A stretch of DNA of 64,000 nt from Acidobacteriota bacterium (GTDB lineage: Bacteria; Acidobacteriota; UBA6911; RPQK01; CBDAPI01), in NCBI GenBank assembly GCA_965197285.1, contig OZ240092.1, forward strand, positions 3,947,337 through 4,011,336. Reading direction: 5' to 3'. A model generated the notes under the pieces. The model had not been told where the DNA came from. It ran no database searches and saw nothing but the letters and a program-made list of their open reading frames with translations. Made by a program: the position numbers and the translations under genes. Below are positions 1-64,000 of this stretch, one piece after another. How positions within the stretch are numbered: position 1 is the stretch's first letter; each line of letters opens with the position of its first letter.

Positions 1-1085
1 AGCGCTATTTCACGGCTGCACTGCACGCCTTACGCTATTTCGGAGAATGGTTTGGGCCCTATCCCTATGAGACCCTGACCATCGTGGACCCGGCTTTCCG
101 GAGCGACAGCGGGGGCATGGAGTATCCCATGCTGATCACTGGAAGAGCCTACTTCCTCACGCCTGAGACAGTTCTTTCTCCGGAGGCTGTGACGGTCCAC
201 GAGGTTGGACATCAGTGGTGGTATGGGATGGTCGCCAACAACGAGTTCGAAGAAGCCTGGCTGGATGAGGGGATCAACAGCTGGGCGGAAACTCGCGTCT
301 TGAGCCGCGCATACCCCCCGGCTTTGTACCATCGCCGTTTCTTTAAGGTAGTACCGATAGCTCTGGACGTCGAGCGGCCTTTTCTCTTCAACGGCCTTTC
401 CTCGTTGCGCGAGGCCGGGCATCTCGATCCCCTGACCAGGACCAGCTGGAGGATTCGCGACCGCAAGACCTACCGGGTCAACTCCTACACGAAGCCGGAG
501 CTCGTCCTGCGCACCCTGGAGCGGTACATGGGCGAAGAACTGTTCCTGAAATCGATGCGAGCTTACTTCCAGGGGTTCGCCTTCCGGCATCCCACCACCA
601 GCGACTTCCTGGCGACCTTCGATCGGGTGTCGGGGAACGACTGGGATTGGTTTTTCGATGAGACATTTCGCCGGTCAGACTTGGCTGATTACTCGATCTC
701 GGCCCTTCGATCCACCCTGATACCACCCGCCCGCGATTCTTCGGGGACGCCCACGCACTCAGAGGTCTTTCGATCGGAAGTGCTGGTGGAGCGAAAAGGA
801 GGCGTTCGGCTTCCGGTCTCGGTGCGGGTCGTGTTCGACGACGGGATCGAATTTCGGGAGTACTGGGACGGTGAGGATAAGTGGCAGCGCTTCAGTTACC
901 GCCGGCCGGCCAGAGTCACCCTGGCTGAGGTGGACCCCGACAACCTCCTGCTGATTGACACGAATCCTGCCAACAACAGCCGCAAGGGCACGCCTGAAGC
1001 GGTCTCGGCGGTAACTCTCAGATGGTCGGGGCGCTGGATGTTCTGGCTTCAAAACCTGCTTGAAACTTTGGCACTCGCGGGATGA
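1..1085 (+). CDS. M1-family zinc metallopeptidase (aminopeptidase N-like), 5' partial (runs off window start)
   Basis: HEVGHQWWYGMV...EAWLDEG gluzincin HEXXH-(18)-E motif; frame open from base 3 (…FGPYPYETLTIVDP…GMEYP typical of M1). Confidence 0.8.
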   Translation, partial: RYFTAALHALRYFGEWFGPYPYETLTIVDPAFRSDSGGMEYPMLITGRAYFLTPETVLSPEAVTVHEVGHQWWYGMVANNEFEEAWLDEGINSWAETRVLSRAYPPALYHRRFFKVVPIALDVERPFLFNGLSSLREAGHLDPLTRTSWRIRDRKTYRVNSYTKPELVLRTLERYMGEELFLKSMRAYFQGFAFRHPTTSDFLATFDRVSGNDWDWFFDETFRRSDLADYSISALRSTLIPPARDSSGTPTHSEVFRSEVLVERKGGVRLPVSVRVVFDDGIEFREYWDGEDKWQRFSYRRPARVTLAEVDPDNLLLIDTNPANNSRKGTPEAVSAVTLRWSGRWMFWLQNLLETLALAG

Positions 1086-1089
1086 TTCG

Positions 1090-2043
1090 ATGCTGAAGGC
1101 ACTCTCTCTCGGGCTGGCCACTCTCAGGCTCCACAAGAAGAGTATTGTCCTGCCTTACCTGGCAAATCTCCTGGTGGGACTGACCCTTGCCGTCCCTTTC
1201 GCTTTTCAATTTGAAGCGATGTTGGACGAGGGAGCGTACCACCAGCGCATGCTCGCCGGCATGGATTTCGTGTGGACGGAGTGGTTCCGAGACCAGGATA
1301 GCGGGCTGGGCTCGACCTTTGGCCCGACTCTGCTGGGGATGGCTCCTTTTCTCCATCACCTGGAGCTGATTCTCACCGGAGACCTGTTCCGTCTTCCGGT
1401 CCTGTTATTGACCGTAGGTCTGCTCTACCTGCTTGTGCACAGCTTCATGACGGCCTCCATCCTGGGATCCCTGGCCAATGATCCCGGAGGCACTACGGTC
1501 CGGGAGTTCTTGAAAAACGGCTCCGAGTTCTTCGGACGGATATTGAGGGTGCGACTCCTGTCACTGTCGGTGCTGGCTCTGGGGGTCTGGCTAATCGGAC
1601 TGCCCATGGGAGAATGGGCCGTCCATCTGGCCCTGACCGCGCCGACGGATCGCCGGGCTTTTGGAATTGCAGTCGGATTTCAAGGCCTTGTCCTGGTTGT
1701 TCTTTTGTGCCTCAAACTGCTTTCCGACTACGCCAAGATCACGGTTGCGCAGCAGGACCGGAGCTCGGTCTTCCTGGCTTACCTCTCGGCCCTCGGCTTC
1801 TGTCTCTCCAACTTTCTGCCCGCGGCAGGACTTTATCTGTCCCTGGTCGCGGCCGGCGTTGTATGGGCTCTGCTGCACACGGGCCTGGATTCGCTGATGC
1901 CGCAGGCCTCAGCATTGGGGATCCTGAGCGGCCTCCTTCTGCAACAGGTCTACATTGGAGGGAGGCTAGCGGTGCGGGCCTGCTTCCTGTGCTCGCAGTC
2001 CCATTTCTTTCTCCAGCGAGAGCGCCTCTCGAGGCGGGGGTAA
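1090..2043 (+). CDS. multi-pass membrane protein, unknown function (alternative start 1060)
   Basis: long ORF, several hydrophobic helices, start overlaps stop of upstream gene (operon-like). Confidence 0.5.
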   Translation: MLKALSLGLATLRLHKKSIVLPYLANLLVGLTLAVPFAFQFEAMLDEGAYHQRMLAGMDFVWTEWFRDQDSGLGSTFGPTLLGMAPFLHHLELILTGDLFRLPVLLLTVGLLYLLVHSFMTASILGSLANDPGGTTVREFLKNGSEFFGRILRVRLLSLSVLALGVWLIGLPMGEWAVHLALTAPTDRRAFGIAVGFQGLVLVVLLCLKLLSDYAKITVAQQDRSSVFLAYLSALGFCLSNFLPAAGLYLSLVAAGVVWALLHTGLDSLMPQASALGILSGLLLQQVYIGGRLAVRACFLCSQSHFFLQRERLSRRG

Positions 2044-2095
2044 TAAGCTCGGACAGTTTCCAAAGTTGTTGCCGGTTGTCAAACTACCGAGTAGA

Positions 2096-2164
2096 GAGTG
2101 GGAGGGGGCTCAGGGCAGCGCGACGTTTAAATTCCCGAGCGCGGCCCTGAGCCTCCTCCCGCTC
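2096..2164. repeat. GC-rich palindromic REP-like element, A-type, TTTAAA centre (copy 1)
   Basis: GAGTGGGAGG..GCTCAGGGC....TTTAAA....GCCCTGAGCC..CTCCCRCTC dyad; near-identical inverted copy at 3263-3331. Confidence 0.7.
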
Positions 2165-2301
2165 TCGGCTCCCCCGGGCAGCTTCCGCGCTGCTGCGCAG
2201 TCACTGTCGTTCCTGGGAGAGCGGCCTGTCGGCCGCTGGCTTTCACTTCCCTGGTTTCCCCAACGACGAAATGGGGCAGGCGTTAGAATGGAGGCTGGTA
2301 C

Positions 2302-3240
2302 TTGTCAATGTGTAAGACCGTCCTCGGCGCTATCCTTCTTGCTGCCGCTCTGGTCCCGTCGAATCCCGGGGTCCGGGGTGAAGACCAGACTTCGCTGTCC
2401 CAACTCAGGTCGAGGGCGCAGGCGGCCATGCAGGCGCGCCGCTTCAGCGAGGCGACCCGCCTGCTGACAAGCATTACAGAACACGATCCGGAGGATGGGG
2501 AGGCCTGGCTCAGGCTGGGCCTCTGTCACCTCAAGCGTCTGCGCTACAAGAGGGCCATTGAGGCACTCCAGCAGGCCTTTCACCTGGATCATGAGCCGGC
2601 GGAAACCAGCTTCCGGATCGCCTTCGCCTACGCCCGGCGAAGGCACGACAAAAAGGCCCTCGAATGGCTGGAGACGTCCGCCGGGCTCGGTTTCAATCGT
2701 CTATCGGAAGCCCGAACATCGAGTGCGTTTCTGGCCTTGCGCGATGCGCCCGAGTTCGATCGGATTCTTCTGATGATCGAGAAAAACCAGAATCCATGCG
2801 AACATTCGGCCGGACACAACCAGCTCGATTTCTGGCTGGGAGATTGGGAGGTCTACACTCCGGCTGGAAGTAAAGCTGGAGAGAATCGCATTGAGAAGAC
2901 TGCGGGTGGCTGCCTGCTTCTCGAAGACTGGAAGTCGGTCAGCGGCGGGACCGGGCGAAGCATGACCTTTTACCATGCCGGGCGCGACAAGTGGCGTCAG
3001 GTGTGGGTCGACCGCGGAGGCTCGACAATCGAGGCCGAAGGAAGCTTCACCCACGGAAAGCTGCGTCTGGAGGGCGTCCACACCCGGATGGGCGGTGGAT
3101 CGGAGAAATGTGTCATCACTCTCGAATTGCTCCCGGACGGACGCGTCCACCAGAAGATTGAACAGTCGCCCGATGGGACCAACTGGTACGTCTGGTTCGA
3201 GGGAATGTACGTGCGGCCCCGCGACGAGGCTGACCCTTGA
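2302..3240 (+). CDS. secreted TPR-repeat protein (signal peptide, ATG alternative at 2308)
   Basis: N-terminal hydrophobic signal; TPR-like helices (EAWLRLGLCHLKRLRYKRAIEALQQAF). Confidence 0.6.
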   Translation: MSMCKTVLGAILLAAALVPSNPGVRGEDQTSLSQLRSRAQAAMQARRFSEATRLLTSITEHDPEDGEAWLRLGLCHLKRLRYKRAIEALQQAFHLDHEPAETSFRIAFAYARRRHDKKALEWLETSAGLGFNRLSEARTSSAFLALRDAPEFDRILLMIEKNQNPCEHSAGHNQLDFWLGDWEVYTPAGSKAGENRIEKTAGGCLLLEDWKSVSGGTGRSMTFYHAGRDKWRQVWVDRGGSTIEAEGSFTHGKLRLEGVHTRMGGGSEKCVITLELLPDGRVHQKIEQSPDGTNWYVWFEGMYVRPRDEADP

Positions 3241-3262
3241 TTGTTCGCGTGAAGTTAAAGAA

Positions 3263-3331
3263 GAGTGGGAGGAGGCTCAGGGCCGCGCTCGGGAATTTAA
3301 ACGTCGCGCTGCCCTGAGCCTCCTCCCACTC
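3263..3331. repeat. GC-rich palindromic REP-like element, A-type (copy 2, inverted relative to copy 1)
   Basis: reverse complement of 2096-2164; sits between convergent gene ends. Confidence 0.7.
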
Positions 3332-3384
3332 TTTCGTCATGGTCAATCTCGCCCGGTCGCCGCTGATTCCTGCCTCTTGGACGG

Positions 3385-5883
3385 TCACCCTTCAATCAAC
3401 TGTCTGACGGCCGCCTCCAGACGGGCTGCCAGCTGATCCGGAGTTTCTCCTTCTTCAAGTTGCAGAGGCTCTCCAAAGGCAACTCGAACCGGCCCCCGCC
3501 GCGGCCAGGAATCGTGAAGCGACAGGCTCTCGAACGTGCCCTGGATGCCGACCGGGACGACGGGGACATCCAGTTCTCGCGCCAGCAGGCCTACGCCGCT
3601 CTTGAAGGACTGCACTCGGCCGTCCGGGCTACGTTTCCCTTCCGGGTAGATCAGAATGCAAAGCCCTCCTTCCGCCAGTTCTCCGGCGTAGCGGAGGGTG
3701 TCCCCGAACCCACCCAGCCGCTGAGGCAAGGGAAACGCACCAAACAGGAGGCACGCCAGGGCGAACTTGCCGGCTGCCGAGAGTCTATCCCCAAGCGATG
3801 AGGTGGCGCTCCAGCAGGCCTCGAAGTATTCCTTCCTGACCGCCGGAGCGATCCGTAATCTCCAGCCCGCCGGCACCGCCGCGAGGACCGCAGCCGTGTC
3901 CAGGTGGCTGCAGTGATTGGCGGCAAACATGAGCGGGGGATCCAGGCTCCCGAGAGCACCCAGTCCGCGAATCTCGAGATCCATCAGGAGGCGAAAGAAC
4001 GGGCTCGCGACCAGATTCAGGAAGGCCCATCGCAACCCGCGGCCGGGAAGGCTCCGAGAGAGGCGGGGTACCCGGTTGTGACTCTCCTTCGCCCCCGAGC
4101 CCGGGCCGCCCGCCCCGGCTTTCCGGATCAAATCCTGAAGATCCTCCACGGTGCGAGCTTCCGAGATGGCCGTTTCCGTGATGCTGACACCAAAGCGGTC
4201 CTCCATCCGGCCCAGCAGCTCCACACGATCCAGTGAGGACAAACCGAGGTCTTCGTCCAGGCGACCGCCCTCGACAGCTCCATGGCCTGGAAGCAGTTGC
4301 TCCAGAGGGTCCTCGATCCGGCGGGGCCCGGAAGAAGCTCCGCGAATCTCTTCGGCCACGCGGTGACGTCTGATCTTCCCGGTGGACGAGGTTCGCGGAA
4401 AGTCGTCCTCCGACCACACCGACCAGCTTCGGATTCTTTGATGTTCCAGCAATTGCAGATTGGCGCAGGCAACGTGTTCACGCGCAGGCACCGATCCATC
4501 CTCAAGGATCAGCGCGGCGTGCACGATTTCCTCCCCGGGGCTGGGCCGTTGTGCCACCACGGCACTGTCGCGCACTCCCTCGAGCCGATTCAAAACGCCT
4601 TCGATGTCTTCCGGGTAGACATTCAGACCGGAGGAGGTCACGATGACGTCCTTTTTTCGACCCAGAAAGTAGAGACGTCCCTGCTCGTCCAGGCGGCCGA
4701 TGTCGCCGGTGTGGAGCCACCCCTCCCGGAGCAGTTTTTCCGTTCGGCCCCCGGGCCCGAGCCGCTCCGAGGCCACGCTGGGCCCACGCACCAGGATCTC
4801 TCCGTCGGGGGCCAGCTCGACTTCCTGGCCCGGGACCGCTTCACCCAGTGCTCCAGGCCGGGAACGGAAGGGATGATTCACGGCTACGACAGGGCTGCTC
4901 TCCGTGAGCCCGTAGCCTTGAACGACCACGAATCCCAGTTCTTTCCAGAACTCTTCGAGCTCCTTTTCAACCGCCGCCCCACCGACGACAAACGCCCAGA
5001 ACTTGAAACCGACTCTGCGGTGAAACGATCGGTGCCGCCACCACCGGGCCGCCACCGCGGCCCAGCCTCTGGTGCCCGCTGCAATCGGTGGCCGGGTGGC
5101 TCCGGCGATCTCGTCGTGCAGCCCCCTCAGCATCCTGGGAACCAGGCAGACGACCGACACCCGGTGGTCGCGAATCGTGCTCAACACCACCCTGGGGCTG
5201 TGGCGGCGGCTCAAGACGACCGATCCTCCCAGCAGAACAGGAATGAAGAGCCCGATGGCCTGGCCGAACATATGGCTGAGAGGCAGGAGGTTGAGGATTC
5301 TCACAGGCTGAAACGGCCATGCCATCCATCGGTAGCGCCGGATCTCGAGGCGAAAGGGTTCCAGGTTCGAGCAGATGTTGCGGTGGCGATGGATCACACC
5401 GGACGGTCGGCCGGTGGTCCCGGAGGTGAAAAGGATCTGAACGGGCTGCTCCGGATCGAGGCTCTGAGGCGACGGCGGCTCAGGGTAGCGGTCGCGGCTG
5501 ACTCGCGTGAGGCGCTCTCTATTCGGCCAGGGAGCCGCATCAGTTTCTTCGCCGTGCAAAAGCAGGTCGGCCCCAACCTGCTCGAGAACGCGCCCGATCA
5601 TCTCGACCGTGCTGCGACTGTCCAGGGGCACGACCTGGACTCCGCTGAGCACACACGCCCAGAAGGCAAAGACCCATTCAGGACGGTTTTCCGACCATAG
5701 AATCACGCGGCTCCCGGCGCCCAGATCCCGGGAGACAAGATATCCCTGGAAGACTCGGATTCGGTCCAGCAGCTCTCGATAGGAAAAATGAAAAGTCCGA
5801 AATCCGTTGTCGTAGCGCAGCGCCTCCCTGTTCCCCAGGCGCTCCATTTCCGGAACCAGGTCAGCCAGTGTGGACAGAGCCAT
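3385..5883 (-). CDS. tri-domain fusion: AMP-dependent acyl-CoA/acyl-ACP synthetase + acyl-carrier (PP-binding) domain + PlsC-type lysophospholipid acyltransferase
   Basis: FTSGTTGRPSGV AMP-binding motif; DLGLSSLDRVELLGRMEDRFG carrier motif with Ser; NHCSHLD (HX4D) and IYPEGKRSPDG LPLAT motifs. Confidence 0.85.
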   Translation of the reverse strand: MALSTLADLVPEMERLGNREALRYDNGFRTFHFSYRELLDRIRVFQGYLVSRDLGAGSRVILWSENRPEWVFAFWACVLSGVQVVPLDSRSTVEMIGRVLEQVGADLLLHGEETDAAPWPNRERLTRVSRDRYPEPPSPQSLDPEQPVQILFTSGTTGRPSGVIHRHRNICSNLEPFRLEIRRYRWMAWPFQPVRILNLLPLSHMFGQAIGLFIPVLLGGSVVLSRRHSPRVVLSTIRDHRVSVVCLVPRMLRGLHDEIAGATRPPIAAGTRGWAAVAARWWRHRSFHRRVGFKFWAFVVGGAAVEKELEEFWKELGFVVVQGYGLTESSPVVAVNHPFRSRPGALGEAVPGQEVELAPDGEILVRGPSVASERLGPGGRTEKLLREGWLHTGDIGRLDEQGRLYFLGRKKDVIVTSSGLNVYPEDIEGVLNRLEGVRDSAVVAQRPSPGEEIVHAALILEDGSVPAREHVACANLQLLEHQRIRSWSVWSEDDFPRTSSTGKIRRHRVAEEIRGASSGPRRIEDPLEQLLPGHGAVEGGRLDEDLGLSSLDRVELLGRMEDRFGVSITETAISEARTVEDLQDLIRKAGAGGPGSGAKESHNRVPRLSRSLPGRGLRWAFLNLVASPFFRLLMDLEIRGLGALGSLDPPLMFAANHCSHLDTAAVLAAVPAGWRLRIAPAVRKEYFEACWSATSSLGDRLSAAGKFALACLLFGAFPLPQRLGGFGDTLRYAGELAEGGLCILIYPEGKRSPDGRVQSFKSGVGLLARELDVPVVPVGIQGTFESLSLHDSWPRRGPVRVAFGEPLQLEEGETPDQLAARLEAAVRQLIEG

Positions 5884-5913
5884 GGGTCACGCGATCGGAA
5901 ACTGACATCCGCC

Positions 5914-6396
5914 CTACCAGTCTTTCTCCCCGATGGGCATGCCGTCCTCCAGATACCAGGTGTCCTCGGCGTATTTCCTGGCCACAAACAGAAAGAGTTG
6001 ACGCTTGGCGTCGGCCTCGGCCAGTGGGACCTGGACGCTCAACCTGAGTTTCGCACCGGTGGCGGGAGCGCTGGCACCGTCCAGCACGTACCCCTTCACG
6101 TTGAGCTGTTCAACTCCCCACCATCCCTGGGTATTGTGCCCCTGCTCGAAAGTCGCGACCGGAACATCGAGCAGCGATTCATTCTCGATCAACTCGAGTT
6201 TCGCGCCGGTCAGCTCGCCGTCGGCACATCCGATTCCCAGACGGTAGGCTTCCCCGGCCGAGAAAGAGCCGAAAGTGACGATCATGTAAACGGTGTCATC
6301 TTTGGTTCGGATCACCGGACTATCCATAGAGGCCCGCTGTCCAAACGAGGAGCCGCAGAGGGCTATGAAAATGAGCCATGCCGCCGATCTCGTCAT
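5914..6396 (-). CDS. small secreted protein, unknown function
   Basis: signal-peptide-like N-terminus (WLIFIALCGSSFG); no recognisable motif. Confidence 0.45.
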   Translation of the reverse strand: MTRSAAWLIFIALCGSSFGQRASMDSPVIRTKDDTVYMIVTFGSFSAGEAYRLGIGCADGELTGAKLELIENESLLDVPVATFEQGHNTQGWWGVEQLNVKGYVLDGASAPATGAKLRLSVQVPLAEADAKRQLFLFVARKYAEDTWYLEDGMPIGEKDW

Positions 6397-6638
6397 TGGA
6401 ATCCCTTTCGATTTCTCCCGCTCCGGAAATTGTAGCTCTAACCGCCCCGCGCGGCAATGGCACTCGCCGGAACGGCTCTAGTGCACTGTCCGGAAAGTTC
6501 GCGCCGCTACTTCGGGCGTCTTTTCGCCGACAGCTTTGTTGCGCTTCCTCGAAAGACGCCCGGCCTTCCTGCGTCGCGCGCCTCACTGTCAACGAAAATC
6601 CATCCCGAATTAACACCACGAACTTCCCGGACAGTACA

Positions 6639-7355
6639 CTAGCCCAGCTCTCGAAATACTCTCTCAGGATGGTTGGAGATGATCCCATCGACGCCCAGGT
6701 CGATCATTCTCCGGATCTGGCGAGGTGCGTCGACGGTCCAGACAAAGACTTCAATGCCGTCGCGATGGGCATCCCGAATCACGACATCGCTGGCCAGCTT
6801 CCGCGACAAGGCCAGGTAGCCAGCCCCCGCACGGTTGGCTCCTCCAACGTAGTCAGGTGGGGCCGTTTTGTACAGCGCCGCATACCGCAGTCCCGGTGCC
6901 AGGCCATGCAGATGCCGGACTGCCTCGAGATCGAAGCTTTGAAGGATGCAGCGCGATCCCATTTCAGCCTGAAGAATCTCCTCAACCACGCGTCGGCAAC
7001 CCTGCATCAGCAGATCACTTTCCTTTAACTCGATCAACAGATCCACCGGGCTGGGGCGCACCTGCTCCAGAACCTGGCCCAGCGAGGGAACCCGCTCGCG
7101 CTCGAAGGCGGAATCAAACCAGGAGCCCGCCGCCCACTGTCTGATCTCGCGAAAGCTCAGTTGGCTGACCCTTCCCTTGCCACTGGTGGTTCGATCGAGC
7201 GTGGGATCATGGATGACCGCCGGCTGCAGGTCGCGAGTAAACTGGATGTCGAGCTCAATCAGATCGCACCCGCGTTCAATGGCCAGCTGAAAAGCTGCTA
7301 AAGTATTCTCCGGAGCGGCCCCCGAACAACCACGGTGGGCGATGACCTTGACCAC
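6639..7355 (-). CDS. glycerophosphodiester phosphodiesterase (GDPD family)
   Basis: VIAHRGCSGAAPENTLAAF...ELDIQFTRD GDPD signature. Confidence 0.8.
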   Translation of the reverse strand: MVKVIAHRGCSGAAPENTLAAFQLAIERGCDLIELDIQFTRDLQPAVIHDPTLDRTTSGKGRVSQLSFREIRQWAAGSWFDSAFERERVPSLGQVLEQVRPSPVDLLIELKESDLLMQGCRRVVEEILQAEMGSRCILQSFDLEAVRHLHGLAPGLRYAALYKTAPPDYVGGANRAGAGYLALSRKLASDVVIRDAHRDGIEVFVWTVDAPRQIRRMIDLGVDGIISNHPERVFRELG

Positions 7356-7387
7356 GGTCTATCATTGTAGGTCGGAGGAACAACACC

Positions 7388-8359
7388 ATGAAAGCGATTC
7401 AGATCAGCAGCTTTGGAGGGCCGGAGGTTCTAGAACCGGTGTCGGTTTCCTCCCCATCTCCCGGACCATCCGAAGTTCTCGTCCGACTTGACGCCGCAGG
7501 AGTCAATTTCATCGACACTTACCACCGGACCGGAGCCTATCCCGCCGAGCTTCCATTCATTCCGGGAGTGGAAGGGGGCGGAACGGTGGCCGAGGTTGGA
7601 TCGGAGGTGGATGGGGTTAAGGAGGGAGATCGCGTGACGTACAGCATGAACCTCGGCTCCTATGCGGAATGGGCAACGGTCCAGGCTGCTCACCTGCTGC
7701 CGGTGCCGGACGGTGTGGATATGGGCTCGGCGGTGGCGGCCACGGTTCAGGGGTTGACCGCCCACTACCTGGCCCGCTCTACTTATCGGCTGACTGCGGA
7801 ATCGGCCGCGCTTGTCCACGCCGCAGCCGGAGGAGTGGGTAGGCTGCTGGTCCAGATGGCACGCGCAGTGGGTGCCGAAGTCTTTGCGACAGTGGGGAGT
7901 GAGGCAAAGGTAGAGATCGCTCGCGGCGCCGGTGCCCAGCACGTAATCAACTACAGCCGGGAGGACTTCGTAAAGCGTGTGCTCGACGGCACGGATGGTC
8001 GAGGCGTAGATGTCGTGTACGATTCGGTTGGGCGTGATACCTTTCAGAATAGTCTGAAGTGTGTTCGGCCGCGTGGCCTGCTTTGCCTGTTTGGCCAGAG
8101 CAGTGGAGCGGTTGAAGCGGTGGACCCGCAGGTGCTCAGTGCCGCAGGCTCCGCCTTCCTGACACGACCCTCTCTGGCCCATTATTCCGCCTCGCGGGAA
8201 GAGCTTCTGGAAAGGGGACGAGAGGTGTACCGGTGGATGAAGGAGGGAGCCGTGTCGGTGCGAATCGACCGGACCTTCCCGCTGCAGGAAGCGGCCGACG
8301 CCCACCGAGCCCTGGAGAGTCGTGCAACTATGGGAAAGATTCTGCTTCTCAACGAGTAG
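7388..8359 (+). CDS. NADPH:quinone oxidoreductase / zinc-type alcohol dehydrogenase-like (MDR superfamily)
   Basis: N-terminal GroES-like fold plus AAAGGVG Rossmann motif; 323 aa, typical Qor length. Confidence 0.8.
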   Translation: MKAIQISSFGGPEVLEPVSVSSPSPGPSEVLVRLDAAGVNFIDTYHRTGAYPAELPFIPGVEGGGTVAEVGSEVDGVKEGDRVTYSMNLGSYAEWATVQAAHLLPVPDGVDMGSAVAATVQGLTAHYLARSTYRLTAESAALVHAAAGGVGRLLVQMARAVGAEVFATVGSEAKVEIARGAGAQHVINYSREDFVKRVLDGTDGRGVDVVYDSVGRDTFQNSLKCVRPRGLLCLFGQSSGAVEAVDPQVLSAAGSAFLTRPSLAHYSASREELLERGREVYRWMKEGAVSVRIDRTFPLQEAADAHRALESRATMGKILLLNE

Positions 8360-8374
8360 ACCGGATAGGAAGCC

Positions 8375-9310
8375 ATGAAGCATCGGTTCGTCCTTGTGTG
8401 CATCGTTGTCCTGGGCGTGAGCTGCGGCTCGCTGTTCTCCCAGGAGACCGAGAAGAGGATCGCGCTAACCTTTGAGTACGTGCCGTTCATGAAACCGATG
8501 GGATTCTATCGGGCCCGTGAACTGAGCAACTTGATCCTTCGGAACCTGAAGCAGGAGAACATTCAGGCCGCGGGGTTCGTCGTTCAATCCAAGGTCGAGG
8601 ATGATCCTTCGACCTATGTAATACTGGATGATTGGGCCGCCCAGGGGCACGTCCTGGGCAACCAGACGTGGGGCGACGCCGACTACAACGAACTGGAACA
8701 CCGCTACTTCTTCGAGCACGTTCGTGACGGGCAGAAACACCTGCGCACTATTGCGCTCGCCCATCCCCTCAACTACCGGTTTTTGCGTTTTCCCTACCTG
8801 CACGAGGGGGACACTCCAAAGAAGAAAAAGCGCATTCGAAAAGATCTCGATCGCGGCAATTATCGAATCGCCCACGTCTCGGTCAAAACCGCGGTTAATT
8901 TCTTCAACCGTCCCTTTGTGCGTTCCCAAACCGAGCACCCTGAAAAACTGGAACCCTTGAAGAAGAAGTACCTCGGCCACGTGATGGCCTCGCTCGACTA
9001 CGCGGAGAAGCAGAGTCAAGCGGTCTTCGGGCGCAACATTCCCCATGTCCTGCAACTGCATATGGGAGTCGCCACGTCGCTGATGATCAAGCCTTTGATC
9101 GAGGCCCTGAAGTCCAGGGGCTACGGTTTTGTCAGCCTGGTCGACGCGCTCGACGATCCTGCTTACAGCACGACGGAGGAGTATGTGGGTCCTCTGGGTC
9201 TGACTTTTACCGATCGAGTCGCTTTTACCAGAGGCCTGTCCTTTGATGCGGGCTCAGGAGTTGACTCCGGCGGGCTCGAAAAGGATCTGGAAGCCTTCCT
9301 GGAGCGGTAA
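8375..9310 (+). CDS. NodB-like polysaccharide deacetylase family protein, probably catalytically divergent; signal peptide
   Basis: GHVLGNQTW and RFPYLHEG resemble NodB motifs 2/3, but motif 1 is TFEYV (not TFDDG) and the second His is Gln. Confidence 0.5.
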   Translation: MKHRFVLVCIVVLGVSCGSLFSQETEKRIALTFEYVPFMKPMGFYRARELSNLILRNLKQENIQAAGFVVQSKVEDDPSTYVILDDWAAQGHVLGNQTWGDADYNELEHRYFFEHVRDGQKHLRTIALAHPLNYRFLRFPYLHEGDTPKKKKRIRKDLDRGNYRIAHVSVKTAVNFFNRPFVRSQTEHPEKLEPLKKKYLGHVMASLDYAEKQSQAVFGRNIPHVLQLHMGVATSLMIKPLIEALKSRGYGFVSLVDALDDPAYSTTEEYVGPLGLTFTDRVAFTRGLSFDAGSGVDSGGLEKDLEAFLER

Positions 9311-9332
9311 TCACGGCTGCACTGACCGTGAA

Positions 9333-9947
9333 TCACGACGGATCGGGCACAGCCATCGCCGCCACTTCCCGGTATCGAGGGCAGTCGGTTGTGTGATCGT
9401 TGACCATCCCCACGGCCTGCATCATCGCATAGCAAATGGTGGATCCGGCAAACTTGAAGCCGCGGCGGCGCAATTCCCCGCTCAGTCGATCCGACTCCGG
9501 ACTCGTGACCGGCAGCTCGCGGAGGTGTTTCCAGGAATTCTGGATCGGCCTGTTGTCGACAAAACTCCATAGAAACTTCGCGAATTCGCCGAATTCTTCC
9601 TGAACCTGAAGGAAGGCTCGTGCATTCGTAATTGCCGACCTGATCTTCAACTGGTTGCGGATGATGCCGGGATTGGCGAGCAGCCGCTGCACGTCCTCTT
9701 GGGTGTAGGCGGCAACCCGGGCGGGGTCGAAGTGATCGAATGCCTTCCTGTAATTCTCCCTCTTTCGCAGGACTGTCAACCAGCTCAACCCGGCCTGGGC
9801 CCCATCCAGCGTAAGGGCCTCGAAGAGCAGCCGGTCATCGCGCACCGGCACTCCCCACTCCGTATCGTGATATTCCTCATACAACGGATCGGAACTCACC
9901 CAGGCGCAGCGGACGACCCGCTGGGGACTTCCGGTTGGCTCAATCAT
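9333..9947 (-). CDS. tag: DNA-3-methyladenine glycosylase I
   Basis: EYHDTEWGVP and Cys/His zinc site typical of Tag. Confidence 0.9.
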   Translation of the reverse strand: MIEPTGSPQRVVRCAWVSSDPLYEEYHDTEWGVPVRDDRLLFEALTLDGAQAGLSWLTVLRKRENYRKAFDHFDPARVAAYTQEDVQRLLANPGIIRNQLKIRSAITNARAFLQVQEEFGEFAKFLWSFVDNRPIQNSWKHLRELPVTSPESDRLSGELRRRGFKFAGSTICYAMMQAVGMVNDHTTDCPRYREVAAMAVPDPS

Positions 9948-9960
9948 GCTGATGTCGTCC

Positions 9961-9995
9961 GAATTAAGAATTAAGAATTAAAAATTAAAAATTGA
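9961..9995. repeat. AT-rich MITE-like repeat, site A (single copy, approx coords)
   Basis: GAATTAAGAATTAAGAATTAAAAATTAAAAATTGA in a 62% GC background; same motif at 18459, 18723, 26549, 26726. Confidence 0.6.
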
Positions 9996-10315
9996 AGGTT
10001 GAACGTTTCGTGAAGTGTTCAGTTTAACCGGCCGTGAACCCTTAACCTCTGGCGCGTGGTGCTCAAATCTCTGCCGCCCCTCCAGGGCTCCTGTGCTTTG
10101 CCGAGACTTCCGTGGGCTGACGCCCCCGGCTATTTTCTTGCGGCCGCTCCGCGGCCTGAAGAAAGCCCCCAAAGGGGGCGAAAGAGAATAGCCGGGGCCG
10201 CAAGGCCCCGGTAAAAGACGCATCATCCAAAGACAGCCCCCAAAGGGGGCGGCAGAAAAAAGCTGGATCGATTTTGGTTTGGGCAACACGCCTTTCAACT
10301 CGCTGAATAAAGCGG

Positions 10316-11983
10316 TTAGAGCCGTAGAAGCGAAAAAGCCCAGATGATGAGACCGGCCAGTAGACAGTAGCAACTCATGGGGATGATCGTCTTGCGAATC
10401 AGACTTCCCTCCCGGCCCATCAGCCCGACAGTGGCGGAGGCGGCAACCACGTTGTGAACGGTCACCATGTTACTAGCCGCCCCTCCCACCGCCTGTGCGG
10501 CCACGATCAATGTGGGCAGCACCTCGATTCTCTGAGCGGTGGAAAACTGAAAGAGCGAGAACATAAGGTTTGAAATCGTGTTACTTCCGGCAACAAACGC
10601 GCCCATTGCTCCGATCCAGGGAGCTACAAGGGGCCAGGCGCCACCCACAAGGGCTGCCGCCGTTTCGGCGAGTAGAAGAGGCATGCTTTCGAGTCCGGAG
10701 TTGTTGTAGGCCGCCCCGGACTGAATGAAAACACGCACCATGGGAACCGCGAAAATCAGTGCCACGGCCGCTCCCAGAAGCTGTGAACCAGCCAGCCGCC
10801 AGGACCCCAGGATCTGCGTGCGCGACATTCCGTGCAGCCCGTAGGTCAAGAAACAAGTGACCAGAAACATGAAGCCGGGGAGGTAAAAGGGCTGGACCGT
10901 CTGCCCGATGCCGGTTCCGAACAGGTCGCTGGGTCCGATCGAGACACCACTCAGCCACGCCCGAATACCCAGCCCGGGGATGCGAGTGATCAGGAGAAGA
11001 ATGGCCACAATCGCATAGGGCGACCAGGCTCGGAGAGTCGACATCGTCGCTGCCGGTGCCGCTGCTGCGGCTTCGCCCTCCAGTGTGCCGGACCAGTCAG
11101 CATCCCAGGTCTCCCGCGGCGGAAAGTCCCACAGCTTCTTCTTTGTAAACCAACCGCGGCGGATGACCGGAACTGCGACCAGCAGTCCCACCGCCCCCCC
11201 GATCAGAGAGGGAAACTCGGGGCCCAGCAACCTGGCACAAAGAAGATAGGGGACCACGAAGCAGCAGGCAGCAAACAGGGCAAACGGCCACATGTCAAGG
11301 CCGTCGCGAAAGCGGCGCGAAGGCCCGAAGAAGCGACTCAGCAGACCACAGAGAAAAAGTGGAACCTTCATTCCGCACAGGGAGTGCAGAATTGCCACTC
11401 GAAAGGTCACATCTTCTATCAACCCTGCGAAGGAGCCCTCCCCGGCCAACAGGTACTCCTCGACGATGGGAGCATCCAGACCTCCCGCCACTCCGACCAG
11501 AATCGGGGTCCCAACGGCGCCAAAGGAAACCGGCGTACTCTGAATGACCAGACCTACCATCACTGCGGCAGCCGCCGGGAAGCCGAGAGCCAGCAGCAGA
11601 GGAGCGGTGACGGCCGCCGGCGTCCCGAAGCCCGATGCACCTTCAATGAAACTTCCGAACAGCCAACCGACTACGATTGCCTGAATGCGGCGATCGCCGC
11701 TCAGGCCGGTCAGCGAAGCTCGAATCGTCCGGACGGCGCCGCTTCGGGTGATGGTGGACAGCAGAAGAAGAGCACCGAATACGATGTAGAGGAGCGCGAC
11801 GGCCAGAATCAGGCCCTGAATCGTGGCAGCCACCAGGACCTCCGGCCGGACCCTCCACACGGCAACTGCCGGTAACAGAGTGGCCAGATAGGCCAGCGGC
11901 ATAGCCCGCCGTGCCGGCAACCGCATCCAGACCAGGAGAATCGCGACTGCCAGGATCGGGGTAAGCGCAAGAAGACTCAGCAC
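10316..11983 (-). CDS. lctP: L-lactate/glycolate permease (LctP family)
   Basis: 12+ TM helices and the GFGTPAAV LctP signature. Confidence 0.8.
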
Positions 11984-12013
11984 TACTGCGTTGGGAGAAC
12001 GTGGAAGGAAGTA

Positions 12014-12232
12014 CTAGTTACTGCACATTCCGCGCTGCGGTGCGCCGCACGGACAGGCGCCGGCCTCAGGGACCGCTGTGCTGGAATCCTGACGAGCGAC
12101 TGCAAACGCGGAGATCAGCTTCAGCGTCCTGCTCCCCGTACAATCCGGACACTCGACCACATCCGGCTCCCGAAAAGCGATCTTCTCAAAGCGCGTGTCA
12201 CAGTCATCGCAGCGATACTCAAAAATGGGCAT
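12014..12232 (-). CDS. FmdB-family zinc-ribbon regulatory protein (72 aa; the upstream part of the listed ORF is spurious)
   Basis: MPIFEYRCDDCDTRFE...VECPDC...ACPCG paired CxxC ribbon. Confidence 0.7.
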   Translation of the reverse strand: MPIFEYRCDDCDTRFEKIAFREPDVVECPDCTGSRTLKLISAFAVARQDSSTAVPEAGACPCGAPQRGMCSN

Positions 12233-12283
12233 GGGCTCTATTGTAAACCAACAAAGCCAGCCCGTCCTGTTAAACAAGGAGAG

Positions 12284-13480
12284 ATGCGTATCGCTGCATG
12301 CCTCCTGGTATCGCTGGTCATGGTGTTGAGCGACTGTGGATGGGCGCCTCGAGAGACCCGGGCAGTGTGGGTGGTTCGGGATGCTCTGGTGAGTCCTGAA
12401 GCCGTGGCCCGGATGGTTGAGGATGCCGTGCAAGGCGGGTTCAACACTTTGCTCGTCCAGGTTCGGGGAAGGGGCGACGCTTACTACCGGTCCGATCTCG
12501 TGCCCAGAGCGGAGCAACTTGCCCGCCAACCATCCGATTTCGATCCCCTGCGATTGACCATAAAACTGGCCACAAAGCGAGGGCTGCGCGTGCATGCCTG
12601 GATCAACCTTCTACTGGTGTCGAGCCTTTCCCGGCTGCCCCGCTCAAAGGATCACGTCATCCGCCGCCACCCTGAGTGGCTGGTGCTCCCGGCCGATTTA
12701 GTCAACAAGGTCAACCATCTACCGCCGGATGATCCCAGGGGCCTGTCGCTGCGGGCTCGCTACTACAGGAACAACCGCAATGCGGACGGCCTCTTCCTCG
12801 ATCCGGCTCTGCCCGAGGTACAGGACCACCTTCTTGCGGTGATTCGCGAACTGCTGTCCAGCTACCGAATCGACGGACTCCACCTGGATTATGTCCGCTA
12901 CCCCGGGGCCGACCCCGGCTACAGTCTGAAGGCGCTGCAGGCTTTCCTCGAACGCAATCCTGAAGGCAGAGGGAGTCCGGCGCACCCGCATGGCGGCGGC
13001 TCTCTGGAGCTGGTTCGGGAGCATTCACCATTGTGGGATCAGTTTCGGCGCGATCAGGTCACCGGACTGGTCACTCGGATTCGACACGAGCTCGCGAAGA
13101 CATCCCCGACAATCCTGTTATCGGCTGCGGTCGTGGCGGACGCCGACCTCGCTTACGAATCCAGACTGCAGGACTGGAAACACTGGCTGGAAGCCGGAAT
13201 TCTGGACGTGGTCTGCCCGATGGCCTATACAGCTGAGCCGGAAGTCTTCGAAAGTCGCATCCGGATCGCCCGCCGATCCAGTTCCGGCTCCCGCCTGTGG
13301 GCCGGAATCGGCGCCTACAAGCTCGACGGGAAAGGGATCATCCAGCAGATCAGGCTGTCACGCCAACTGGGCGCCGACGGCTTCGTCGTCTTCTCCTACA
13401 ACACCCTGGCGGCCTCCGAAGAATCTCGGCACCAACTCCTGGAGCCAGTGGCTGAATTCCTGCAGTCACAGAGCCCCTGA
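12284..13480 (+). CDS. GHL10-family (glycoside hydrolase-like, YngK/DUF187) lipoprotein
   Basis: lipobox-like SDCG; VWVVRDAL...GFNTLLVQVRGRGDAYY...LHLDYVRYPG typical of GHL10. Confidence 0.6.
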   Translation: MRIAACLLVSLVMVLSDCGWAPRETRAVWVVRDALVSPEAVARMVEDAVQGGFNTLLVQVRGRGDAYYRSDLVPRAEQLARQPSDFDPLRLTIKLATKRGLRVHAWINLLLVSSLSRLPRSKDHVIRRHPEWLVLPADLVNKVNHLPPDDPRGLSLRARYYRNNRNADGLFLDPALPEVQDHLLAVIRELLSSYRIDGLHLDYVRYPGADPGYSLKALQAFLERNPEGRGSPAHPHGGGSLELVREHSPLWDQFRRDQVTGLVTRIRHELAKTSPTILLSAAVVADADLAYESRLQDWKHWLEAGILDVVCPMAYTAEPEVFESRIRIARRSSSGSRLWAGIGAYKLDGKGIIQQIRLSRQLGADGFVVFSYNTLAASEESRHQLLEPVAEFLQSQSP

Positions 13481-13506
13481 TTCCAGATTCCAAATCCCAG
13501 AAATGT

Positions 13507-13534
13507 GGGAGTCGCCCCGGGGCCCCGCCCACTC
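13507..13534. repeat. half-copy of the GC-rich palindromic element (B-type arm)
   Basis: GGGAGTCGCCCCGGGGCCCCGCCCACTC matches the right arm of the element at 57114-57183 in all but 2 positions; lies between convergent stops. Confidence 0.5.
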
Positions 13535-13541
13535 TGGGCAG

Positions 13542-14810
13542 TCAGTCCAGATGCCGGAGAACGTGTCCCCCATAGATCTGGCGGGGGCGGGCGATTCGGC
13601 GATCGGGGTCGTTCATGAACTCTTCCCACTGGGAGATCCAGCCGCTGGTTCTGGCAACGGCGAACAGCACCGGAAACATGGACGGGGGGAAGCCGATCGC
13701 TTTGTAAATGATCCCGGAATAGAAATCCACGTTGGGATAGAGCTTGCGACTGACGAAATAATCGTCCTTGAGGGCGATCTGCTCCAGGTGCTGTGCCAGG
13801 TCGAGCAACGGAGTGGGCTCAGCCACCTCGAAGACCTGATCTGCCAGCTTCTTGATGATCTTGGCTCGCGGATCGTAGTTCTTGTAAACCCGGTGGCCAA
13901 ATCCCATCAGCCTCATCTCGCCCTTCTTTACTCGCTCCACGTGCCCGTCTACGCGGTCAGGTGAGCCGATACTCTCGAGCATCCTCACGACCGCGGCATT
14001 GGCCCCTCCGTGAAGTGGCCCGGCCAGCGCACCGATCGACGCGGCGGCGGCCATGTAAGGGTCGGGCAAAGAACTGCCCACACTTCGCATGGCATTGGCG
14101 CTGCAGTTCTGTTCGTGGTCGGCGTGAAGCAGGAACAGCACATCCAGGGCCCGGGAGTAAACGGGACTCACCTCGGATCCGTCCCCCTGGTGGAAAACCG
14201 TCCTCAAGAAATCGGCGGCAAAGTCCGCTTCCGGATCGGGTTCTACGAACGGCAATCCCATGGTGTGGCGACAGGCGCAGGCGGCGATGCCGGGCATGTG
14301 ACCGAGGAGACGCAGCAGGTGAAGACGCCGCCCCTGGGCATCGTCCAGGTTGGAGGCTTCGGGATAGAGTCCTGAAAGAGCTGCCACGGCGCTCATCACC
14401 ATTGCCATCGGGGCAGCGTCCCGGGGAAAGCTGGAGATCAGCTTTTGGATCTCTGCCGGGATGCCGCCGTGAGAGCGGATCGTATGACTCCACTCCCGGT
14501 AGCTGTCCGGGTCGGGGAGATCCCCATGAAAAACGAGATAGGCGCCCTCCAGGAAGGAAACCCTTCCGGCAAGTTCTTCGATCGGGTATCCCCGATACCG
14601 CAGGATCCCTTTGTGGCCGTCTATATAAGTGATGGTACTTCGGCAGGAACCGGTGTTGGAGAAGCCCGGGTCGTAGGTGATCAGACCGAAATCCCCGTCG
14701 TCCACCTTGATTTGCCGAAGGTCGAGCGCCCGCACCGATCCATCTCTGATCTCGAGCTCGTATTCACGGCCGGTGCGGTTGTCTCTGACGGTTAGACTCG
14801 TGGTCTGCAT
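13542..14810 (-). CDS. gltA: citrate synthase
   Basis: GFGHRVYKNYDPRA, LHGGAN and NVDFYSG signatures. Confidence 0.9.
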   Translation of the reverse strand: MQTTSLTVRDNRTGREYELEIRDGSVRALDLRQIKVDDGDFGLITYDPGFSNTGSCRSTITYIDGHKGILRYRGYPIEELAGRVSFLEGAYLVFHGDLPDPDSYREWSHTIRSHGGIPAEIQKLISSFPRDAAPMAMVMSAVAALSGLYPEASNLDDAQGRRLHLLRLLGHMPGIAACACRHTMGLPFVEPDPEADFAADFLRTVFHQGDGSEVSPVYSRALDVLFLLHADHEQNCSANAMRSVGSSLPDPYMAAAASIGALAGPLHGGANAAVVRMLESIGSPDRVDGHVERVKKGEMRLMGFGHRVYKNYDPRAKIIKKLADQVFEVAEPTPLLDLAQHLEQIALKDDYFVSRKLYPNVDFYSGIIYKAIGFPPSMFPVLFAVARTSGWISQWEEFMNDPDRRIARPRQIYGGHVLRHLD

Positions 14811-14976
14811 CGATCCCTTTCGTTACTAATCTTCCAGCAACTGCAGTCTTGTCAAGAGCGGGGCGTTTGAAACCAGTTACGGACAGCGCAGAAAGCGCGG
14901 TCCCTCAAGCCTCTCGGAGCGCCATCTAGGATAGCTGAGTATTCCTGGAAACTCAATCGCGTGGTAGACTTTTTAC

Positions 14977-15579
14977 ATGTCTAAAGTGTTCCTGGCGCTG
15001 GCTTTCCTGGTTTTGCTGCCAGGGGCCACGGCGGGAACGAGTCTGCGCTTCAATTCTGTTCTCTATTCCTTTGTGATAGAGCAACCCGACGGATGGGTGG
15101 TGGAGGTCGAGAGCGTTTCTCAGATCGCTAACTTCGTGCTTCATCCAGCCGAGACACACTGGCGCAGCGCACCGGTCGTGATTTTCGGTCGCTTTGTGCC
15201 TAGGACGGCCGGCGAGACTCTCGCGGACTTCGTGAAGCAGGACGAAGAACGGTTTCGAGAGGGTTGTACCGGCGCCCGCGTAACAGATGTGGACTGGAAC
15301 GCTGATCTGGAGAGGACATTTCTGCTCAAGTCCCTTACCTGCGTCAATCGGCGCAAGGAGATCGTCGCCGTCACGGAAGTGCCGTCCTACTTTGGCGTCT
15401 TTATTCTATCGGGACAGCAGGCCCGGGCCGTGGACGAGGCGTCCGATTCCTTTCAGGTTTTGCTGGGCGGATTCGAGTGGATCGAGACGAAGAGGGAGTA
15501 CTGGCATCCCGGAGCCGAGGACCAACCCGACGCCGTTTCCGGGCCCCGCCGTGGCAGCGCCCCGCATCGTCACCGGTAA
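14977..15579 (+). CDS. secreted hypothetical protein
   Basis: signal peptide (ALAFLVLLPGATAG); no motif recognised. Confidence 0.4.
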   Translation: MSKVFLALAFLVLLPGATAGTSLRFNSVLYSFVIEQPDGWVVEVESVSQIANFVLHPAETHWRSAPVVIFGRFVPRTAGETLADFVKQDEERFREGCTGARVTDVDWNADLERTFLLKSLTCVNRRKEIVAVTEVPSYFGVFILSGQQARAVDEASDSFQVLLGGFEWIETKREYWHPGAEDQPDAVSGPRRGSAPHRHR

Positions 15580-15639
15580 CCGCTTCAAGCGGGGTTCTTT
15601 GACTAAACACAGTACTTCCCTGTATTCTTTTCCGCCTCA

Positions 15640-17001
15640 ATGCGAGTACTCATCCTGGGTGGCGGTGCTGTCTCGTACCTGGTCGCCCGCCGGCTGATTC
15701 GTGAGAAAAACGAAATCACGATCGTCGAGCGCGACGAGCAACGTTGCGAGGAGCTGGAGGGGCGGCTGGACGCAAGGATCGTCCAGGGTAACGCGGCCAG
15801 CATTGAGACTCTGGAACGAGCTGGCATTACGCGAGCCCAGATGATCATCGCCGCCACCGATAACGATCAGATCAACATCATCGGCACTCTGATCGCCCAA
15901 AACTATCAAAACATTCGGATCAAGGTCATGCGGCTGCGGACGCACGAAGCTATGCGGTGGCAAAAGCTGGCGGCTCACCGGAGTTTCCAGGTAGATCGCG
16001 TCATTCACCCCGACCGAGAAGCCGCAGACCGACTGCTGAGGGTTGTTTCGCTCCCGGGAGTATCCGACGTCCGAAGCTTCATGGACGGTCGAGTTCGGCT
16101 CTTCGGGATGAATGTCCGCGATGACAGCTGGCTGGTCGGAAAATCCATGCGCGAGCTCGAAGAGGCCTCACCCCCCGAGCACTCGTTGATCTGCATGATC
16201 TTTCGCGGCCATCGCGTCATCATTCCGAGGGCGGACGATCGACTCATGCCCGGCGACCACGTGTACGTCGTGGTTGCCAACGACCAGTTCGAGGAAGGGA
16301 TGGAGTTCATGGGTCTGTCCTCATCGGAGCGGGCTCAGCGAGTCTTCATCCTGGGAGGAAAACAGATCAGTATCGAACTGGCCCGGCGGCTGGAGAAGAC
16401 GGGGGTTCAGGTCAAGCTTTTTGAGCGGGATCGGCAGCGTTGCGAAAAAATCTCCACCCTGGTCAAACGCACGGTCGTGGTCCACGCGGATGGTACGGAT
16501 CAGAGAATTCTTGACGAAGAGAACATTGAAGGGATCGATGCCTACATGGCACTCACGACCCGGGACGAAGACAACATCATCGCCGCCCTGCTCTCCAAGC
16601 GCCTCGGCGCCAGGAAGGCGGTCGCCCTCGTGAACCGGCTCGATCTTCTGCCCATCGTCCCCCTGCTGGGCATCAATGCCAGTTTGAGCCTCCGCCTCGT
16701 CACGGTGGATCGAATCCTGCGGTTCGTACGCAAGGGCCGGGTCTTGTCCGTTCACACCTTCCGGCAGGAAGAGGCTGAGGCCATCGAGCTCATCGCAACC
16801 GAAGGTTCTCCTTATGTGAACAGGCAGCTGCGCAAGGTGCACCTGCCGCACACCGCGATCATCGGCGCTATCGGACGCCGAGACGGTGAGATCGTGGTAC
16901 CGCGGGGAGACGCGGTCATCAAGCCCGGCGACCGGGTCATTTTCTTTTGTCTGGAACAGGTCGTGCAGGAACTGGAGGCGGCATTCATTGCTGAGGATTG
17001 A
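15640..17001 (+). CDS. trkA: Trk potassium uptake system NAD-binding subunit
   Basis: two GxGxxG Rossmann (ILGGGAVS / ILGGKQIS) plus two TrkA-C domains. Confidence 0.9.
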   Translation: MRVLILGGGAVSYLVARRLIREKNEITIVERDEQRCEELEGRLDARIVQGNAASIETLERAGITRAQMIIAATDNDQINIIGTLIAQNYQNIRIKVMRLRTHEAMRWQKLAAHRSFQVDRVIHPDREAADRLLRVVSLPGVSDVRSFMDGRVRLFGMNVRDDSWLVGKSMRELEEASPPEHSLICMIFRGHRVIIPRADDRLMPGDHVYVVVANDQFEEGMEFMGLSSSERAQRVFILGGKQISIELARRLEKTGVQVKLFERDRQRCEKISTLVKRTVVVHADGTDQRILDEENIEGIDAYMALTTRDEDNIIAALLSKRLGARKAVALVNRLDLLPIVPLLGINASLSLRLVTVDRILRFVRKGRVLSVHTFRQEEAEAIELIATEGSPYVNRQLRKVHLPHTAIIGAIGRRDGEIVVPRGDAVIKPGDRVIFFCLEQVVQELEAAFIAED

Positions 17002-18458
17002 TGTCGATCGTTCGCTGGGCGAAACTCCTGGAAGTTCTTGGATACTTCAGCCTGGCCATCGCAACCGCGATGATTCTTCCCCTGCTTCTGGCCCTCTACT
17101 GGCGAGACGGTGGTCTGGCACCCCTGCTGGTAGCCATAGGCCTCTCGGGCGCCATCGGGGCCGTGCTGATTGCCGTCTGCCGGGGCCCTTCGATCGAGTT
17201 CAACCATCGAGAGGCCATCGTGATGGTCGTCCTCACGTGGCTCGCCGCGATCTCCCTGGGCGCACTCCCCTATTACTTTTCTGAGTTCTTCCCGAGTTTC
17301 ACGGACAGCTTCTTTGAGTCGGCGTCCGGCTTCACCACCACCGGCGCAACGATACTGGACGACATCGAGTCGGTCGCCGGCAGTCTGCTCTTCTGGCGAG
17401 CTCTTACCCACTGGCTTGGGGGAATGGGGATCATCCTGCTGGGTATCGCCATTCTGCCTCTGATCGGAACCGGAGGGATGGAACTTTACCGAGCCGAGTT
17501 TTCCGGCTCCAGCTCTGAGAAATTGAAACCCCGAATCGCCGAGACCGCCGCCTCACTGTGGGGAATCTACTTCACTCTGACCCTTGCCTGCTTCCTTCTA
17601 CTGATGGCCGCCGGTATGGGGCCGTTCGAGGCCATCTGTCACGCTTTTTCCACCATGGCCACCGGCGGTTTCTCGACCCGCAACCAAAGCATCGGGTCTT
17701 TCCACAGCGCCTTCGTGGAATCCGTCATCATCCTGTTCATGTTTCTGGCTGGTGTCAACTTTGCACTGCACTACCGTCTCCTCATGGAGCGGCGCGTGGG
17801 GCGCTTTCTACGAGATCGGGAGCTCCGCGCCTACGTGTGTGTGATCGTCACGGCTACGGCCGCGGTCTTGATCTCACTGAGCCTGGTTCTGGGCACCCCC
17901 TTTGCCACGGCTCTTCGAGTGGGTCTGTTTCAAGTGGTTTCCATCCTCACGGGGACCGGCTTATCCTCGGCCGATTTTGCTCAGTGGACTCCGTTCGCTC
18001 AGCTTGTCCTGCTCGCCCTCATGTTCTTCGGAGGTTGCACGGGTTCCACATCGGGCGGTCTGAAGATCGCCAGAATGGACATGCTCCTGCAGGTGATTCG
18101 ACGAGAGTTCAAGAGGATGGTCGAGCGACGAGGCGTCTTTGCCATCTACATGGGCCGGGAAGTGGTTCCGGAATCGACCATCCAGAGTCTCCTGAACCTG
18201 GTTTATCTGGCCTTCTTGATCAACTTCGGAGCGTGCATGCTCCTGACCGCTTTCGGGACGGATGTCTTCACCGCGATGTCAGCCGTCGCCGCCTCCATGT
18301 TCAACATCGGCCCCGGACTGGGAGCCGTGGGGCCCAGCGAGAACTACGCCGCCTTCCCCGCCCCCGTCAAATGGACCCTGACTCTATGCATGATCGCCGG
18401 TCGGCTGGAGTTCTATGCCTTTCTAGTCGTGCTTTCGCGGGCTTTTTGGAGGAAATGA
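16998..18458 (+). CDS. trkH: Trk/Ktr potassium transporter membrane subunit
   Basis: 4-bp overlap with trkA stop; multiple TM with TGF/GGxTGSTSGG-type pore loops. Confidence 0.9.
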   Translation: MMSIVRWAKLLEVLGYFSLAIATAMILPLLLALYWRDGGLAPLLVAIGLSGAIGAVLIAVCRGPSIEFNHREAIVMVVLTWLAAISLGALPYYFSEFFPSFTDSFFESASGFTTTGATILDDIESVAGSLLFWRALTHWLGGMGIILLGIAILPLIGTGGMELYRAEFSGSSSEKLKPRIAETAASLWGIYFTLTLACFLLLMAAGMGPFEAICHAFSTMATGGFSTRNQSIGSFHSAFVESVIILFMFLAGVNFALHYRLLMERRVGRFLRDRELRAYVCVIVTATAAVLISLSLVLGTPFATALRVGLFQVVSILTGTGLSSADFAQWTPFAQLVLLALMFFGGCTGSTSGGLKIARMDMLLQVIRREFKRMVERRGVFAIYMGREVVPESTIQSLLNLVYLAFLINFGACMLLTAFGTDVFTAMSAVAASMFNIGPGLGAVGPSENYAAFPAPVKWTLTLCMIAGRLEFYAFLVVLSRAFWRK

Positions 18459-18497
18459 ATTCCAAATTAAAGATTAAAAATTGAAAATTGAAAATCT
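18459..18497. repeat. AT-rich MITE-like repeat, site B left arm (approx)
   Basis: AATTCCAAATTAAAGATTAAAAATTGAAAATTGAAAATC; inverted partner at 18723-18768. Confidence 0.6.
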
Positions 18498-18512
18498 CTA
18501 GGTTGAGAATCA

Positions 18513-18719
18513 CTACGCCTGTCCCTGAGCCTTCTTGCTATCCTCGGGTATTGGCTTCTTCAGGTATTTTGACAAACCTGAGAGTTGCTTGCTGATGATG
18601 AGCAGATCCGATTGCAACCGTGCACACACTTCTGGGGACACAAGACCCAGTCGGCCGGCCAGCAGTAGCTGCGTTCTCAACTCGCCGCTCTCCCCCTCCA
18701 AAGTGCGAACTTGAGTCAA
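18513..18719 (-). pseudogene. C-terminal half of a four-helix-bundle protein (23S rRNA intervening-sequence protein family), N-terminus missing
   Basis: GESGELRTQLLLAGRLGLVSPEVCARLQSDLLIISKQLSGLSKYLKK matches the conserved C-terminal helices (...ELETQLLLA..LG...) of the family; only 68 aa, enclosed by AT-rich inverted repeats. Confidence 0.55.
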
Positions 18720-18722
18720 CCG

Positions 18723-18768
18723 AGTCTTTAATTTTCAATTTTTAATCTTTTATTTTTTATTTTTAATC
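18723..18768. repeat. AT-rich MITE-like repeat, site B right arm (inverted; approx)
   Basis: reverse complement GATTAAAAATAAAAAATAAAAGATTAAAAATTGAAAATTAAAG. Confidence 0.6.
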
Positions 18769-19908
18769 AACCCCCACCGCCCGATCCAGATCTTCGATGA
18801 GATCCGCCGTGGCCTCCAGGCCCACCGAAAGCCGTACCAAAGTATCCGAAATCCCCACAGCGGCGAGCTCCTCGGGGGAGAGGCCGGCGTGGGAAGAGAC
18901 GGCGGGGCGTATGACCAGGGTCTCGGCTCCGCCCAGGCTGGGAGCCACAATGGGGATGGAAAGACGATCGAAAAAGCGGTCGACTCGTTCCAGATCACCC
19001 TTGATCTCAAAGCTGAGCATGCCTCCAAAAGCCGTGAAAAGCGACCTGGCGGTGGCATGTCCCGGGCTCTGCTCCAGCCCAGGGTAATTCACGCGATCGA
19101 CCGCGTCATGGTCGGCCAGAAAGCGAGCAATTCGAAGCGCCGACTCATTCTGGTGTCTGACCCGCAGCGGCAGCGTCGTGATTCCCCGGTCGAGCAGGAA
19201 ACAGGCGTTGGGGTCGAGCGTGGCTCCAAGATGGTTCAGTCTGGAGGTGATCCTGGCGACCAACTCGCGGCTACCCACAAAGACGCCGGCTATGATGTCG
19301 CTGTGACCGTTCAGGTACTTGGTTGCACTGTGCAGGACCAGGTCGAAGCCGATTTCGATCGGCCTGAAGTTCACCGGCGTCGCGAAGGTGTTGTCGATCA
19401 GCGACACCAGGTTGCGTTCTCGAGCGAAGGCAATCACTTCCCGCAGCCTCGGAACGTCCATGAGAGGGTTGGTGATCGACTCCACGTAGATCGCCCGGGT
19501 ATTCTCCTTGACCTTCCTCTGCCAGCTCTCGGGATCGTCACCCGCAATCCAATCGTGCGCGATTCCAAGTCGTCCCAGCTCGCGGCCCACAAAATGGTGA
19601 GTCCCTCCATAGAGTCCGCTCTGGGCCAACAGGTGCGTTCCCGGCTGCAGGACCGTCAGCAGAGACGTCGTAATCGCCGCCATACCGCTGGCCGTGACCA
19701 TGGCCGCCTCTCCCCCTTCCAGGTCGGCCAGCTTGGCCGACACAGCCCGATGGTTGGGAGTGTTGTTCAGACGGGCGTAAAGGACGTCGTCATAGTTCAC
19801 CTCCCCACCGTATTCAAACGTGGAGGATTGAAAGATCGGCAGGCTGACAGCCCGGCCGATTCCCGGTCTGGGTTGCCCGGAGTGGACGGCTTTCGTTTCA
19901 AGTCTCAC
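18763..19908 (-). CDS. Cys/Met-metabolism PLP-dependent enzyme (cystathionine gamma-synthase/beta- or gamma-lyase family)
   Basis: SATKYLNGHSD PLP-lysine motif; 381 aa. Confidence 0.85.
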   Translation of the reverse strand: MRLETKAVHSGQPRPGIGRAVSLPIFQSSTFEYGGEVNYDDVLYARLNNTPNHRAVSAKLADLEGGEAAMVTASGMAAITTSLLTVLQPGTHLLAQSGLYGGTHHFVGRELGRLGIAHDWIAGDDPESWQRKVKENTRAIYVESITNPLMDVPRLREVIAFARERNLVSLIDNTFATPVNFRPIEIGFDLVLHSATKYLNGHSDIIAGVFVGSRELVARITSRLNHLGATLDPNACFLLDRGITTLPLRVRHQNESALRIARFLADHDAVDRVNYPGLEQSPGHATARSLFTAFGGMLSFEIKGDLERVDRFFDRLSIPIVAPSLGGAETLVIRPAVSSHAGLSPEELAAVGISDTLVRLSVGLEATADLIEDLDRAVGVD

Positions 19909-20100
19909 TATGACGTTTCCTTTCCCTGGTAGTTTCTTATGTCAACAGAATACACGCCCGGTGGCCAACTCTAGCTGTTACAGCCTGTGCAAGCAGGCCG
20001 GGGCGCAATTGCAGGAAAAGCTCAAAACGCGCTAAACTATTACTATTATGCCACTTGGCCGCATCCTACAGGGGCGTGGCGGAGGCCGAGGGAGGGTACG

Positions 20101-21132
20101 TTGAAGGTCTGGTTGATCAGGGCTCTCTTCGTGGTCATTCTGACCACCGTGACCTCATTCATGCGGCCGTTCGGGTTCTCACTGCAGGGTGCCGTGGCTC
20201 TGGGCCTGTGTCTCTCGGCGATCGTTGTCCTGGCTGAGTTGAGCATTCTCCACACTTCCTCCAGGACTCTTGTCGGCGCTGCCCTGGGTTCGCTACTCGG
20301 AATCGTGGGTGCCAGCTTGATGAGCCTGATCATCGATAAGATGTTTTTCCTTTCTGTTCCGACGACGACTTTTCTTCAGATCCTGGTTCTGGCAACGATG
20401 ACTTACATCGGCTTCGCCCTGGGGATCAGCAGGGGCGACCTCGTCCTCAACCTGGGAGGACTGGTTAAAGAACGGGGCGGACCCAGGCTGTCGACCAAGA
20501 TCCTGGATACCAGTGTGGTGATCGACGGCCGCGTGGCCGACATCATCGAGACGGGCTTTCTGGGCGGCTGGATCGTAGTTCCCGAGTTCGTCTTGAGGGA
20601 ACTGCAGCAGGTGGCCGACTCCTCTGATTCGATCAAGAGAAATCGGGGCCGAAGAGGCCTCGACATTCTGCGCAGAATCCAGAAAAAGGGCGAGGCCAAC
20701 GTGCAGATCCTGAACCAGGACTACCCGGAGCTGGACGAGGTGGATCTGAAATTGATTCAGCTGGCCAAGGATCTCGATGGCAAGATCGTCACCAACGATT
20801 TCAACCTCAACAAGGTGGCTCAGCTACATGGCGTGGCCGTGCTCAACATCAACGAGCTGGCCAATTCGCTGAAGCCCGTGGTGCTCCCGGGCGAGAGCAT
20901 GAGCGTGTTTATCCTCAAGGAAGGAAAGGAATACAACCAGGGCGTTGCGTACCTGGACGACGGGACGATGGTGGTCGTGGACAATGCTCGCCGCATGATC
21001 GGCAGGAACATTGAAATGCAGGTGACCAGCGTCCTGCAGACGACTGCCGGGAAGATGATTTTCGGGCGCGCACAGGCGGATTCGACCGACTCGGAAGGTG
21101 ATTATACGCGCGAGAGGGTTTCCAGGCTTTGA
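20101..21132 (+). CDS. PIN/TRAM-domain membrane protein (YacL-like); start set at TTG 20101 after a GGAGGG RBS, the ORF-track start 19987 is probably too early
   Basis: N-terminal TM helices, central PIN-like domain and C-terminal TRAM; sits immediately upstream of ispD-ispF as yacL does in Bacillus. Confidence 0.7.
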   Translation: MKVWLIRALFVVILTTVTSFMRPFGFSLQGAVALGLCLSAIVVLAELSILHTSSRTLVGAALGSLLGIVGASLMSLIIDKMFFLSVPTTTFLQILVLATMTYIGFALGISRGDLVLNLGGLVKERGGPRLSTKILDTSVVIDGRVADIIETGFLGGWIVVPEFVLRELQQVADSSDSIKRNRGRRGLDILRRIQKKGEANVQILNQDYPELDEVDLKLIQLAKDLDGKIVTNDFNLNKVAQLHGVAVLNINELANSLKPVVLPGESMSVFILKEGKEYNQGVAYLDDGTMVVVDNARRMIGRNIEMQVTSVLQTTAGKMIFGRAQADSTDSEGDYTRERVSRL

Positions 21133-21785
21133 CCGGACTCATTCTGGCTTCCGCCGGCTCGGGGGCGCGTTTCGAGTCCGCTGTTCCCAAACAATTCCTG
21201 CAATTCCAGGGAAAGCCGATTTATCTGTTTGCGCTGGAGACTATTGGTGAACTCTGCGAGGAGATCGTCGTTGTAGTTCCCCGGGACTGGCTGGGCCGGG
21301 TACGGAAAGAGTGCCTGGCGCTGGATCTGCGGGAACGAGTCAAGGTGGTCACCGGGGGGCTGTCGCGGCAGGAATCGGTGTCTCTAGGGCTCGAAGCGTT
21401 AACGCCGGGTATCACCAGGGTCCTTGTCCACGACGCAGTACGCCCCCTGGTTACCCGCGCGCTGGTCGGCAGAGTTCTCAAGGGTCTGGAACACGGGGCA
21501 GCCTGCGTGCCAGTCTTGCCGATTGCCGAGACGGTCAAAGAGGTCGACGGCCATCGAGTCCTCCGGACACTCAACCGCAGGCGACTGCGACTGGCGCAGA
21601 CGCCGCAGGCGTTTTACCGCAATGTTCTGAAAATTGCGCTGTTGGAGGCACAGGAAGACGGAATTTCGGCGACCGATGAGGCGACCCTGGTGGAACGGGC
21701 TGGAGAGAGCGTCTACACCGTCGAGGGAGAGCACGAGAACGTCAAGATCACCTGGAAGCACGACATGAAGCGGCTGGAGTACTAA
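21129..21785 (+). CDS. ispD: 2-C-methyl-D-erythritol 4-phosphate cytidylyltransferase
   Basis: TTG start overlapping the upstream stop (TTGA); LILASAGSGARF...VLVHDAVRPLV IspD motifs. Confidence 0.9.
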   Translation: MTGLILASAGSGARFESAVPKQFLQFQGKPIYLFALETIGELCEEIVVVVPRDWLGRVRKECLALDLRERVKVVTGGLSRQESVSLGLEALTPGITRVLVHDAVRPLVTRALVGRVLKGLEHGAACVPVLPIAETVKEVDGHRVLRTLNRRRLRLAQTPQAFYRNVLKIALLEAQEDGISATDEATLVERAGESVYTVEGEHENVKITWKHDMKRLEY

Positions 21786-21799
21786 GCTGGAGTACTAAG

Positions 21800-22285
21800 A
21801 TGGATTTTCGAGTGGGCACGGGCTTCGACTTCCACCGCTTTTGCCGGGACCGGCCTCTGGTGCTGGGTGGAGTCGCCATCCCCTTCCAGCTGGGCCTGGA
21901 TGGGCACTCCGACGCGGACGTGATCCTGCATGCGCTCAGCGACGCTATCCTGGGAGCTGCGGGACTGCCCGACATCGGATCACATTTCCCCGACAACGAC
22001 CCCGAGTACAAGGATCTCTCCAGCGTCGTTCTCCTGGAAAGAGTCTACCGCCTGGTGCAGATCCGCGGCCTGCGGGTGAGCAATCTCGACATCACGCTCA
22101 TAGCGGAAGAGCCCCGCCTGAATCCCCACATCGGGTCCATAAAAGCCAATCTGGCCCGCCTGCTCGATCTCGACCGCTCCAGGATCGGGGTGAAAGCGAC
22201 CACCATGGAAAAGTCAGGGCCAATCGGTCGATCCGAAGGTGTTGCAGCCCAGGCTGTTGTTCTTCTCGTACAGGGGCGGGATTAG
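21800..22285 (+). CDS. ispF: 2-C-methyl-D-erythritol 2,4-cyclodiphosphate synthase
   Basis: RVGTGFDFHRF...GHSDADV...HALSDAILGA IspF signature. Confidence 0.9.
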   Translation: MDFRVGTGFDFHRFCRDRPLVLGGVAIPFQLGLDGHSDADVILHALSDAILGAAGLPDIGSHFPDNDPEYKDLSSVVLLERVYRLVQIRGLRVSNLDITLIAEEPRLNPHIGSIKANLARLLDLDRSRIGVKATTMEKSGPIGRSEGVAAQAVVLLVQGRD

Positions 22286-22308
22286 TCTAAGTCTAGGGGT
22301 AAAGAGCT

Positions 22309-23112
22309 ATGGCCAATGAGTTCCTCGAGTTTGCTTGTGAGCTGGCGCAAGAAGCAGGGAGCCTCCTGACGGATTACCTGGGTCGGGAACTGGTCATCTC
22401 CAAGAAGGGCAGTATCAATCTTGTCACGGAAGCCGATCTGAAGTCTGAAGAACTGCTCGTGTCGAAGCTGTTGGAGCGCTTTCCCAACCATTCGATCCTG
22501 GCCGAAGAATCAGGGGCCAGCCAGCCCGGGGAGAAGGCATCCGGATTCCGCTGGATCATCGATCCCCTGGATGGGACGACCAACTTCGCGCACCGGTATC
22601 CTTTTTTCTGTGTATCCATCGCGCTGGAGATCGATGATCGCCTGGAGGTAGGAGTCGTGTACGACCCGACTGCCCGAGAGCTCTTTACGGCAGCGCGCGG
22701 CCAGGGCGCCCGGCTCAACGGCCGTTCCATACAAGTTTCTTCCGAGACCTCTTTAGGAGAGAGTCTGGTAGCTACCGGCTTTGCCTACGACCTCGACCAG
22801 ATCCAGAAGAACCTGAGACTGTTCCATGAATTCATGCTGAAGAGCCGAGCCGTAAGGAGAGACGGGTCGGCTGCTCTGGACCTCTGCTATGTTGCAGTAG
22901 GCCGCTTCGAGGGATTCTGGGAACTCAGCCTCAATCCCTGGGACGTGGCGGCGGGCGCCTTGATCGTGGCTGAGGCCGGAGGCCGGGTCAGCCGGTTCGA
23001 CGGCTCACCGGCACAGCTGGAGATTCCCGAGATCGTCGCCACCAACGGACGGATCCACCGGCAGATGCTCTCCATTATTCAGGATGGCCTCGACCTACCC
23101 GACGTCACGTAG
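22309..23112 (+). CDS. suhB: inositol monophosphatase family protein (SuhB-like)
   Basis: WIIDPLDGTTNF and WDVAAG IMPase motifs. Confidence 0.85.
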   Translation: MANEFLEFACELAQEAGSLLTDYLGRELVISKKGSINLVTEADLKSEELLVSKLLERFPNHSILAEESGASQPGEKASGFRWIIDPLDGTTNFAHRYPFFCVSIALEIDDRLEVGVVYDPTARELFTAARGQGARLNGRSIQVSSETSLGESLVATGFAYDLDQIQKNLRLFHEFMLKSRAVRRDGSAALDLCYVAVGRFEGFWELSLNPWDVAAGALIVAEAGGRVSRFDGSPAQLEIPEIVATNGRIHRQMLSIIQDGLDLPDVT

Positions 23113-23140
23113 GGGCCGGTCTTGTGCCGACCCGTTGGGC

Positions 23141-23160
23141 GGGCGACCACCAGGGTCGCC
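23141..23160. terminator. GC hairpin between convergent genes (candidate bidirectional terminator, no U-tract)
   Basis: GGGCGACC-ACCA-GGTCGCCC perfect 8-bp stem 29 bp after the suhB stop and 27 bp from the radical-SAM stop. Confidence 0.4.
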
Positions 23161-23186
23161 CCTACAACCTTTAACAAGCCAGCCCG

Positions 23187-24632
23187 TTAGGTCCGATACA
23201 TAGGCGTGAAGGTGTAGGTCTGGTCTCGCCAGGAGAGCATTTTTAGCTTGTGGAAAGAGGCTCTCAGCACTTCCCGGTTACGAATGGATTCCCGGATCAG
23301 ATCCCAGACGATCGAGGGTCGGCCGTAAAAGCGAAGGTAGGCCTTGCGCTGCAGCTTCATCAGCTCCGGGCCGGTGATGTGCCGGCGTTCAAACGCAACC
23401 TGGTCACTGGTCAGAGTATCCCATTCGATCTCCTCCAGAGTGAGCAAACCTTCCTTCACGAGCTCGTCAAAGATGGCCGTCCCGGGGATGGGAATGACGA
23501 CGTTGAAGTTGGCCCGCACGAGCGGCAGTTCACGAGCCAGTCGAATCGTCTGATTGATCTCTTCGGCCGTCTCGTCCAGCAGTCCGATCATGAAGTAGCC
23601 GGTGATGCGGATGCTGCTGCAATCAGCAATCATCTGAGCGCGCTCGCGGATGGTCTCGACCGTGACACGCTTCTTGATCAGACCTTGAATGCGCTCGCTG
23701 CCGGACTCGATGCCGACTGCCATGGCCTCACATCCCGCCGCTTCCATCACTGCCAGTAACTCGGGGTTCAGGGAATCGAGCCGAACTCCTACGGGGCAGT
23801 CCCATTTCAGATTCAGTCCCGAGTCGATCAGACCTTCGCTGAAGGCAATCGCGTATTTGTTGGCCAGAGTGAACTCATCGTCGATGATGCTGAAGCGCTG
23901 AATTGAGTAACGCTGCTTGAGAAAGCGAAGCTCCTCGATCACATGGCCGACGCTGCGGTGGCGAAGCTTGCGTCCGGACAGCCCCGGCGTGTTGCAATAG
24001 GTACAGGGATAGGGACACCCGCGGGTGGTCAGAACCGGATAGTACTGCTCCCAGATAAAGCTCGGATAGGTGTCCGGCTTCACGAGATCCCAGGCCGGAA
24101 TTCCGTAAGCATCCAGATCGGTCCCGAAGCCTGCCGGGTTGGTGACCACCCGTTGCTCTGCGGCGCTTCGCCAGACCAGCCCCGGAACGCGGGCCAGCTC
24201 GGCTTCCGGAATCCCGAAACCATATTCGCGAAACAGCTCCAGAAACGCTCCCATTCCCTCCTCTGCCTCCGCCTGCCAGGCGAAATCGAGGTTGGGCAGG
24301 GCTGTGAGAACAAACTCGGGAAGAGAGGACGGGTGAGGCCCCCCGGCGAGTGTCAAAATGGCGGGATCAATCGACTTGACGATGTCCAGATGGTGATTGA
24401 CATAGTTGTAATCGCGGCTGTAGCAGCGGAATCCGACCACGTCGAATTCGCCTTCCCGGACGAAGGTCCCGAACTCGCGAAACGTCATCTCTTCTTTGGG
24501 GCAGTCCAACAGCGTGATGTCAAAGCCCTGGTTGCGCAGGACGGTTCCCAGATAGAGAATGCCGCAGTCGGGAGTGACCTGAAAATTGTTCCCCTCCCGG
24601 ACGGGGAGAACCAGAAGCACTTTGAGAGACAT
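23187..24632 (-). CDS. B12-binding-domain radical SAM enzyme (class B)
   Basis: N-terminal cobalamin-binding fold and CPYPCTYC (CxxxCxxC) radical-SAM cluster motif. Confidence 0.85.
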   Translation of the reverse strand: MSLKVLLVLPVREGNNFQVTPDCGILYLGTVLRNQGFDITLLDCPKEEMTFREFGTFVREGEFDVVGFRCYSRDYNYVNHHLDIVKSIDPAILTLAGGPHPSSLPEFVLTALPNLDFAWQAEAEEGMGAFLELFREYGFGIPEAELARVPGLVWRSAAEQRVVTNPAGFGTDLDAYGIPAWDLVKPDTYPSFIWEQYYPVLTTRGCPYPCTYCNTPGLSGRKLRHRSVGHVIEELRFLKQRYSIQRFSIIDDEFTLANKYAIAFSEGLIDSGLNLKWDCPVGVRLDSLNPELLAVMEAAGCEAMAVGIESGSERIQGLIKKRVTVETIRERAQMIADCSSIRITGYFMIGLLDETAEEINQTIRLARELPLVRANFNVVIPIPGTAIFDELVKEGLLTLEEIEWDTLTSDQVAFERRHITGPELMKLQRKAYLRFYGRPSIVWDLIRESIRNREVLRASFHKLKMLSWRDQTYTFTPMYRT

Positions 24633-24768
24633 GTTGCGCTGCTACTTTACTGGAAAGGCCGGCTCAAAGTCTATAAAGTAGATCGTCTCTAGAGAATGAA
24701 CCGGCTCAGTTCGACAGCCGTTAACCGGTTGAATTGAAACGAGTTCCACAGCGCTTACTGACTCACTG

Positions 24769-26541
24769 GTGAGAAACCCCGAGGCCTCGCATCGTCGCTG
24801 GCTCTCCCGACTGGCGCTCATATTGCTGGTTCTGGTCACCAGTTTGCCTTTCCTCAACCAGGCCTACCACATCGATGACCGAATCTACCTGGACGTTGCC
24901 CGGACTATTTTCAACCAGCCGCTGTACCCTTACGACTTTGACGCTCTCTATGAGGGTTTTGTCGCCCCCGATGCCGCCAGTCACAGTCACCTTCCATTCA
25001 CCTCGTACTACCTGGCTCTAACCCAGATCGCAACCGGCCGGGACAGCGAACGAATTGCCCATCTGGCCTTCCTGGTGTTCCCTTTACTGGCCGTTCTTGC
25101 CTTCTACGAACTGGCCGCCAACCTGCTGCGTTTTCCTTTTGCGGCAGCAGCCCTGCTGGTCTCATCGACCGCCTTCCTCACCTTGAGCCATACCATCATG
25201 CCGGACGTTCCGCTGCTGTCCTTCTGGATCCTGGCGCTGGCGTCCTTTCATCATTTCCTGCGAAATCCTGCCGGCACGTGGGCCTGGAGAATCTGCCTGG
25301 GAGCCGTCCTGATGGCAGGCTTCATCTCACTCTTGACGGTCGCTCTGGTGGCGCTGCTGGGAGCCGACTGGATCCTGTTCCGGCGCTCTGCCACGTGGAA
25401 GGATGAGCCAAAGCTTCGCATCGCACTGCTTCTGGCGGCCCCTTTTCTGCTGTGGTTGCTCTGGTATCTTCGAGCTTATCTGCACTATGACCGGTTTGTC
25501 CTGGTAAATACCTTTCTGCACCTGGAACAGCGGTCCCCCTTTTCCCTGGCAGCCGTCGGCTCGAAACTACTCAGCTTCCTGCTCCATGTGGGCGGGACGT
25601 TTGTCTTCCCCGTGGCCGGCTGGCTGGCCTTCACGGGCCGCTCTTCCCGGCGAATGTATGTGGCCGTCTTCTTCCTTGCGTTCATCCCCGCTTATGCGTG
25701 GTATCCGGAGTGGCTCTGGCTGCAGGCCTTTCTCTTCGCAGCCTTTTCGACTACCGCCCTGCTGGCGATCGTCAAAATCGGCGAGGGAGCCGTCCGGCTG
25801 TGGGGGAGCTTCCGGTCCCACAGGTCCCCTCCCGACAGGGTATTCTGGCGGGATCCGGAGCCTGGTCTCACCGCCGAGTCGAGAGCCTTGCTGGGAGTCC
25901 TCTTCCTGTGGTTCTGGGGGGTTCTGGCGGCCTGCTCCCTGGTTTTCTACAGTGGATCGGTTCGCTACGCCGTTCTGGCCCTTCCGGCGTTCCTGCTCCT
26001 GTGGCAGTACGCCCTGGAGACCGCCCACAGTAGCCGCCGAGTCAAGTCCGCACTTCTCTTGAGTCTGGGCTTGACGCTACCGTATTCGCTGGCGATTGCT
26101 TCTGCGGACTACCGCTTTGCCGATGTCTATCGCGAGGAGTCGGCCCGGATTATCGGGGACCTCGGAAACCGCAACAATCAAATCTGGTACGCGGGGGAGT
26201 GGGGTTTTCGGTACTACATGGAAAAGCTGGGTGCGCGGCCGCTGACGAAAACCGGTGTACAACCCGTGGCCGGCGACATTATTGTCAAACCGTACATCGC
26301 CCTTCCCTGGATTACGCTCTACGACGATAACGAGTTCGTCCGCCTTCTGGAGCAGCGCCACGTGGACCCGGAATCCAGTTTCCGGATTCTCGACTTCCAC
26401 ACGGCCGCCGGTTTCTACAGCACCGCCTGGGGTATCCTCCCCATCAGTCTCGCCCAGGGACAAAAGTGGGAGTGGTTCAATATCTATCAGGTCAAGAAGA
26501 AGTACGACGGGCCTGTCCCCGAGATCGACAGACCGTGGTGA
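24769..26541 (+). CDS. GT-C-fold membrane glycosyltransferase (ArnT/PMT, GT39/GT83-like)
   Basis: about 12 TM helices; N-terminal loop NQAYHIDDRIYLDVART with the DD/DxD-like acidic pair typical of ArnT/PMT. Confidence 0.6.
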   Translation: MRNPEASHRRWLSRLALILLVLVTSLPFLNQAYHIDDRIYLDVARTIFNQPLYPYDFDALYEGFVAPDAASHSHLPFTSYYLALTQIATGRDSERIAHLAFLVFPLLAVLAFYELAANLLRFPFAAAALLVSSTAFLTLSHTIMPDVPLLSFWILALASFHHFLRNPAGTWAWRICLGAVLMAGFISLLTVALVALLGADWILFRRSATWKDEPKLRIALLLAAPFLLWLLWYLRAYLHYDRFVLVNTFLHLEQRSPFSLAAVGSKLLSFLLHVGGTFVFPVAGWLAFTGRSSRRMYVAVFFLAFIPAYAWYPEWLWLQAFLFAAFSTTALLAIVKIGEGAVRLWGSFRSHRSPPDRVFWRDPEPGLTAESRALLGVLFLWFWGVLAACSLVFYSGSVRYAVLALPAFLLLWQYALETAHSSRRVKSALLLSLGLTLPYSLAIASADYRFADVYREESARIIGDLGNRNNQIWYAGEWGFRYYMEKLGARPLTKTGVQPVAGDIIVKPYIALPWITLYDDNEFVRLLEQRHVDPESSFRILDFHTAAGFYSTAWGILPISLAQGQKWEWFNIYQVKKKYDGPVPEIDRPW

Positions 26542-26548
26542 AGGGCTA

Positions 26549-26583
26549 GGAAATTGAATTAAAAATTAAAAATTGAAAATTAT
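26549..26583. repeat. AT-rich MITE-like repeat, site C left arm (approx)
   Basis: GAAATTGAATTAAAAATTAAAAATTGAAAATTATC. Confidence 0.6.
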
Positions 26584-26725
26584 CGCTTCGCTCATTGCGA
26601 CTGCTTGGACGCAGCAATACTTGCCTTTAACACATCCATGGCGAATTCGATACAGACTGAGCCGCCGACCGTTTGAAGTTGAAGGTTGACCGTCGAAAGG
26701 TTAGGGTGGTCACCAGGTCTTAAGA

Positions 26726-26754
26726 TCTTTAATTTGCAATTTTTAATTTTTAAT
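26726..26754. repeat. AT-rich MITE-like repeat, site C right arm (inverted; approx)
   Basis: reverse complement GATTAAAAATTAAAAATTGCAAATTAAAG. Confidence 0.6.
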
Positions 26755-26762
26755 CAGGTTGT

Positions 26763-27332
26763 TTGATGAAGATCAAGGCATTGGAAGACAGGCGTCGGGC
26801 GCTCGAAGAGTCCTTTTTCAAGAATCAGAATGCCAGGCTGCTGGCGGCGATGCGGGCTAAGACGGCGAGGGCGGAGAAGAGAGCCGCACTGAGGGAGACT
26901 TCCGGCTTGACGAATCCAGACCTGCTCGACCTGCTTCTCGAGCTTGAAATTGACAGTGAGACCCTGGCCGCTCTCACCCTGATCCCACTGGTCGAAGTGG
27001 CGTGGGCCGACCATGCGATCGCAGACGAAGAGCGGGATGCCATCCTTGATGCCGCCGACTCGGTCGGCATCACCCCCGAGACCGAGACCTATGCCCTGTT
27101 GAGCAACTGGCTCAAGACGGCTCCGCCGGCCAGACTCCTGGAAGCGTGGGAAGCGTATGTCGCAGCACTCACGGAAACACTGACGCCGGATGCCGTCCAG
27201 ACCCTCAAAGAGGACGTGCTCGGGAGGGTCAGGCAAGTCGCCTCGGCGGCCGGTGGCTTTCTGGGACTGGGACGCAAGATCTCCGCGTCAGAGCAAATGG
27301 TCCTCGACCGCCTGGAAAAGGCCTTCGGCTAG
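26763..27332 (+). CDS. hypothetical cytoplasmic protein, TerB-like/DjlA-N-like helical domain (tentative)
   Basis: all-helical, acidic; VEVAWADHAIADEERDAILDAAD resembles TerB-fold proteins; weak. Confidence 0.4.
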   Translation: MMKIKALEDRRRALEESFFKNQNARLLAAMRAKTARAEKRAALRETSGLTNPDLLDLLLELEIDSETLAALTLIPLVEVAWADHAIADEERDAILDAADSVGITPETETYALLSNWLKTAPPARLLEAWEAYVAALTETLTPDAVQTLKEDVLGRVRQVASAAGGFLGLGRKISASEQMVLDRLEKAFG

Positions 27333-27425
27333 CCGAAGGCCACTGACCCGCCCGGCGGTTAGACACCGTGACTATCGAGGAAACCGCAGCAAATTCTTAG
27401 CTTCTTACTTAGCCTGGAGGTCCCC

Positions 27426-30152
27426 ATGAACGACGTGATCGACCGCGATTCTCCACGAGATCCCCAACGGCCTTTAACGCTGGCGGAATACCTGCAGGAG
27501 TTAGACGTTTCCGGTTGGCCCCGTCGCCTCAAGCTGATCTTTGTGGCGGCGGCGGTTCTACTGCTCCTGATGGGTCTGAACTGGGCTCGTACTTTCTACA
27601 CGGATTGGCTTTGGTTCAGCAATCTGGGCTACCAGCAGATCCTTCTGAAGATCGTAACCACTAAAGTCTGGCTCTTTTTGGTGGGCGGACTCGTGTTTGC
27701 AGCCATTGCCGGGACCAACCTTCACTTCGTGTTTCGTTCTACCCGGGGACAGGAGCTGCTGGCGCGAAGCACGATCACCCCACACGTCTATGGAACAGTG
27801 AGACAACTCCTGACCTGGCTTTCTGTAGGGAGTGTAGCGCTGATTAGCTTCTTCGTGGCGGCCACTGCGGCTCGGCAGTGGGATAACATTTTGCGTTTTC
27901 TCTGGGCAGTACCTTTTGGCCAGGTGGATCCCATCTTCCAAAAGGATCTGGGCTTTTTCGTCTTTACACTTCCAGTCCTTCACTTCATCCAACAGTGGTT
28001 GGTGGTCGCCCTGATTCTGGGAACTGTGATGGTGGCGGCCCTCTATTACCTGCTTTCCCGATCGCGTGGGGAAGTCTCGATGTTTTCGGGTGGGGTCCAG
28101 GCCCACCTGGCCGGCCTGGGAACCACCATCTTTTTTCTGGTGGCGGTCGGACACTGGCTGGGCCGCTACGATCTCCTTTACTCCACTTCGGGAGCTGTCA
28201 CAGGTGTCGGCTATACGGAGGCCCACGCGGGACTGCCGCTCCATACTCTGATGGCCATAGTGGCGATTCTAAGTGGCATCCTTCTAAGCGCCGGGAGTTT
28301 TACCTCCAGCCGCAGGCTGGCTCATTGGGCGATCGGTCTGTGGTTTGGGCTGAACATCCTGGTTGGATCCGTCGTGCCGTTCCTGGTCCAGCGGTTGTAT
28401 GTGGAACCAAGTGAGCTTGCGAAGGAGAAACCCTACCTGGAAAACCACATCCAGTTAACCCGCCAGGCTTACGGCTTGGACCGCCTGGAGTCGCAGAGCC
28501 ATCCGGCTGGCCGAGCCGTCCGAGCCGAGGCTGTTGCCCAGAATCAAGGCACCGTTCAGAACGTGCGATTGTGGGACGAGGGCCCTCTTCTTGAGAGTTA
28601 CAACCAGATCCAGTTCTTCCGGCTTTACTACGACTTTTTGTCGGTTACGACTGACCGCTATGTGATCGATGGGCAGCTGCGTCAGGTCATGCTTTCCACG
28701 CGGGAGATCTCCGCTGAGAAACTCCCCCAACAGGCTCAACGGTGGGTGAACCGCCACCTGCAGTTTACCCACGGCTATGGAATTGCCATGAGCCCCGTCA
28801 CCGAGGTCGACTCGGGAGGCCGCCCTGCTTTCTTTGTGAAAGATGTTCCACCCCAGGGCGAGATTCCACTCGAGCGCCCCGAGATCTACTATGGTTTGAA
28901 AAGCCTGGATTCCGTGATTGCCAATACCAGGATGCAGGAGTTCAACTATCCGGGGAGGGATGGCCCCGTCTACACTCGCTATGAGGGAGAAGGAGGAGTC
29001 CTTCTCAGCTCTCTGCTTCGGCGGCTGCTTTATGCCTGGCAGTTCCGGGACCTCAACATTTTGATTTCCGGAGAAATCGGGCCGGACAGTCGGCTCCAAT
29101 ATCGACGAACCGTTGCTGAGCGCTTCAATGCGCTCACCCCCTTTCTTCTGCGCGACGAGAACCCTTACGTTGTGGCTACCGACGGGCGTTTGTCCTGGAT
29201 TCAAGACGCCTATACGGTGACCAACCGGTATCCGTATTCCACGGAATGGCAGCGTCAATTCAATTACATCCGCAATAGTGTCAAAGTGGTCATCGACGCC
29301 TATGAAGGCAGCATGGACTTCTACGTTGCCGATACGTCCGATCCCCTGGTCAAGACCTACCAGCGCATCTTTCCCGGGCTTTTCAAGCCCCTGGAAGAGA
29401 TGCCTGGTCATCTGAAGCCCCACCTCCGCTATCCCCTGGGCCTCTTTACGATCCAGGTCCAAATGCTGCTTCAATATCACATGCAGGATGCCGGTGTGTT
29501 CTATAACAGAGAGGATCAGTGGTCTCTTCCACTGCAGACTTCGTTCGGCCGTACGTCAACCTTGGCACCCTACTACATCGTGGCTCGCCTTCCGGGTGAA
29601 GATCGAGAAGAGTTCCTCCTGATTCAGCCGTTTACTCCGGTCGATCGCCACAACCTGGTTGCCTGGATTGCTGCTCGCAACGATGGTCCCCACTATGGAG
29701 AGCTCGTGCTCTTCCGCTTTCCCCCGGGACGACATGTGGATGGTCCCAACCAGGTCGAGGCCCGGATTGACAATGACGCCATTATTTCCGAGCAGTTCAC
29801 ATTGTGGGGACAGGTTGGATCCGAGGTATCGCGAGGCATACTACTCGTCATCCCGCTGGAGGATTCCATACTGTATGCTGAGCCCGTCTTTCTAAAACCG
29901 GAGGCACTGGAGTTCCCCGAGCTGCGCAGGATCATTCTCGCCGATGCCACCAAGGTGGTCATGCACCCTACACTCGACGGTAGTCTTCAAGCTCTCATAG
30001 GAGCCCGGCCTGCGGTTGTTCCTGCCGGGACGGAAGTGGAAGAGCGGGAGGCAACGTCCCTTGCATCGCAGAAGTTGGAGGCGGTCAAAGCCGGGGTAGA
30101 GGAGGCCCTCGAAAAGCTCCGCGAAGTGCTTAATCGGCTCCAGCAACAATAA
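27426..30152 (+). CDS. UPF0182-family large membrane protein
   Basis: 908 aa; N-terminal about 7 TM helices then a large extracytoplasmic domain; length and architecture match UPF0182. Confidence 0.7.
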   Translation: MNDVIDRDSPRDPQRPLTLAEYLQELDVSGWPRRLKLIFVAAAVLLLLMGLNWARTFYTDWLWFSNLGYQQILLKIVTTKVWLFLVGGLVFAAIAGTNLHFVFRSTRGQELLARSTITPHVYGTVRQLLTWLSVGSVALISFFVAATAARQWDNILRFLWAVPFGQVDPIFQKDLGFFVFTLPVLHFIQQWLVVALILGTVMVAALYYLLSRSRGEVSMFSGGVQAHLAGLGTTIFFLVAVGHWLGRYDLLYSTSGAVTGVGYTEAHAGLPLHTLMAIVAILSGILLSAGSFTSSRRLAHWAIGLWFGLNILVGSVVPFLVQRLYVEPSELAKEKPYLENHIQLTRQAYGLDRLESQSHPAGRAVRAEAVAQNQGTVQNVRLWDEGPLLESYNQIQFFRLYYDFLSVTTDRYVIDGQLRQVMLSTREISAEKLPQQAQRWVNRHLQFTHGYGIAMSPVTEVDSGGRPAFFVKDVPPQGEIPLERPEIYYGLKSLDSVIANTRMQEFNYPGRDGPVYTRYEGEGGVLLSSLLRRLLYAWQFRDLNILISGEIGPDSRLQYRRTVAERFNALTPFLLRDENPYVVATDGRLSWIQDAYTVTNRYPYSTEWQRQFNYIRNSVKVVIDAYEGSMDFYVADTSDPLVKTYQRIFPGLFKPLEEMPGHLKPHLRYPLGLFTIQVQMLLQYHMQDAGVFYNREDQWSLPLQTSFGRTSTLAPYYIVARLPGEDREEFLLIQPFTPVDRHNLVAWIAARNDGPHYGELVLFRFPPGRHVDGPNQVEARIDNDAIISEQFTLWGQVGSEVSRGILLVIPLEDSILYAEPVFLKPEALEFPELRRIILADATKVVMHPTLDGSLQALIGARPAVVPAGTEVEEREATSLASQKLEAVKAGVEEALEKLREVLNRLQQQ

Positions 30153-30183
30153 CAATCCCCCAGGTTTCCACCGCGAAAATTCT

Positions 30184-31530
30184 GTGAACGAAAAGAAGAG
30201 TCATCTCACACTCTACATTTGCATCGCGATTGCCGCGGCAATTGCGCTAGCTTTGCTCGCCCCGCTCTTGGCCACAAAACTCCATGTCGGTGGTGAAGTT
30301 TTCCTGCGGTGTCTCAAAATGATGGTGGTTCCGCTGGTGATGACCAGCGTGATGAGCGGCATCTTGGGCCTCGGAGACGTTCGCGAATTGGGGAAGCCCG
30401 GTGGGGCTGCCATTTTGTACTACGTCTCAACAACTATCCTCGCTGTGGTTGTGGGCCTGGCGGTCGTTAATGCAATCAGACCGGGTGAAGGGACGGTAGA
30501 TAAGGCTACGCTTGAGAAGTTTCAGGGAGGAAACAGTTCAAATTCTCCCAAGTCGCGAATGCTGAAAAAGCTGTCCGACGTGACGGGCATGACCGAGGAT
30601 GAAGTCGGCAGTGTTTTCAAGGAACTTCCCAGCGGTGAACCGGAAACGCCAGGTGTAGCGAAGATCCTGGAGAATCTTGTCTTGATGCTTGTGACGGACA
30701 ATCTCTTCGTCAGTGCGTCCGAAACCAATCTGCTCCCGCTGATCGTGTTCTCCATCATCTTTGCGGGAATGCTCACGACACTGGGCCAAAAGGTGGGGTT
30801 GATCAACGATCTGGTCACACAAGCCAATACCGCTCTCATGAACTTCATCATGCTCCTGATGAAGTTGGCACCCATTGGTATTTTCTGTTTGGTGACGGCA
30901 CGCTTCGGTGAAGCGAGGGCCGAAGGCAGGTTTTTGCAAGAGTTGTCGCAAGTCGGTTGGTATTTCGCAACGGTGCTTGCTGGCTTAGCGTTCCATGTGC
31001 TCGTGACACTCCCAGCCATCTACTGGATGTTCACCAAGAAGAATCCTTACAAGTTCATGTATCAAATGTCCCAGGCTCTTTTGACGGCGTTCTCGACGGC
31101 GAGTTCGTCCGCCACGTTGCCGGTGACGATGGAGACGGCACAGAAAGCTGGGGTGTCGAAAAAATCAACGAATTTTGTCTTGCCATTGGGTGCGACGATT
31201 AACATGGACGGCACGGCGTTGTATGAAGCTGCCGCCGCGATTTTCATTGCCCAGGCAATCGGTTTTCATCTCACATTCACGCAACAGGTAATCATCGCTG
31301 TTACAGCGACCCTGGCCGCTATTGGTGCAGCGGGAATTCCAGAAGCCGGTTTAGTTACGATGTTGATCGTCCTGAACGCGGTCGGACTGCCGATAGCGTA
31401 TGTGGGGTTGATCCTTTCCGTAGACTGGCTGCTTGACAGGTTCCGAACCGCAGCAAATGTCCTTGGTGATTCCGTCGGTGCGGCGGTTGTAGAGATGGCA
31501 ATCCCTGTCGAAGGAACGAAGTCAAGTTGA
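30184..31530 (+). CDS. dicarboxylate/amino acid:cation symporter (DAACS; GltP/DctA-like)
   Basis: PLGATINMDGTALYEAAAAIFIAQA and other DAACS signatures. Confidence 0.85.
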   Translation: MNEKKSHLTLYICIAIAAAIALALLAPLLATKLHVGGEVFLRCLKMMVVPLVMTSVMSGILGLGDVRELGKPGGAAILYYVSTTILAVVVGLAVVNAIRPGEGTVDKATLEKFQGGNSSNSPKSRMLKKLSDVTGMTEDEVGSVFKELPSGEPETPGVAKILENLVLMLVTDNLFVSASETNLLPLIVFSIIFAGMLTTLGQKVGLINDLVTQANTALMNFIMLLMKLAPIGIFCLVTARFGEARAEGRFLQELSQVGWYFATVLAGLAFHVLVTLPAIYWMFTKKNPYKFMYQMSQALLTAFSTASSSATLPVTMETAQKAGVSKKSTNFVLPLGATINMDGTALYEAAAAIFIAQAIGFHLTFTQQVIIAVTATLAAIGAAGIPEAGLVTMLIVLNAVGLPIAYVGLILSVDWLLDRFRTAANVLGDSVGAAVVEMAIPVEGTKSS

Positions 31531-31577
31531 AGAAGGCGGTGGGAATCAAGAACTGGAGATTGACCGCGTTGCCTAGC

Positions 31578-31593
31578 TTGCATTGCAATGCAA
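31578..31593. promoter_or_regulatory. perfect 16-bp palindrome TTGCATTGCAATGCAA overlapping the antitoxin start (candidate TA operator)
   Basis: exact dyad immediately at the vapB-like start codon; RHH antitoxins autoregulate through such operators. Confidence 0.45.
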
Positions 31594-31596
31594 TGC

Positions 31597-31848
31597 ATGG
31601 AAAGGCAGCTAACGGTTCGCGTGCCTAAAGAACTGGATGGAGCAATCGGCCTCGCCGCACGCACGCTTCAGCGCACTCGTTCAGAGATTGTGAAGGATGG
31701 CGCTGCGCCAGTTTCTGACTGTTTCCCTCAAGGGACGGCCAGCCGAAAGGGTTGCGGATTTGATCGGTGCCCTGGATTCGAGAGTCCCGGATCTGGCCGC
31801 CAGGCATCGTGAGTACATCCTGGAATCATTGAGAAATGGCCGGTGAGT
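31597..31848 (+). pseudogene. ribbon-helix-helix (CopG/VapB-like) antitoxin with a single-base frameshift near 31697-31700
   Basis: MERQLTVRVPKELDGAIGLAARTLQRTRSEIVKD then, in the +1 frame, ALRQFLTVSLKGRPAERVADLIGALDSRVPDLAARHREYILESLRNGR*, whose stop overlaps the vapC ATG (ATGGCCGGTGA). Confidence 0.55.
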
Positions 31849-32261
31849 TGCTGCTCGACACCGGAGCACTCGTCTCCCTTCTCGACCGAAGCCAGCCGGC
31901 TCATCCTGACGTATCCAGGTTCTTTGCAGCCTGGGATGGCAAGGCGGTCAGCACTGAAGCGGTTCTCACCGAAGCAACTCACCTTCTGGGGAGAGTCGCA
32001 GGAGGTATCGAAGCCTGCCTGAGTTTCTTTCTCCAGGGGGGAGCCGTCCTCGTGCCCCCATCCATTGTTTCCCTCAGACGAGCCCGCGAGCTGCTGATCC
32101 AGTACGCGGACCTTCCGATGGGCTATGCCGACGCAACGCTCGTGGTTCTCGCCGAAGAACTTGGAATCAGCCGGATTTTGACGACCGATAAGCGAGATTT
32201 CGGGATCTACCGCCGGGCAGGCCGGACACGGTGGCGACCAGTCCAATGCCGACGCCGATGA
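31836..32261 (+). CDS. vapC: PIN-domain toxin, VapC family
   Basis: LLDTGALVSLLD (Asp8), TEAVLTEATHLL, LTTDKRDFGIYR acidic residues in PIN order; start overlaps antitoxin stop. Confidence 0.75.
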   Translation: MAGELLLDTGALVSLLDRSQPAHPDVSRFFAAWDGKAVSTEAVLTEATHLLGRVAGGIEACLSFFLQGGAVLVPPSIVSLRRARELLIQYADLPMGYADATLVVLAEELGISRILTTDKRDFGIYRRAGRTRWRPVQCRRR

Positions 32262-32299
32262 AGATCAGCGACCAGGGCAGCCCGCTACAGGCGGCGGGC

Positions 32300-33096
32300 T
32301 CCCATGAGCGCGTCGTAGGGGCCGTTTTTGAGGGCTCAGGGGATCTTCGTCTCGCTCCTACGTTGGGGATGGAACGGCAACAGCTGGCGTTTCACAGCAA
32401 GGAGCCGGTGCTGCAAGCCGAGTTCGAACGTGCCTTCTTCATGTTCACCGACGATACCGCACAGGAGTTGGAGGGCCAGCTCAAGTTTGGTGAGGGCAAC
32501 TCAGCTCAACTGGAGAAGCACTACCGCGAGTGGATCAAGAAGTTGCAGCGTTACGGCCGGGACTGGACGCCTCGTTTGCTCAAGGGACTACTGGCGGAGG
32601 ATCCTACTCAGCATGCGTTTTTCGTAGCCGAAATTTGTACTCAAGGGAAAGTTTCGACCAGCTCAACTTTCACCCTCACCTGCACAGCCTGGCGGCGGAG
32701 GGAGGTTGGGGCCGAGACAACGGCACTTTTCAGTCCGTCAGTTTGCTGAACTCGGACATCCTCAGCGCTATTTTCCGCCAACAAGTGCTGGAAATGATGG
32801 TGCAAAAGCGCCGCCTCAGCCCCGCCTTCGCTCACAAGATCTCCCACTGGCGCCACAGCGGAGGCTTTCAAGTCTACTGCTCCCAGACCGTACAAGCCGA
32901 CGACCGACAGGCCCTCGAGCGGCTGGCTGCCCGCGCTACTGCGCAAGATCTACGAGTCGACCCCTTCACTTGTCCTCGTTGCTCGGGGCCGATGAAAATC
33001 GTGGCGGTCATCGAGCAACCGGAAACCATCCGCCAGATCCGGCTCTCCACCGATTCCATCTATTGGGACGACGTGCCCACCTGGCCGGATTCCTGA
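32300..33096 (+). pseudogene. IS91-family (Y2/HUH) transposase C-terminal remnant, internally frameshifted near 32640
   Basis: FHPHLHSLAAEGGWGRDNG...HWRHSGGFQV...ERLAARAT...CPRCSGPMKIVAVIEQPETIRQI resembles the conserved C-terminal half of IS91/ISCR transposases; N-terminal half absent; two overlapping frames. Confidence 0.5.
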
Positions 33097-33412
33097 GATC
33101 TACGCCCCCAGGAATCGACGGCCCTGCTTGGAGTGCGTCTTGTTTTGCCCTCGTTCCGTTGCCTTGTTGCTGCGCTCGTGTCCCTCCCCCACGCTTCCCT
33201 TGTTACATCCCCGAAACACCCCGCCTTCCGGCCCTCACGGCTCCTTGTAGGCCCATCTTGACCCGCATTTCAGGACTTGCTACCCTCAGCTTGAAAAGCA
33301 AATTACTATCTTCTTGCCTGTGGTGATTCTTATCTGGCTGGACCGGCCACGTTCGGGAGGGAGTTCTGGAGTTACCCGAATTGATGTTTCAGCTGTGGCA
33401 TAGGAGTTAGCT

Positions 33413-34207
33413 GTGAGTTCTGAGGAGCGGTTTGGTTATGAGTGGGACAAGTACTCAGCGATAGATCCCAACTATCAACTGCAGTTTCGTCGCTGGGTGG
33501 CTCCGTTGACACCTCCAGACTTTCAAGACAAAACGGTTTTGGATGCTGGCTGCGGCATGGGCAGGAACAGCTACTGGGCACTCAGGTGGGGGGCAGAAGC
33601 AGTTACTGCGTTTGACTTTGATGAGCGCTCAGTTAGAGCTGCAAGAAAGAACTTGCAAGAGTTTGGTGATCGAGCCCGAGTCATTTATAAGAGTATCTAT
33701 GATCCACAGGGGGAAGATGAGTTTGATATTGTATTTTCTATTGGGGTGATTCATCACCTGGAAGATCCTAAGGCGGCTCTCGCTAATCTTGTAAAGGCAA
33801 CAAAGCCCGGTGGGCGCTTGCTTATCTGGGTTTACAGCCACGAGGGCAACGAGTGGATTGTAAAAGTAGTTGATCCAGTTCGCAAAAACATCACTTCAAA
33901 GTTGCCAGTGGGACTGGTTCACTTTCTAAGCTACTTTGCCTCCATTCCGCTCTGGACTTTCGTAAAAACTTTTCGTGGTCCTGGGGCTTATCTTCGTCAG
34001 CTGGCAAAATTTAGATTTAGCCACGTACACAGCATTGTATTTGATCAGTTGATCCCTTCAGTTGCCAGTTATTGGACAAAGAACGAAGCACTTGGGCTTT
34101 TGAAGGATTTGGCACTTACAAGTATTGCAATCACTTGTCCTGAAAGTGGCACCGGCTGGACGGTCTTGGGGGTAAAAAAACAGGGCTGCTCGTGGGGGCA
34201 ACCCTGA
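33413..34207 (+). CDS. class I SAM-dependent methyltransferase (small-molecule type); markedly lower GC than surroundings
   Basis: VLDAGCGMGRNS motif I, DIVFSIGVIHHLEDP motif; local GC about 48% vs about 62%. Confidence 0.8.
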   Translation: MSSEERFGYEWDKYSAIDPNYQLQFRRWVAPLTPPDFQDKTVLDAGCGMGRNSYWALRWGAEAVTAFDFDERSVRAARKNLQEFGDRARVIYKSIYDPQGEDEFDIVFSIGVIHHLEDPKAALANLVKATKPGGRLLIWVYSHEGNEWIVKVVDPVRKNITSKLPVGLVHFLSYFASIPLWTFVKTFRGPGAYLRQLAKFRFSHVHSIVFDQLIPSVASYWTKNEALGLLKDLALTSIAITCPESGTGWTVLGVKKQGCSWGQP

Positions 34208-34375
34208 AGAGAGTCAGCTGAAAAGCTTATCCATTCTTACCCGCAATTCTCTACGAGGACGAAAAAGGTGTCAGAGTAGACTGTCCCCTTTTTGACCTGC
34301 TTGACGGCTCAGATCAACCACAGACCAAAGCCTCCGGCACGAGACCGGCCCTACAGTAATCTGGTAACCAGGCGG

Positions 34376-34630
34376 TCAGCCCCCGAAGCTGCGGAAGGAT
34401 GGCCGCCGGGATTCATATTCGCGGATGCGGTCCTCGACCTGCAGAGTGAGTCCCACGTCGTCGATACCCTGCAGAAGGCATTTCTTTCGAAAGCGATCGA
34501 TTTCAAAGCCGAAGCTGAGGGCGGGGCCGGCTTGAATCGTTTGTGACTCCAGGTCGACTCCTATTTCGTAGCCGCGTCTTGCCAGGGCGGCATCGCGGAG
34601 TTGAGTCACCCGGTTCTCTGGCAGGACGAT
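34376..34630 (-). pseudogene. leuD: 3' remnant of leuD (3-isopropylmalate dehydratase small subunit); only about 95 C-terminal codons remain
   Basis: ...IVLPENRVTQLRDAALARRGYEIGVDLESQTIQAGPALSFGFEIDRFRKKCLLQGIDDVGLTLQVEDRIREYE matches the LeuD C-terminus (FxIDxFRxxCLLxGLDDIGLTLQ); the N-terminal GCGSSREHAPWAL region is absent on either side of the IS. Confidence 0.6.
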
Positions 34631-36014
34631 GAGCTATGGTCGGAAGTTGTGTATGAGAGGCGGCGTATCCTGAATCCGTGACCTTCAATCATGGATTCAC
34701 CCGGAGACCGAGAAGGAGGATACGCCTTGAAGAAAGATACTGTAGTTTCCATCGACGAACCAACCACAACGAAGGATGCCTTGACGGAAGTTCTGCGTGA
34801 AGGAGCACAGAAGCTTCTGGCTGAGGCGGTTCAAGCCGAGCTGGAGGAGCTGCTGGAAGAGTACGAGGGTCAGCGTGATGGCCAGGGCCGCAAACGTCTG
34901 GTTCGCAACGGCTACCTGCCGAAGCGTGAGATCCAGACAGGGATTGGAGGAATCCCGGTTCGGATTCCGCGGGTTCGAGACCGTGGAACTGGTGAGGAGT
35001 CGGAGGAGATCATCCGCTTTCGTTCCAGCCTGGTGCCTCCCTATCTGAGACGTAGCAAGAGCGTGGAGGAACTGCTGCCCCTGCTTTACCTGAAGGGGAT
35101 CTCCACAGGAGACTTCTCGGATGCGTTGAGTGCACTGTTGGGGCCGGATGCACCGGGACTGTCGGCCAAGACGATCAGCCGGCTCAAAGGCAAGTGGGTC
35201 AAGGATTATGAGAAGTGGAGGCTGCGTGATCTCTCCAACAAGCGCTACGTTTACGTTTGGGCCGATGGCGTGTATGCCAACGTTCGCTTTGACGACGGCC
35301 GGCTTTGCCTTCTGGTGCTGATCGGAGCCCGTGCGGACGGCAAAAAGGAGCTGATTGCCGTGGAAGATGGCTACCGGGAAAGTGAGCAATCCTGGTGGGA
35401 GTTGCTGCGGAATCTGCGCTCCAGAGGCCTGCACAGGGGACCAAAACTGGCGATTGGCGACGGAGCGCTCGGATTCTGGAAAGCCCTGGCCAAGATCTAC
35501 GGCAATACGCGACAGCAACGCTGCTGGATGCACAAGACGGGCAATGTGCTCAACTGTCTGCCCAAGGCCGTTCAGCCAAAAGCAAAGACGGCGCTGCATC
35601 AGATCTGGATGGCTGAAACTCGAGAGAATGCCTATAGGGCCTTTGACGAGTTCATTGCCACCTATCAGCTGAAGTTTCCAAAGGCCACGTCCTGCCTGGC
35701 CAAGGACCGGACAGAGTTGCTGGCTTTCTACGATTTTCCAGCCGAGCACTGGCCACATCTGAGAACCACAAATCCGATCGAGTCGACCTTCGCAACCGTG
35801 AGACTGCGAACGGCCAAGACTCGAGGCTGTTTGTCCAGGCAAACCATGCTGACGATGGTCTTCAAACTATGCAGAAGCGCTGAGAAAAGATGGCGCCGGC
35901 TACAAGGTTGCCGGCGCCTCGGAGAGGTCATAGAAAACGTCACATTTGTAAACGGAATCCGTGAAAACGAGGTCGCCGCCTAATGGGTCCGTACCCAACT
36001 TTTGACAATAACTC
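34631..36014 (+). mobile_element. IS256-family insertion sequence (1384 bp) flanked by 9-bp direct repeat CAGGACGAT
   Basis: imperfect about 25-bp terminal IRs (GAGCTATGGTCGGAAGTTGTGTATG / rc GAGTTATTGTCAAAAGTTGGGTACG); TSD at 34622-34630 and 36015-36023. Confidence 0.8.
34691..35983 (+). CDS. IS256-family (mutator-type) transposase
   Basis: DDE transposase with the IS256 C-terminal signature (…YDFPAEHWPHLRTTNPIESTFATVRLRT…). Confidence 0.9.
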   Translation: MDSPGDREGGYALKKDTVVSIDEPTTTKDALTEVLREGAQKLLAEAVQAELEELLEEYEGQRDGQGRKRLVRNGYLPKREIQTGIGGIPVRIPRVRDRGTGEESEEIIRFRSSLVPPYLRRSKSVEELLPLLYLKGISTGDFSDALSALLGPDAPGLSAKTISRLKGKWVKDYEKWRLRDLSNKRYVYVWADGVYANVRFDDGRLCLLVLIGARADGKKELIAVEDGYRESEQSWWELLRNLRSRGLHRGPKLAIGDGALGFWKALAKIYGNTRQQRCWMHKTGNVLNCLPKAVQPKAKTALHQIWMAETRENAYRAFDEFIATYQLKFPKATSCLAKDRTELLAFYDFPAEHWPHLRTTNPIESTFATVRLRTAKTRGCLSRQTMLTMVFKLCRSAEKRWRRLQGCRRLGEVIENVTFVNGIRENEVAA

Positions 36015-36500
36015 CAGGACGATGGGCAGGAGGTCGTTATTGACACGAATGTCTTTCTCTCAGGCGTCTTCTTTGGCGGGCTACCCTGCCGGATCTTGAG
36101 GGCCTGGCGTGACAGCAAGCTCACCCTGGTTTATTCCTTGGAAATTCTGGGTGAGTATAGAAGAACGGGTGTCAGACTGGCACGTCGGTTCGAAGGGCTA
36201 GATCTCGATCCATTTCTCGCGCTGGTGGTAACTGAAGGCAGGCTTTTCGCCTCCCCCGCCCTGGATGAAGACGTGTGTGAGGACCCTGCAGACGACAAGT
36301 TCTTCGCATGCGCGGTCGCGAGCGGCTGCAGGCTGATTGTTAGTGGTGACAAGCATCTGCTCAAGGCAACGGGATACACAGCATTGAAGTGCTCCGGCCT
36401 CGAGCATTCGTGGAGAGTTATCTCTAGCCCGGATTATGCAAGAGATCTAAATTCAAGTGAGATTTGGGCCCAGGAAAAAGGCCGTAGCTCTCTGATATAA
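36015..36500 (+). pseudogene. PIN-family toxin (TIGR00305-like toxin-antitoxin component PIN family). Its 5' end is split off by the IS256 insertion and its 3' end runs into the IS1380 terminal repeat
   Basis: VVIDTNVFLSGVFFGG...DPADDKFFACAVASGCRLIVSGDKHLL matches the family; no start codon after the IS; a candidate original TTG start lies at 34601 on the other side of the IS. Confidence 0.6.
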
Positions 36501-38080
36501 AAGGGTTTACAAAAACAAAGACCCTAAACAGGAGCTACGGCAATGTCAAAAACAGTCTGCCAGAATACCCTGCCATTTCACAGCCACAGAAAGATCACGA
36601 CGCGTTTTGATGGAGGGAGCCTCACTTCCGACGCAGGATGGTTGTTGTTTGGATCCCTGGATCGTCAACATCGATTGTGCGAGGGCTTCAGTTCGTGTAT
36701 TGCGGAAAGTCGAGACCGACGCTACGTTCGTCATGACCTGTTGAAGTTGATCCGACAACGAGTCTTGCAGATCGTGGCCGGCTACGAAGACTGTAACGAC
36801 GCCGATACGCTGCGCTCGGATCCGATGCTCAAGACAGTCTGTGATCAGTTGCCAGAGAGCGATCCCGATTTGGCCACCCAGCCGACTTTCTCCCGCCTGG
36901 AGAACTCCGTCACCAAGAAGGATCTGATGCGTCTGAGCCGGTGGCTGCCAGGCCGTTATGTGCGCTCCCTGAAGAAGAGACGTCCCAGCAAGATCATCCT
37001 GGATCTGGACAGTACCGACGACCACACTCACGGCCAACAGGAGTTCTCCTTCTACCACGGGTATTACCGAAACCACATTCTGCATCCTTTGCTGATCTTC
37101 GATGCCGACACGGGAGACCTGGTCTGTGCCGTGTTGAGACCTGGCAACAAGGGGGCTGCCTCTCACATCGTGCCCATTCTGAAGCGAGTCGTGGAGGCCA
37201 TCCGACAAGCAGTGGGGACGGATGTCGAGATTGAGATTCGGGCCGACAGCGGCTTTGCCACGCCTCGGCTCTACGAGTTCTGTGAATGTGAAGAGAATAA
37301 ACTCCAGTATGTCATTGGGTTAAGTCGAAACCCTCGCCTGCAGCGAGTGGTCGAGCCCCTGCTGGATTCGACTCGGCTGAGGTTCCTTGAGCTGGAGGAA
37401 AAACAGCGTCAGTTTGACGAGTTTCTTTATCGAGCCCACAGCTGGGATCGATCCCGTCGCGTCATTGTCAAAGTGGAGGTCGATCAGCGTGGCATCAATC
37501 GTCGCTTTGTAGTTACCAACCGGGACGATCTCTGCTCCCAATCACTTTATGACCACTACACAAACCGAGGGCAGACCGAGAACTTCATCAAGGCCTTCAA
37601 GAATCATCTGAGCATGGACCGACTCAGCTGTCATCGATTCCTGGCCAATCAGTTTCGACTCCTCCTGCATGCACTGGCTTACCAGATGTCCGTGCGCCTG
37701 CGCGACTATCTTCACGGAACCCCCTGGCACAAGCTCGAAATCGAAACCTTACGTCGTCGGGTCCTCAAGATCGGGGCCCGGATCCGACAAACCACTCGAC
37801 GCATCTGGGTCCATCTTTCCTCAGCCTTCCCCGAACAACCCCTCTTCCACCTCGTCTTGAGTCGCCTGAACTCCAGTTAGCTTTTCCCAGCTCCCCCGAA
37901 AAACCGCTTCCGACACTCATCCAGGCCCAGATCTGTCTGAAATTCACTCCCCAAACCACTCAAACGCCTCGCCAACCCATATTCTTCGCAAATCCGCCTG
38001 TCACACCTGCCCGCTTCCGAGTTGGGCCACTTCTCAAGTCGTTTTTCAACACCGAACTACGGTTCTTGCATAATCCGGGC
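36460..38080 (+). mobile_element. IS1380-family insertion sequence, copy a (about 1.6 kb; ends approximate)
   Basis: transposase 36543-37880; candidate IRs GCCCAGGAAAAAGGCCGTAGCTC / rc GCCCGGATTATGCAAGAACCGTAGTTC. Confidence 0.6.
36543..37880 (+). CDS. IS1380-family DDE transposase
   Basis: FDGGSLTSDAGWLLF, LDLDSTDDHTHGQQE, YHGYY, ADSGF, YTNRGQTENFIKAFKN signatures. Confidence 0.9.
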   Translation: MSKTVCQNTLPFHSHRKITTRFDGGSLTSDAGWLLFGSLDRQHRLCEGFSSCIAESRDRRYVRHDLLKLIRQRVLQIVAGYEDCNDADTLRSDPMLKTVCDQLPESDPDLATQPTFSRLENSVTKKDLMRLSRWLPGRYVRSLKKRRPSKIILDLDSTDDHTHGQQEFSFYHGYYRNHILHPLLIFDADTGDLVCAVLRPGNKGAASHIVPILKRVVEAIRQAVGTDVEIEIRADSGFATPRLYEFCECEENKLQYVIGLSRNPRLQRVVEPLLDSTRLRFLELEEKQRQFDEFLYRAHSWDRSRRVIVKVEVDQRGINRRFVVTNRDDLCSQSLYDHYTNRGQTENFIKAFKNHLSMDRLSCHRFLANQFRLLLHALAYQMSVRLRDYLHGTPWHKLEIETLRRRVLKIGARIRQTTRRIWVHLSSAFPEQPLFHLVLSRLNSS

Positions 38081-38082
38081 TA

Positions 38083-38523
38083 GTGGCTGACCGCACCGAG
38101 TTCTGGTGGAACGAGCGCAAGCCCGACGAGCCGATGCTGTGGGAAAGCAAGATCGAACTCGGCGAGAAGTTTTTTAACGAGATTATCCGCCACCCAGTGC
38201 CGCTGGACATGAATACCCTCAACGCGCTCAAACGCTGCTCCCTGGGTCTGGATCTCTACCTCTGGCTCGCCTACCGCACCTTCGCTCTCCGCGCTCCGCA
38301 ACGGCTCACCTGGAAGCAGTTGTACCGTCAGTTCGGCCCGCATCCGGCCAAGGCGAACGATCCCGCCACCGTCAAGAACTTCCGCCGCAAAATCCTACGG
38401 GAGTTGAAGAAGATCAAGATCGCGTGGCCGGACCTAAACTACACTACGGCTCCGGGGGTCTTGATTCTCTTGCCCTCGACGCCCATCATCCTTCCGGGGC
38501 AGCAGCTTTCACTCCCGGAGTAG
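38083..38523 (+). pseudogene. C-terminal fragment of a plasmid replication initiator (RepA_C domain); N-terminal half missing
   Basis: VPLDMNTLNALKRCSLGLDLYLWLAYRTF...TWKQLYRQFG...NFRRKILRELKKIKIAWPDL matches the RepA_C family; begins (GTG) right at the IS1380 end, preceded by an in-frame TAG. Confidence 0.6.
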
Positions 38524-38643
38524 CCCTCAAGTCGCGCGCGTCCCGCACCAAGGATCGCCCCAGACGACCCCGCGCAGTCGCGGGTGGCCTCTTCTAGTGC
38601 CCGCGCCGCTGAAAGTTCGCGCCAGCCCTCCTGCGGCAATTTT

Positions 38644-38830
38644 TTCGAGAGGTTTATCCACAGGGCCACGTAATCCGGCTAGTTTTCCACGCCTAAAGTG
38701 GACCCCTGGAACAATTAACCTTTCGCCTAAAGTGGACCCTCTCAGCCAAAATCCCTTCGCCTAAAGTGGACCCCCATACAAGTAGTAAAGAACAAGTAGT
38801 AGGAGCGACTACTTCTGTGGATAAACAGGA
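38644..38830. promoter_or_regulatory. plasmid oriV-like segment: DnaA boxes flanking three iterons and an A/T-rich direct-repeat patch
   Basis: TTATCCACA at 38654-38662 and its complement TGTGGATAA at 38816-38824; 3x CGCCTAAAGTGGACCC at 38690, 38724, 38758 (34-bp period); CAAGTAGTAAAGAACAAGTAGTAGG. Confidence 0.5.
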
Positions 38831-39757
38831 AGGAAAAACCGGAGAAACCAGAACCACAGAAAAAGAGGGGCCGGGCCTCCTAAAGCCGTAGAAACATTTT
38901 ATTAGTTGAGTTGCGACCGATCCTGCATATCCATTTGCATTCCCAGATCTCGAAGAATCTCCATCTTCGCTTTTACCTCGGAAGGGCCGATCACCCGGAG
39001 TGTGTCAAAGAACTCGCGCAGGCTCTCCGGGCCCAACCCACAAACGTTCAGGGCCTCGCCGACCTGGCCGCAGTTGGGGCAGAGCGTCTGTCCCGTCCCG
39101 ATGTCTTCACCCTCGACGCGCCGCACAGCGTGATCGACTGGGTGGACGACTCGCCCACCCAGTCCACGCGCAAGTGGTGATAACGATCTTGGTTCTTCAT
39201 GGCCTCTACAGATTACCTCAGTTTAGCGTTCCGTTCTGGGACAATTTGCGCAAAGGAACGGTTACGCACCAATTTGACCCGGTAACGATAACCCCGTCGC
39301 TGTGGCGGTCCGGGACAGCTGTTACGGTGGCAGTCCGTCACACCTTCCCCTGCCGCTCAATGGCAGGTGAGCATAGTTTATGTGACTGGACGGCACTGTC
39401 AGAAGAAACGGGCTTGAGTTGGCGAGATGCGCCTTGTAGTGTCTTGGGATGAAGAACCCATTTCGCTATTTCAGGACTTCGCCCGAGATCATTCGCCTTG
39501 CCGTGATGATGTAGGTGCGCTTCCCACTGTCGCTACGCAATGATGTGCCGGTTTCCGTCCATCGGCGTTTCAAGACAGCGTGTAGCGCAACCAGCCGCCA
39601 GATGGTCGCTGAGTTACGACACGTGATCGAAGCCCGTATATTGGAGCTTGAAAGTGAGATCGGAAGCGTTGGGCAGGATGACCTCTGCTAATGCGCATGT
39701 TACCTTTTGCCAGCACTTTCTTGTTGAAATTGGCTTCTAGATGACGCCTGATAACAA

Positions 39758-42700
39758 TTGTCGCGGGTTGATGGGAGGCTTGATGATGGACTTTGCTGGA
39801 ACCGAAGGGACTCAGGGACTCGGCGAATGCAGCACTTCTGTGTTGGCCGGCCGGGTTGGGCGACGGTGCGGCCCGGCGCGGCCCATCCGGCTGGCGACTC
39901 GGGTGGCCGAAGCCGGCGCGGGCCGGTTGCGCCGCTTGTTGCCCTTGCCGGGGCGGCAGCGGCGGCCCCCGCCCTCGCCCAGACCCCCTCGCACTGCAAC
40001 CCGTCGGACCGCAACGAACTCTGGTGCGCGACCCTGACGGTGGAGCTAGACCACCGGTTCGCGGATACTTGGGCGGATATTATCGGGTTTGTCGCCCCCG
40101 ATTCCGGCACGAGTTCTCCTCCTTACGGGAGCGTCGCGCCCGGGCGCACCTTCACTTGGCGCGGGAACTCGTTCAGAGTGGACGTTCTCCGTGTCCGGGG
40201 GATGGGGCAGTTGATATTCAGGTTCGGCCCGGACCGTCTCGGGTCCGGCGTTTTCGCGCTGGAGGTCGGGACGGGAGCGAGCAAGCGAAGCTTCCCAATT
40301 CTCCTTAACGGTTCAAGGTTCCAACAATGGTCCGACACGGGCCTGGCCGGGGCCTGGTCGGCGGGCGACAGCGTCCCGGTCAAGCTCGTCCGCATCGCCA
40401 CCGTGCCGGGCAGGCCGGCCTCCCTGCACGCGGTCCCGAACGGGCAGACGCAGATCGACCTCACCTGGGGCGCCCCCGAGGATGGCGGCGCGGATATCAC
40501 GGGCTACAGGATCGAGGTGTCCACCGACGGAGGCCTCACGTTCAGGGAGCTCGTGGCCACCACGTCCAGCCGGAGCACGACCTACAGCCACACCGGTCTC
40601 ACGCCCGGCAGGACCTATCACTACAAGGTCAAGGCGATCAACTCCGTCGGCACGGGCCCCAGATCGTTGATTCCCAGCGCCACCGCCGGCGCCCCCCCGC
40701 ACAACGTCAACGCGACTGCGCAGTGCGACGCGACCGACAGCAACGAACTGTGGTGCGCCACCCCCTGACGGTGGGCAAACATTCTGCCTTCTTTGGGCTT
40801 GGCAACGTTGCCGGCAGAGTACTTGGCAGTGCCCAACCCGCGTCCTTCACCCTGGACTCGCAGGAAATCCATGTCAGGAAACTGATGTACATTGCCGGAT
40901 CGCGGGCCCTCGATTTCGAAATCTCTCACGGTCTGGGCTCCGGCCACTTCTCGCTGGAGATCGGCACGGGTCGGATCAAGAAGTCCTTCCCCATCGTGAA
41001 CCGGGGAACCCGAACGGTGTTCCGCTTTTCCTTGCAAGGCCTCAACTGGCAGCTCGTCGATACGGCCCCCGTCACGCTCAAGCGCGCCGGCCGCCCGGGC
41101 AGGCCGACCTCGCTGCGCGCGACCGCGAACGGGCCGAGCCAGGTCGACCTCACGTGGAACGCCCCGGAGGATGACGGCGCCGGCCGGATTACGGGCTACA
41201 AGATCGAGTGGGAGGAGCAGGAAGTTTATTTTGCGAAAACCCTCGTGGAAGACACGGGCAACGCGAAGACGACCTATGGCCACACCAGCCAAGGCCCCAT
41301 CCCTCTCAAAGGGGGCGAACTTTACTTTTACCGGGTCTCGGCGATCAACTCCGCCGGAACGGGTCCCGCAACCGAATGGGTGGAGATTGTCGCCAACACC
41401 GCGAGCCCGGCGCTCGGGCACTGCAACCCGTCCGACCCGGACGAGTTCTGGTGCGCCACCATGACGGTCGACACGTGGAGTAGTACGAACGCCAATTGGT
41501 TCGGTTTCCAGACTTATGGGTCAGACCACGGCGACCTATCCCCCAGGATGTTTGCCTGGCAGGGGACCAGCTACACGGTCAGTCAGTTGATCTTCGAACA
41601 AGCCAAACAGGACCTAGATTTCATAGAGATACGGTTCCGTATAAATCCCCTAGGGGCGGCGACGTTTTATGAACAGGACTACGTGCTGCATGTCGGAAAC
41701 CAGCGGTTCCCGTTTCAAGCTGCCAGTGGCTTTCCGGGGGCAGGTCAACGCTATCACGAATGGCTGGATACGGACGTCGACTTCCTGGGGATGTTTTCGA
41801 CGGGCGACCAGGTCATCGTGAAGCTGACGCGCACCAATCACCCGCCAACGTCACGTGACAACCGGGTCTACATCGAGGAGAACACGGGCCATAACTTCTC
41901 GCGTCCGGAGTTTCCATTCTCCGATGAAGACCAGGGCGACCGGCTGGAACGCGTCAGGATCGTGACCGTGCCCGCGGCGAGGAAAGGCACCCTGACCCTC
42001 GACGGCTCTGCGGTGAGCGCCGGCGACACGGTGACGCCCAGTCAACTGGAGGCTGGCCTTCTCAGGTACTCGCCGCCCCCATGGCGGTTTGGCCGGAACC
42101 TCGCGAGATTTGCCTTCAGAGTGAGCGACGGCAAGGACGAGAGCGCGGCAGACTACACGCAGGCGATCAGTGTGACCCGCTCCTCCGGTGGCTACCACGT
42201 CGGGGGTGGCGGCAAGCTTTCGCAGAAATTCACCACGGGCCCCAATCCGGCCGGCTACCGGCTGGAGGACGTCACGGTCGGGATCATACAGGGGCCGCCC
42301 GCCGTGCCGGCGTTCTCGATCTACAGGCCGGTCTCCCGCCTCCAGTCGAAACCGGGGACCGAAAAGGTCCTCGACTTGACCGGCAGCGTGGCCACCACGG
42401 GGGACCAGACCTTCACGCCCGCACCGGGCACGCCCGACAGCGCGCGGATCCTCGAACCCGATACCAGCTATCACGTGGTGTTCGAGGCGGCCTCGAACTC
42501 CCCCGCAAGTGTGCGGCTGCAGCAGAGCACGGCCCCCCCGACCTGAGCAGAGTCCCGGAGGGATGGTCCTTGCAGAACTGGCATTACTATTACGACCGCA
42601 CCCCCCCGAATACCAGCGTCCCGTGGGCCTGGGGCATCAGCACCAGCGGCATCGTCCTGATCGGGATCACCGCCACTCCGGGGGGGGGCGCCGCAGATCG

Positions 42701-43939
42701 CGGTCGATCCGCCGATCGTCGAGGGCGCGCCCCGCCTCAGCGGCGCAGCCGACGGCGGAACCTGGCGGGAGGGCGAGACCGTCGAGGTGGCGCTCACCTT
42801 CAGCGAGGCGGTGGACGTGGACACGACGGACGGCAGGCCGTCGGTCGGCCTCGCGCTCGGGGGACACGCCGCCGCTCCCCGCCGACTATCTGCGGGGCAG
42901 CGGCACGACGGAGTTGGTCTTCGGCTACACGCTGGTCGATGGCGACGGCGACCACAACTCCGTGCTGGTGATGGCGAACAGCCTGACGCTCGATGGCGGG
43001 ACCATCCGCAGCCAGGAGAAGCAGGCGGACGCGCTGCTGGACCACAACGGCGCGGGGACACAGGGCGGCGGCGGCCCTCTCAACGCCGCGCCGACGGCAA
43101 GCTTCCAGGACGTACCGGAGCACCATGACGGGGAGACGGCCTTCACCGTGGGGCTGCGCTTCAGCGGTGAGCCCGCGGGGCTCGATGCCAAGCGGGACGC
43201 GGCCTCGGTGCTCGAGGTGACGGGCGGGACCGTGACGGGTGTGCGGCGGACGGAGACGGGCGCGAGCCCGGTCTGGGAGGTGACGGTCGCGCCCTCGGGC
43301 ATCGGCGACGTGACGGTGCGGCTGCCGGCGCGGGCCTGCGGCGAGGCGCACGCGGCGTGCATCGGCGGGCGGGCGCTGGCCGAGGCCCTGGAGGCGGCGG
43401 TGCCGGGCCTGGCGATGACGGCAGGCTTCACGCAGGCGCCGGATGCGCATGACGGCTCGGGCGCCTTCGAGCTGCACCTTGCGTTCAGCCACGAGCCGAA
43501 GGGCTTCAGCTACCGCACGGTGAGGGATGCGCTGTTCGATATTGAGGGCGGGCGCATCGAGCGCGTGTGGCGCAACCCGCGCGGGCAGAACCGCCAGTGG
43601 GGCATCGAGGTGGTCCCGGCGGGGGATGGCGCGGTCACGCTCACCGCGCGGGCCACAACCAGCTGCGCGGCGCAGCATGCCGCCTGCGACGACGCGGGGA
43701 GGAAGTTCGCGGGAGACCTGGTGCTCACGATCGAAGGTCTCGACGCCGGCGGGGAGCAGACCGAAGATCCGCCCGACCCGATCACCGCGCGCTGGTCACA
43801 GGCGCCCGCCGAGCACGACGGGACCAATGCGTTTAAGATCCGCTTCCATCTGAGCGCGTCACCGGGAAGCCTGAGCTACGTGACGGTCCGGGATTCGCTC
43901 TTCGCCGTGACGGGGGGCAGCATTGACCTTGCCCCCTAA
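39758..43939 (+). pseudogene. giant secreted repeat protein (adhesin-like). It has an N-terminal signal/TAT-like peptide, three ~130-aa Cys-motif modules interleaved with two fibronectin type III domains (third module alone), an Ig-like repeat and three ~105-aa C-terminal tandem repeats. It is interrupted by at least four frameshifts at G/C homopolymers (plus an in-frame TGA at 42544 after a C7 run) and truncated at 43923 by IS3
   Basis: ORFs 39758-40768, 40327-42546, 42787-43128 and 42509-43939 join into one protein if single-base indels are assumed at C5 (about 40753), C7 (about 42535), G9 (42680-42688) and G5 (about 42855); FN3 signature (TWxAPxDDGGxxITGYxI...YxYxVxAxNxxGxG); local GC about 70%. 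Confidence 0.6.
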
Positions 43940-43990
43940 AACGGGTCCAAGTTGAATGTTAGGATTTTCGGTTTTAGGAAGGAGGCAAGG

Positions 43991-44269
43991 ATGGCACGGA
44001 AGCGGTTTACGGCAGAACAAATCATCATGAAGCTGCGTGAGGCAGAGGCAGGTCTAGCCCAAGGACAGACGGTGGGCCAGATGTGCAAACAGATTGGGGT
44101 GACCGAGCAGACCTACTACCGGTGGCGCAAGGAGTACGGAGGGCTTCGACTGAATCAGGCCAAGCGGTTGAAGGTGTTGGAGAAGGAGAATGCCCGGTTG
44201 AAGAAGCTAGTGGCAGATCTGTCTTTGGACAAGCAGATCCTAAAGGAAGTTTCCTCGGGAAACTTCTAG
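43991..44269 (+). CDS. IS3-family transposase OrfA (HTH plus leucine zipper)
   Basis: MARKRFTAEQIIMKLREAE...[21 protein letters not shown]; RBS GGAAGGAGG upstream. Confidence 0.8.
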   Translation: MARKRFTAEQIIMKLREAEAGLAQGQTVGQMCKQIGVTEQTYYRWRKEYGGLRLNQAKRLKVLEKENARLKKLVADLSLDKQILKEVSSGNF

Positions 44270-45162
44270 GCCCGGCGAAGAGGAGACGCGCAGTGGTGTG
44301 GGTGAGGGAGAGATTGGGAGCAGAGCGCGTCTCCGAACGTCGGGCCTGCCAAGTGCTGGGACAGGCTCGATCGACCCAGCGAAGGGAAAGGCATATCCCC
44401 GATGATGAGGCTCGATTGGTGGCTGAGGTGGTGGAGTTGGCCACGCACTACGGGCGATACGGCTACCGACGGATCACGGCCATGCTTCGTTGGGAAGGGT
44501 GGAAAGTGAATCACAAGCGGGTGGAGAGGTTGTGGAGACAGGAGGGGCTGAAAGTCCCGTCCAGACAGCCGAAACGAAGGAGACTGTGGCTTCATGATGG
44601 ATCCTGCGTTCGGTTACGAGCGGCTCACAAGGATCACGTCTGGAGCTATGACTTCGTGCATGAGCGAACCCATGACGGAAGGGCCTTTCGATTATTAACC
44701 CTACTGGATGAATACACCCGGGAGTGTCTGGCCATTGAGGTTCAACGACAGATGAATCACCAGGACGTGTTGGATCGATTGGCGGAGTTGTTCGTGGATC
44801 GGGGAGTGCCTGAATACATTCGGTCCGATAACGGGTCGGAGTTTACGGCTCAGGCGGTTCGGGACTGGCTGAAGGCTGTTGGGGTGAGGACCTTACACAT
44901 CGAGCCCGGCAGCCCCTGGGAGAATGGATATGTGGAGAGCTTCAACGGAAAACTGCGGGATGAACTGCTGAACGTAGAAGTCTTCGACACGTTGTGGGAA
45001 GCGAAGGTGTTGGCCGAGAGATGGCGCAGGGAGTACAACCAGCGACGGCCTCACAGCGCCTTGGCCTATCGGCCGCCGGCGCCGGAGGCCAGATTACCCA
45101 GGTCCCAGGCCCAGAGTTCTATACCATGGAGTGGACTTCAAATGGTCCCAGGTCTAACTTAG
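44083..45162 (+). CDS. IS3-family transposase OrfB (integrase/DDE core), presumably expressed as OrfAB by -1 frameshifting around 44240-44270
   Basis: DDE core with [12 protein letters not shown] and [16 protein letters not shown] motifs. Confidence 0.8.
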   Translation: MQTDWGDRADLLPVAQGVRRASTESGQAVEGVGEGECPVEEASGRSVFGQADPKGSFLGKLLGPAKRRRAVVWVRERLGAERVSERRACQVLGQARSTQRRERHIPDDEARLVAEVVELATHYGRYGYRRITAMLRWEGWKVNHKRVERLWRQEGLKVPSRQPKRRRLWLHDGSCVRLRAAHKDHVWSYDFVHERTHDGRAFRLLTLLDEYTRECLAIEVQRQMNHQDVLDRLAELFVDRGVPEYIRSDNGSEFTAQAVRDWLKAVGVRTLHIEPGSPWENGYVESFNGKLRDELLNVEVFDTLWEAKVLAERWRREYNQRRPHSALAYRPPAPEARLPRSQAQSSIPWSGLQMVPGLT

Positions 45163-45191
45163 AGAGTGGACTCGTTCCTGGGGGCAGGTCA

Positions 45192-45611
45192 ATGGTGACA
45201 TCGACGGGTCTTCTGAGAGGCTCCACCCGATTCCAGTTGATCGGCGAGGAAACAGGGACTTTGGTGGAGGATGTGGGGATTCCCAACGCCAGAACCGGAA
45301 GCAGGTTCCTGACCGCTTACCGCAAGAAGGATGAATTGGCTTTTGCGATCGCCAACCCGACCGAAGACCAGATTGAAGTCAAGGTTCTGGTCTACGACAG
45401 CGAGGATCCGGGCCAGCCGGCGGGGGGATTTCTGATCTTCGTCCCGGGTCGCGGCCAGGTGGCCAGGTTCTTGAGTCAGTTCGTACAGACCGATTTCGAA
45501 GAAGGACACCTGATTGTCGAGAGCGACGGCGGGGAGGAGTTTGCCCTGTCAGGTCTGATTACCTTGGACGGACTTTTCGTTTCGGCGCAGTCGATTTCAC
45601 TGCTTCAGTAA
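45192..45611 (+). CDS. hypothetical protein, possibly 5'-truncated (ATG abuts the IS3 right end)
   Basis: 139-aa ORF immediately after IS3; no motif recognised; GC lower than the adhesin region. Confidence 0.35.
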   Translation: MVTSTGLLRGSTRFQLIGEETGTLVEDVGIPNARTGSRFLTAYRKKDELAFAIANPTEDQIEVKVLVYDSEDPGQPAGGFLIFVPGRGQVARFLSQFVQTDFEEGHLIVESDGGEEFALSGLITLDGLFVSAQSISLLQ

Positions 45612-45758
45612 CGTCGAAAGCGGCTACCGGTCCTGGAAGCACTCGAAGACGCAACTCTGTAACCCGGTTTGCATCCATACCGGCGTGATAAGATCTTTTC
45701 CTGTCCAACCCGGGTCGCTGGAAGGCGAGTGTGGCCCCCGGCACCCTGGAGCGCTGGC

Positions 45759-46958
45759 ATGATGCGAGTCTTTTTTGCCTTTTTCCTGGCCTTCTCCGTC
45801 CTCGTGCCGTCGGATGCGGCGGTGGCTGCCGATGAGGCGTGGACCGGCCTCTGGAAGCTGGAACAAAAGTCGGAAAAGAATAGTCCGATTTTCGTTCTCT
45901 GGATCCCGTCATCCGGCCGGCCCCATCTGTTCGACCACGAGTGGAACGATGTCCACCTTGCCTCCGGCTCCGGCTGGGAGGGAGATAGCCTCGAGATCAG
46001 CCAGTACTTCAAAGGCGGGCAGATTGTCTGGTCGGGTCGGCGCGACGGCAATGCTCTGGAGGGGGAGTGGAAGTTTCTTCATATACAGTACAGTTCCAAG
46101 GGATCTTTTTCCGGGACCCGTGAGTCTCCTGTGGCGCTGAGCGACTGGAACCCTCTGCAGGCTGCTAATGCTTCCACCTCAGAACACGGAGTCCTGAACC
46201 TGACGGCGATACTCCACGAGGCGGCCGGTGATGAAGCCGGCTTTCGGGAGTATTGGGAAAACACGTTCCTCCCCGGCTTCCTGCCTTTTTTACCTGACTT
46301 TCCAGATAGTTCAGTGGCCTGGGCCGCCCTTCAGAAAGACGAGGAAATCGCTGTTTCACGACAGCTCGACGATCACGCCACCAACCTGACGAAGCTCCTG
46401 CAAAAGAACTTTCCTCCCTATAAGAACCCCTACAGCTTTGTCATCTCTCCTTTTGGCGCAAAGCCAAAGCGGATGGTTATTGCAGAGAGTTCGTTCCTCC
46501 TGCTCAACCCGCGTCCGTTTGTCGAGGGGATTGAGACAGACAAGCTCCGGATATCGCAGAAACTTCTGGCTGCTCAACTTTATCCCTTTACGCGCATGTA
46601 CCGGAAACAGTCTGGGGCTGTGTTCAAGACCGGCCTCAAGCTGTTCTTACTCGAGGCGGCCTATCCGGAGGAGCTGCCCGAGATTCTGGAAGTGAAGGAA
46701 AAGCGCCTCACACAACTGCAGAAGCAGCTTCCGAAGTTGAAGGAGAAGATGGGCGCCGGTAAGAAACTCAAACCCGACGAGCTGCGATATCTGAGTCTCG
46801 GTTTCGCTCGGGCACTTGCCTTCAGCTACCCCTTCCAGGGTGTCCTCAAGGCTCCTCCCCGGGAAATCGTCAAGCGCCTGGTGGAGTACATTCATGTGCT
46901 CCCGAAGCGGACCGCGGGGAAGGATCCGGCAGGGGACAAAACGCCCAGGAAGAATTAG
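45759..46958 (+). CDS. secreted hypothetical protein (start at MMRVFFAFFLAF signal peptide)
   Basis: clear signal peptide then 370-aa domain of unknown function with a Lys-rich C-terminus. Confidence 0.5.
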   Translation: MMRVFFAFFLAFSVLVPSDAAVAADEAWTGLWKLEQKSEKNSPIFVLWIPSSGRPHLFDHEWNDVHLASGSGWEGDSLEISQYFKGGQIVWSGRRDGNALEGEWKFLHIQYSSKGSFSGTRESPVALSDWNPLQAANASTSEHGVLNLTAILHEAAGDEAGFREYWENTFLPGFLPFLPDFPDSSVAWAALQKDEEIAVSRQLDDHATNLTKLLQKNFPPYKNPYSFVISPFGAKPKRMVIAESSFLLLNPRPFVEGIETDKLRISQKLLAAQLYPFTRMYRKQSGAVFKTGLKLFLLEAAYPEELPEILEVKEKRLTQLQKQLPKLKEKMGAGKKLKPDELRYLSLGFARALAFSYPFQGVLKAPPREIVKRLVEYIHVLPKRTAGKDPAGDKTPRKN

Positions 46959-46966
46959 TTCGCCGC

Positions 46967-47749
46967 TCAGACCAGATCGACGATCAGCTTGCGCGTGCGG
47001 GAGTGAACCACTGCACCCAGGAGGCACGCACCGAGGGCCACTACGATCAGGTAAAGGAGTCCTGCCGGTGAAGGTGCGGCCTGCCCGAAAAAAACGTAGC
47101 GGTGCAGGGCGATCAGGTGGGTGAGGGGGTTCAGATCCAGGATCCAGGCCAGGCTTCCCGCTCGCGAATGCGGGTACACGATTGGTGTCGTCCAGAAAAG
47201 GATGAGGAAAACTGCGCCCAGGGCCTGAGCCACGTCCCGCACCAGAACAGTCGCACAGGCCAGAATCAGCGAAAGGCCGAATGCCAGAGTCAGTTGCAAC
47301 AAGCCGGCAAGAGGCCAGATGCACAGTGTCACCAGGCTGAGTTCCTGCTTGAACGTCAGGACCGCTACGAATAGAAGAGTTCCCACACACTGGTGAACAA
47401 AAGCCGATGTAATGATTCCCAGGGGCAGAGCAGGAAGAGGAAAACGAGCCCTGGTGATCAGCTGCCCGTGATCGAGAAAGGAGCGGGCCGATCGATTGAG
47501 GCTTTCCTGGAAGGCCAGCCAGGGAAGTAAAGCCGCAAAAAGAAAAAGGGCGAATCGCCCGCTGGACGCGCTCTCATCAAAGCTCTGCCCCAGGAAGCCG
47601 GAAAAGACCAGTGTGTAGACGGTCAACTGCAGCAGCGGATTGAGGATCGACCAGGCTCCTCCCAGCAGCGAGCCCCGGTAGCGACTCTTCACGTCCCGCC
47701 GCACCAGCTCTCCTACCAGGTACCTGTTTCTCCAGAGATCCGTCACCAT
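46967..47749 (-). CDS. ABC-2 type polysaccharide/O-antigen export permease (Wzm/KpsM-like); no cognate ATPase gene adjacent
   Basis: 6-TM ABC-2 architecture; start taken at MVTDLWRNRYLVGELVRRDVKSRYRGS, typical of Wzm. Confidence 0.7.
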   Translation of the reverse strand: MVTDLWRNRYLVGELVRRDVKSRYRGSLLGGAWSILNPLLQLTVYTLVFSGFLGQSFDESASSGRFALFLFAALLPWLAFQESLNRSARSFLDHGQLITRARFPLPALPLGIITSAFVHQCVGTLLFVAVLTFKQELSLVTLCIWPLAGLLQLTLAFGLSLILACATVLVRDVAQALGAVFLILFWTTPIVYPHSRAGSLAWILDLNPLTHLIALHRYVFFGQAAPSPAGLLYLIVVALGACLLGAVVHSRTRKLIVDLV

Positions 47750-47795
47750 TTGTTGCAGCCAGCCTCGCGCAGCCGCGAGGAGTATACTATAGGCC

Positions 47796-49613
47796 TTGGC
47801 TGCGCAGGAGCCCCAGTTCCGAATAGCTCGATCTCTCGTCCTCTTGATTTTCGGGCTTCTGCCCCTGGTGGTTTCCGTCGCGGGCCTGGACAAATTCCGC
47901 ACGCCGAAAGACATCGTGATCACCTCGGCGATTCCTCTCCTGGCAGTCATCTGTCTGGCCGGTTCCTCATTCAGAATCCGTTTGGGCGTCTTCGAGTGTA
48001 CGGTTCTTGGGGCCGCGGTCTACGTTCTGATTCACGGATTTTATCAGGGTGGAATGGAAGCTGCGGTCACGCTCTGCCTGTTCGCGCTGTGGCTGCTGCT
48101 CCTGTCCCGGCTCCTGTCCTGGCGGTTTCAGAAGCGTGTCTGGCTGGTGGCGGCGCTTTCTCTCAGTCTCAACTGCGTGGCCAATGTTGTGCAGTATTTT
48201 GGGATGTTTCCGTGGATGCTGCGAGATGGCGGAAAGGCCATGTCGGGCCGGGTGACGCCGGCAGGCCTGCTCGGGGAAGTCGGCACCGGAGCGATCCTTT
48301 TCGGCATGATCGTCCTGATGTCCATTTACTTTCTCCTCTTCGAGCGGAATCGGTCGCTTCGAGTCGGCTGGCTGTTGGTCTCCCTGTTCAACCTGGTGGG
48401 CCTGCTGCTCACGCGTACGATGACGGCAAGTCTGGCGCTGACAGGATGCCTCCTTCTGTGGCTGGGCTTTCACCACTGGTGGGTCGTCAAACGCCACCCT
48501 CAATCGCGTCGCCGGCTGGCAGCTCTATGGGCTGTTATCGTGGTGGGAGGGGGGTTGGCTGCCGCCTTTGCAGTTCAGTCGGAACTCTGGGACCGCGTCT
48601 CGCGAGCCGCCCGCCAGGCGATGAGCGGAAGCCTGGAAGTGGCCACGGCGGGGCGCTACTCCGTGTATCTGATCACGTGGGACATGATCAAGGACCGGCC
48701 GCTGGCGGGTCGCGGACTCACGTCCTTCGCACCAGCCTTTTACCACCAGCGGACCGAGACCGGGTACGGCCGCGAAGTAGCGCTTCTCCCCCAGGCGGGC
48801 GCCTTTCGAGAGGCCCACAACGAGTACCTGCAAACCTGGGCCGAACTCGGGTTGCCGGGCTTGCTCTTACTCACCGGGCTGCTGGGTTTCTCTCTATTCT
48901 CTGCACTTCGCCTGTCTTTCAGGGAAACCGATCCGCAACGATGCTATTGGGCCGGAATCCTTGCCCTGGCCCTGATCTATTTTCTCATCGCTTCGCTGAC
49001 CATGTTTCCTCTTCATGTCAGCTCCACCGCGATCTTTGTCTGTTTGATCGTGGCGTCCATTCGACATCTCGATCGCTACGGGTTCGAGGAAAACGGTACC
49101 CCTTCAACCGAAGGAGGGGGTAGGAGACGAAAGCTGCTGGCGGCCGTCGCGCTGATCCTGTCCCTGCCCCTGCTTTACGGGCAGTACCAGAAATGGCAGG
49201 CGAACAATTCACTTGGCATGGCGGCGTTCTTGCTGGAGGGGGCCAGCCGGCAGAATCTCAACACCCGGCAACTCCGAACCGTAGCGACGCGGGCGCTGGC
49301 TCTGCTGGATCGTCCCGAGTCGAGTCGCGCCTGGTTTCCGGAGCTTCATAGCCTGCGAGGTTCGGCCGCCATGTTTCTGGGCCGCTACCGGATGGCAGAG
49401 GCATCCTACCGGAAGGCTATAGTCAGGATTCCAAGTCCTGAAACGATGACCAACCTGGCGGCGGCTCTGATTGCCCAGAACGAATGCGAGAAGGCCGAGC
49501 CTTTTCTCCAGTCGGCCCTCCGCTACAATCCGGGGTACCGCGAGGCCGGCCAGGCCCGCCAATACTGTCGCCGCCAGAAACGGCGAAGCACGGGGCCGAA
49601 AAAGGAGCCATGA
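47796..49613 (+). CDS. O-antigen ligase/polymerase-family membrane protein (Wzy_C) with C-terminal TPR domain
   Basis: multi-TM with RGLTSFAPAFYHQ...AHNEYLQTWAELGLPG Wzy_C loop; C-terminal TPR-like helices. Confidence 0.7.
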   Translation: MAAQEPQFRIARSLVLLIFGLLPLVVSVAGLDKFRTPKDIVITSAIPLLAVICLAGSSFRIRLGVFECTVLGAAVYVLIHGFYQGGMEAAVTLCLFALWLLLLSRLLSWRFQKRVWLVAALSLSLNCVANVVQYFGMFPWMLRDGGKAMSGRVTPAGLLGEVGTGAILFGMIVLMSIYFLLFERNRSLRVGWLLVSLFNLVGLLLTRTMTASLALTGCLLLWLGFHHWWVVKRHPQSRRRLAALWAVIVVGGGLAAAFAVQSELWDRVSRAARQAMSGSLEVATAGRYSVYLITWDMIKDRPLAGRGLTSFAPAFYHQRTETGYGREVALLPQAGAFREAHNEYLQTWAELGLPGLLLLTGLLGFSLFSALRLSFRETDPQRCYWAGILALALIYFLIASLTMFPLHVSSTAIFVCLIVASIRHLDRYGFEENGTPSTEGGGRRRKLLAAVALILSLPLLYGQYQKWQANNSLGMAAFLLEGASRQNLNTRQLRTVATRALALLDRPESSRAWFPELHSLRGSAAMFLGRYRMAEASYRKAIVRIPSPETMTNLAAALIAQNECEKAEPFLQSALRYNPGYREAGQARQYCRRQKRRSTGPKKEP

Positions 49614-49643
49614 GGACTGTCTAGCACCAGGCCGGAAGAAAGT

Positions 49644-50612
49644 AGGATTGGAATCGACGCCCGCTCCCTGCGTTGGGGACCGGCAGGTGTTGCTACTTAC
49701 GTCTCCAATCTCCTGCAATTCCTTCCCTGGCTCGACGCTCTGGAATCCTCCAGGCCGGTGAACAACCTGCTCTTCAACTGCGTGCGGGTGCCTCTGGCCG
49801 CGTGGCGCCGCCGATGGCAGGTGTGCCACGCTCCCTCCTACACCTGTCCACTCGTCAGTCCTTGTCCGATCGTCATGACCGTTCACGACATCTCCTATCT
49901 GGCCCACCCCGAGTGGTATCCATACAAGCGAGGGGTCGCGCGACAGGCCTACTACCGGGCCTGTCTGCGGCGGGCGGATCGAATCGTGGTTCCTTCACGG
50001 TTTTCGGAACAGGAGATTGTGGACCGTTTTCCGGGCCTGGAGGGACGGATCCGGATCGTTCCGATGGGGGTGTCCGAGTTCTTCTCGCCCGCCCCCGACC
50101 TGGCCCGTGAAGTCTGTCGAGAGCTGAATCTTCCCTCCCGGTTCATTCTGCACGTGGGGGATCTGCATGTGCGTCGCAATCTGTGGCTGCTTCAGCGGGC
50201 GGCCGAGCAGGTGGGTTTGCCACTCGTCCTGGTTGGAAGACCCCTGGAAGAGGGTTCGATTCCCGACGGAGCTCTGCTCTTCACTGACATTTCAATGGAC
50301 AGGCTCAAAGGGATCTACTCTGCCGCAGCCGTTTTTGCCTACCCGTCCCTGTACGAGGGATTCGGTCTGCCGGTCCTGGAGGCGATGGCCTGTGGGGTTC
50401 CGGTTGTGGCCTCCGACCGGGGCTCCCTTCCCGAGGTTTGCGGCCAGGCCGCCGAACTGGTGGAGCCCGACCAGGACGGCCTGGTTGCCGGCATAGAAAG
50501 AGCGCTGGGAAATGGTGAAGTCCTCCGCAAGAGAGGTCTGGTGCGAGCCTCGGGTTTTTCCTGGGAGCAAACGGCGGCTGCGACGCTGGAAGTGTACCGT
50601 GAACTCATGTGA
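49644..50612 (+). CDS. GT4-family glycosyltransferase; the N-terminal Rossmann domain is in frame from 49614 but lacks a canonical start codon
   Basis: RIGIDARSLRWGPAGVATYVSNLL typical GT4 N-terminus upstream of the listed ATG 49758; C-terminal EGFGLPVLEAMACGVPVV motif. Confidence 0.7.
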   Translation, partial: RIGIDARSLRWGPAGVATYVSNLLQFLPWLDALESSRPVNNLLFNCVRVPLAAWRRRWQVCHAPSYTCPLVSPCPIVMTVHDISYLAHPEWYPYKRGVARQAYYRACLRRADRIVVPSRFSEQEIVDRFPGLEGRIRIVPMGVSEFFSPAPDLAREVCRELNLPSRFILHVGDLHVRRNLWLLQRAAEQVGLPLVLVGRPLEEGSIPDGALLFTDISMDRLKGIYSAAAVFAYPSLYEGFGLPVLEAMACGVPVVASDRGSLPEVCGQAAELVEPDQDGLVAGIERALGNGEVLRKRGLVRASGFSWEQTAAATLEVYRELM

Positions 50613-50819
50613 GCCCAACCGGCTGGCACAACAGGCCCCTGCGAGACGGACCGCTATCAGCGCTTCGAGGCCACACGGCGCGTGACCTTGCCCCCTAAAA
50701 CGGGTCCAAGTTGAATGTTAGGATTTTCGGTTTTAGGAAGGAGGCAAGGATGGCACGGAAGCGGTTTACGGCAGAACAAATCATCATGAAGCTGCGTGAG
50801 GCAGAGGCAGGTCTAGCCC

Positions 50820-52552
50820 GCATAGATCACCGATTTGGAAATGAAGGTGATTTTGGCAGGCCGGAACGGTTTTCTGAGAGTTTCGCTATCGATCCGGTCC
50901 AGGTCGAGTGATGCGGTGGTGTGGAGGGTCGTGAATGGAGCGTTTTTCGGGCTCGGAAGAGGGTGACGGAACGGATTCAGGCAGAGCTCGGCCTGAGCGA
51001 TGGAACGATTTCGTTTTTGGGGCGTTTGATCGGGACAGACCTCAGCAGCGCAGAGGAATGGCCTGGAGGTTTCGAACGACGGCAGCGAAGACCTCGCTGT
51101 AGGGATAGGCTTCCGACATGGAGATCCAGACGTGGCGGACCGTGAGGCGGACCTGGGCGCCGATCTTGAGGAGCTTCAAGCGAATCGTCTGACACTGAGC
51201 GCGAGCCAGGGGGGTCTGCTTCAGTCCGAGACGACGCAAGGCGTGCATGAGCATGTAGGCGGCGGAGGACAGATACAGCCGGAGTTGATTGGCGCGCATC
51301 GTTGCCGCGCTGGTCCGGTCGGCGAACAGATCCAACTGCTGTTCTTTTATGCGGTTCTCCATGTCGCCCCGCGCACAGTAGAAGTCTTCGTAGAGCGCGC
51401 GGGCCCCCAGGCGTTCCGGCGACAGGGAGGTGACGATGAATCGGGGATTGGCGCCTTTCTCCAGGAACTCGGCCTTGCCGACGACGCGTCGCTCCGAGGT
51501 CCAACTGTGGCGAGTCCGGTAGCGGAAATCCTGGAACACCCGCGCCGGTCGCCCGGTGGCGTTGAACTCGGCTTCGGCCTGAGTCATCGCTTCGGCGATC
51601 TCTGACTTGAGCCGATCATTGTTGGCCAACCCCATCACGTAATCCACGTGATGGTCTTCACACCAGCGGAGCAAGTCATCCCGGCAAAAGCCAGAGTCGG
51701 CCCGGATGACGATCGAGACCTCCGGCCAGCTCTGCCGAATCCGGCCGACGATCCGTTCCAGTTCCTCCGCCGATCCCGCGGCCCCATCGATATTGGAACA
51801 CCGCAACCGGGCGCACAGCAGATGCTCCCCCGAGAAGATGTACAGCGGGAGATAACAGTAGTGGCGGTAGTAACCGTGAAAGAACCGGCCTTCCTGCTGG
51901 CCATGGATCGGGTCGTCGGTCGCATCCAGATCCAGCACGATCTCCTCGGGCGCCGATTCGTGGGACTCCACGAAGGCATCCACCATCCAGCCGTCGATCC
52001 GGTCCGGGTCCATCGCGATCTTCTTGTACCGCTCCTGCTCATCGACCTCGGCGCCGGTCAACTCCAACCGGTTCAGCGTACACCTGCCCGCCAGCGCCTT
52101 CCCCCGATCTGAGGCCTGCCGCCGCCGCTCCCCCAACGGATCGGCCTTATTCACCGCCACCGCCAGCATCGGATCGGTGCGCAACTGATCATGATCGTTC
52201 AGATCCTCGTACCCCAGACAGAGTCCGTAGATGCGCTGCCCCAACAACTCCTCGACCGTGTGTTCGATCAACCGCGGATCCCGGTGATCCCTGAAGCACG
52301 CGGTCAGTCCGGCAACGAGACCCGTCCGCTGCTCGACCTCGCGTAACAGCAGCACCCCTGCATCGGAGGTGATCTTCCCGCCGTCGAACCGCGCCTTCAC
52401 TTTGCGTTGAAATAGTCCGTGAAATTCGAACCTGGCTTGTTTACACTCTGTTCTCATAAGGGCCGCCTCCGTTTGGCTTTGAAGTCTTTCATTCAAAACG
52501 CTTTATACCAAACAGGGCGGCCTTTTGAGGTCCTATCGGTGAGAAATGGCGG
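50820..52552 (-). mobile_element. IS1380-family insertion sequence, copy b (a different member from copy a), nested inside IS3 copy 2
   Basis: IRs GCATAGATCACCGAT / rc CCGCCATTTCTCACCGAT; target CTAGCCC present on both sides (TSD 4-7 bp, exact ends ambiguous). Confidence 0.65.
51042..52496 (-). CDS. IS1380-family DDE transposase
   Basis: FDGGKITSDAGVLLL, LDLDATDDPIHGQQE, FHGYY, ADSGF, YCARGDMENRIKE signatures. Confidence 0.9.
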   Translation of the reverse strand: MNERLQSQTEAALMRTECKQARFEFHGLFQRKVKARFDGGKITSDAGVLLLREVEQRTGLVAGLTACFRDHRDPRLIEHTVEELLGQRIYGLCLGYEDLNDHDQLRTDPMLAVAVNKADPLGERRRQASDRGKALAGRCTLNRLELTGAEVDEQERYKKIAMDPDRIDGWMVDAFVESHESAPEEIVLDLDATDDPIHGQQEGRFFHGYYRHYCYLPLYIFSGEHLLCARLRCSNIDGAAGSAEELERIVGRIRQSWPEVSIVIRADSGFCRDDLLRWCEDHHVDYVMGLANNDRLKSEIAEAMTQAEAEFNATGRPARVFQDFRYRTRHSWTSERRVVGKAEFLEKGANPRFIVTSLSPERLGARALYEDFYCARGDMENRIKEQQLDLFADRTSAATMRANQLRLYLSSAAYMLMHALRRLGLKQTPLARAQCQTIRLKLLKIGAQVRLTVRHVWISMSEAYPYSEVFAAVVRNLQAIPLRC

Positions 52553-53661
52553 CTAGCCCAAGGACAGACGGTGGGCCAGGTGTGCAAACAGATTGGGGTG
52601 ACCGAGCAGACCTACTACCGGTGGCGCAAGGAGTACGGAGGGCTTCGACTGAATCAGGCCAAGCGGTTGAAGGTGTTGGAGAAGGAGAATGCCCGGTTGA
52701 AGAAGCTAGTGGCAGATCTGTCTTTGGACAAGCAGATCCTAAAGGAAGTTTCCTCGGGAAACTTCTAGGCCCGGCGAAGAGGAGACGCGCAGTGGTGTGG
52801 GTGAGGGAGAGATTGGGAGCAGAGCGCGTCTCCGAACGTCGGGCCTGCCAAGTGCTGGGACAGGCTCGATCGACCCAGCGAAGGGAAAGGCATATCCCCG
52901 ATGATGAGGCTCGATTGGTGGCTGAGATGGTGGAGTTGGCCACGCACTACGGGCGATACGGCTACCGACGGATCACGGCCATGCTTCGTTGGGAAGGGTG
53001 GAAAGTGAATCACAAGCGGGTGGAGAGGTTGTGGAGACAGGAGGGGCTGAAAGTCCCGTCCAGACAGCCGAAACGAAGGAGACTGTGGCTTCATGATGGA
53101 TCCTGCGTTCGGTTACGAGCGGCTCACAAGGATCACGTCTGGAGCTATGACTTCGTGCATGAGCGAACCCATGACGGAAGGGCCTTTCGATTATTAACCC
53201 TACTGGATGAATACACCCGGGAGTGTCTGGCCATTGAGGTTCAACGACAGATGAATCACCAGGACGTGTTGGATCGATTGGCGGAGTTGTTCGTGGATCG
53301 GGGAGTGCCTGAATACATTCGGTCCGATAACGGGTCGGAGTTTACGGCTCAGGCGGTTCGGGACTGGCTGAAGGCTGTTGGGGTGAGGACCTTATACATC
53401 GAGCCCGGCAGCCCCTGGGAGAATGGATATGTGGAGAGCTTCAACGGAAAACTGCGGGATGAACTGCTGAACGTAGAAGTCTTCGACACGTTGTGGGAAG
53501 CGAAGGTGTTGGCCGAGAGATGGCGCAGGGAGTACAACCAGCGACGGCCTCACAGCGCCTTGGCCTATCGGCCGCCGGCGCCGGAGGCCAGATTACCCAG
53601 GTCCCAGGCCCAGAGTTCTATACCATGGAGTGGACTTCAAATGGTCCCAGGTCTAACTTAG
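52546..53661 (+). CDS. IS3-family transposase OrfB (copy 2)
   Basis: near-identical to 44083-45162. Confidence 0.8.
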
Positions 53662-53687
53662 AGAGTGGACTCGTTCCTGGGGGCAGG

Positions 53688-54557
53688 TCAGCGACTGCCT
53701 CCGAGCTTCTGTCGAAACCGCCGGGCCGCATGCGCCAGGTCGATTCCGGCCAGCACCAGGCGGGTCTGGAGCGGGTGGGCCCTGGGAGCGTAGTGTTTGG
53801 CATGGAAGATCTTCATGGCGTCAAAAAAATGCCTGGTGTTCACCGCCGTGTCCTGGTCTGAGCTGCGACTCTTCAGGTGGGTAACTGTGGCCCCGGCATA
53901 GTACTCCACCAGCCAGCCCGCCTGGAGGGCCCGATAGCAGAAATCCAGGTCCTCGCCATAGAGGAAAAACCCTTCATCCAGGAGCCCGATCTTCTCGGTC
54001 AGTTCTCGGCGAAACATCAGAAACGAACCGGAGACCGCTTCCACCGGCTGCGTCTTGTTTTCGTCCAGAGAGGTCAGGTTGTAGGCTCCGAACTCCCGAC
54101 TGCGGGGAAACAGTCGGCTCAGCCCGAGAAAGCGATAGATCGAATTTCGGACCGTGGGTATGGAGCGCTGGCAGGCCAGCTGGAGACTCCCGTCGGGATT
54201 CAGGATCCGGCATCCCACTACACCCGTCTGCGGGCGGCTCCGAAGGTAGTCCAGGGTCTTCTCGATGGCGTTGTCGTGAATGATAACGTCCGGATTCAGG
54301 AGCAGGAAAAAGGGGGCAGTAGCGTGACGGATTCCACGATTGCAGGCTTTGGCAAACCCCTCGTTGTGCCGATTGAGGAGAAGCACGGGTGAAGAACAGC
54401 GGAGTTCGTTTTCCAGCCGGGACTGGTCAGAGGAAGCGTTGTCCACGACAACCACTTGGATCTGGTCTTCTTGATTCGCCCTTCGTATGCCGGACAGACA
54501 CTGAAGAAGGTCGGCAGTCGAGTTGTAGTTCACGATGATGACGGATAGTTGCATCAC
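53688..54557 (-). CDS. GT2-family glycosyltransferase; its stop codon is supplied by the IS3 terminal TCA (last about 6 native codons replaced)
   Basis: VIIVNYNSTADLLQCL...VVDNASSD GT2 N-terminus; reconstructing the pre-insertion sequence gives ...LGGSRRVASKR*. Confidence 0.8.
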   Translation of the reverse strand: MMQLSVIIVNYNSTADLLQCLSGIRRANQEDQIQVVVVDNASSDQSRLENELRCSSPVLLLNRHNEGFAKACNRGIRHATAPFFLLLNPDVIIHDNAIEKTLDYLRSRPQTGVVGCRILNPDGSLQLACQRSIPTVRNSIYRFLGLSRLFPRSREFGAYNLTSLDENKTQPVEAVSGSFLMFRRELTEKIGLLDEGFFLYGEDLDFCYRALQAGWLVEYYAGATVTHLKSRSSDQDTAVNTRHFFDAMKIFHAKHYAPRAHPLQTRLVLAGIDLAHAARRFRQKLGGSR

Positions 54558-55528
54558 GATGGATCCGCGGTCTTGCGCCGGTACTTGAGCCAGTTCCGCT
54601 CCAGATGAAGCCGGACTTCACTGCTGCTTACAGTGCGGCCCCCCTGGATCCTCTTTCGTTTTCTAACGACGGTGCGGCTCGCTTTGAGAGCATCCAGTTT
54701 CGCCCGCACAAAGGCTGTCCCCCGTCCCTGACTGAAAAAGAAAAGGAGTGCGAGGAGATTGAAGAGGGCTCTTTCTGGAAGATAAAAGAGCAGCAGCCGG
54801 GTCGGCATGTTCTTCCAGAACACGAATTCCGAGTTTCTGTGGCCGTGAAAGACATAGGAATCAGTAAACGTTCCAATGCTGCTGTTCACGCCATGAAGCA
54901 CGCGGGCATCAGCCACATAGAGGCAGCGAAAGCCCATCAACCTGGCTCTGAAGTTCAAATCGGCGTCCTCGTAGACCAGGAAAAAGTCAGGGTCGAATCC
55001 TCCTACGGTTTCCAGGAGACTCCTCCGATACAGTGCGGCCGCAGCACAGGGCCCGAATACTTCCCGCGTTTCCAGATGCTGGTCGACCGGGTCGCCATGG
55101 CCGATCTTGAAGGCAGATCCGACGACAGCCATACCGTCTCCGGCACTGTCGATGACACCCGGTGGGGAGGCAAACTCGATTCTGGAAGCCCAGAAGGACC
55201 ACTCTGGGGAATCGTGATCGAGCAGGGTCTTCAACCAGTCCGAATCGAGCACGACGTCATTGTTCAGGATGGCGATCAAATCCCCACGGGATCTCTCGAT
55301 GCCGGCGTTGCACCCGGCCGGGTAGCCGACGTTGTCAGAAAGAGGAAGTACCCTGAGACGTGCGTCTTTGATCGGGTTCAGGATGTCCAGGCTTCGATCT
55401 GCCGAATGGTTGTCAACGACTATGACCTCCCCCGGGGGGGATGACTGGGAGAGGATCGAGTCTACACAGCTCTGGAGAAATTGTTTCCCGTTGTAGTTCA
55501 CAACTACAACTGACACCGATGGCGGCAC
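54554..55528 (-). CDS. GT2-family glycosyltransferase
   Basis: VSVVVVNYNGKQFLQSCV...VIVVDNHSAD; 4-bp overlap with the downstream gene. Confidence 0.85.
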   Translation of the reverse strand: MPPSVSVVVVNYNGKQFLQSCVDSILSQSSPPGEVIVVDNHSADRSLDILNPIKDARLRVLPLSDNVGYPAGCNAGIERSRGDLIAILNNDVVLDSDWLKTLLDHDSPEWSFWASRIEFASPPGVIDSAGDGMAVVGSAFKIGHGDPVDQHLETREVFGPCAAAALYRRSLLETVGGFDPDFFLVYEDADLNFRARLMGFRCLYVADARVLHGVNSSIGTFTDSYVFHGHRNSEFVFWKNMPTRLLLFYLPERALFNLLALLFFFSQGRGTAFVRAKLDALKASRTVVRKRKRIQGGRTVSSSEVRLHLERNWLKYRRKTADPS

Positions 55529-55580
55529 GACCGTATATTATAATTTAGCGGCAGTGGCTGCGGGCGGATTGGGAGAAAAA

Positions 55581-57047
55581 ATGAAAGCGGGTCAAGCGAG
55601 TATGGCGGCTGGTGTCCGCACGGTCCCTGCCGGAGCGAATGGGACTCTCGACTCGGTTGTCTCCAATCGGCTCTTTCTCGTCTTAGTCGATCTGTCGATC
55701 GGGTGCCTGGCCTATCTCGCGGCTTGGCTGGTTCGCATTCACCTTCACATCCCCTTTACCCAGGAGCTGATCGGCCAGACGCGATGGCTGGTGGTCAGTC
55801 ATCCCTGGATCATGCTGGTCTTCACCCAGCTCTTCTTTCCCTATCTGATGGGCCTGTACGATGACCTCCGGCAGGTACGAAAACGGGAGCTGGTAACGGT
55901 TACGTTCATCGCCTGTGTCATGCAGGTGTCGCTGGTCACGTCGACCCTGTTTTTCCTGAATCCTCAGACGCCGGGAGAGACGGAAGGGCTCTTCCCCAGG
56001 ACCGTCATCGTCCTTTTCGGCGGCTTCAACCTGGTCGGCCTTCTTGCCTGGCGGGCGTACCTGCGAAGTCGAGTCAGAAAGCGGACGCGCCGCATTCTGG
56101 TGGTGGGGAGACGTTACGGCCATGCCAGCGAACTGCTGGAGAATGTGGCCCGGAGCCCGGGGGGCGAGATCGTCGGACTCGTCCTGGAGCGTCCTGATAC
56201 CGGCCCAGAGGGTGGCTCGAAGTATCCGGTGCTGGGAGACGTTTCCAACGTCGGCGAGATTGTTGATCATTTCGGGGTAGACGAAATCGTCTTTTGCTCA
56301 GCTCCATCCTGGCGCGATCGGGTACTGAACCGTTTGTGCCAGTTGCAGGAGGAATCGCGGGTAAACATCGGGATTCACCCCTCGCCATTCGACATCACGA
56401 TCGGAAAGCTGAGGCATATCAACATCCACGATACTCCCCTGATTGAAGTCAAGGAGAACCCCAACGAACCTTTCGAACGGTTCCTGAAACGCGCTTTTGA
56501 TCTGACTGTTGCCAGTGCTGCATTGATTCTCACTGCACCTCTTATGCTTGTGATTGGCGGACTGGTCAGGCTCACTTCCAAAGGGCCGGCTTTCTATGTC
56601 CAGGAGCGGGTAGGGCAGCATGGAGCCCCTTTCCGCCTATTCAAATTTCGGACCATGGTCGTCCACGCGGAAAAAGCGTCCGGCGTCACCCTGGCGGTTC
56701 CCAACGACCCTCGTGTCACCCGTTTTGGACGCATCCTGCGCCGCTCCCGGCTGGATGAACTGCCTCAGATCTGGAATGTGATCAGAGGTGATATGAGCTT
56801 CGTTGGTCCTCGCCCCGAGCGTCCCTATTTTGTGGGTGACTTTGAAAAAAGCGTGCCGGGCTATGCAGAGCGACACAGGGTGAAACCCGGGATGACAGGC
56901 CTGGCCCAGGTTCGCAGTTTCTACGACACTCGGCCGGAGAGCAAGCTCAAATACGATCTTGCGTACATCTACAACTACAGTCTGTCACTCGATCTTCTGA
57001 TTCTGCTCGAGACCCTGAAAGTGATCCTCACCCGCCGGGGAAGTTAG
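55581..57047 (+). CDS. polyprenyl-phosphate hexose-1-phosphate transferase (WbaP/EpsB-like priming sugar transferase)
   Basis: N-terminal TM block plus C-terminal bacterial sugar transferase domain (KRAFDLTVAS...RLFKFRTM...DELPQIWNVIRGDMSFVGPRPERP). Confidence 0.85.
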   Translation: MKAGQASMAAGVRTVPAGANGTLDSVVSNRLFLVLVDLSIGCLAYLAAWLVRIHLHIPFTQELIGQTRWLVVSHPWIMLVFTQLFFPYLMGLYDDLRQVRKRELVTVTFIACVMQVSLVTSTLFFLNPQTPGETEGLFPRTVIVLFGGFNLVGLLAWRAYLRSRVRKRTRRILVVGRRYGHASELLENVARSPGGEIVGLVLERPDTGPEGGSKYPVLGDVSNVGEIVDHFGVDEIVFCSAPSWRDRVLNRLCQLQEESRVNIGIHPSPFDITIGKLRHINIHDTPLIEVKENPNEPFERFLKRAFDLTVASAALILTAPLMLVIGGLVRLTSKGPAFYVQERVGQHGAPFRLFKFRTMVVHAEKASGVTLAVPNDPRVTRFGRILRRSRLDELPQIWNVIRGDMSFVGPRPERPYFVGDFEKSVPGYAERHRVKPGMTGLAQVRSFYDTRPESKLKYDLAYIYNYSLSLDLLILLETLKVILTRRGS

Positions 57048-57062
57048 CGTTCCACCTTCCAA

Positions 57063-57183
57063 GAGTGGGAGGAGGCCTCCTCAGGGCCGCGACCGCCGGG
57101 CTGTGTCAAGAAAGAGTGGGCAGGGCCCCGGGGCAGCGACCGTTTAAATACCCCCGGGAGTCGCCACGGGGCCCTGCCCACTC
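57063..57183. repeat. GC-rich palindromic REP-like element, composite: partial A-type arm plus complete B-type 70-bp palindrome with TTTAAA centre
   Basis: GAGTGGGAGGAGGCCTCCTCAGGGCCGCG... then GAGTGGGCAGGGCCCCGGGGCAGCGACCGTTTAAATACCCCCGGGAGTCGCCACGGGGCCCTGCCCACTC. Confidence 0.7.
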
Positions 57184-57194
57184 TTTCGTCCTGG

Positions 57195-58169
57195 TCAGGC
57201 TTCCGACCCGCCAGCCGCATGGTGCCTGACGACACTCTGGATAGTCCGGTCCAGGTCATAGGACGGTGAAAACCTGATCGCCTCGCGCAGTTTTCGCAAA
57301 TCGGGGACGCGCCGCCGCATGTCCTCGAAGCCGGGCGCGTAGGCTTCTTCGTAAGGAATGAAGCTGATTCGAGACGAGCTGTTTGTCCTCTCGATCACCC
57401 GGTCGGCCAGTTCCTTGATGGTGACCTCTTCATTAGAGCCGACATTGTAGACCTCCCCGGCGGTTTGCTCCTTCATCAGAAGGTCAATGAGGGCACCCAC
57501 TGCATCCCTAACGTGGCAGAAACACCGCGACTGGCTCCCGTCGCCGAACACAGTGAGCGGTCTGTTGGCCATGGCCTGGCGGACGAAGTTGGGCAGCACC
57601 ATCCCGTAGCGTCCCACCTGGCGGGGTCCAACCGTATTGAAGAGGCGCACGATGGTCACGGGAACGCGTCTCTCCGTCCAGTAGGCCAGGCCCAGGAACT
57701 CGTCGATCGCCTTACTGCAGGCGTAGCTCCAGCGGGTCCGGTTGGTGGGTCCAAGGACGAGATCATCGTCCTCGGAAAACGGTATCTTGGCACTCTTGCC
57801 ATACACCTCGGAGGTGGAGGCAAGCAGGACTCTCTTCCTGTCCCTTTCTGCCAGTTCCAGCACCGCCTCGGTTCCCTTGACGTTGGTTTCAATGGTGCCG
57901 ACAGGATCACTGACGATCAGCTGAACCCCGACAGCGGCCGCCAGATGGACTACAGCATCACAGTCCTTCATCATCCGGGACAGGAGGGTGGCGTTGAGCA
58001 CGGTATCGACCTCGAGCCGAAAGGAGGGATGTTGCAGGAGCGGCTGCACGTTTTCCAGCCGACCCGTGGAGAGATCGTCCACTACGTCGACGAGATGACC
58101 CTTCCCCAGCAGTTCTTCAGCAACGTGCGACCCGATAAAACCGGCACCGCCGGTGACCAGAACTCTCAT
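57195..58169 (-). CDS. NAD-dependent nucleotide-sugar epimerase/dehydratase (SDR family)
   Basis: VLVTGGAGFIGSHV Rossmann motif and YACSK catalytic motif. Confidence 0.85.
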   Translation of the reverse strand: MRVLVTGGAGFIGSHVAEELLGKGHLVDVVDDLSTGRLENVQPLLQHPSFRLEVDTVLNATLLSRMMKDCDAVVHLAAAVGVQLIVSDPVGTIETNVKGTEAVLELAERDRKRVLLASTSEVYGKSAKIPFSEDDDLVLGPTNRTRWSYACSKAIDEFLGLAYWTERRVPVTIVRLFNTVGPRQVGRYGMVLPNFVRQAMANRPLTVFGDGSQSRCFCHVRDAVGALIDLLMKEQTAGEVYNVGSNEEVTIKELADRVIERTNSSSRISFIPYEEAYAPGFEDMRRRVPDLRKLREAIRFSPSYDLDRTIQSVVRHHAAGGSEA

Positions 58170-58254
58170 GGGACTTCTACCCTTCTACTTCACGCCGGTT
58201 TCCCGCTCAAGGAAGTTCCCCGCCGGATGGTATAATCTCGGCCCCTGCGGGGTG

Positions 58255-59188
58255 ATGAAGAGAATATCTGTAGTTGTACCCTTATTCAATGAAAAGGACT
58301 CCCTGGATCAGCTCTATGCTGAACTGGTCGAAGTGGCGCAACAGCTCCCCTACGAATTCGAGTTCCTCTTCGTTGACGACGGGAGTACCGACGGGTCCAG
58401 CCAGGCCCTGCGGCGACTCTTCCGATCTGATTCCCGCCTGCAGGTCATTCGTTTTCGGCGCAACTTCGGAAAGTCGGCGGCCTTGTCGGCGGGCTTTTCG
58501 CTGGCACGTGGTGATGTTATTGTCACATTGGACGCGGATCTTCAGGACAAACCGGCCGAAATAGGGAAAGCTGCTGACACGGCTCGAAGAGGGCTACGAT
58601 CTGGTATCCGGCTGGAAGCGGGTACGCCGGGACCCGCTCACCAAGCGATGGCCCTCCTGGCTCTTCAATCTTGCGACCTCCGTGTTGACCGGGGTGCCGC
58701 TGCACGACATCAATTGTGGGTTCAAAGCCTACCGGAGGGAAGTCATCAAAGAGGTCCGGGTCTATGGGGAGATGCACCGGTTTATTCCGGTGCTGGCCAG
58801 TTATCGAGGATTTCGGGTCGGCGAGGTCTGGGTGGAACATCGCTCGCGCGTCTATGGATCCAGCAAGTTCGGTGCCGGGCGCTTCGTCAGTGGCTTTTTC
58901 GATCTGCTGACCGTGATCATGCTGACCCGTTATAACAGCAAGCCGCTGCACGTTTTCGGGGTGCTCGGGGTACTGTCGTTCGCGGCCGGCTTCGCCATCG
59001 AGGTGTACCTGTCCGTAGGCTGGTTCCTGGGTCGCTGGATTGGGGACAGGCCCCTTTTCTTTCTGGGCATCGTCCTTCTTCTGGGGGGGGTCCAATTTGT
59101 CTTTTTCGGCCTGCTGGCTGAGATGATTGCCTACTCCGCGCGCAGACAAGACGAGTACTCCATTCAGGAACTCCTTCGGGCCGAGTAA
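58255..59188 (+). pseudogene. GtrB/ArnC-like polyprenyl-phosphate glycosyltransferase (GT2 plus C-terminal TM helices) with a +1 frameshift near 58565-58570
   Basis: MKRISVVVPLFNE...DADLQDKPAEI in one frame; the expected continuation KLLTRLEEGYDLVSGWKRVRRDPLTKRWPSWLFNLATSVLTGVPLHDINCGFKAY is in the next frame, then TM helices; indel in GGGAAAG. Confidence 0.65.
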
Positions 59189-59195
59189 GTATTCA

Positions 59196-60386
59196 ATGAG
59201 GATCGCGCTGATCGGTCCAACCCATCCGTTCAGGGGCGGGATCGCACACTACACGACCTGCCTCAACGAGGAGCTCCGGCGGCACCACGAGACCCTACTG
59301 ATTTCGTTTTCCAGGCAGTATCCCGAACTACTGTTCCCAGGTCGGACGCAGGAGGATTCGAGTTCACGCTATCTGTCGACTCCGTCAGAGCCCATTTTGA
59401 ATCCCTTTTCCCCGCGGAGCTGGCGTGCCGTAGCCAGGCGTCTCAGACAATTCTCTCCCAGAGCCGTGGTCTTTCAGTGGTGGCACCCGTACTTCGGTCC
59501 GGGCTACTCGTCTATCATGAGACGCGTCAACCGAGACCGGCACATCGATCAACTCTTCCTTTGCCACAATGTCTTCCCCCACGAGATACCCCGGTTCCCC
59601 GGCTCATCGTGGCTGGTAAGACGAGTGATTTCCCGGGCTTTTCGGAGAGTCGACGGGTTTCTTGTCCATTCAGCGGGATTGTCGCGTCAGGTGAAAGCGT
59701 TGAATCCGGGAACTGTAGTTCATCGAATCCTGCACCCTTCCTACGACTTCTTCAACCGACTCGACAATGGCAGTAAAACGTCGGTCGGGCCCAGAGAAAC
59801 AAATGAGTTACGGTTGCTTTTCTTTGGGAAGATTCGAGCCTACAAAGGCCTGGAGGTGTTTCTGAGAGCTCTTGCCCGGCTCGCCGGCAGGGTGGACTTT
59901 CGAGCTACCGTAGCAGGCGAATTCTACATCGACGAATCGCCCTTTAAGCGTATGGCTGAGGACGAGGGCATCTCGGACCGCGTGGTCTGGCACGATCGCT
60001 ACATCCCCAACGAAGAGGTCGGACCGCTCTTTCGTGAGACGGATCTGGTCGTACTGCCGTATCTGGAGGCCACCCAGAGCGGTGTAGTGCCCCTGGCCTT
60101 TCATTTCCTCAAGCCGGTCGTTGTGAGCGATGTGGGCGGGCTGGCCGAGGTCGTTACGGATGGCGAAAGCGGATACCTGGTTCCCCCCGGTGATCCGGAT
60201 GCCCTGGCTGACGCCATCGTGCGCTTCCAGAGAGACCTGCAAGGCACGTCGTTCGAGCCCCACATCCGCCGGGCCCGGGAGAGGCTTTCCTGGGGACAGG
60301 TCGCTGACGGACTCCGAGCCCTGCTTGATTCCTTGCGTTCACGGCAATTGGAACGGCGGGACATCAATCATGGCGGGGAGCACTAA
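59196..60386 (+). CDS. GT4-family glycosyltransferase
   Basis: MRIALIGPTHPFRGGIAHYT N-terminus; C-terminal LPYLEATQSGV (E-x7-E-like) region. Confidence 0.8.
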   Translation: MRIALIGPTHPFRGGIAHYTTCLNEELRRHHETLLISFSRQYPELLFPGRTQEDSSSRYLSTPSEPILNPFSPRSWRAVARRLRQFSPRAVVFQWWHPYFGPGYSSIMRRVNRDRHIDQLFLCHNVFPHEIPRFPGSSWLVRRVISRAFRRVDGFLVHSAGLSRQVKALNPGTVVHRILHPSYDFFNRLDNGSKTSVGPRETNELRLLFFGKIRAYKGLEVFLRALARLAGRVDFRATVAGEFYIDESPFKRMAEDEGISDRVVWHDRYIPNEEVGPLFRETDLVVLPYLEATQSGVVPLAFHFLKPVVVSDVGGLAEVVTDGESGYLVPPGDPDALADAIVRFQRDLQGTSFEPHIRRARERLSWGQVADGLRALLDSLRSRQLERRDINHGGEH

Positions 60387-62571
60387 GGTGGCAGAAGCAA
60401 CCCGGGGGCGACACTCGACGCGCACTCGGGTCACCCTCTTGTGCCTCCTGCTGGCTGCCGTCGTCCTGTCTGCTGGTTCCAATACGCTCCACCATGGCTT
60501 CGTCTTCGACGACGTCACCCTGATTCAGCAGAACACGGACGTGACGGAGTTGAACTGGGGGAGGATCCTGGGCAGAACCGGCTATCGGCCGATTCGCACC
60601 CTCACCTACGCGCTGAATTTCGCCTTGGGAGGCACGAATCCTTTCGGCTACCACCTCTTCAACGTTCTGCTGCACGCGGCCAACGCGATCCTGACCTTCT
60701 TTTTGTTTCGCCACCTGCTGGGAAGGCTGGACGTGTCGTTTCTGGGCGCGATGCTTTTTGCAGTGCACCCCGTGCAGACGGCGTCGGTTGCCTATGTTTC
60801 GGGTCGCAAGGACCTGCTGGCGGCGTTCTTCCTGCTTCTGGCCGCACTTCTGTATGTAGGGTGGAGGCGGCGGGGAGGCCGGGTGAGGGCGGCGTTCACA
60901 GGCCTGTCTCTTGCTCTGGCTGTTCTTTCCAAGGAGGTGGCGGTCGTATTCCCGGCTCTCCTCGTGCTCATCGATTTTTTCGGGGCACCTGAGGGACGGC
61001 GGCACCGGGACGGCAAGAGTTTGAAGGAAGCGCTCAAGAAATCCGCACGGCTTTACATTTTGCTGGCCACAGTCGCTCTTGCAGCTGCTTACTATACGGT
61101 CGTCTGGACCGAGGCCAGCCGTATGGCCGGCTACTGGGGAGGGAGCCTGACCGCCCAGTGGGCCACGTCTTTCAAGCTCTTTGTCCACTATCTGAGGCTG
61201 GCCTTCGTGCCCTACCCCCTGCTGGCCGACTACACCGGCGTGTTCCCGGTTTCCACCGGTTTCACAGAACCGGCTACCGTCTTGTGCGTGCTCGTTTTTG
61301 CCGCCTATCTGGGACTGGCGCTGAGGTTGTGCCGTCGCTATCCACTGGTCACCCTCGGAATGGGATGGTTCCTGGTTCCTTTGCTCCCCGTACTTCAAGT
61401 CGTGGGCTTCCATGAGATCGCGGCCGATCATTTCCTCTACTTGCCGATGATCGGGGCCAGCCTGATCTTCGGCCATCTCGGTGCTCTGGCTGGCTCTTCT
61501 CGAAACACCAATGTTCTGGCCTGGGCGTTCCTGCTGATCGTGTTTGCGGTTTGCTCGATCCTTACCGTTTCCCGCAACCGGGTGTGGGCCAGCCAGCAGA
61601 CGCTGTGGGAAGACACCTATGAGAAAGCCCCGGGATCCTACCGGGCCAACGCCAACCTGGGGCAACTCTACTGGGCCCGCTTCGAGCAGGACCCGATGCG
61701 GAACTCCCAGCTCCGCGCACGGGCGATTCGGCTGCTGGAGCGGGCGGCCGAACTCGACCCCACCGACTCGCTGCCGCTGTCCAACCTGGGTGCGATCTAC
61801 CGTGAATGGGGATGGAACGAGTGGAAGAAGGGCAACCAGGAAGTTGCGGAGGCGCGGGAAAGGCGTGCCCTAGGCTATCTGTCTCGAGCCGTCTCGCTCG
61901 ATCCCGAGGACGTCTGGGCGTATAGCAACCTCGGAGATGTTCGCAAGGATCTGGGCCTGATCTGGTCGCGGCGGGCGAATCCCATCCAGGCCGAGACGGA
62001 AAGGCGGCTGGCGATCGAGGCCTACGAGAAGGCGATCTCTCTGGGTTCCCCCAATCCCCGATTTCCTCTGGTTTACTTCAAGCTAGCCATGGTCAAGGTC
62101 GATCAGAGACGGTTCGCTGAGGCTGTGCCCTGGCTGAAGAGATCAGTGAGGGCGCCCGGTCTGGCCAAAATGTGGGAGCTTCCCTATTGGATGGGATACT
62201 GCTATCTGGCTACGGGGAGGGTCTCTGCTGCCATTCCCCATCTGCGCCGAACGGTAGATCTGCGGCCCTACCCCGCCGGGCTGCGCCTCCTTGCCTACGC
62301 CCTGGAAGGCGTCGGGGAAGCGGAGGAAGCGATAGCCCTCTACGGCCAGGCCCTGCGACAGAATCCGCAATCTTTCGAGACTCATTATCTACTGGGTGCG
62401 GCTCTTCAGGGGCAGGGGAGGACGGATCTGGCCAGACAACACCTCTTGCGTGCCCTTCAACTCGTGGAGGGGCAGCCTCGGACGCCATCAACCAACGCGT
62501 TTCGTAGGGGTATCAAGCGACAGTTGGAAGAAGGTCGGAACGAGGACATGGCCCCCGATCCAGGCAAGTAG
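60370..62571 (+). CDS. TMTC/PMT-like GT-C membrane protein (DUF1736-type) with C-terminal TPR repeats
   Basis: start overlaps the GT4 stop; about 10 TM helices with FVFDDV...YRPIRTLTYALNF...YHLFNVLLHAAN loop, then TPR-like helices. Confidence 0.65.
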   Translation: MAGSTKVAEATRGRHSTRTRVTLLCLLLAAVVLSAGSNTLHHGFVFDDVTLIQQNTDVTELNWGRILGRTGYRPIRTLTYALNFALGGTNPFGYHLFNVLLHAANAILTFFLFRHLLGRLDVSFLGAMLFAVHPVQTASVAYVSGRKDLLAAFFLLLAALLYVGWRRRGGRVRAAFTGLSLALAVLSKEVAVVFPALLVLIDFFGAPEGRRHRDGKSLKEALKKSARLYILLATVALAAAYYTVVWTEASRMAGYWGGSLTAQWATSFKLFVHYLRLAFVPYPLLADYTGVFPVSTGFTEPATVLCVLVFAAYLGLALRLCRRYPLVTLGMGWFLVPLLPVLQVVGFHEIAADHFLYLPMIGASLIFGHLGALAGSSRNTNVLAWAFLLIVFAVCSILTVSRNRVWASQQTLWEDTYEKAPGSYRANANLGQLYWARFEQDPMRNSQLRARAIRLLERAAELDPTDSLPLSNLGAIYREWGWNEWKKGNQEVAEARERRALGYLSRAVSLDPEDVWAYSNLGDVRKDLGLIWSRRANPIQAETERRLAIEAYEKAISLGSPNPRFPLVYFKLAMVKVDQRRFAEAVPWLKRSVRAPGLAKMWELPYWMGYCYLATGRVSAAIPHLRRTVDLRPYPAGLRLLAYALEGVGEAEEAIALYGQALRQNPQSFETHYLLGAALQGQGRTDLARQHLLRALQLVEGQPRTPSTNAFRRGIKRQLEEGRNEDMAPDPGK

Positions 62572-62590
62572 GTACTAGAGGATTCGAGCT

Positions 62591-63265
62591 GTGTACGGCA
62601 AATACAAGGTAACCATTGTAATTCCCTGTCTCAACGAAGAGTCGGGCATTCGACAGGTTCTGGCCAGAATGCCCCAGTTCGTCGACGAGACCATTGTCGT
62701 CGACAACGGTTCTACGGACTCAACCGCCGAGATCGCCCATAAGATGGGTGCCCGCGTGATTCGCGAGGAGATTCGAGGCTACGGGCGGGCCTACCGGACG
62801 GGTTTGCTGCACGCGGCTGGGGATATCATCGTTACGCTGGACGGAGATCATTCCTACCCGGTGGATGCTGTTTCCTATCTGATCGAAGCGTTACTGGACT
62901 CCGGCGTGGGGTTCGTTTCGGCATCCAGGTTCCCGGTCCAGGATCGTGAGTCGATGTCGCTCACCAGCCTGGTGGGCAATATCTTCTTGAGCACGGTGAT
63001 GTCGGTCCTCTACCTGCGGAGGATTCGAGACTCCCAGTCGGGCATGTGGATCTTTTTCCGCAAGAGCCTCGAGCAGATGAACCTGACGAGCGACGGAATG
63101 GCCTTTTCGGAGGAAATCAAGATCGAGGCCCTGACGAACCCCGAGATCGGCTTGAAGGAAATACCCATCCGCTTTTCCAACCGCGAGGGCGAGAAAAAGT
63201 TGCAGCCCTGGCATGACGGTTGGAATAATCTTTTCTTTCTGATCAAGAAAAGGTTTCTTGGATAA
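62591..63265 (+). CDS. GT2 polyprenyl-phosphate sugar synthase (DPM1/DPG-synthase-like, soluble)
   Basis: VTIVIPCLNEESGI...VVDNGSTDST...VTLDGDHSYP GT2 DxD region. Confidence 0.8.
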   Translation: MYGKYKVTIVIPCLNEESGIRQVLARMPQFVDETIVVDNGSTDSTAEIAHKMGARVIREEIRGYGRAYRTGLLHAAGDIIVTLDGDHSYPVDAVSYLIEALLDSGVGFVSASRFPVQDRESMSLTSLVGNIFLSTVMSVLYLRRIRDSQSGMWIFFRKSLEQMNLTSDGMAFSEEIKIEALTNPEIGLKEIPIRFSNREGEKKLQPWHDGWNNLFFLIKKRFLG

Positions 63266-63357
63266 TGGATCGCGAAACGAGTTCTGATGCAGAGGCCGGG
63301 ATCCCTGATCCGTCGTTCTGTAACCGGGTCCCCCGTTGACCTGATGGAATGCGCACC

Positions 63358-64000
63358 ATGGACTGTCCAGTCTGCGAGAACCCCGAGACACGACCATGCT
63401 ATCGGATGACGGACCGTTTTTTCGGGACTACAACCGAAGAGTTCACTCTCAACCGCTGTCCCAGTTGCGGTTTGTTGTTTCTCGAGGAATCTGCAGTTGA
63501 AAAGCAGCTCGGGACCTTCTATCCGCCCGGTTACTGGTGGTCCGAGCAGGGCCCTTCCGGAAAACTGGAGCGTCGCTACCGCGAGTGGATGGTGAGTTCC
63601 GACCAGCTGCGCTTCCTCAGCGGCGTTCTCCAGCCGTTGGGTGGGTTGCGATTACTCGACATCGGTTGTGGCAGCGGAACCTTTGTCAGGCTGGCCCGCC
63701 GGGCGGGAGTCGAGGCGATGGGCCTGGAGCTTTCCCGGGAGGCCGCGGCGATTGCCGAGAGGGAGGCGCCCGGAGCCGTCATGGAAGGCAGCGAGGAGGA
63801 GATTCTGGAACAGGGTCGAGTCTATGATGTGGTCACTCTTTTTCATTCTCTGGAGCACATGACGACGCCCTTTCGATTTCTCAAGAAACTTCGCCGGATC
63901 CTGAAGGAGGAGGGCAGTCTCATCGTCCAGGTCCCGAATGCCGGGAGCCTCCAGGCGCGCGTCTTTGGCTCTCGATGGTATGGCCTGGACTGCCCTCGCC
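63358..64000 (+). CDS. SAM-dependent methyltransferase with N-terminal Cys4 zinc ribbon, 3' partial (runs off window end)
   Basis: frame open from 63358 to the window end; CPVC...CPSCG ribbon; LLDIGCGSGTF motif I. Confidence 0.6.
   Translation, partial: MDCPVCENPETRPCYRMTDRFFGTTTEEFTLNRCPSCGLLFLEESAVEKQLGTFYPPGYWWSEQGPSGKLERRYREWMVSSDQLRFLSGVLQPLGGLRLLDIGCGSGTFVRLARRAGVEAMGLELSREAAAIAEREAPGAVMEGSEEEILEQGRVYDVVTLFHSLEHMTTPFRFLKKLRRILKEEGSLIVQVPNAGSLQARVFGSRWYGLDCPR

Follow-up and report, generated by a model that had tools for sequence, protein, structure and literature searches.

The 64,000-nt stretch of acidobacterial DNA analysed here (the window) contains members of a new, lineage-specific family of repeats of the REP/REPIN/BIME kind, for which we describe the family itself, its anatomy, its distribution and its turnover. 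The units are non-coding and non-autonomous. Repeats of the REP type influence the stability of genomes and the ends of transcripts, and are a record of how domesticated transposases have lived alongside their hosts over long periods. To our knowledge, almost everything known about such repeats comes from Proteobacteria. The present family provides a well-delimited example in uncultured soil Acidobacteriota, in which the base and the asymmetric tip are fixed and the stem between them varies freely. An earlier note made from the window alone had suggested dispersed palindromes of the REP/BIME type, and this suggestion is borne out by many more copies in related Acidobacteriota, which are extragenic, enriched at gene 3' ends and in places arranged as BIME-like composites with a conserved linker. 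The pattern check set beforehand asked whether further copies exist and whether they are intergenic or 3'-located; both answers were yes, and the attempt at refutation failed.

Three full hairpins and two partial copies were found in the window:

E1, 2095..2165, + strand: full hairpin; covariance model 90.3 bits, E=6.7e-20; single-stranded DNA fold dG -34.5, z -8.5
E2, 3262..3332, - strand: full hairpin; covariance model 92.2 bits; fold dG -37.9, z -10
E3a, 57063..57105, + strand: partial copy, a single A-subtype arm with a 4-nt insertion (CTCC), then degenerate sequence
E3b, 57113..57184, + strand: full hairpin of the second subtype; covariance model 74.6 bits; dG -35, z -7.9
E4, 13507..13535, + strand: half copy, the B-subtype right arm GGGAGTCGCCCCGGGGCCCCGCCCACTCT; weak covariance model score of 11.3 bits

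The covariance model recovered E1, E2 and E3b as the only full copies over the 64 kb, and the window has two matches to the pattern GAGTGGG-N40-70-CCCACTC, where 0.02 would be expected by chance. As single-stranded DNA these three copies fold at -34.5 to -37.9 kcal/mol, with z scores of -7.9 to -10 relative to shuffled sequences. The palindromes of about 70 bp placed in opposite orientation at 2096-2164 and 3263-3331 by the earlier note are confirmed as 69-nt sequences that are 97% reverse complements, an identity that holds over 71 nt when E2 is compared with E1. The apex of E1 reads CGTTTAAATTCCCG on the + strand, that of E2 has the same orientation on the - strand, and the CCGA foot of E1 lies on the opposite strand. 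The terminal 7-mers had been called invariant, which needs correction at the right end of 2096-2164, where E1 carries the mutated terminus CCCGCTC and not CCCACTC. E1 lies between tandem genes, 48-53 nt past the stop of the ORF at 1060-2043 and 133 nt upstream of a TPR gene, and E2 occupies the interval between the TPR gene (stop 3240) and an AMP-binding/acyltransferase gene (stop 3385). At 57063-57183 the proposed composite is indeed an A-type arm with a 4-nt insertion followed by a full copy of the second subtype (57114-57183); E3a abuts E3b, and half copies beside full copies recur across the family. E3b, whose apex is GCGACCGTTTAAATACCCCCGGGAGTCGC, is located between a sugar-transferase gene (stop 57047) and an epimerase gene (stop 57195); two more assemblies (L102, L103) contain an identical copy. 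The B-type half-site reported near 13507 corresponds to E4, which matches the right half of E3b (57156-57184) at 93% identity, lies between a GHL10 gene (stop 13480) and a citrate synthase gene (stop 13542), and shows no significant fold when taken alone (z -1.5). The window copies are flanked by A-rich and T-rich sequence (AAGAAA...TTTCGT).

To define the host range, the pattern GAGTGGG-N-TTTAAA-N-CCCACTC was scanned against 185,579 genomes, one per species, and gave at least 96 matching stretches. About 70 of the matches listed fall in seven related Acidobacteriota MAGs, and the remaining listed matches are AT-rich chance matches. On the 5.43-Mb chromosome OZ252114.1 matches occupy at least 22 separate 8-kb blocks spread along its length. 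A covariance model combined with nhmmer identified 112 full and 10 half copies in 69 loci (536 kb) of the seven related MAGs. The same model can be used as a lineage marker in metagenomes, to flag palindromes prone to assembly problems, and to mask spurious ORFs such as those encoding ...EWEGAQGSATFKFPSAALSLLPL...; the spurious peptide that had been attributed to ORFs within the repeats is real (REWEGAQGSATFKFPSAALSLLPLSA).

Each unit (median 69 nt, range 58-85) forms one long hairpin when single-stranded, in which three zones can be distinguished. The base is an invariant, perfect 11-bp inverted repeat, AGAGTGGGAGG/CCTCCCACTCT, the middle stem is variable with many compensatory changes, and the apex is conserved and asymmetric, GCG-GA-CG[TTTAAATTCC]CG-GA-CGC, its TTTAAA loop being flanked by two tandem G.A mismatches. 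Compensatory double changes affect 14 of 25 stem pairs, and Watson-Crick pairs outnumber mismatches by 1836 to 110, which together indicate that the hairpin is under constraint. Two subtypes had been recognized, which understates the diversity: variation in the middle stem is continuous, the apex occurs in at least two types, and the terminus has at least two variants. The consensus flanks are TCAAGA...TCGG, and a U-tract is absent. Of 95 copies, 51 have a 5' foot of the form CnGA on the strand reading CGGGAATTTAAACG and 11 have it on the other; the foot is CCGA in 44 of the 95, on one strand, with AAGA or GAGA on the other. The signals for the strand that is folded conflict, as G.T wobbles (51 vs 28) favour the fold of the strand reading CGTTTAAAT, whereas the CnGA foot is 5' on the other strand.

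Perfect 11-bp inverted repeats at the ends are also what would be expected of MITEs, that is, deletion derivatives of DDE insertion sequences that are cut and pasted through terminal inverted repeats, here AGAGTGGGAGG. The genomes are rich in IS elements, the window holds copies of IS256, IS3 and IS1380, and an IS1380-family element occurs in 15 of the 69 loci, with four of its six full copies 25-70 nt from a hairpin. However, the hairpin bears no relation to the IS1380 ends (CTAGCCCGGATTATGCA), and 600 kb of sequence yielded no DDE transposase whose ends match. Flanking direct repeats are absent from the family, and where flanks do match they are complementary and merely lengthen the stem. 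In addition, the unit as a whole is a single hairpin whose pairs covary and whose tip is conserved, features that DDE MITEs do not need, and we consider this origin highly improbable. Integron attC sites were also considered and rejected: the termini AGAGTGGG/CCCACTCT are not R''/R' cores (RYYYAAC...GTTRRRY), and the copies lie among convergent, tandem and divergent housekeeping genes without an integrase, as opposed to promoterless one-way cassettes near intI.

The earlier note had suggested that the elements may serve as terminators, mRNA stabilisers or recombination sites, and the location of the copies relative to genes raises the question of a role in transcripts. No intragenic copy was confirmed in the sampled loci, though these are 83% coding, and intergenic occupancy falls from 29% in convergent regions to 15% in tandem and 9% in divergent ones (p=8e-4). 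In agreement with the earlier description of sites between convergent genes or past stops, every window copy is found 8-62 nt past a stop codon; three are placed between convergent genes and 2095-2165 between tandem ones. These positions, the enrichment in convergent regions, the great stability of the hairpins, the A-rich and T-rich flanks of the window copies and the retention of orthologous intergenic copies across species would all suit functional transcript elements, either bidirectional terminators or 3' hairpins that protect against exonucleases, which are selected at gene ends and whose repetition is a by-product. Several observations do not fit this explanation, which we regard as unlikely. 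The family consensus flanks are without a U-tract, and a simple intrinsic-terminator scan of window positions 1900-3500 calls neither E1 nor E2. In tandem contexts the asymmetric apex points with and against transcription in similar numbers (21 vs 25, no bias), and copies show no preference for the neighbourhood of the preceding stop over that of the following start (24 vs 21). Eight divergent, promoter-side regions hold copies, and half copies, four-copy arrays and conserved non-palindromic linkers are hard to reconcile with terminators. Comparison with Rfam yields generic hairpin resemblance only, namely sub-threshold matches to miRNA precursors (30-40 bits vs 62-168 required). The absence of both an apex orientation bias and a U-tract makes a strand-specific RNA role unlikely. 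The family would rather act at the DNA level, a view in favour of which we count the half copies and the inverted pairs with a linker of ~95 nt.

The family shows turnover at orthologous sites and a variety of arrangements. Some copies are solitary, others form inverted pairs joined by a conserved linker or make up arrays (one comprising four copies), and half copies are found as well; the conserved linkers are non-palindromic. A recurrent composite consists of a type 1 hairpin, a linker of ~95 nt and a type 2 hairpin in the opposite apex orientation (loci L002, L016, L048, L091, L094 and L095). The E1 site holds one copy in the window vs about three tandem partial copies in a 97%-related strain, and E2 is missing from the orthologous sites of relatives in which the flanking protein is 85% and 78% identical. 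Other orthologous sites differ in carrying one vs two copies, a flipped apex or a different subtype, and some orthologous intergenic sites keep copies across species. The orthologous-site comparison yielded no precise empty-versus-filled pair with alignable flanks. In another species (L106), the site orthologous to E2 is occupied by a true REP doublet of the GTAG type.

Selection by the host could also explain why copies are kept at orthologous sites in different species. Roles in nucleoid structure, gyrase action or replication have been proposed for the BIMEs of E. coli, and copies of the present family might likewise be host-domesticated platforms for proteins of these kinds, with the apex and base as putative binding sites. 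Such a role would accommodate the invariance of the base and apex (TTTAAA and the tandem G.A pairs) beside a free middle stem, the BIME-like composites and the persistence of sites across species. No candidate binding protein was identified, however, presence and copy number differ among close relatives, and recognition by a transposase predicts the same pattern of conservation. We judge domestication very unlikely as the principal explanation; it is compatible with the transposase-based one.

The explanation we favour, with moderate confidence, is that these are repeats of the REP/REPIN/BIME kind mobilised in trans by a Y1 enzyme and surviving where they are harmless; a transposase acting on single-stranded DNA probably helps the family to spread. 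An HUH tyrosine (Y1) transposase encoded elsewhere would recognise and cut the single-stranded hairpin together with a short adjacent foot (CCGA, on one strand), the candidates being a class 3 TnpA-Y1/RAYT-like enzyme as found in Acidobacteria or the IS200-type enzyme of the clade. The enzyme would then copy or move the unit to other intergenic sites, where local slippage and recombination between arms could give rise to pairs and arrays, to half copies and, occasionally, to flipped tips. Copies would survive at harmless sites, chiefly just 3' of genes, where the stable hairpin may have an incidental effect on the 3' ends of transcripts. Both the involvement of a transposase and any effect on RNA are inferred.

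The family resembles the REP/BIME/REPIN systems associated with RAYT (TnpA-REP) in E. coli, Pseudomonas and Stenotrophomonas in several respects. Both consist of high-copy extragenic hairpins that are enriched at 3' ends and depleted at promoters, both occur as singles, inverted pairs and clusters with conserved linkers, and in both compensatory changes maintain pairing and copies persist at orthologous sites. Classical REPs, however, measure 20-40 nt, whereas the unit described here is one hairpin of ~69 nt, nearer in size to the doublet hairpin of a REPIN. The foot is CCGA/nnGA in place of the GTAG/GTGG of classical RAYT-associated REPs, GTAG being absent, and the loop, unlike that of a classical REP, is conserved and asymmetric. 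The systems also differ in that no RAYT gene flanked by copies was seen in the window ±20 kb or in the sampled loci. A cognate RAYT gene, which the earlier note had advised looking for, was not encountered in the window or its 20-kb surroundings, and no Y1 gene flanked by full hairpins (REPtron) was detected in the window ±20 kb or in the 69 sampled loci (~600 kb).

A link to Y1 transposases is suggested at the sequence level by the apex and CCGA foot, which resemble class 3 Y1 repeats, and by a motif shared with the ends of an IS200-type element. Class 3 TnpA-Y1 repeats are found in Acidobacteria, Planctomycetes and Legionella (Quentin et al. 2018, PMC6006769). Their hairpin of ~20 nt has the form CCGC-GA-CC-[GTNA]-GG-GA-GCGG with a 5' foot CnGA, the class 3 tnpA genes are flanked by such repeats and encode the motif NHVH...YVxxEQ, and Solibacter usitatus contains ~600 copies of the class 3 repeat CCGA-GCCGCGACCGTAAGGGAGCGG (PMC6006769, text and Table S1). 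Y1 transposases flanked by inverted repeats (TIRYT) have also been described in Acidobacteria (Di Nocera et al. 2013, PMC3733652). The present family is similar to the class 3 repeats (PMC6006769) in phylum, 5' foot and high copy number, and the GC stem, GA.GA internal loop and 2-bp inner stem of their hairpin recur in its apex; two copies have arms CCGCGACCGT...GGGAGCGG identical to those of class 3 repeats, and some share CGCGACCGT...GGGAGCGG with them. It differs in that the class 3 module sits atop an extra stem of ~25 bp and in that the loop is 10-14 nt long with TTTAAA, as opposed to a GTNA tetraloop. The sampled loci contained no class 3 repeats of the canonical short form, and a motif search for the class 3 protein gave no match among 5316 ORFs.

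The second candidate enzyme belongs to a clade-specific IS200-type element of ~597 nt, present at at least six sites in the clade, whose TnpA has the motif DHVHLL...YIETQ and whose 12-bp inverted ends are GGGTCCCACTCT/AGAGTGGGACCC. IS200/IS605-family elements and their gene-less derivatives (PATEs) offer a further comparison, since 9-14 nt are common to the element's ends and the base of the hairpin family. The homology is confined to this terminal motif, with flanks at chance level, but inverted ends bearing the motif are specific to the clade's variant, only one of 65 relatives of the IS200-type transposase elsewhere having them. The motif faces outward from the gene in the IS, so that the hairpin resembles a junction and not an LE+RE deletion derivative. 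A bolder reading, which we consider distinctly doubtful, takes the family as a bridge from IS to REP that arose from, or co-evolves with, the clade's IS200-type element, its TnpA or a class 3 relative cutting and rejoining the hairpins as pseudo-junctions. If this were true, the genesis of REPs from IS200 junctions would be observed under way, and the invertible conserved apex may have gained a role in the host. Given the three-zone anatomy and two candidate enzymes, both the poorly understood class 3 Y1 group and the transition from IS200 to REP can be tested by binding and cleavage of single-stranded DNA. In a tandem dimer of the IS200-type element, the RE-LE junction folds into a hairpin with the basal stem of the family.

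The hairpins of the window belong to a real, lineage-specific family of the REP/REPIN/BIME-like kind. The pattern GAGTGGG-N15-35-TTTAAA-N15-35-CCCACTC was scanned over 185,579 species, with one genome for each, and at least 96 stretches matched. About 70 of the 96 stretches listed belong to seven Acidobacteriota MAGs (those with the family among the matches listed are OZ252114.1, CBDAPI, CBDBGQ, CBDBHK, CBDCBX, CBDFLV and JAKZYH); the other listed matches are AT-rich chance matches that share nothing further. On OZ252114.1, a complete chromosome of 5.43 Mb, matches are spread between 0.31 and 5.43 Mb, in at least 22 separate 8-kb blocks. The genome-wide pattern search for which the earlier note had called therefore yields many additional copies in related Acidobacteriota. 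A covariance model of the family (R1), built from 53 distinct copies, gave 218 matches on 536 kb of Acidobacteriota loci, with each copy counted on both strands, and nhmmer resolved 112 full and 10 half copies in the same loci. No family copy was found in the IMG/VR viral contigs, and a full-text literature search for the family motifs returned nothing relevant, the core motif not being found in the papers searched. Two features mark the family among REP-type repeats: its hairpin divides with unusual clarity into three zones, and two specific enzymes are candidates for acting on it.

Within the window, the palindromes lie where they were first reported, and a search of the 64 kb with R1 matched the three full copies only. 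The copies and partial copies are as follows.

2096-2164, forward strand: full copy (E1), a 69-nt palindrome
3263-3331, reverse strand: full copy (E2), a 69-nt palindrome; E1 and E2 are mutual reverse complements, 97% over 71 nt
13507-13535, forward strand: half copy, matching the right half of the second subtype at 93% identity
57063-~57105, forward strand: a single first-subtype arm bearing a 4-nt insertion, directly ahead of the next copy
57114-57183, forward strand: full copy of the second subtype

The terminal 7-mers were described at first as invariant; E1 departs from this by one substitution, which makes its right end CCCGCTC, not CCCACTC. The hairpins exceed chance expectation. The paired arrangement GAGTGGG-N40-70-CCCACTC was found twice in the window against 0.02 expected, and the bare 7-mer was not enriched there (15 found, 12.9 expected). 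The three full copies, folded as DNA single strands, have energies of -34.5 to -37.9 kcal/mol, 8-10 SD below shuffles, and the half copy at 13507-13535 shows no significant folding relative to shuffles. Window gene calls were compared with those of the depositor (source contig ENA ERZ25072076 ctg244364, 319 kb), and the claimed placement after stops or between convergent genes was borne out: every window copy lies 8-62 nt past a stop codon, three of them between convergent genes and E1 in a tandem region. The peptide reported for the spurious ORFs, REWEGAQGSATFKFPSAALSLLPLSA, was also confirmed.

When the copies are oriented by their asymmetric centre, the hairpin can be read as three zones. 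The base is invariant (AGAGTGGGAGG / CCTCCCACTCT), with minority variants AAAGTGGG/CCCACTTT and GAGCGGG/CCCGCTC. The middle stem, of about 10-14 bp, varies in sequence among copies with pairing kept, so that changes on both sides are seen in 14 of 25 predicted pairs and alternative stems include CTCAGGGC/GCCCTGAG, CCTTGGGGC/GCCCCAAGG and CTCAGTG/CACTGAG. The apex is conserved and non-palindromic, most commonly GCG-GA-CG [TTTAAATTCC] CG-GA-CGC or GCGACC [GTTTAAATCCTCCC] GGGAGC, and consists of a short GC stem, a tandem G.A internal loop, two further pairs and a 10-14-nt loop with TTTAAA. Its invariant columns, CG ahead of TTTAAA and T followed by CCG behind it, were not demanded by the search pattern. 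Unit length has a median of 69 nt and a range of 58-85. The foot, meaning the four nucleotides 5' of the hairpin, is CnGA in 51 of 95 copies (CCGA in 44) for the strand reading CGGGAATTTAAACG, against just 11 of 95 for the other strand, and the whole unit therefore has polarity. The apex is flipped relative to the flanks in about one copy in eight, for example at the sampled locus L046 compared with L031 (L-numbers denote sampled loci). G.T mismatches occur more often on the strand reading CGTTTAAAT (51 vs 28, in 33 vs 14 copies that are not independent), a hint that the folded form belongs to one strand, yet the CnGA foot lies 5' on the other. There are no direct repeats beside the copies; matching flanks are complementary and lengthen the stem.

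Copies are single or form inverted pairs about 90-100 nt apart, and arrays (L095 has four copies spaced at a period of 162 nt) and copies beside tandem right-half copies (L026 7455-7602) are also seen. At least six loci hold a composite in which a type 1 hairpin is joined, through a conserved linker of about 95 nt that itself holds a right-half copy, to a second hairpin type (GAAAGCGGGAGAGGG...CCCTCTCCCGCTTTCC) of opposite apex orientation. This hairpin-linker-hairpin composite is the BIME pattern, and the REP/BIME-type classification proposed earlier is right for a dispersed, lineage-specific family of repeats with such composites.

Genes in the loci were called with a simple codon-usage caller that reproduces the depositor's calls and missed one 620-aa ORF in L097 (4825-6687), which fills a gap beside a copy that had appeared gene-free. 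Gene context could be determined for 99 copies; although 83% of the loci is coding, 90 of these copies lie cleanly between genes (tandem in 46 cases, convergent in 34, divergent in 10). Seven of the nine apparent gene overlaps are confined to the very 5' end of a maximal ORF, suggestive of start codons called too far upstream; one extends 42 nt into an ORF 3' end, and one copy lies 372 nt inside an ORF running off the locus end. Copies are found in 29% of the intergenic regions between convergent genes, 15% of those between tandem genes and 9% of those between divergent genes (chi-square p = 8e-4). In tandem regions, apex orientation is independent of transcription direction (21 vs 25) and copies are not nearer the upstream stop than the downstream start (24 vs 21). 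Comparison by eye of copy strands with locus positions on OZ252114.1 revealed no evident replication-strand bias; inverted pairs dominate. The gap beside the copy in L049 looks non-coding, and its ORF translations appear rRNA-like by eye.

Rfam, searched with the whole window at gathering thresholds, returned no family for the hairpin copies; at E<=10 the E1-E2 region matched only miRNA precursor models, far below threshold, and this is mere long-hairpin resemblance. A canonical intrinsic terminator was rejected, the consensus flanks being TCAAGA...TCGG without a U-tract, and a simple terminator scan of window 1900-3500 called neither of the two copies covered. The attC sites of integrons were likewise rejected as a misfit in sequence and in context. 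The transcript-level functions suggested in the earlier note, terminator or mRNA stabiliser, are not the preferred reading of what the hairpins mainly do.

Orthologues of the first 6 kb of the window, recovered via its AMP-binding protein, reveal turnover. A strain in which this protein is 97% identical has E2 and an E1 that has grown to about three tandem partial copies; the E2 intergenic region of a relative at 85% protein identity is 27 nt and the E1 region of one at 78% is 59 nt, neither with a copy. In the latter relative, L106 8500-8580 (orthologous to window 3241-3384, the E2 site) carries a different, GTAG-footed REP doublet (GTAGGGGCGACC...GGCCGGCACAAGACCGGCCCCTAC), and thus one intergenic site attracts different REP families. 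Insertion boundaries of E1 and E2 are indefinable, since intergenic DNA is unalignable at 85% protein identity or below and the 97% strain has both copies. Other orthologous sites have one versus two copies (downstream of an ABC-2 permease gene and beside a 462-aa gene), and L060 and L078 differ in apex orientation, which is opposite, and in the middle stem.

The anatomy is probably that of a substrate for an HUH tyrosine (Y1) transposase, a reading based on a hairpin with fixed foot and tip and a stem constrained only in pairing, and on flanks that show no target duplication. The hairpins would serve such an enzyme as single-strand DNA substrate. Two independent leads, the class 3 TnpA-Y1 proteins and an IS200-type element of this clade, point the same way. 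Class 3 proteins come mainly from Planctomycetes, Acidobacteria and Proteobacteria, and their genes lie between atypical hairpins whose 5' foot is CnGA, of which Solibacter usitatus has about 600 copies; an example repeat in Table S1 is CCGA-GCCGCGACCGTAAGGGAGCGG, or CCGC-GA-CC-[GTAA]-GG-GA-GCGG (Quentin et al. 2018, PMC6006769). The foot and the apex architecture (stem, tandem GA, two pairs, loop) correspond in the two, and CCGCGACCGT...GGGAGCGG is exactly common to class 3 repeats and two copies of our family, whereas the latter has a longer loop and an additional stem of about 25 bp beneath this module. The RAYT gene that the first reading led us to seek was not found in the window, its 20-kb surroundings or the sampled loci, and neither the window, these surroundings nor the 600 kb sampled yielded a Y1 gene with full hairpins on its flanks. 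E. coli RayT had no match in any locus as phmmer or tblastn query, nor did an HUH...Y regular expression, a pattern so narrow that it overlooked the IS200-type genes detected by tblastn.

The second lead is a PF01797 gene in the orthologous locus L107 that encodes an IS200-type TnpA (motifs DHVHLL...YIETQ) and is also present in L055, L026, L057, L109/L110 and L108. Its coordinates at two loci are as follows.

L107 13345-13944: IS200-type element, ~597 nt, with the TnpA at 13435-13920
L191 1030-2230: head-to-tail tandem dimer of the element, in one genome

The element has perfect 12-bp inverted ends (GGGTCCCACTCT ... AGAGTGGGACCC), which is unusual, and TTAGG/TTAAG, found 5' of the left end, looks like its target site. 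The ends have 9 nt in common with the invariant base of the family, and in some copies the match extends to as many as 14 nt (TCCCACTCTGGGAT); away from family copies and IS200-type ends, the 9-mer has only a handful of occurrences in 723 kb. The dimer junction reads AGAGTGGGAC-CCTTCTCAAG-GTCCCACTCT and would be predicted to fold into a hairpin with the basal stem of the family. Across 65 metagenomic relatives of the TnpA (63-83% identity), left ends follow GGGTC-NNNNN-TCTGGGATGGG, the core of which varies, and only one relative has the complement at its right end; judged from these sequences, inverted ends carrying the family motif are therefore peculiar to the variant of this clade. An origin of the hairpins from the dimer junction gained no support, as similarity between their flanks and the junction is at chance level past the motif. 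Since no Y1 gene flanked by full hairpins turned up in the sequence covered and the IS200 similarity ends at the motif, we hold the transposase link to be the most likely mechanism, with confidence a little above even, and as likely rather than established. The clade has a second, unrelated IS200/IS605-type TnpA gene (L083 7806-8000; 35% identity to the first; MSNYQSLQHTKWECKYHVVFIPKYRKK...), and its upstream flank lacks the AGAGTGGGA motif.

Other mobile elements are also present. An IS1380-family element of about 1.66 kb (ends CTAGCCCGGATTATGCA; copies 95-99.9% identical) occurs in L002, L008, L032, L041, L046, L056 and at window 36543-37880. Of the 69 loci, all chosen for a hairpin, 15 carry it, and four of its six full copies are within 25-70 nt of one; this nearness may reflect targeting of, or tolerance at, shared 'safe' intergenic sites. 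The element was rejected as the source of the repeats, its ends being unrelated to the hairpin. Genes enclosed by two copies were considered as hidden transposases, and none is one: TPR (window), SDR (L095), a 140-aa ORF (L074) and ImuA/ImuB-like genes (L026). The polysaccharide/glycosyltransferase region of the window is IS-rich at 34691-38523 and 43900-53700, with the following features.

34691-35983: IS256-family transposase
36543-37880: IS1380-family transposase
38083-38523: RepA_C gene
~43.9-45.2 kb: apparent IS3-family copy, inferred only from exact duplications
51042-52457: IS1380-family transposase
~52.5-53.7 kb: apparent IS3-family copy, from precomputed rve and HTH_Tnp_1 matches

The exact duplications are 44054-44353 = 52553-52852 and 43924-44060 = 50683-50819.

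Elsewhere in the window, an Acido-Lenti-1 RNA match from Rfam (10110-10157, forward strand; 39 bits against a gathering score of 37) lies ahead of a 37-nt GC-rich hairpin unit (AAGAAAGCCCCCAAAGGGGGCG...) that is present twice, at 10159-10195 and 10230-10266. AT-rich heptamer repeats, (AATTAAA/AATTGAA)n, lie in intergenic regions within surrounding sequence of 59% GC.

9947-10010: heptamer repeats
18457-18500: heptamer repeats
18725-18767: heptamer repeats
26549-26584: heptamer repeats
26726-26754: heptamer repeats

These are paired in inverted orientation at distances of 150-235 nt (18464-18492 vs 18727-18755, 93%, is an example), and related GTTGAA(A/C) runs adjoin hairpin copies in L016, L094 and L095. 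Fibronectin-type-III repeat ORFs at 39700-43940 contain internal direct repeats of about 700 nt with 69-83% identity (e.g. 39991/40720/41418 and 40406/41095), and between 42 and 44 kb the local GC climbs to 69-71%.

Follow-up and report, generated by a model that had tools for sequence, protein, structure and literature searches.

A fused adenylating domain, acyl carrier and PlsC-type acyltransferase in an Acidobacteriota genome: a candidate single-chain enzyme for fatty acid salvage into membrane lipid

The window, i.e., the whole stretch of 64,000 nucleotides of Acidobacteriota contig OZ240092.1 that was analysed, carries on its minus strand a fusion gene whose open reading frame starts with ATG and encodes a protein of 832 residues (Table 1). 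This protein contains exactly three Pfam domains, each over its cut-off, namely AMP-binding (residues 14-372, E 4.6e-62, 210 bits), PP-binding (residues 545-584, E 2.6e-7, 31.2 bits vs a cut-off of 20.8), and Acyltransferase PF01553 (residues 650-780, E 4.2e-10, 40 bits vs a cut-off of 23). The domain search hence bears out an earlier note made from the DNA alone, which had described a ligase, an embedded phosphopantetheine site and a C-terminal HX4D acyltransferase, in this order, within a single polypeptide. Upstream of the fusion gene lie a gene for a 160-aa protein, for which we found no Pfam or NCBIfam match, and a gene of the GDPD family (glycerophosphodiester phosphodiesterase), which the note had also reported and which does exist. 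The 160-aa gene occupies the same position at loci L001 to L003, L004 and L005 (31% identity), and L028 (36% identity), and it is probably co-transcribed with the fusion gene. A faint promoter-like site can be seen at 6457-6429, upstream of the 160-aa gene.

Table 1. Genes, domains and motifs at the fusion locus (nucleotide positions in the window; residues of the 832-aa protein)
Feature	Position (nt)	Residues	Strand	Evidence
Whole fusion gene, A / carrier / acyltransferase	3385..5883 (incl. stop codon)		-	ORF list, Pfam, homologs
Adenylate-forming (ANL) domain, FACS/LACS-like	4339..5883	1-515	-	
ANL motif TSGTTGRPSG		153-162		
ANL motif GYGLTE		323-328		
ANL motif GWLHTGD		388-394		
ANL motif GRKKD		408-412		
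ANL catalytic Lys		503		
Embedded acyl carrier domain	4099..4326	520-595	-	Pfam PP-binding, alignment to FAS-type ACPs
DLGLSSLD		545-552	-	
Predicted phosphopantetheine site Ser550	4234-4236	550	-	
Long helix (LPGRGLRWAFLNLVASPFFRLL) entering the acyltransferase fold	3985..4050	612-633	-	Models
LPLAT/PlsC-type acyltransferase domain	3388..3984	634-832	-	PF01553, 5KYM
LPLAT motif I NHCSHLD		656-662	-	
HX4D, HCSHLD	3898-3915	657-662	-	
LPLAT motif III PEGKRS		747-752		
LPLAT motif IV VPVVPV		773-778		
160-aa protein, signal-peptide-like N-terminus	5914..6396		-	ORF; 30 nt upstream of the fusion gene
GDPD-family glycerophosphodiester phosphodiesterase	6639..7355		-	Pfam GDPD (PF03009), E 1e-49

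The residues on which activity would depend are conserved throughout the family. In 40 homologs sharing 46-85% identity, the adenylation motifs, Ser550, His657 and Asp662, and the PEG of motif III are invariant; within the acyltransferase domain, this concerns N656, H657, S659, D662, and P747-E748-G749. Eight relatives from other phyla, at 26-35% identity, still retain Ser550, the histidine, the aspartate and PEG. The motif III arginine (R751) is kept only in Acidobacteria and TA06, so that the acceptors may differ between clades.

The earlier note had named the N-terminal domain a fatty-acyl-AMP ligase (FAAL), and this label finds no support. The best family matches of the A domain are long-chain acyl-CoA ligases, with the FACS signature GWLHTGDIG...GRKKD, its best PDB matches are MenE and FACS, and no FAAL-labelled entry appears among its top 60 PDB matches. 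The insertion specific to FAALs sits between motifs A5 and A7, which are separated here by 69 residues vs 70-85 in Aas-type proteins. Residues 298-511 (214 aa) align with MenE 259-478 (220 aa) in a single stretch, and this unbroken alignment leaves no room for a FAAL insertion of about 20 aa. Judged indirectly, by this alignment to MenE, the insertion in the N-terminal domain that is the hallmark of FAALs (PMC8460268) is not found in the A domain. By its sequence, the ligase is thus FACS/LACS-like. The fused carrier nevertheless suggests that the acyl group would be transferred to holo-ACP rather than to CoA. In the AF2 model of the full-length protein, the A domain adopts the thioester-forming conformation and faces the carrier, a slight hint in favour of the activate-carry-transfer reading given below.

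The carrier domain aligns to FAS-type ACPs by both sequence and fold (Foldseek TM (target) 0.6-0.76, rmsd 1.1-3.4 Å), and in the models helix 2 (residues 550-564) begins precisely at Ser550. Its helix 1 is short and modelled at low confidence (pLDDT 50-86), so that confidence in the ACP fold is moderate. The embedded site LGLSSLD proposed earlier stands as a predicted phosphopantetheine site, with a PP-binding match over cut-off, a predicted ACP fold, and a serine that all 40 homologs and the eight distant ones retain without exception. It could be argued that this carrier is vestigial, that the ligase releases diffusible acyl-CoA, that the LPLAT domain uses acyl-CoA or the cellular acyl-ACP, and that the fusion merely co-localises two enzymes. 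The proximity of the A domain to CoA ligases, its lack of FAAL features, the partial PP-binding match (model positions 26-65 only) and the fact that precomputed annotation overlooks this domain in some homologs would all fit such a scenario. We nevertheless consider it very unlikely, since Ser550 and its context are invariant in the family and in other phyla, the carrier is modelled as an ACP, and it is always located between the two catalytic domains across the family. The gene contexts described below also speak against it.

As the full-length fold search was swamped by the A domain, the C-terminal half was modelled on its own (pLDDT 86.5) to search for the acyltransferase fold. The top Foldseek match is PlsC of Thermotoga maritima (5KYM, E 7.5e-12, TM (target) 0.70, rmsd 2.9 Å), followed by GPAT1, plastid GPAT, PatA, and LpxM. 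5KYM is also found by sequence (E 3.2e-10). The LPLAT fold claimed for this domain is thus upheld by its best match among solved structures, and the HX4D acyltransferase by the PF01553 score and the invariant H657/D662. The two outcomes that the earlier note had named as refuting, a carrier segment whose serine context is lost in homologs and a C-terminal domain with a fold other than LPLAT, were both looked for and not observed. As in Thermotoga PlsC, the HX4D and EG(T/K)R motifs are present. On the other hand, PlsC is a stand-alone protein of 247 aa that uses soluble acyl-ACP, whereas the acyltransferase of the window protein is tethered to its own carrier and has, like the rest of its family, about 35 extra residues inserted between motifs I and II. 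Its scores with PlsC equivalog and subfamily models are below cut-off (TIGR00530, 30.7 vs 102.95 bits; PRK15018, 12.6 vs 501). The top NCBIfam matches of the C-terminal half are Aas equivalogs, far under their cut-offs as well. The domain is a member of the LPLAT superfamily and not a PlsC equivalog. The helix 612-633 of the full-length model corresponds to helix 93-114 of the half model, where it lies in a block of pLDDT 93-96. The helices at the N-terminus of PlsC suggest, by analogy, that it may sit at the membrane interface.

These features leave some space for an acceptor other than a glycerophospholipid: an OlsA-like O-acylation of an aminolipid intermediate is conceivable, as is the acylation of some other specialised lipid or metabolite. 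The weaker fold or family matches indeed include OlsA, PatA, and lipid A acyltransferases, all of the LPLAT superfamily, no PlsC or Aas equivalog model gives the family a score anywhere near its cut-off, and the insert between motifs I and II distinguishes it from PlsC. However, the best match by sequence and by fold is PlsC, then come the GPATs, and the OlsA models score lower on the C-terminal half (23 and 14 bits). We regard this alternative as unlikely, and the distribution and gene contexts of the family weigh further against it.

The earlier note had implied that the architecture is rare, which is not the case. Thousands of database proteins share it: the full-length search yielded over 7,500 matches, the full-length homologs measure 800-890 aa, and the ACP-acyltransferase half alone forms 242 clusters at 50% identity. 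Our survey of the domain order shows that the A-ACP-AT fusion is widespread in Acidobacteriota and occurs outside this phylum in TA06, Dependentiae, Uhrbacteria, and Actinomycetota. This architecture, common in public data, has moreover been mentioned in the literature (PMC9131029, PMC8460268, PMC12820801), and what is new here is the support brought by gene contexts in phyla other than Acidobacteriota. Our literature search found no paper that characterises the reductase-less A-ACP-AT architecture biochemically. In addition, the database labels of the family members are only "AMP-binding protein" or "long-chain acyl-CoA synthetase".

In Acidobacteria, we found no conserved operon and no conserved lipid-gene context around the fusion gene, the neighbours being wholly different in relatives at 45-50% identity. 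De novo clustering of the neighbours revealed synteny only at the class level: Vicinamibacteria loci share genes for an epimerase, a DEAD helicase, a TPR/MerR protein, and a glucokinase. The GDPD gene, which had been put forward as backing for a role in phospholipid turnover, does not provide it and was rejected as a functional partner. Indeed, tblastn recovers this gene only at loci L001 to L003, and it adjoins the fusion gene only at L001, the locus of a relative at 97% identity. At L002 and L003 (78% identity), an OCD gene and a DDE transposase are inserted between the two, and no GDPD gene was found within 10 kb in about 50 more distant full-length loci. The adjacency is hence confined to the close lineage of the window.

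In some other lineages, the context is more informative. The fusion genes of Dependentiae (L048) and Uhrbacteria (L051) are each immediately preceded, on their own strand, by a gene for an AcpS-type PPTase, which at L048 overlaps the fusion gene by 8 nt. This association in two unrelated lineages indirectly supports a working carrier and goes against the vestigial state considered above. In TA06 (L043), cdsA is directly upstream of the fusion gene, and the gene preceding cdsA shows only a sub-threshold match to CDP-alcohol phosphatidyltransferase. In Pyrinomonadaceae, a YegS-type lipid kinase gene directly precedes a paralogous A-ACP-AT gene. These last two contexts point to glycerophospholipid synthesis and, together with the presence of the fusion in small genomes, which are unlikely makers of specialised lipids, they argue against a specialised acceptor.

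A relative by architecture is ElbD of Myxococcus xanthus, described as FAR-ACS-ACP-AGPAT (PMC9131029). On the basis of this description, the window protein resembles its ACS-ACP-AGPAT core, in the same order, and the fusion was already noted as "ElbD-like without the reductase domain", with no function assigned (PMC9131029). ElbD is the only relative with demonstrated ligase and carrier activities: as summarised in the same work, they were shown in vitro for equivalent domains, whereas the acyltransferase activity could not be demonstrated in vitro (PMC9131029). The window protein could accordingly be imagined as the reductase-less core of an ElbD-type system, which would acylate DHAP or G3P, or pass acyl-ACP to a separate reductase, on the way to the alkyl-ether (brGDGT-related) lipids of Acidobacteria. 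Besides the shared core, it can be said for this proposal that ElbD-like homologues outside myxobacteria are mostly devoid of the FAR domain (PMC9131029), that a split elbD (Re and A-ACP-AT) was reported in Poribacteria and soil Acidobacteria (bioRxiv 10.64898/2026.06.23.733905), and that a NAD-dependent epimerase/dehydratase gene, of the Pfam family of ElbA and ElbE, is located upstream and divergent at 12 Vicinamibacteria loci. Nevertheless, this epimerase, a neighbour seen in Vicinamibacteria only, belongs to the block with helicase, TPR protein, and glucokinase, and looks like plain synteny. Moreover, ElbD possesses an N-terminal fatty-acyl reductase and an elbA-E operon, and the window protein has neither. 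No FAR or NAD_binding_4 domain was found in the fusion protein, and the upstream genes are those of the 160-aa protein and of GDPD. No FAR, AGPS, HAD, or epimerase gene was detected within 10 kb in the lineage of the window, nor any of the elb operon genes (ElbB HAD phosphohydrolase, ElbC, and ElbE epimerase/dehydratase) within 10 kb at L001. Among the closest 150 representatives of the ACP-AT clusters, no protein reaches the size of ElbD, which its additional FAR domain is expected to bring well above 1,000 aa. The taxonomic distribution points the same way: Solibacter usitatus was reported to have no ElbD (PMC10087280), yet Solibacteraceae MAGs have the fusion, and so do Dependentiae and Uhrbacteria, with no elb genes in the examined parts of their loci. 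We also considered the Pyrinomonadaceae (subdivision 4) matches as ElbD-type genes and rejected them, as they are proteins of some 925 aa that form another A-ACP-AT family devoid of the reductase, with the lipid kinase gene noted above lying upstream. Altogether, a role in ether-lipid synthesis appears improbable.

For the function, the protein can be compared with E. coli Aas, a 2-acyl-GPE acyltransferase and acyl-ACP synthetase. Aas has its acyltransferase domain at residues 15-137, AMP-binding at 233-568, and no PP-binding domain (Pfam), so that the contrast drawn earlier, i.e., a reversed order and no internal carrier in Aas, is correct. Despite this, both proteins combine an ANL domain with a PF01553 LPLAT domain, and both parts are detectably homologous: the A domain shares 30% identity with the synthetase domain of Aas (E 4e-31), and the acyltransferase domains align (E 2e-5). 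The window protein nevertheless misses the Aas equivalog cut-offs (PRK06814 and PRK08633, 116.8 bits vs 1349 and 114.9 vs 1221). The proposed chemistry would also be analogous, leading from a free fatty acid to an enzyme-bound acyl-ACP and then to a lysolipid, since a mechanism with bound acyl-ACP is described for Aas (PMC13170283). Nonetheless, Aas binds soluble ACP, whereas the window protein has its own PP-binding domain. The MFS-AT-AMP protein of L072 also contains no PP-binding domain. Furthermore, Aas is paired or fused with the MFS transporter LplT, which is absent in the case of the window protein: no MFS gene adjoins its fusion gene, and the E. coli LplT query matches nothing in any fetched locus. 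The MFS neighbour at L055 and L059 is not LplT-like. An aas-lplT analogy was also tried for L059, where an MFS gene lies downstream, and rejected, this protein having only generic MFS matches and no similarity to E. coli LplT. L059, labelled Saccharibacteria, has 62% GC and its MFS protein is 73% identical to that of L055, so it is probably a mis-binned Acidimicrobiia contig and was not counted as CPR.

Two other systems combine comparable parts. In Vibrio cholerae AlmEFG, a membrane lipid is modified by an enzyme that adenylates the substrate, a carrier protein, and a transferase of the LPLAT superfamily. The likeness with the fusion protein lies in the shared logic of activating, carrying, and transferring, but the functions of AlmEFG are divided among three proteins, which activate glycine and transfer it to lipid A. 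Genome surveys have also recorded fusions between FAAL-like domains and LPLAT domains, independent of PKS/NRPS and with no function assigned (PMC8460268; PMC12820801). They resemble the window protein in joining an adenylating domain to a lysophospholipid acyltransferase domain, but these surveys picked FAAL-type domains, whereas the A domain of the window is FACS/LACS-like and devoid of the FAAL-specific insertion.

Taken as a whole, the domains, their order and the conservation of the catalytic residues make a self-contained activate-carry-transfer enzyme, as proposed earlier, the best reading of the sequence. We propose, with a probability of about 0.6, that the protein is a single-chain enzyme salvaging fatty acids into membrane lipid, in the manner of Aas but with its own ACP. 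The FACS/LACS-like N-terminal domain, to judge from its motifs, would adenylate a free long-chain fatty acid. An AcpS-type PPTase would convert the embedded ACP to its holo form, and the acyl group would then be passed to the phosphopantetheine thiol on Ser550. At the membrane surface, the loaded carrier would dock on the LPLAT domain of the C-terminal half, as suggested by the PlsC fold and the His657/Asp662 dyad, and this domain would ester the acyl chain onto a free glycerolipid hydroxyl, the likeliest acceptors being a lysophospholipid and lysophosphatidic acid. Such channelling from ligase to carrier to acyltransferase, which had also been put forward earlier, is the most economical reading. 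The built-in carrier would make a separate ACP unnecessary and would keep scavenged or recycled acyl chains apart from the soluble acyl-ACP and acyl-CoA pools.

In the organism of the window, the gene most likely has an ordinary housekeeping role in the salvage or remodelling of lipids. For the family as a whole, a broader proposal is possible, and we advance it only tentatively: the fusion could represent a second, widespread way of salvaging fatty acids and lysolipids that does not depend on soluble ACP, and in Dependentiae and Uhrbacteria, where it forms a two-gene unit with the AcpS-type PPTase, it could be the main route to diacyl lipids from host fatty acids. In CPR bacteria, no lipid enzymes that produce or require ACP were found (PMC7242380), and this gap would be filled if the proposal were true. 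Even apart from it, the fusion with its dedicated PPTase is a candidate for the acylation of scavenged lipids in these reduced-genome symbionts.

The family, large and only generically labelled in databases, also matters for environmental surveys. BLAST screens for "ElbD homologues" as markers of ether-lipid or brGDGT producers, e.g., with thresholds of E < 1e-30 and at least 30% identity (PMC11868695), may catch reductase-less A-ACP-AT proteins, which are by themselves unable to form ethers. If the widespread salvage role proposed above were true, the reductase-less "ElbD homologues" counted in such surveys would represent ester-forming salvage enzymes and not ether-lipid potential.

The minus-strand gene encodes a single chain in which a ligase, a carrier and an acyltransferase are fused in this order, as an earlier note made from the sequence alone had proposed. 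Indeed, Pfam finds the three domains, each above its gathering cut-off (see the table). The contrast drawn there with E. coli Aas is also correct, because the Aas sequence that we fetched carries its acyltransferase (15-137) before its AMP-binding domain (233-568) and has no carrier domain.

Features of the fusion protein, the window and the compared loci (L numbers, loci fetched from other genomes carrying homologs)
Feature	Where	Position	Strand	Remarks
Fusion gene	window	3385..5883	-	ATG start; 832 residues
AMP-binding	fusion protein	14-372		Pfam E 4.6e-62
PP-binding	fusion protein	545-584		31.2 bits (cut-off 20.8)
Carrier motif DLGLSSLD	fusion protein	545-552		
Acyltransferase (PF01553)	fusion protein	650-780		40 bits (cut-off 23)
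HX4D (HCSHLD)	fusion protein	657-662		
Family-specific segment	fusion protein	255-296 (nt 4996-5121)		W281, W282, H288, G292, K294, F295, W296 invariant
160-aa ORF	window	5914-6396	-	30 nt upstream of fusion gene; signal-peptide-like N-terminus
GDPD gene	window	6639-7355	-	
Region from fn3 ORFs to transposase	window	39758-45162	+	fn3 ORFs 39758-40768 and 40327-42546, overlapping frames
476-aa ORF	window	42509-43939	+	no Pfam match; within 70% GC stretch (42-44 kb)
IS3-type transposase (rve/HTH_21)	window	44083-45162	+	after 476-aa ORF
AcpS-type 4'-phosphopantetheinyl transferase	Dependentiae MAG L048	9631-9978	fusion strand	overlaps fusion-gene start by 8 nt
AcpS-type 4'-phosphopantetheinyl transferase	Uhrbacteria MAG L051	~9591-9914	fusion strand	directly upstream of fusion gene
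Longer A-ACP-AT	Pyrinomonadaceae L060	4388-8244		
Longer A-ACP-AT	Pyrinomonadaceae L061	8750-12646		
Longer A-ACP-AT	Pyrinomonadaceae L062	8709-11492		
Fused Aas, MFS(LplT-like)-AT-AMP	Gastranaerophilales MAG L072	3039-6515		1158 aa; no carrier domain
cdsA homolog	Gastranaerophilales MAG L072	7208-8023	opposite to fused Aas	just downstream of fused Aas gene

The two points on which the earlier note had staked its claim, the carrier serine context and the acyltransferase fold, both held. Ser550 does not vary in an alignment of 40 full-length homologs (46-85% identity), in which Ser549 is at least 90% conserved. The same 40 proteins all keep the adenylation residues T153-S-G-T-T157, Y324-G-L-T-E328, T392-G-D394, R409 and K411, the A10 lysine K503, and the acyltransferase residues N656, H657, S659, D662 and P747-E-G749. 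The carrier serine, HX4D, PEG, P-loop, GYGLTE and A10 lysine are kept in 8/8 relatives at 26-35% identity, drawn from TA06, a Nitrosomonas MAG, Dependentiae, Uhrbacteria, an actinobacterial contig and Pyrinomonadaceae. Such constancy speaks specifically against a vestigial carrier, which we regard as very improbable. The family-specific segment divides the MenE-type ligase alignments into two stretches, is modelled as two helices behind a low-confidence loop, and presumably resembles the stretch preceding the GGA motif in LACS-type synthetases.

Sequence searches match the C-terminal half to Thermotoga PlsC 5KYM (E 3.2e-10) and FAS-type ACPs. Among solved structures, 5KYM is again closest to the AlphaFold model of residues 520-832 (pLDDT 86.5; match E 7.5e-12, rmsd 2.9 Å, target TM 0.70), followed by GPAT1, plastid GPAT, PatA and LpxM, and the carrier portion of the model superposes on FAS ACPs. 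With PlsC at the head of both searches, specific evidence stands against an acceptor other than a glycerolipid, and this alternative is unlikely.

The ligase domain is less well described by the label of fatty-acyl-AMP ligase (FAAL) that it had been given. Its nearest solved structures are MenE and fatty-acyl-CoA synthetases, and no FAAL-labelled entry is found among its best 60 PDB matches. The FAAL class is defined by a specific insertion (PMC8460268), for which there is no room here, because the alignment of residues 298-511 to MenE 259-478 runs unbroken over nearly equal lengths. As the FACS signature GWLHTGDIG...GRKKD is also present, the domain is therefore FACS/LACS-like, and it is the architecture, not any FAAL trait, that suggests it would charge its own carrier. 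The full-length model (pLDDT 81, pTM 0.82) lies at 4-5 Å rmsd from thioester-forming or carrier-bound structures (MenE ternary complex, PltF-PigG, AasS-ACP), versus ~11 Å from adenylation-state structures; a carrier-facing, thioester-forming state of the modelled domain is thereby no more than suggested.

The best-supported reading (probability about 0.6) is an enzyme that adenylates, carries and transfers, with the chemistry of Aas and a carrier of its own; this part of the earlier interpretation is supported. The ligase would adenylate a free long-chain fatty acid, the acyl group would pass to holo-Ser550, and the His657/Asp662 site would move it to the hydroxyl of a membrane glycerolipid, e.g., a lysophospholipid or LPA. 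Aas itself joins free fatty acid to soluble ACP and keeps the resulting acyl-ACP bound (PMC13170283), and homology to its two catalytic domains is detectable in both catalytic domains of the fusion protein.

The one relative that has been studied is Myxococcus ElbD (FAR-ACS-ACP-AGPAT), whose ligase and carrier activities, and not its acyltransferase activity, were demonstrated in vitro (PMC9131029). ElbD-like proteins of other phyla reportedly lack the reductase (FAR) domain in most cases (PMC9131029), and surveys of FAAL-like domains list LPLAT fusions without assigning a function (PMC8460268, PMC12820801). The fusion protein has neither the reductase nor the elb operon that define ElbD, which makes an ElbD-type role in ether-lipid synthesis improbable. 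It also differs from Aas in its domain order, in having a carrier, in lacking an LplT partner and in an equivalog score below the cut-off, and from FAALs in lacking the insertion, while it has the ANL, ACP and LPLAT superfamily features. Hence, it adds a member to a fusion family already noticed and does not found a new kind. ElbD is reportedly absent from Solibacter usitatus (PMC10087280), whereas Solibacteraceae MAGs carry the fusion, and a BLAST screen for ElbD homologues gave matches in organisms without ether lipids (PMC11868695). These observations suggest that reductase-less fusions may inflate estimates of ether-lipid potential.

The adjacent GDPD (glycerophosphodiester phosphodiesterase family) gene had been taken as a sign of phospholipid turnover. 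The gene is real, and a 97%-identical relative has the same local order, but the argument fails because an OCD gene and a transposase part the two genes in the 78%-identity relatives, and tblastn finds GDPD in none of ~50 more distant full-length loci. The genes flanking the fusion in four lineages at 45-50% identity bear no relation to those in the window. Among the acidobacterial loci compared, the sole recurring neighbour is the 160-aa protein (no Pfam or NCBIfam match), found at the same position in the 97% and 78% relatives (L001-L003), L004/L005 (31% identity) and L028 (36% identity). This protein might act as a partner in the periplasm or outside the cell, or its place beside the fusion gene may be coincidental synteny. 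In Vicinamibacteria, a gene for an NAD-dependent epimerase/dehydratase, which shares its Pfam family with ElbA and ElbE, lies upstream, on the opposite strand (L013, L015-L017, L021, L022, L029, L033, L036, L039, L046, L056), as part of a longer stretch of conserved synteny that also includes genes for a DEAD helicase, a TPR/MerR protein and a glucokinase.

A second, paralogous A-ACP-AT family (~925 aa, 26-27% identity with the fusion protein of the window) occurs in Pyrinomonadaceae (subdivision 4). Its gene directly follows a YegS/DAGK-type lipid kinase gene on the same strand in L060 and L061, and no reductase gene adjoins it. Outside Acidobacteriota, the neighbours tell more. The phosphopantetheinyl transferases of L048 and L051 are 40% identical to each other; in TA06, cdsA directly precedes the fusion gene and is itself preceded by a gene whose match to CDP-alcohol phosphatidyltransferase stays below threshold. 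Such neighbours favour a carrier that must be phosphopantetheinylated and an enzyme that acts in glycerophospholipid metabolism. More tentatively, the fusion, paired with its own phosphopantetheinyl transferase, might be how reduced-genome Dependentiae and CPR bacteria mainly acylate their lipids.

A full-length search gave >7,500 matches, of which the best 120 are all ~800-890 aa and named merely 'AMP-binding protein' or 'long-chain acyl-CoA synthetase'; by precomputed annotation nearly all of these 120 have the same three domains, the remainder lacking the PP-binding call only. Names among the full-length matches include Bryobacterales, Solibacteraceae, Vicinamibacterales, Terriglobia and Acidobacteriaceae, as well as TA06, Nitrosomonas, Dependentiae, Uhrbacteria, Actinomycetes and Pseudomonadota. 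The carrier-acyltransferase half alone forms 242 clusters at 50% identity (E <= 1e-30), and it sits C-terminal in complete members. One contig labelled Candidatus Saccharibacteria (L059, bin '52_9') is probably mis-binned: it has 62% GC, and the MFS gene that follows its fusion gene shares 73% identity with the positional counterpart in an Acidimicrobiaceae MAG (L055 12579-13781). The Gastranaerophilales locus shows the classical fused Aas layout.

Elsewhere in the window, the two overlapping fn3 ORFs may belong to a single gene for a large surface protein, interrupted by a frameshift.

Follow-up and report, generated by a model that had tools for sequence, protein, structure and literature searches.

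Two features of bacterial genomes have remained puzzling for about 30 years: the role of the open reading frame (ORF) in 23S rRNA intervening sequences (IVSs) and the purpose of heptanucleotide arrays such as the STRR (short tandemly repeated repetitive) and TAACTGA repeats. In the Coxiella IVS, GACAGAT heptamers lie upstream of the S23p ORF within a 28-bp terminal stem, RNase III cleaves at the first repeat, and the authors of that work concluded that the protein is less important than the RNA (PMC4990558). The STRR and TAACTGA arrays are almost always intergenic and often stop just before a start codon (MacGregor 2015, PMC4679880). Here, we analyzed a 64-kb stretch of DNA (the window) that contains arrays belonging to the same class as the cyanobacterial STRR repeats and the Coxiella 23S IVS terminal repeats. 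The window holds only wrecks, and tracing them led to a family-wide cassette layout around the genes of four-helix-bundle (4HB) proteins.

RESULTS

Heptamer arrays at intergenic sites of the window

Five AT-rich arrays are present at three intergenic sites (A, B/B′, and C/C′), and the pairs at B and C are inverted and point inward, in agreement with the initial annotation. Tandem Repeats Finder (TRF), from which the array periods and copy numbers were taken, showed that the unit is a tandem heptamer, AATTRAR, in 3.7 to 5.9 copies. The 18- to 25-nt core that had been described does recur, but as part of these heptamer arrays and not as a unique sequence. When up to 3 mismatches were allowed, ATTAAAAATTRAAAATTG gave 14 overlapping matches, every one of them at site A, B, or C, compared to 0.01 in shuffles. 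A second motif reported at A and C, GAAGGTTGAMCG, is also present, but it is a pair of degenerate GGTTGAA units, that is, a degenerate heptamer unit of the same kind rather than a separate motif; whole GGTTGAA arrays occur in relatives. The GC content at the arrays is 0.42 to 0.47 compared to ~0.6 around them, which fits the AT islands noted earlier. This AT-richness is a trait of the unit variant in the window genome, not of the array class.

The arrays, none of which was assigned a strand, sit close to the ends of coding genes. TRF and the motif search placed a solo array at site A (9961-10007; TRF 9961-9993, 4.7 copies), between the co-directional lctP and tag genes. On the minus strand, its units read TTCAACC, TTCAATT, TTTAATT (twice), and CTTAATT (twice), and it stops 14 nt upstream of the tag ATG (9947, minus strand). 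At site B, the first arm (18464-18497; TRF 18464-18495, 4.6 copies) adjoins the trkH stop codon and is composed of ATTCCAA, ATTAAAG, ATTAAAA, ATTGAAA, and ATTGAAA. The inverted arm B′, located by TRF and the motif search (18723-18768; TRF 18727-18767, 5.9 copies), starts at the TGA stop of a cystathionine gamma-synthase-like (CGS) gene (18763-19908, minus strand). The arm at site C (26557-26583; TRF 26557-26582, 3.7 copies), seen by TRF, the motif search, and the folds, lies 15 nt past the stop of a PMT_2/GT39-like gene (24769-26541, plus strand), and its inverted partner C′ (26728-26754; 3.9 copies by TRF, also found by the motif search) finishes 11 nt ahead of the ATG (26766) of a TerB-like gene.

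TRF also detected a solo array of GATTCCA (ATTCCAG type; 3.3 copies) at 13479-13501, which begins within the TGA stop of a GHL10-family gene (12284-13480, plus strand) and lies between convergent genes. This array, absent from the initial annotation, belongs to the same class as those at A, B, and C. Altogether, TRF yielded six period-7 arrays at four intergenic sites, each with at least 3 tandem copies, which is the arrangement of STRR-like repeats.

The B/B′ and C/C′ arms pair in minimum-free-energy folds of either strand, so that at both sites complementary termini form a stem of 20 bp or more that encloses the cargo, as in IVSs. The folding z-scores of the window elements were modest, ranging from -2.2 to -4.3. 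Rfam gave no match at B or C, and scans for sigma-70 promoters and for terminators found nothing convincing at the arrays. An Acido-Lenti-1 match was recorded within the window. There is no rRNA anywhere in the window, and the elements border protein-coding genes at their start or stop codons.

Cargo of sites B and C

The site B cargo contains a 68-aa ORF with a TTG start (18513-18719, minus strand), which had been proposed to encode the C-terminal helices of a 4HB (23S rRNA IVS) protein. Profile searches upheld this proposal. The ORF matched TIGR02436 over profile positions 62-109 of 109 with an E value of 3.5e-5 (24 bits, a score equal to the cut-off) and PF05635 with an E value of 1.8e-3 (18.9 bits, cut-off 33.8; profile positions 66-106 of 106), and it was the sole match (E=1.7e-4) among 2064 six-frame window segments to a custom 4HB HMM built from 30 full-length family members. 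Although these profile matches are significant, the ORF is not a full domain, which would comprise ~106 to 120 residues with all four helices and score above the Pfam gathering threshold. Only helices 3 and 4, the C-terminal ~45%, are present. About the first 60 residues are gone, the break adjoins arm B′, and the gap between the ORF and this arm is too small for an N-terminal half. The ORF is a pseudogene fragment of the PF05635/TIGR02436 family. It had no close relative among 5.8 billion proteins and no match in a sequence search of the PDB, and a six-frame HMM search found no intact 4HB gene in the window.

The 144 bp between the arms of site C (26584-26727, no strand) have no recognizable coding content, and no 4HB homology was detected in them by HMM or by alignment to the intact gene of the relative L207 (see below). 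One candidate, a frameshifted 4HB remnant reading RSAAQSVSN, was rejected; it had no support from the HMM, and its alignment to the L207 gene gave a P value of 0.22. These comparisons give no evidence that the C cargo derives from a 4HB gene. Degenerate GTTGAAG/GTTGACC units are found inside it, at ~26677-26700. The interiors of A, B, and C are mutually unrelated, and the arrays are their only common element. The exception is a 20-nt block at the inner edge of the C cargo, CGCTTCGCTCATTGCG, which recurs at the inner edge of the site B array, in the cargo, of the relative L202 (P=0.002).

Orthologous sites in relatives

Relatives were ordered by the identity of the adjacent CGS gene, from 97% to 75%. 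Array positions are conserved across them while the repeat unit turns over. In seven relatives, the orthologous sites bear arrays of other units, namely, ATTCCAG, CGTTYCN, and ACYCGGA. In seven of eight genomes, site B is occupied by inverted heptamer arrays or by what remains of an array, with units of the ATTCCAG, ATTRAAA, or CGTTYCN type. L208 has no cargo there, L202 has an IS element, L203 and L205 have group II introns, and the window has the 4HB remnant. At site A, L207 has just ~2 units followed by the conserved leader TCGGACGACAnCAnC-ATG, and L204 has five copies of ACYCGGA. The 13479-13501 array has an orthologue in L202 (18162-18184), and GGTTCTA-type arrays occupy the orthologous gap in L203 and L204. 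A good example of a complete cassette is found in L207, where inverted ACGTTTC arrays flank an intact 136-aa PF05635 gene at the orthologue of the site C junction. The relatives carry 2 to 6 arrays per 21 kb, and several units coexist within one genome. HMM searches found no 4HB remnant in L202-L205 and no intact 4HB gene in ~106 kb of DNA from relatives (L001 and L202-L205), though arrays are frequent there.

The initial annotation had classed the elements as MITE-like. As such, they would be non-autonomous transposons whose arrays are terminal inverted repeats mobilized in trans. This would account for one AT-rich unit type common to three sites within 17 kb, for the block shared by the window C cargo and the L202 B cargo, for a site B that is empty in L204, and for the metagenome clusters of 4HB proteins, which are mostly on ~1-kb contigs, as repeat-flanked DNA would be. 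However, it is quite improbable. First, the two stop codons in L204 are separated by 3 bp (TGA-AAA-TCA), and the filled site of the window (TGA-[array...array]-TCA) has no duplicated bases relative to it and hence no target-site duplication. Second, the arms are arrays of variable copy number with fuzzy ends rather than defined terminal repeats, the interiors are unrelated, and relatives have other units and other cargo. Third, the window-type unit at site B also occurs in L203 and L207, which are 86% identical, and it is therefore old and not the product of a recent burst. Finally, no transposase is linked to the elements, and orthologous cassettes are fixed at the same operon junction across families.

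The content of site B also bears on whether inverted arrays are transcription terminators, which at the convergent trkH/CGS pair would be bidirectional. Site B occupies precisely the gap that separates two convergent stop codons, its plus-strand 3′ arm enters a U-rich tract, and the introns of L203 and L205 are inside the arms; group II introns often target terminator hairpins. We nevertheless consider this highly improbable. The terminator scan had no match at the arrays, the long, AU-rich stems do not resemble those of intrinsic terminators, and most 4HB cassettes stand between co-directional operon genes, where termination would be harmful.

4HB cassettes across phyla

A survey that covered more than 10 phyla and 80 full-length 4HB loci showed that intact 4HB genes generally have inverted arrays of 7-nt (sometimes 8-nt) units on both sides. 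The best flank-to-flank inverted repeat had a median score of 33.5 compared to 17 for control placements, and scores of at least 40 were reached at 26 of the 80 loci but at only 2 of 400 controls. The arm period was 7 at 64 loci and 8 at 13, and array density is ~10 times higher within 300 bp of a 4HB gene than elsewhere. Both neighbors are co-directional with the 4HB gene at 60 of the 80 loci, with gaps of ~70 bp, and cassettes recur at sdhA-sdhB, leuC-leuD, hemB, and beta-oxidation gene junctions. The array sequences are locus specific (38 distinct units among 40 loci), and arms match their own partner rather than the arms of orthologous cassettes (12 versus 6 shared 6-mers, P=1.6e-7). The cassettes lie in sense orientation at conserved operon junctions in many phyla, and their arm sequence changes freely while the two arms stay matched. 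We found no paper stating this layout beyond the single Coxiella IVS case. A metagenome scan for the array pattern returned mostly AT-rich noise, with a 4HB gene within 700 bp at 0 of 120 loci among the matches listed; a few GC-rich contigs among these matches carried AATTRAA arrays at the ends of genes, either solo or with no cargo.

Variation within arrays and arms

Two tests addressed selection on the stem. Arm mismatches lacked the sense-strand excess of G.U over A.C that an RNA stem would predict (93 versus 113, P=0.19), and the mirrored order of variant units between arms was not significant (P=0.058). Selection on an RNA stem at the base-pair level is therefore not demonstrated. These results, and the free variation of copy number and unit sequence among close relatives, would be expected if the arrays were functionless, microsatellite-like slippage products and the inverted pairs accidents or by-products of insertion. 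This seems very unlikely, because array positions persist across relatives despite sequence turnover, periods of 7 or 8 outnumber all others, variation within units is position specific, there is strong enrichment of inverted arms on either side of 4HB genes, and both arms of a given cassette coevolve.

The position-specific variation is concentrated in 2 of the 7 positions (0.86 versus 0.66 expected, P=7e-6). This looks more like a repeated recognition motif, and a stem does not require 7-nt periodicity. The arrays may then offer a series of binding sites to a trans-acting factor, perhaps a pentameric 4HB protein, that regulates translation or transcription of the adjacent genes. The target would be either single-stranded RNA or else DNA, and the inverted layout around 4HB genes would be autoregulatory. 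Consistent with this, arrays have ~4 to 6 units and the PDB entries of two relatives, 2GSC and 2RLD, both contain five chains that share one sequence; solo arrays stop 9 to 14 nt before start codons, and the TAACTGA arrays of Beggiatoaceae often stop 1 nt before them. On the other hand, orthologous cassettes have unrelated units despite 4HB proteins that are 43 to 80% identical, and base-specific recognition by one protein is unlikely because one genome uses several units. Moreover, with a median pI of 8.65, the 4HB proteins are no more than mildly basic, and arrays are frequent in the window and in relatives' DNA where an intact 4HB gene was not found. On balance, we regard binding sites as an unlikely explanation.

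DISCUSSION

With moderate confidence, we favor the explanation that the islands are tandem heptamer arrays at fixed gene boundaries and that B and C are decayed cassettes of the 23S IVS type whose repeat hairpin has persisted. Of the three possibilities left by the initial annotation (MITEs, processed IVS-like hairpins, or regulatory RNA), the IVS-like hairpin comes closest, and the MITE is not supported. The two inverted arrays at B and C would be the arms of a cassette that normally carries a 4HB gene. Its cargo would have decayed to half a gene at B and to 144 unrecognizable bp at C; A is a solo array. Upon read-through from the flanking genes, the arms may pair as a 25- to 40-bp duplex. 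By analogy with the Coxiella IVS, RNase III could cleave this duplex, as it does in rRNA IVSs, or the duplex could serve as a 3′-end or insulating hairpin, separating the neighboring messages; for the window elements, RNase III processing is proposed by analogy only. The hairpin, and not the protein, would be the persistent part. Repeat slippage may underlie the changes in copy number as well as the fast, concerted turnover of units in both arms.

A broader and more speculative reading is that the 4HB IVS proteins and the heptamer (STRR-type) arrays each make up one half of a single widespread system. On RNA or on single-stranded DNA, a ring-shaped 4HB oligomer would bind approximately five phased 7-nt units. 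At operon junctions and in rRNA, the gene would travel or be maintained inside a hairpin formed by the arrays that its product binds, and solo arrays at gene starts or ends would be a regulon or the footprints of lost cassettes. Taken as a whole, this is rather unlikely. If true, it would give both orphan features a function and explain why 4HB genes, group II introns, and IS elements land in array hairpins. The cassette layout turns both puzzles into experiments feasible in culturable Bacteroidota, and it points to a repeat class at which metagenome assemblies break.

Comparison with known systems

Four known systems resemble the window elements in part. First, 23S rRNA IVSs with an S23p/4HB ORF (Leptospira and Coxiella burnetii) share the protein family and terminal inverted repeats forming a ~25- to 30-bp stem, and the Coxiella IVS also has arms with tandem heptamers (GACAGAT) of variable copy number and a decaying ORF in a persistent RNA element (PMC4990558). 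Unlike IVSs, the window elements are located between protein-coding genes and not in a 23S rRNA helix (45 or 25), their unit sequence is different, and their ORF is truncated (B) or gone (C and A). Second, MITEs and REP/BIME elements are also short repeats in intergenic DNA that have inverted symmetry and may fold into hairpins. The window elements differ in having no target-site duplication, no defined termini, no internal sequence conserved in multiple copies, no linked transposase or RAYT (REP-associated tyrosine transposase), and units that differ between orthologous sites. Third, Avd of diversity-generating retroelements (DGRs; PF22296/PF05635) is a homologous small 4HB protein, and full-length 4HB relatives also match the bAvd model, if weakly. 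The window elements have no reverse transcriptase, template repeat, or variable repeat beside them and lack the DGR context. Finally, the STRR repeats of heterocystous cyanobacteria and the TAACTGA repeats of Beggiatoaceae, Microcystis, and Bacteroidetes are tandem 7-nt units in 2 to 6 or more copies (MacGregor 2015, PMC4679880), as in the window. The window arrays have other units and come from another lineage, which the Acido-Lenti-1 match suggests is probably Acidobacteriota, and inverted pairing around a 4HB gene, which is not reported in the STRR/TAACTGA papers (MacGregor 2015, PMC4679880), distinguishes them further.

Heptamer arrays at the three sites

The motif that the initial annotation had placed at three intergenic sites (A, B/B′, and C/C′) is not a single core but a set of tandem arrays with the 7-nt unit AATTRAR. 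A scan of the window at up to three mismatches gave 14 overlapping matches, all of them within these sites, compared to 0.01 expected from shuffles. Tandem Repeats Finder assigned 4.7 copies to site A (9961-9993), 4.6 to B (18464-18495), 5.9 to B′ (18727-18767), 3.7 to C (26557-26582), and 3.9 to C′ (26728-26754). The inverted orientation of the B/B′ and C/C′ pairs held up, and the arms pair with each other in the minimum-free-energy folds of either strand, forming 25- to 40-bp stems with z-scores of −2.2 to −4.3 for the B and C elements. The contrast with a GC-rich background was also confirmed (GC content of 0.42 to 0.47 at the arrays compared to ∼0.6 elsewhere). The list of motifs needed revision in two further respects. 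First, the "second motif" GAAGGTTGAMCG consists of degenerate GGTTGAA units in succession, a type that forms whole arrays in relatives (AACCTTC ×12 in L203; an inverted GTTGAAA/CTTCAAC pair in L204). Second, an array of GATTCCA (3.3 copies, 13479-13501) that begins within a stop codon had been overlooked. A tandem repeat at 38690-38774 (period 34, 2.5 copies, consensus CGCCTAAAGTGGACCCCTCAACAAAAAACCCTT) has no relation to the heptamer arrays.

The co-directional lctP and tag genes flank site A, whose array stops 14 nt short of the tag ATG; site C lies between co-directional PMT_2-like and TerB-like genes and ends 11 nt before the TerB-like ATG; and site B occupies exactly the gap between the stop codons of the convergent trkH and cystathionine gamma-synthase-like (CGS) genes. 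The lctP-tag gap also holds two head-to-head Acido-Lenti-1 RNA motifs, at 10110-10157 (plus strand) and 10164-10211 (minus strand), with bit scores of 39.0 and 35.9 (gathering score, 37) and duplicated GCCCCCTTTGGGGGC hairpins nearby. The pair falls inside a ∼300-bp part of the gap that is missing from the relatives L204 and L207, where the gap is 69 and 42 bp, respectively, and this stretch resembles a repeat element that was inserted here more than it does a single sRNA gene.

A four-helix-bundle remnant at site B

The cargo of site B had been described as encoding only the C-terminal part of a four-helix-bundle (4HB) protein, and the profile matches agree. The 68-aa ORF (18513-18719, minus strand) aligned to positions 66 to 106 of 106 in PF05635 (E = 1.8e-3, short of the gathering threshold) and to positions 62 to 109 of 109 in TIGR02436 (E = 3.5e-5, exactly at the cutoff). 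When a 4HB HMM built from 30 full-length members was run on 2,064 six-frame segments of the window, this ORF was the sole match (E = 1.7e-4), and the C cargo gave none. Because arm B′ starts 3 nt upstream of the ORF, there is no room for the N-terminal half, which has been deleted, and what is left is a pseudogene.

Turnover of arrays and cargo among relatives

Seven syntenic loci (L202 to L208) were collected through CGS protein homologues of 97 to 75% identity, so that site B could be compared in eight genomes. Where the window carries ATTRAAA arrays and the 4HB remnant, L202 (97%) has inverted ATTCCAG arrays enclosing a DDE_Tnp_1 IS element, L207 (86%) has AATTAAA arrays on both sides, and L203 (86%) combines a left-hand ATTCCAG remnant with window-type units on the right, its inserts being an IS21 element and the 3′ terminus of a group II intron. 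The site is empty in L204 (85%), the stop codons being 3 bp apart. The 88-bp gap of L208 (83%) contains a hairpin of CGTTYCN arrays without cargo; in L205 (82%), ATTCCAG arrays enclose a complete group II intron, reverse transcriptase included; and L206 (75%) has two units resembling ATTCCAG. In this lineage, the gap between the convergent CGS and trkH genes is a hot spot for insertions (L202:11140-13063, L203:11143-14816, and L205:11146-13151), and all of the inserts lie between inverted heptamer arms, as though insertion were aimed at the array hairpin.

At site C, the PMT_2/TerB junction, inverted ACGTTTC/ACGTTCC arrays bracket an intact PF05635 gene (136 aa) in L207, the ACGTTTC array is kept in L202, an ATTCCAG/ACCCAGA array stands alone in L204, and L205 and L208 have no array. 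At site A, two units precede the same conserved leader in L207 as in the window, and L204 has ACYCGGA ×5. From the comparison of the three sites, the positions of the arrays are old, their units and copy numbers are subject to turnover, and cargoes are interchangeable. A distinct repeat that is GC rich, GGACCCTCCGTGGTCCGATCAGATCGC, is found repeatedly between genes of the relatives (L203:11170-11330 and the PMT_2/TerB gaps of L205 and L208) and is probably a REP-like family.

These comparisons bear on the "MITE-like" label of the initial annotation, under which the arrays would be the ends of a transposon family. A residual hint of cargo mobility is that the site C cargo of the window and the site B cargo of L202 share 20 nt at the inner edge of the array (P = 0.002). 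Comparison of the filled site B with the empty L204 site revealed no target-site duplication. In addition, there is no linked transposase, the interiors of the window elements are unrelated, the arm ends are variable, and relatives of 86% identity have the same window-type unit at site B, which makes the arrays old. The transposon reading was rejected. The observation as a whole was confirmed, and of its interpretation the protein family and the likeness to intervening sequences (IVSs) stand.

Intact cassettes across phyla

A consensus-like 4HB probe retrieved thousands of PF05635 proteins, the majority on contigs of ∼1 kb, and an alignment of 30 of them led to 80 loci with full-length 4HB genes from Bacteroidota, Acidobacteriota, Planctomycetota, Chloroflexota, Clostridia, Patescibacteria, Elusimicrobiota, Nitrospirota, Desulfobacterota, Fibrobacterota, and Alphaproteobacteria. 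Inverted tandem arrays enclose nearly all of these genes. The best flank-to-flank inverted repeat had a median score of 33.5; among 400 control placements, the median was 17 and the 95th percentile was 23, and scores of at least 40 were reached by 26 of 80 loci versus 2 of 400 controls. The best arm period was 7 in 64 loci and 8 in 13 (L022, L030, L060, L075, L080, and others; e.g., GGATTCAA and AGGTATCA). With a strict detector, array density within 300 bp of the 4HB gene was ∼10-fold that found further off. The median was 3.9 copies per array, and the units were locus specific (38 distinct units among 40 loci).

The 4HB gene is co-directional with both neighbors in 60 of 80 loci, with gaps of ∼70 bp. 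Some junctions recur: four Bacteroidota and one member of the Blastocatellia (Acidobacteriota) harbor intact cassettes at sdhA/sdhB (L003, L033, L047, L054, and L076), and others lie at leuC/leuD, upstream of hemB, and at two junctions in a beta-oxidation gene cluster. Culturable carriers include a Mucilaginibacter with the sdhA/sdhB cassette and a Flavobacterium with the hemB one. Such junctions were either conserved or struck repeatedly across phyla. The 4HB proteins at a common junction are 43 to 80% identical; an arm shares 12 6-mers with its own partner compared to 6, roughly the chance level, with the arms of orthologous cassettes (P = 1.6e-7).

In most 4HB protein clusters from metagenomes, the longest contig is ∼0.6 to 3 kb, which is consistent with repeat flanks breaking short-read assemblies. 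An unrelated, GC-rich contig (L097, 63% GC, ∼2700-2830) holds an inverted pair without cargo, TCTCCAA/TTTTCAA facing ATTGAAA ×4 at a spacing of ∼35 nt. Among the matches listed, several other mid- to high-GC contigs (L115, L117, L131, L148, and L155) carry solo AATTRAA arrays that immediately follow a stop codon or precede a start codon.

Relationship to rRNA intervening sequences

The window elements are ordinary wrecks, best read as cassettes of the kind described for 23S rRNA IVSs, here in a decayed state. They point to a testable rule, which appears to be undescribed, that inverted heptamer arrays at operon junctions are the normal setting of IVS-protein genes across phyla. Heptamer arrays themselves are already known from cyanobacteria (STRR), Beggiatoaceae, and Bacteroidetes (PMC4679880); a literature search turned up no paper that ties them to 4HB genes outside rRNA. 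For Nostoc arrays, an effect on expression via an unidentified partner has been reported.

By analogy with the 23S rRNA IVS of Coxiella, we infer that the arms would pair in read-through transcripts and then be processed or serve as a 3′-end structure. As tests for selection at the base-pair level, arm mismatches were negative (93 G·U versus 113 A·C) and the mirrored order of units between arms was marginal (P = 0.058). Differences within arrays are concentrated at two of the seven positions (0.86 versus 0.66 expected; P = 7e-6), and a stem alone accounts for neither this "5+2" pattern of conserved and variable positions nor the 7-nt periodicity.

The 23S rRNA IVS of Coxiella resembles the window elements in having heptamers in a terminal stem and a decaying 4HB (S23p) ORF. 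There, GACAGAT heptamers in variable number lie within a 28-bp terminal stem, the first repeat is the RNase III cut site, and the S23p ORF is degenerating, the RNA being judged the relevant part by the authors (PMC4990558).
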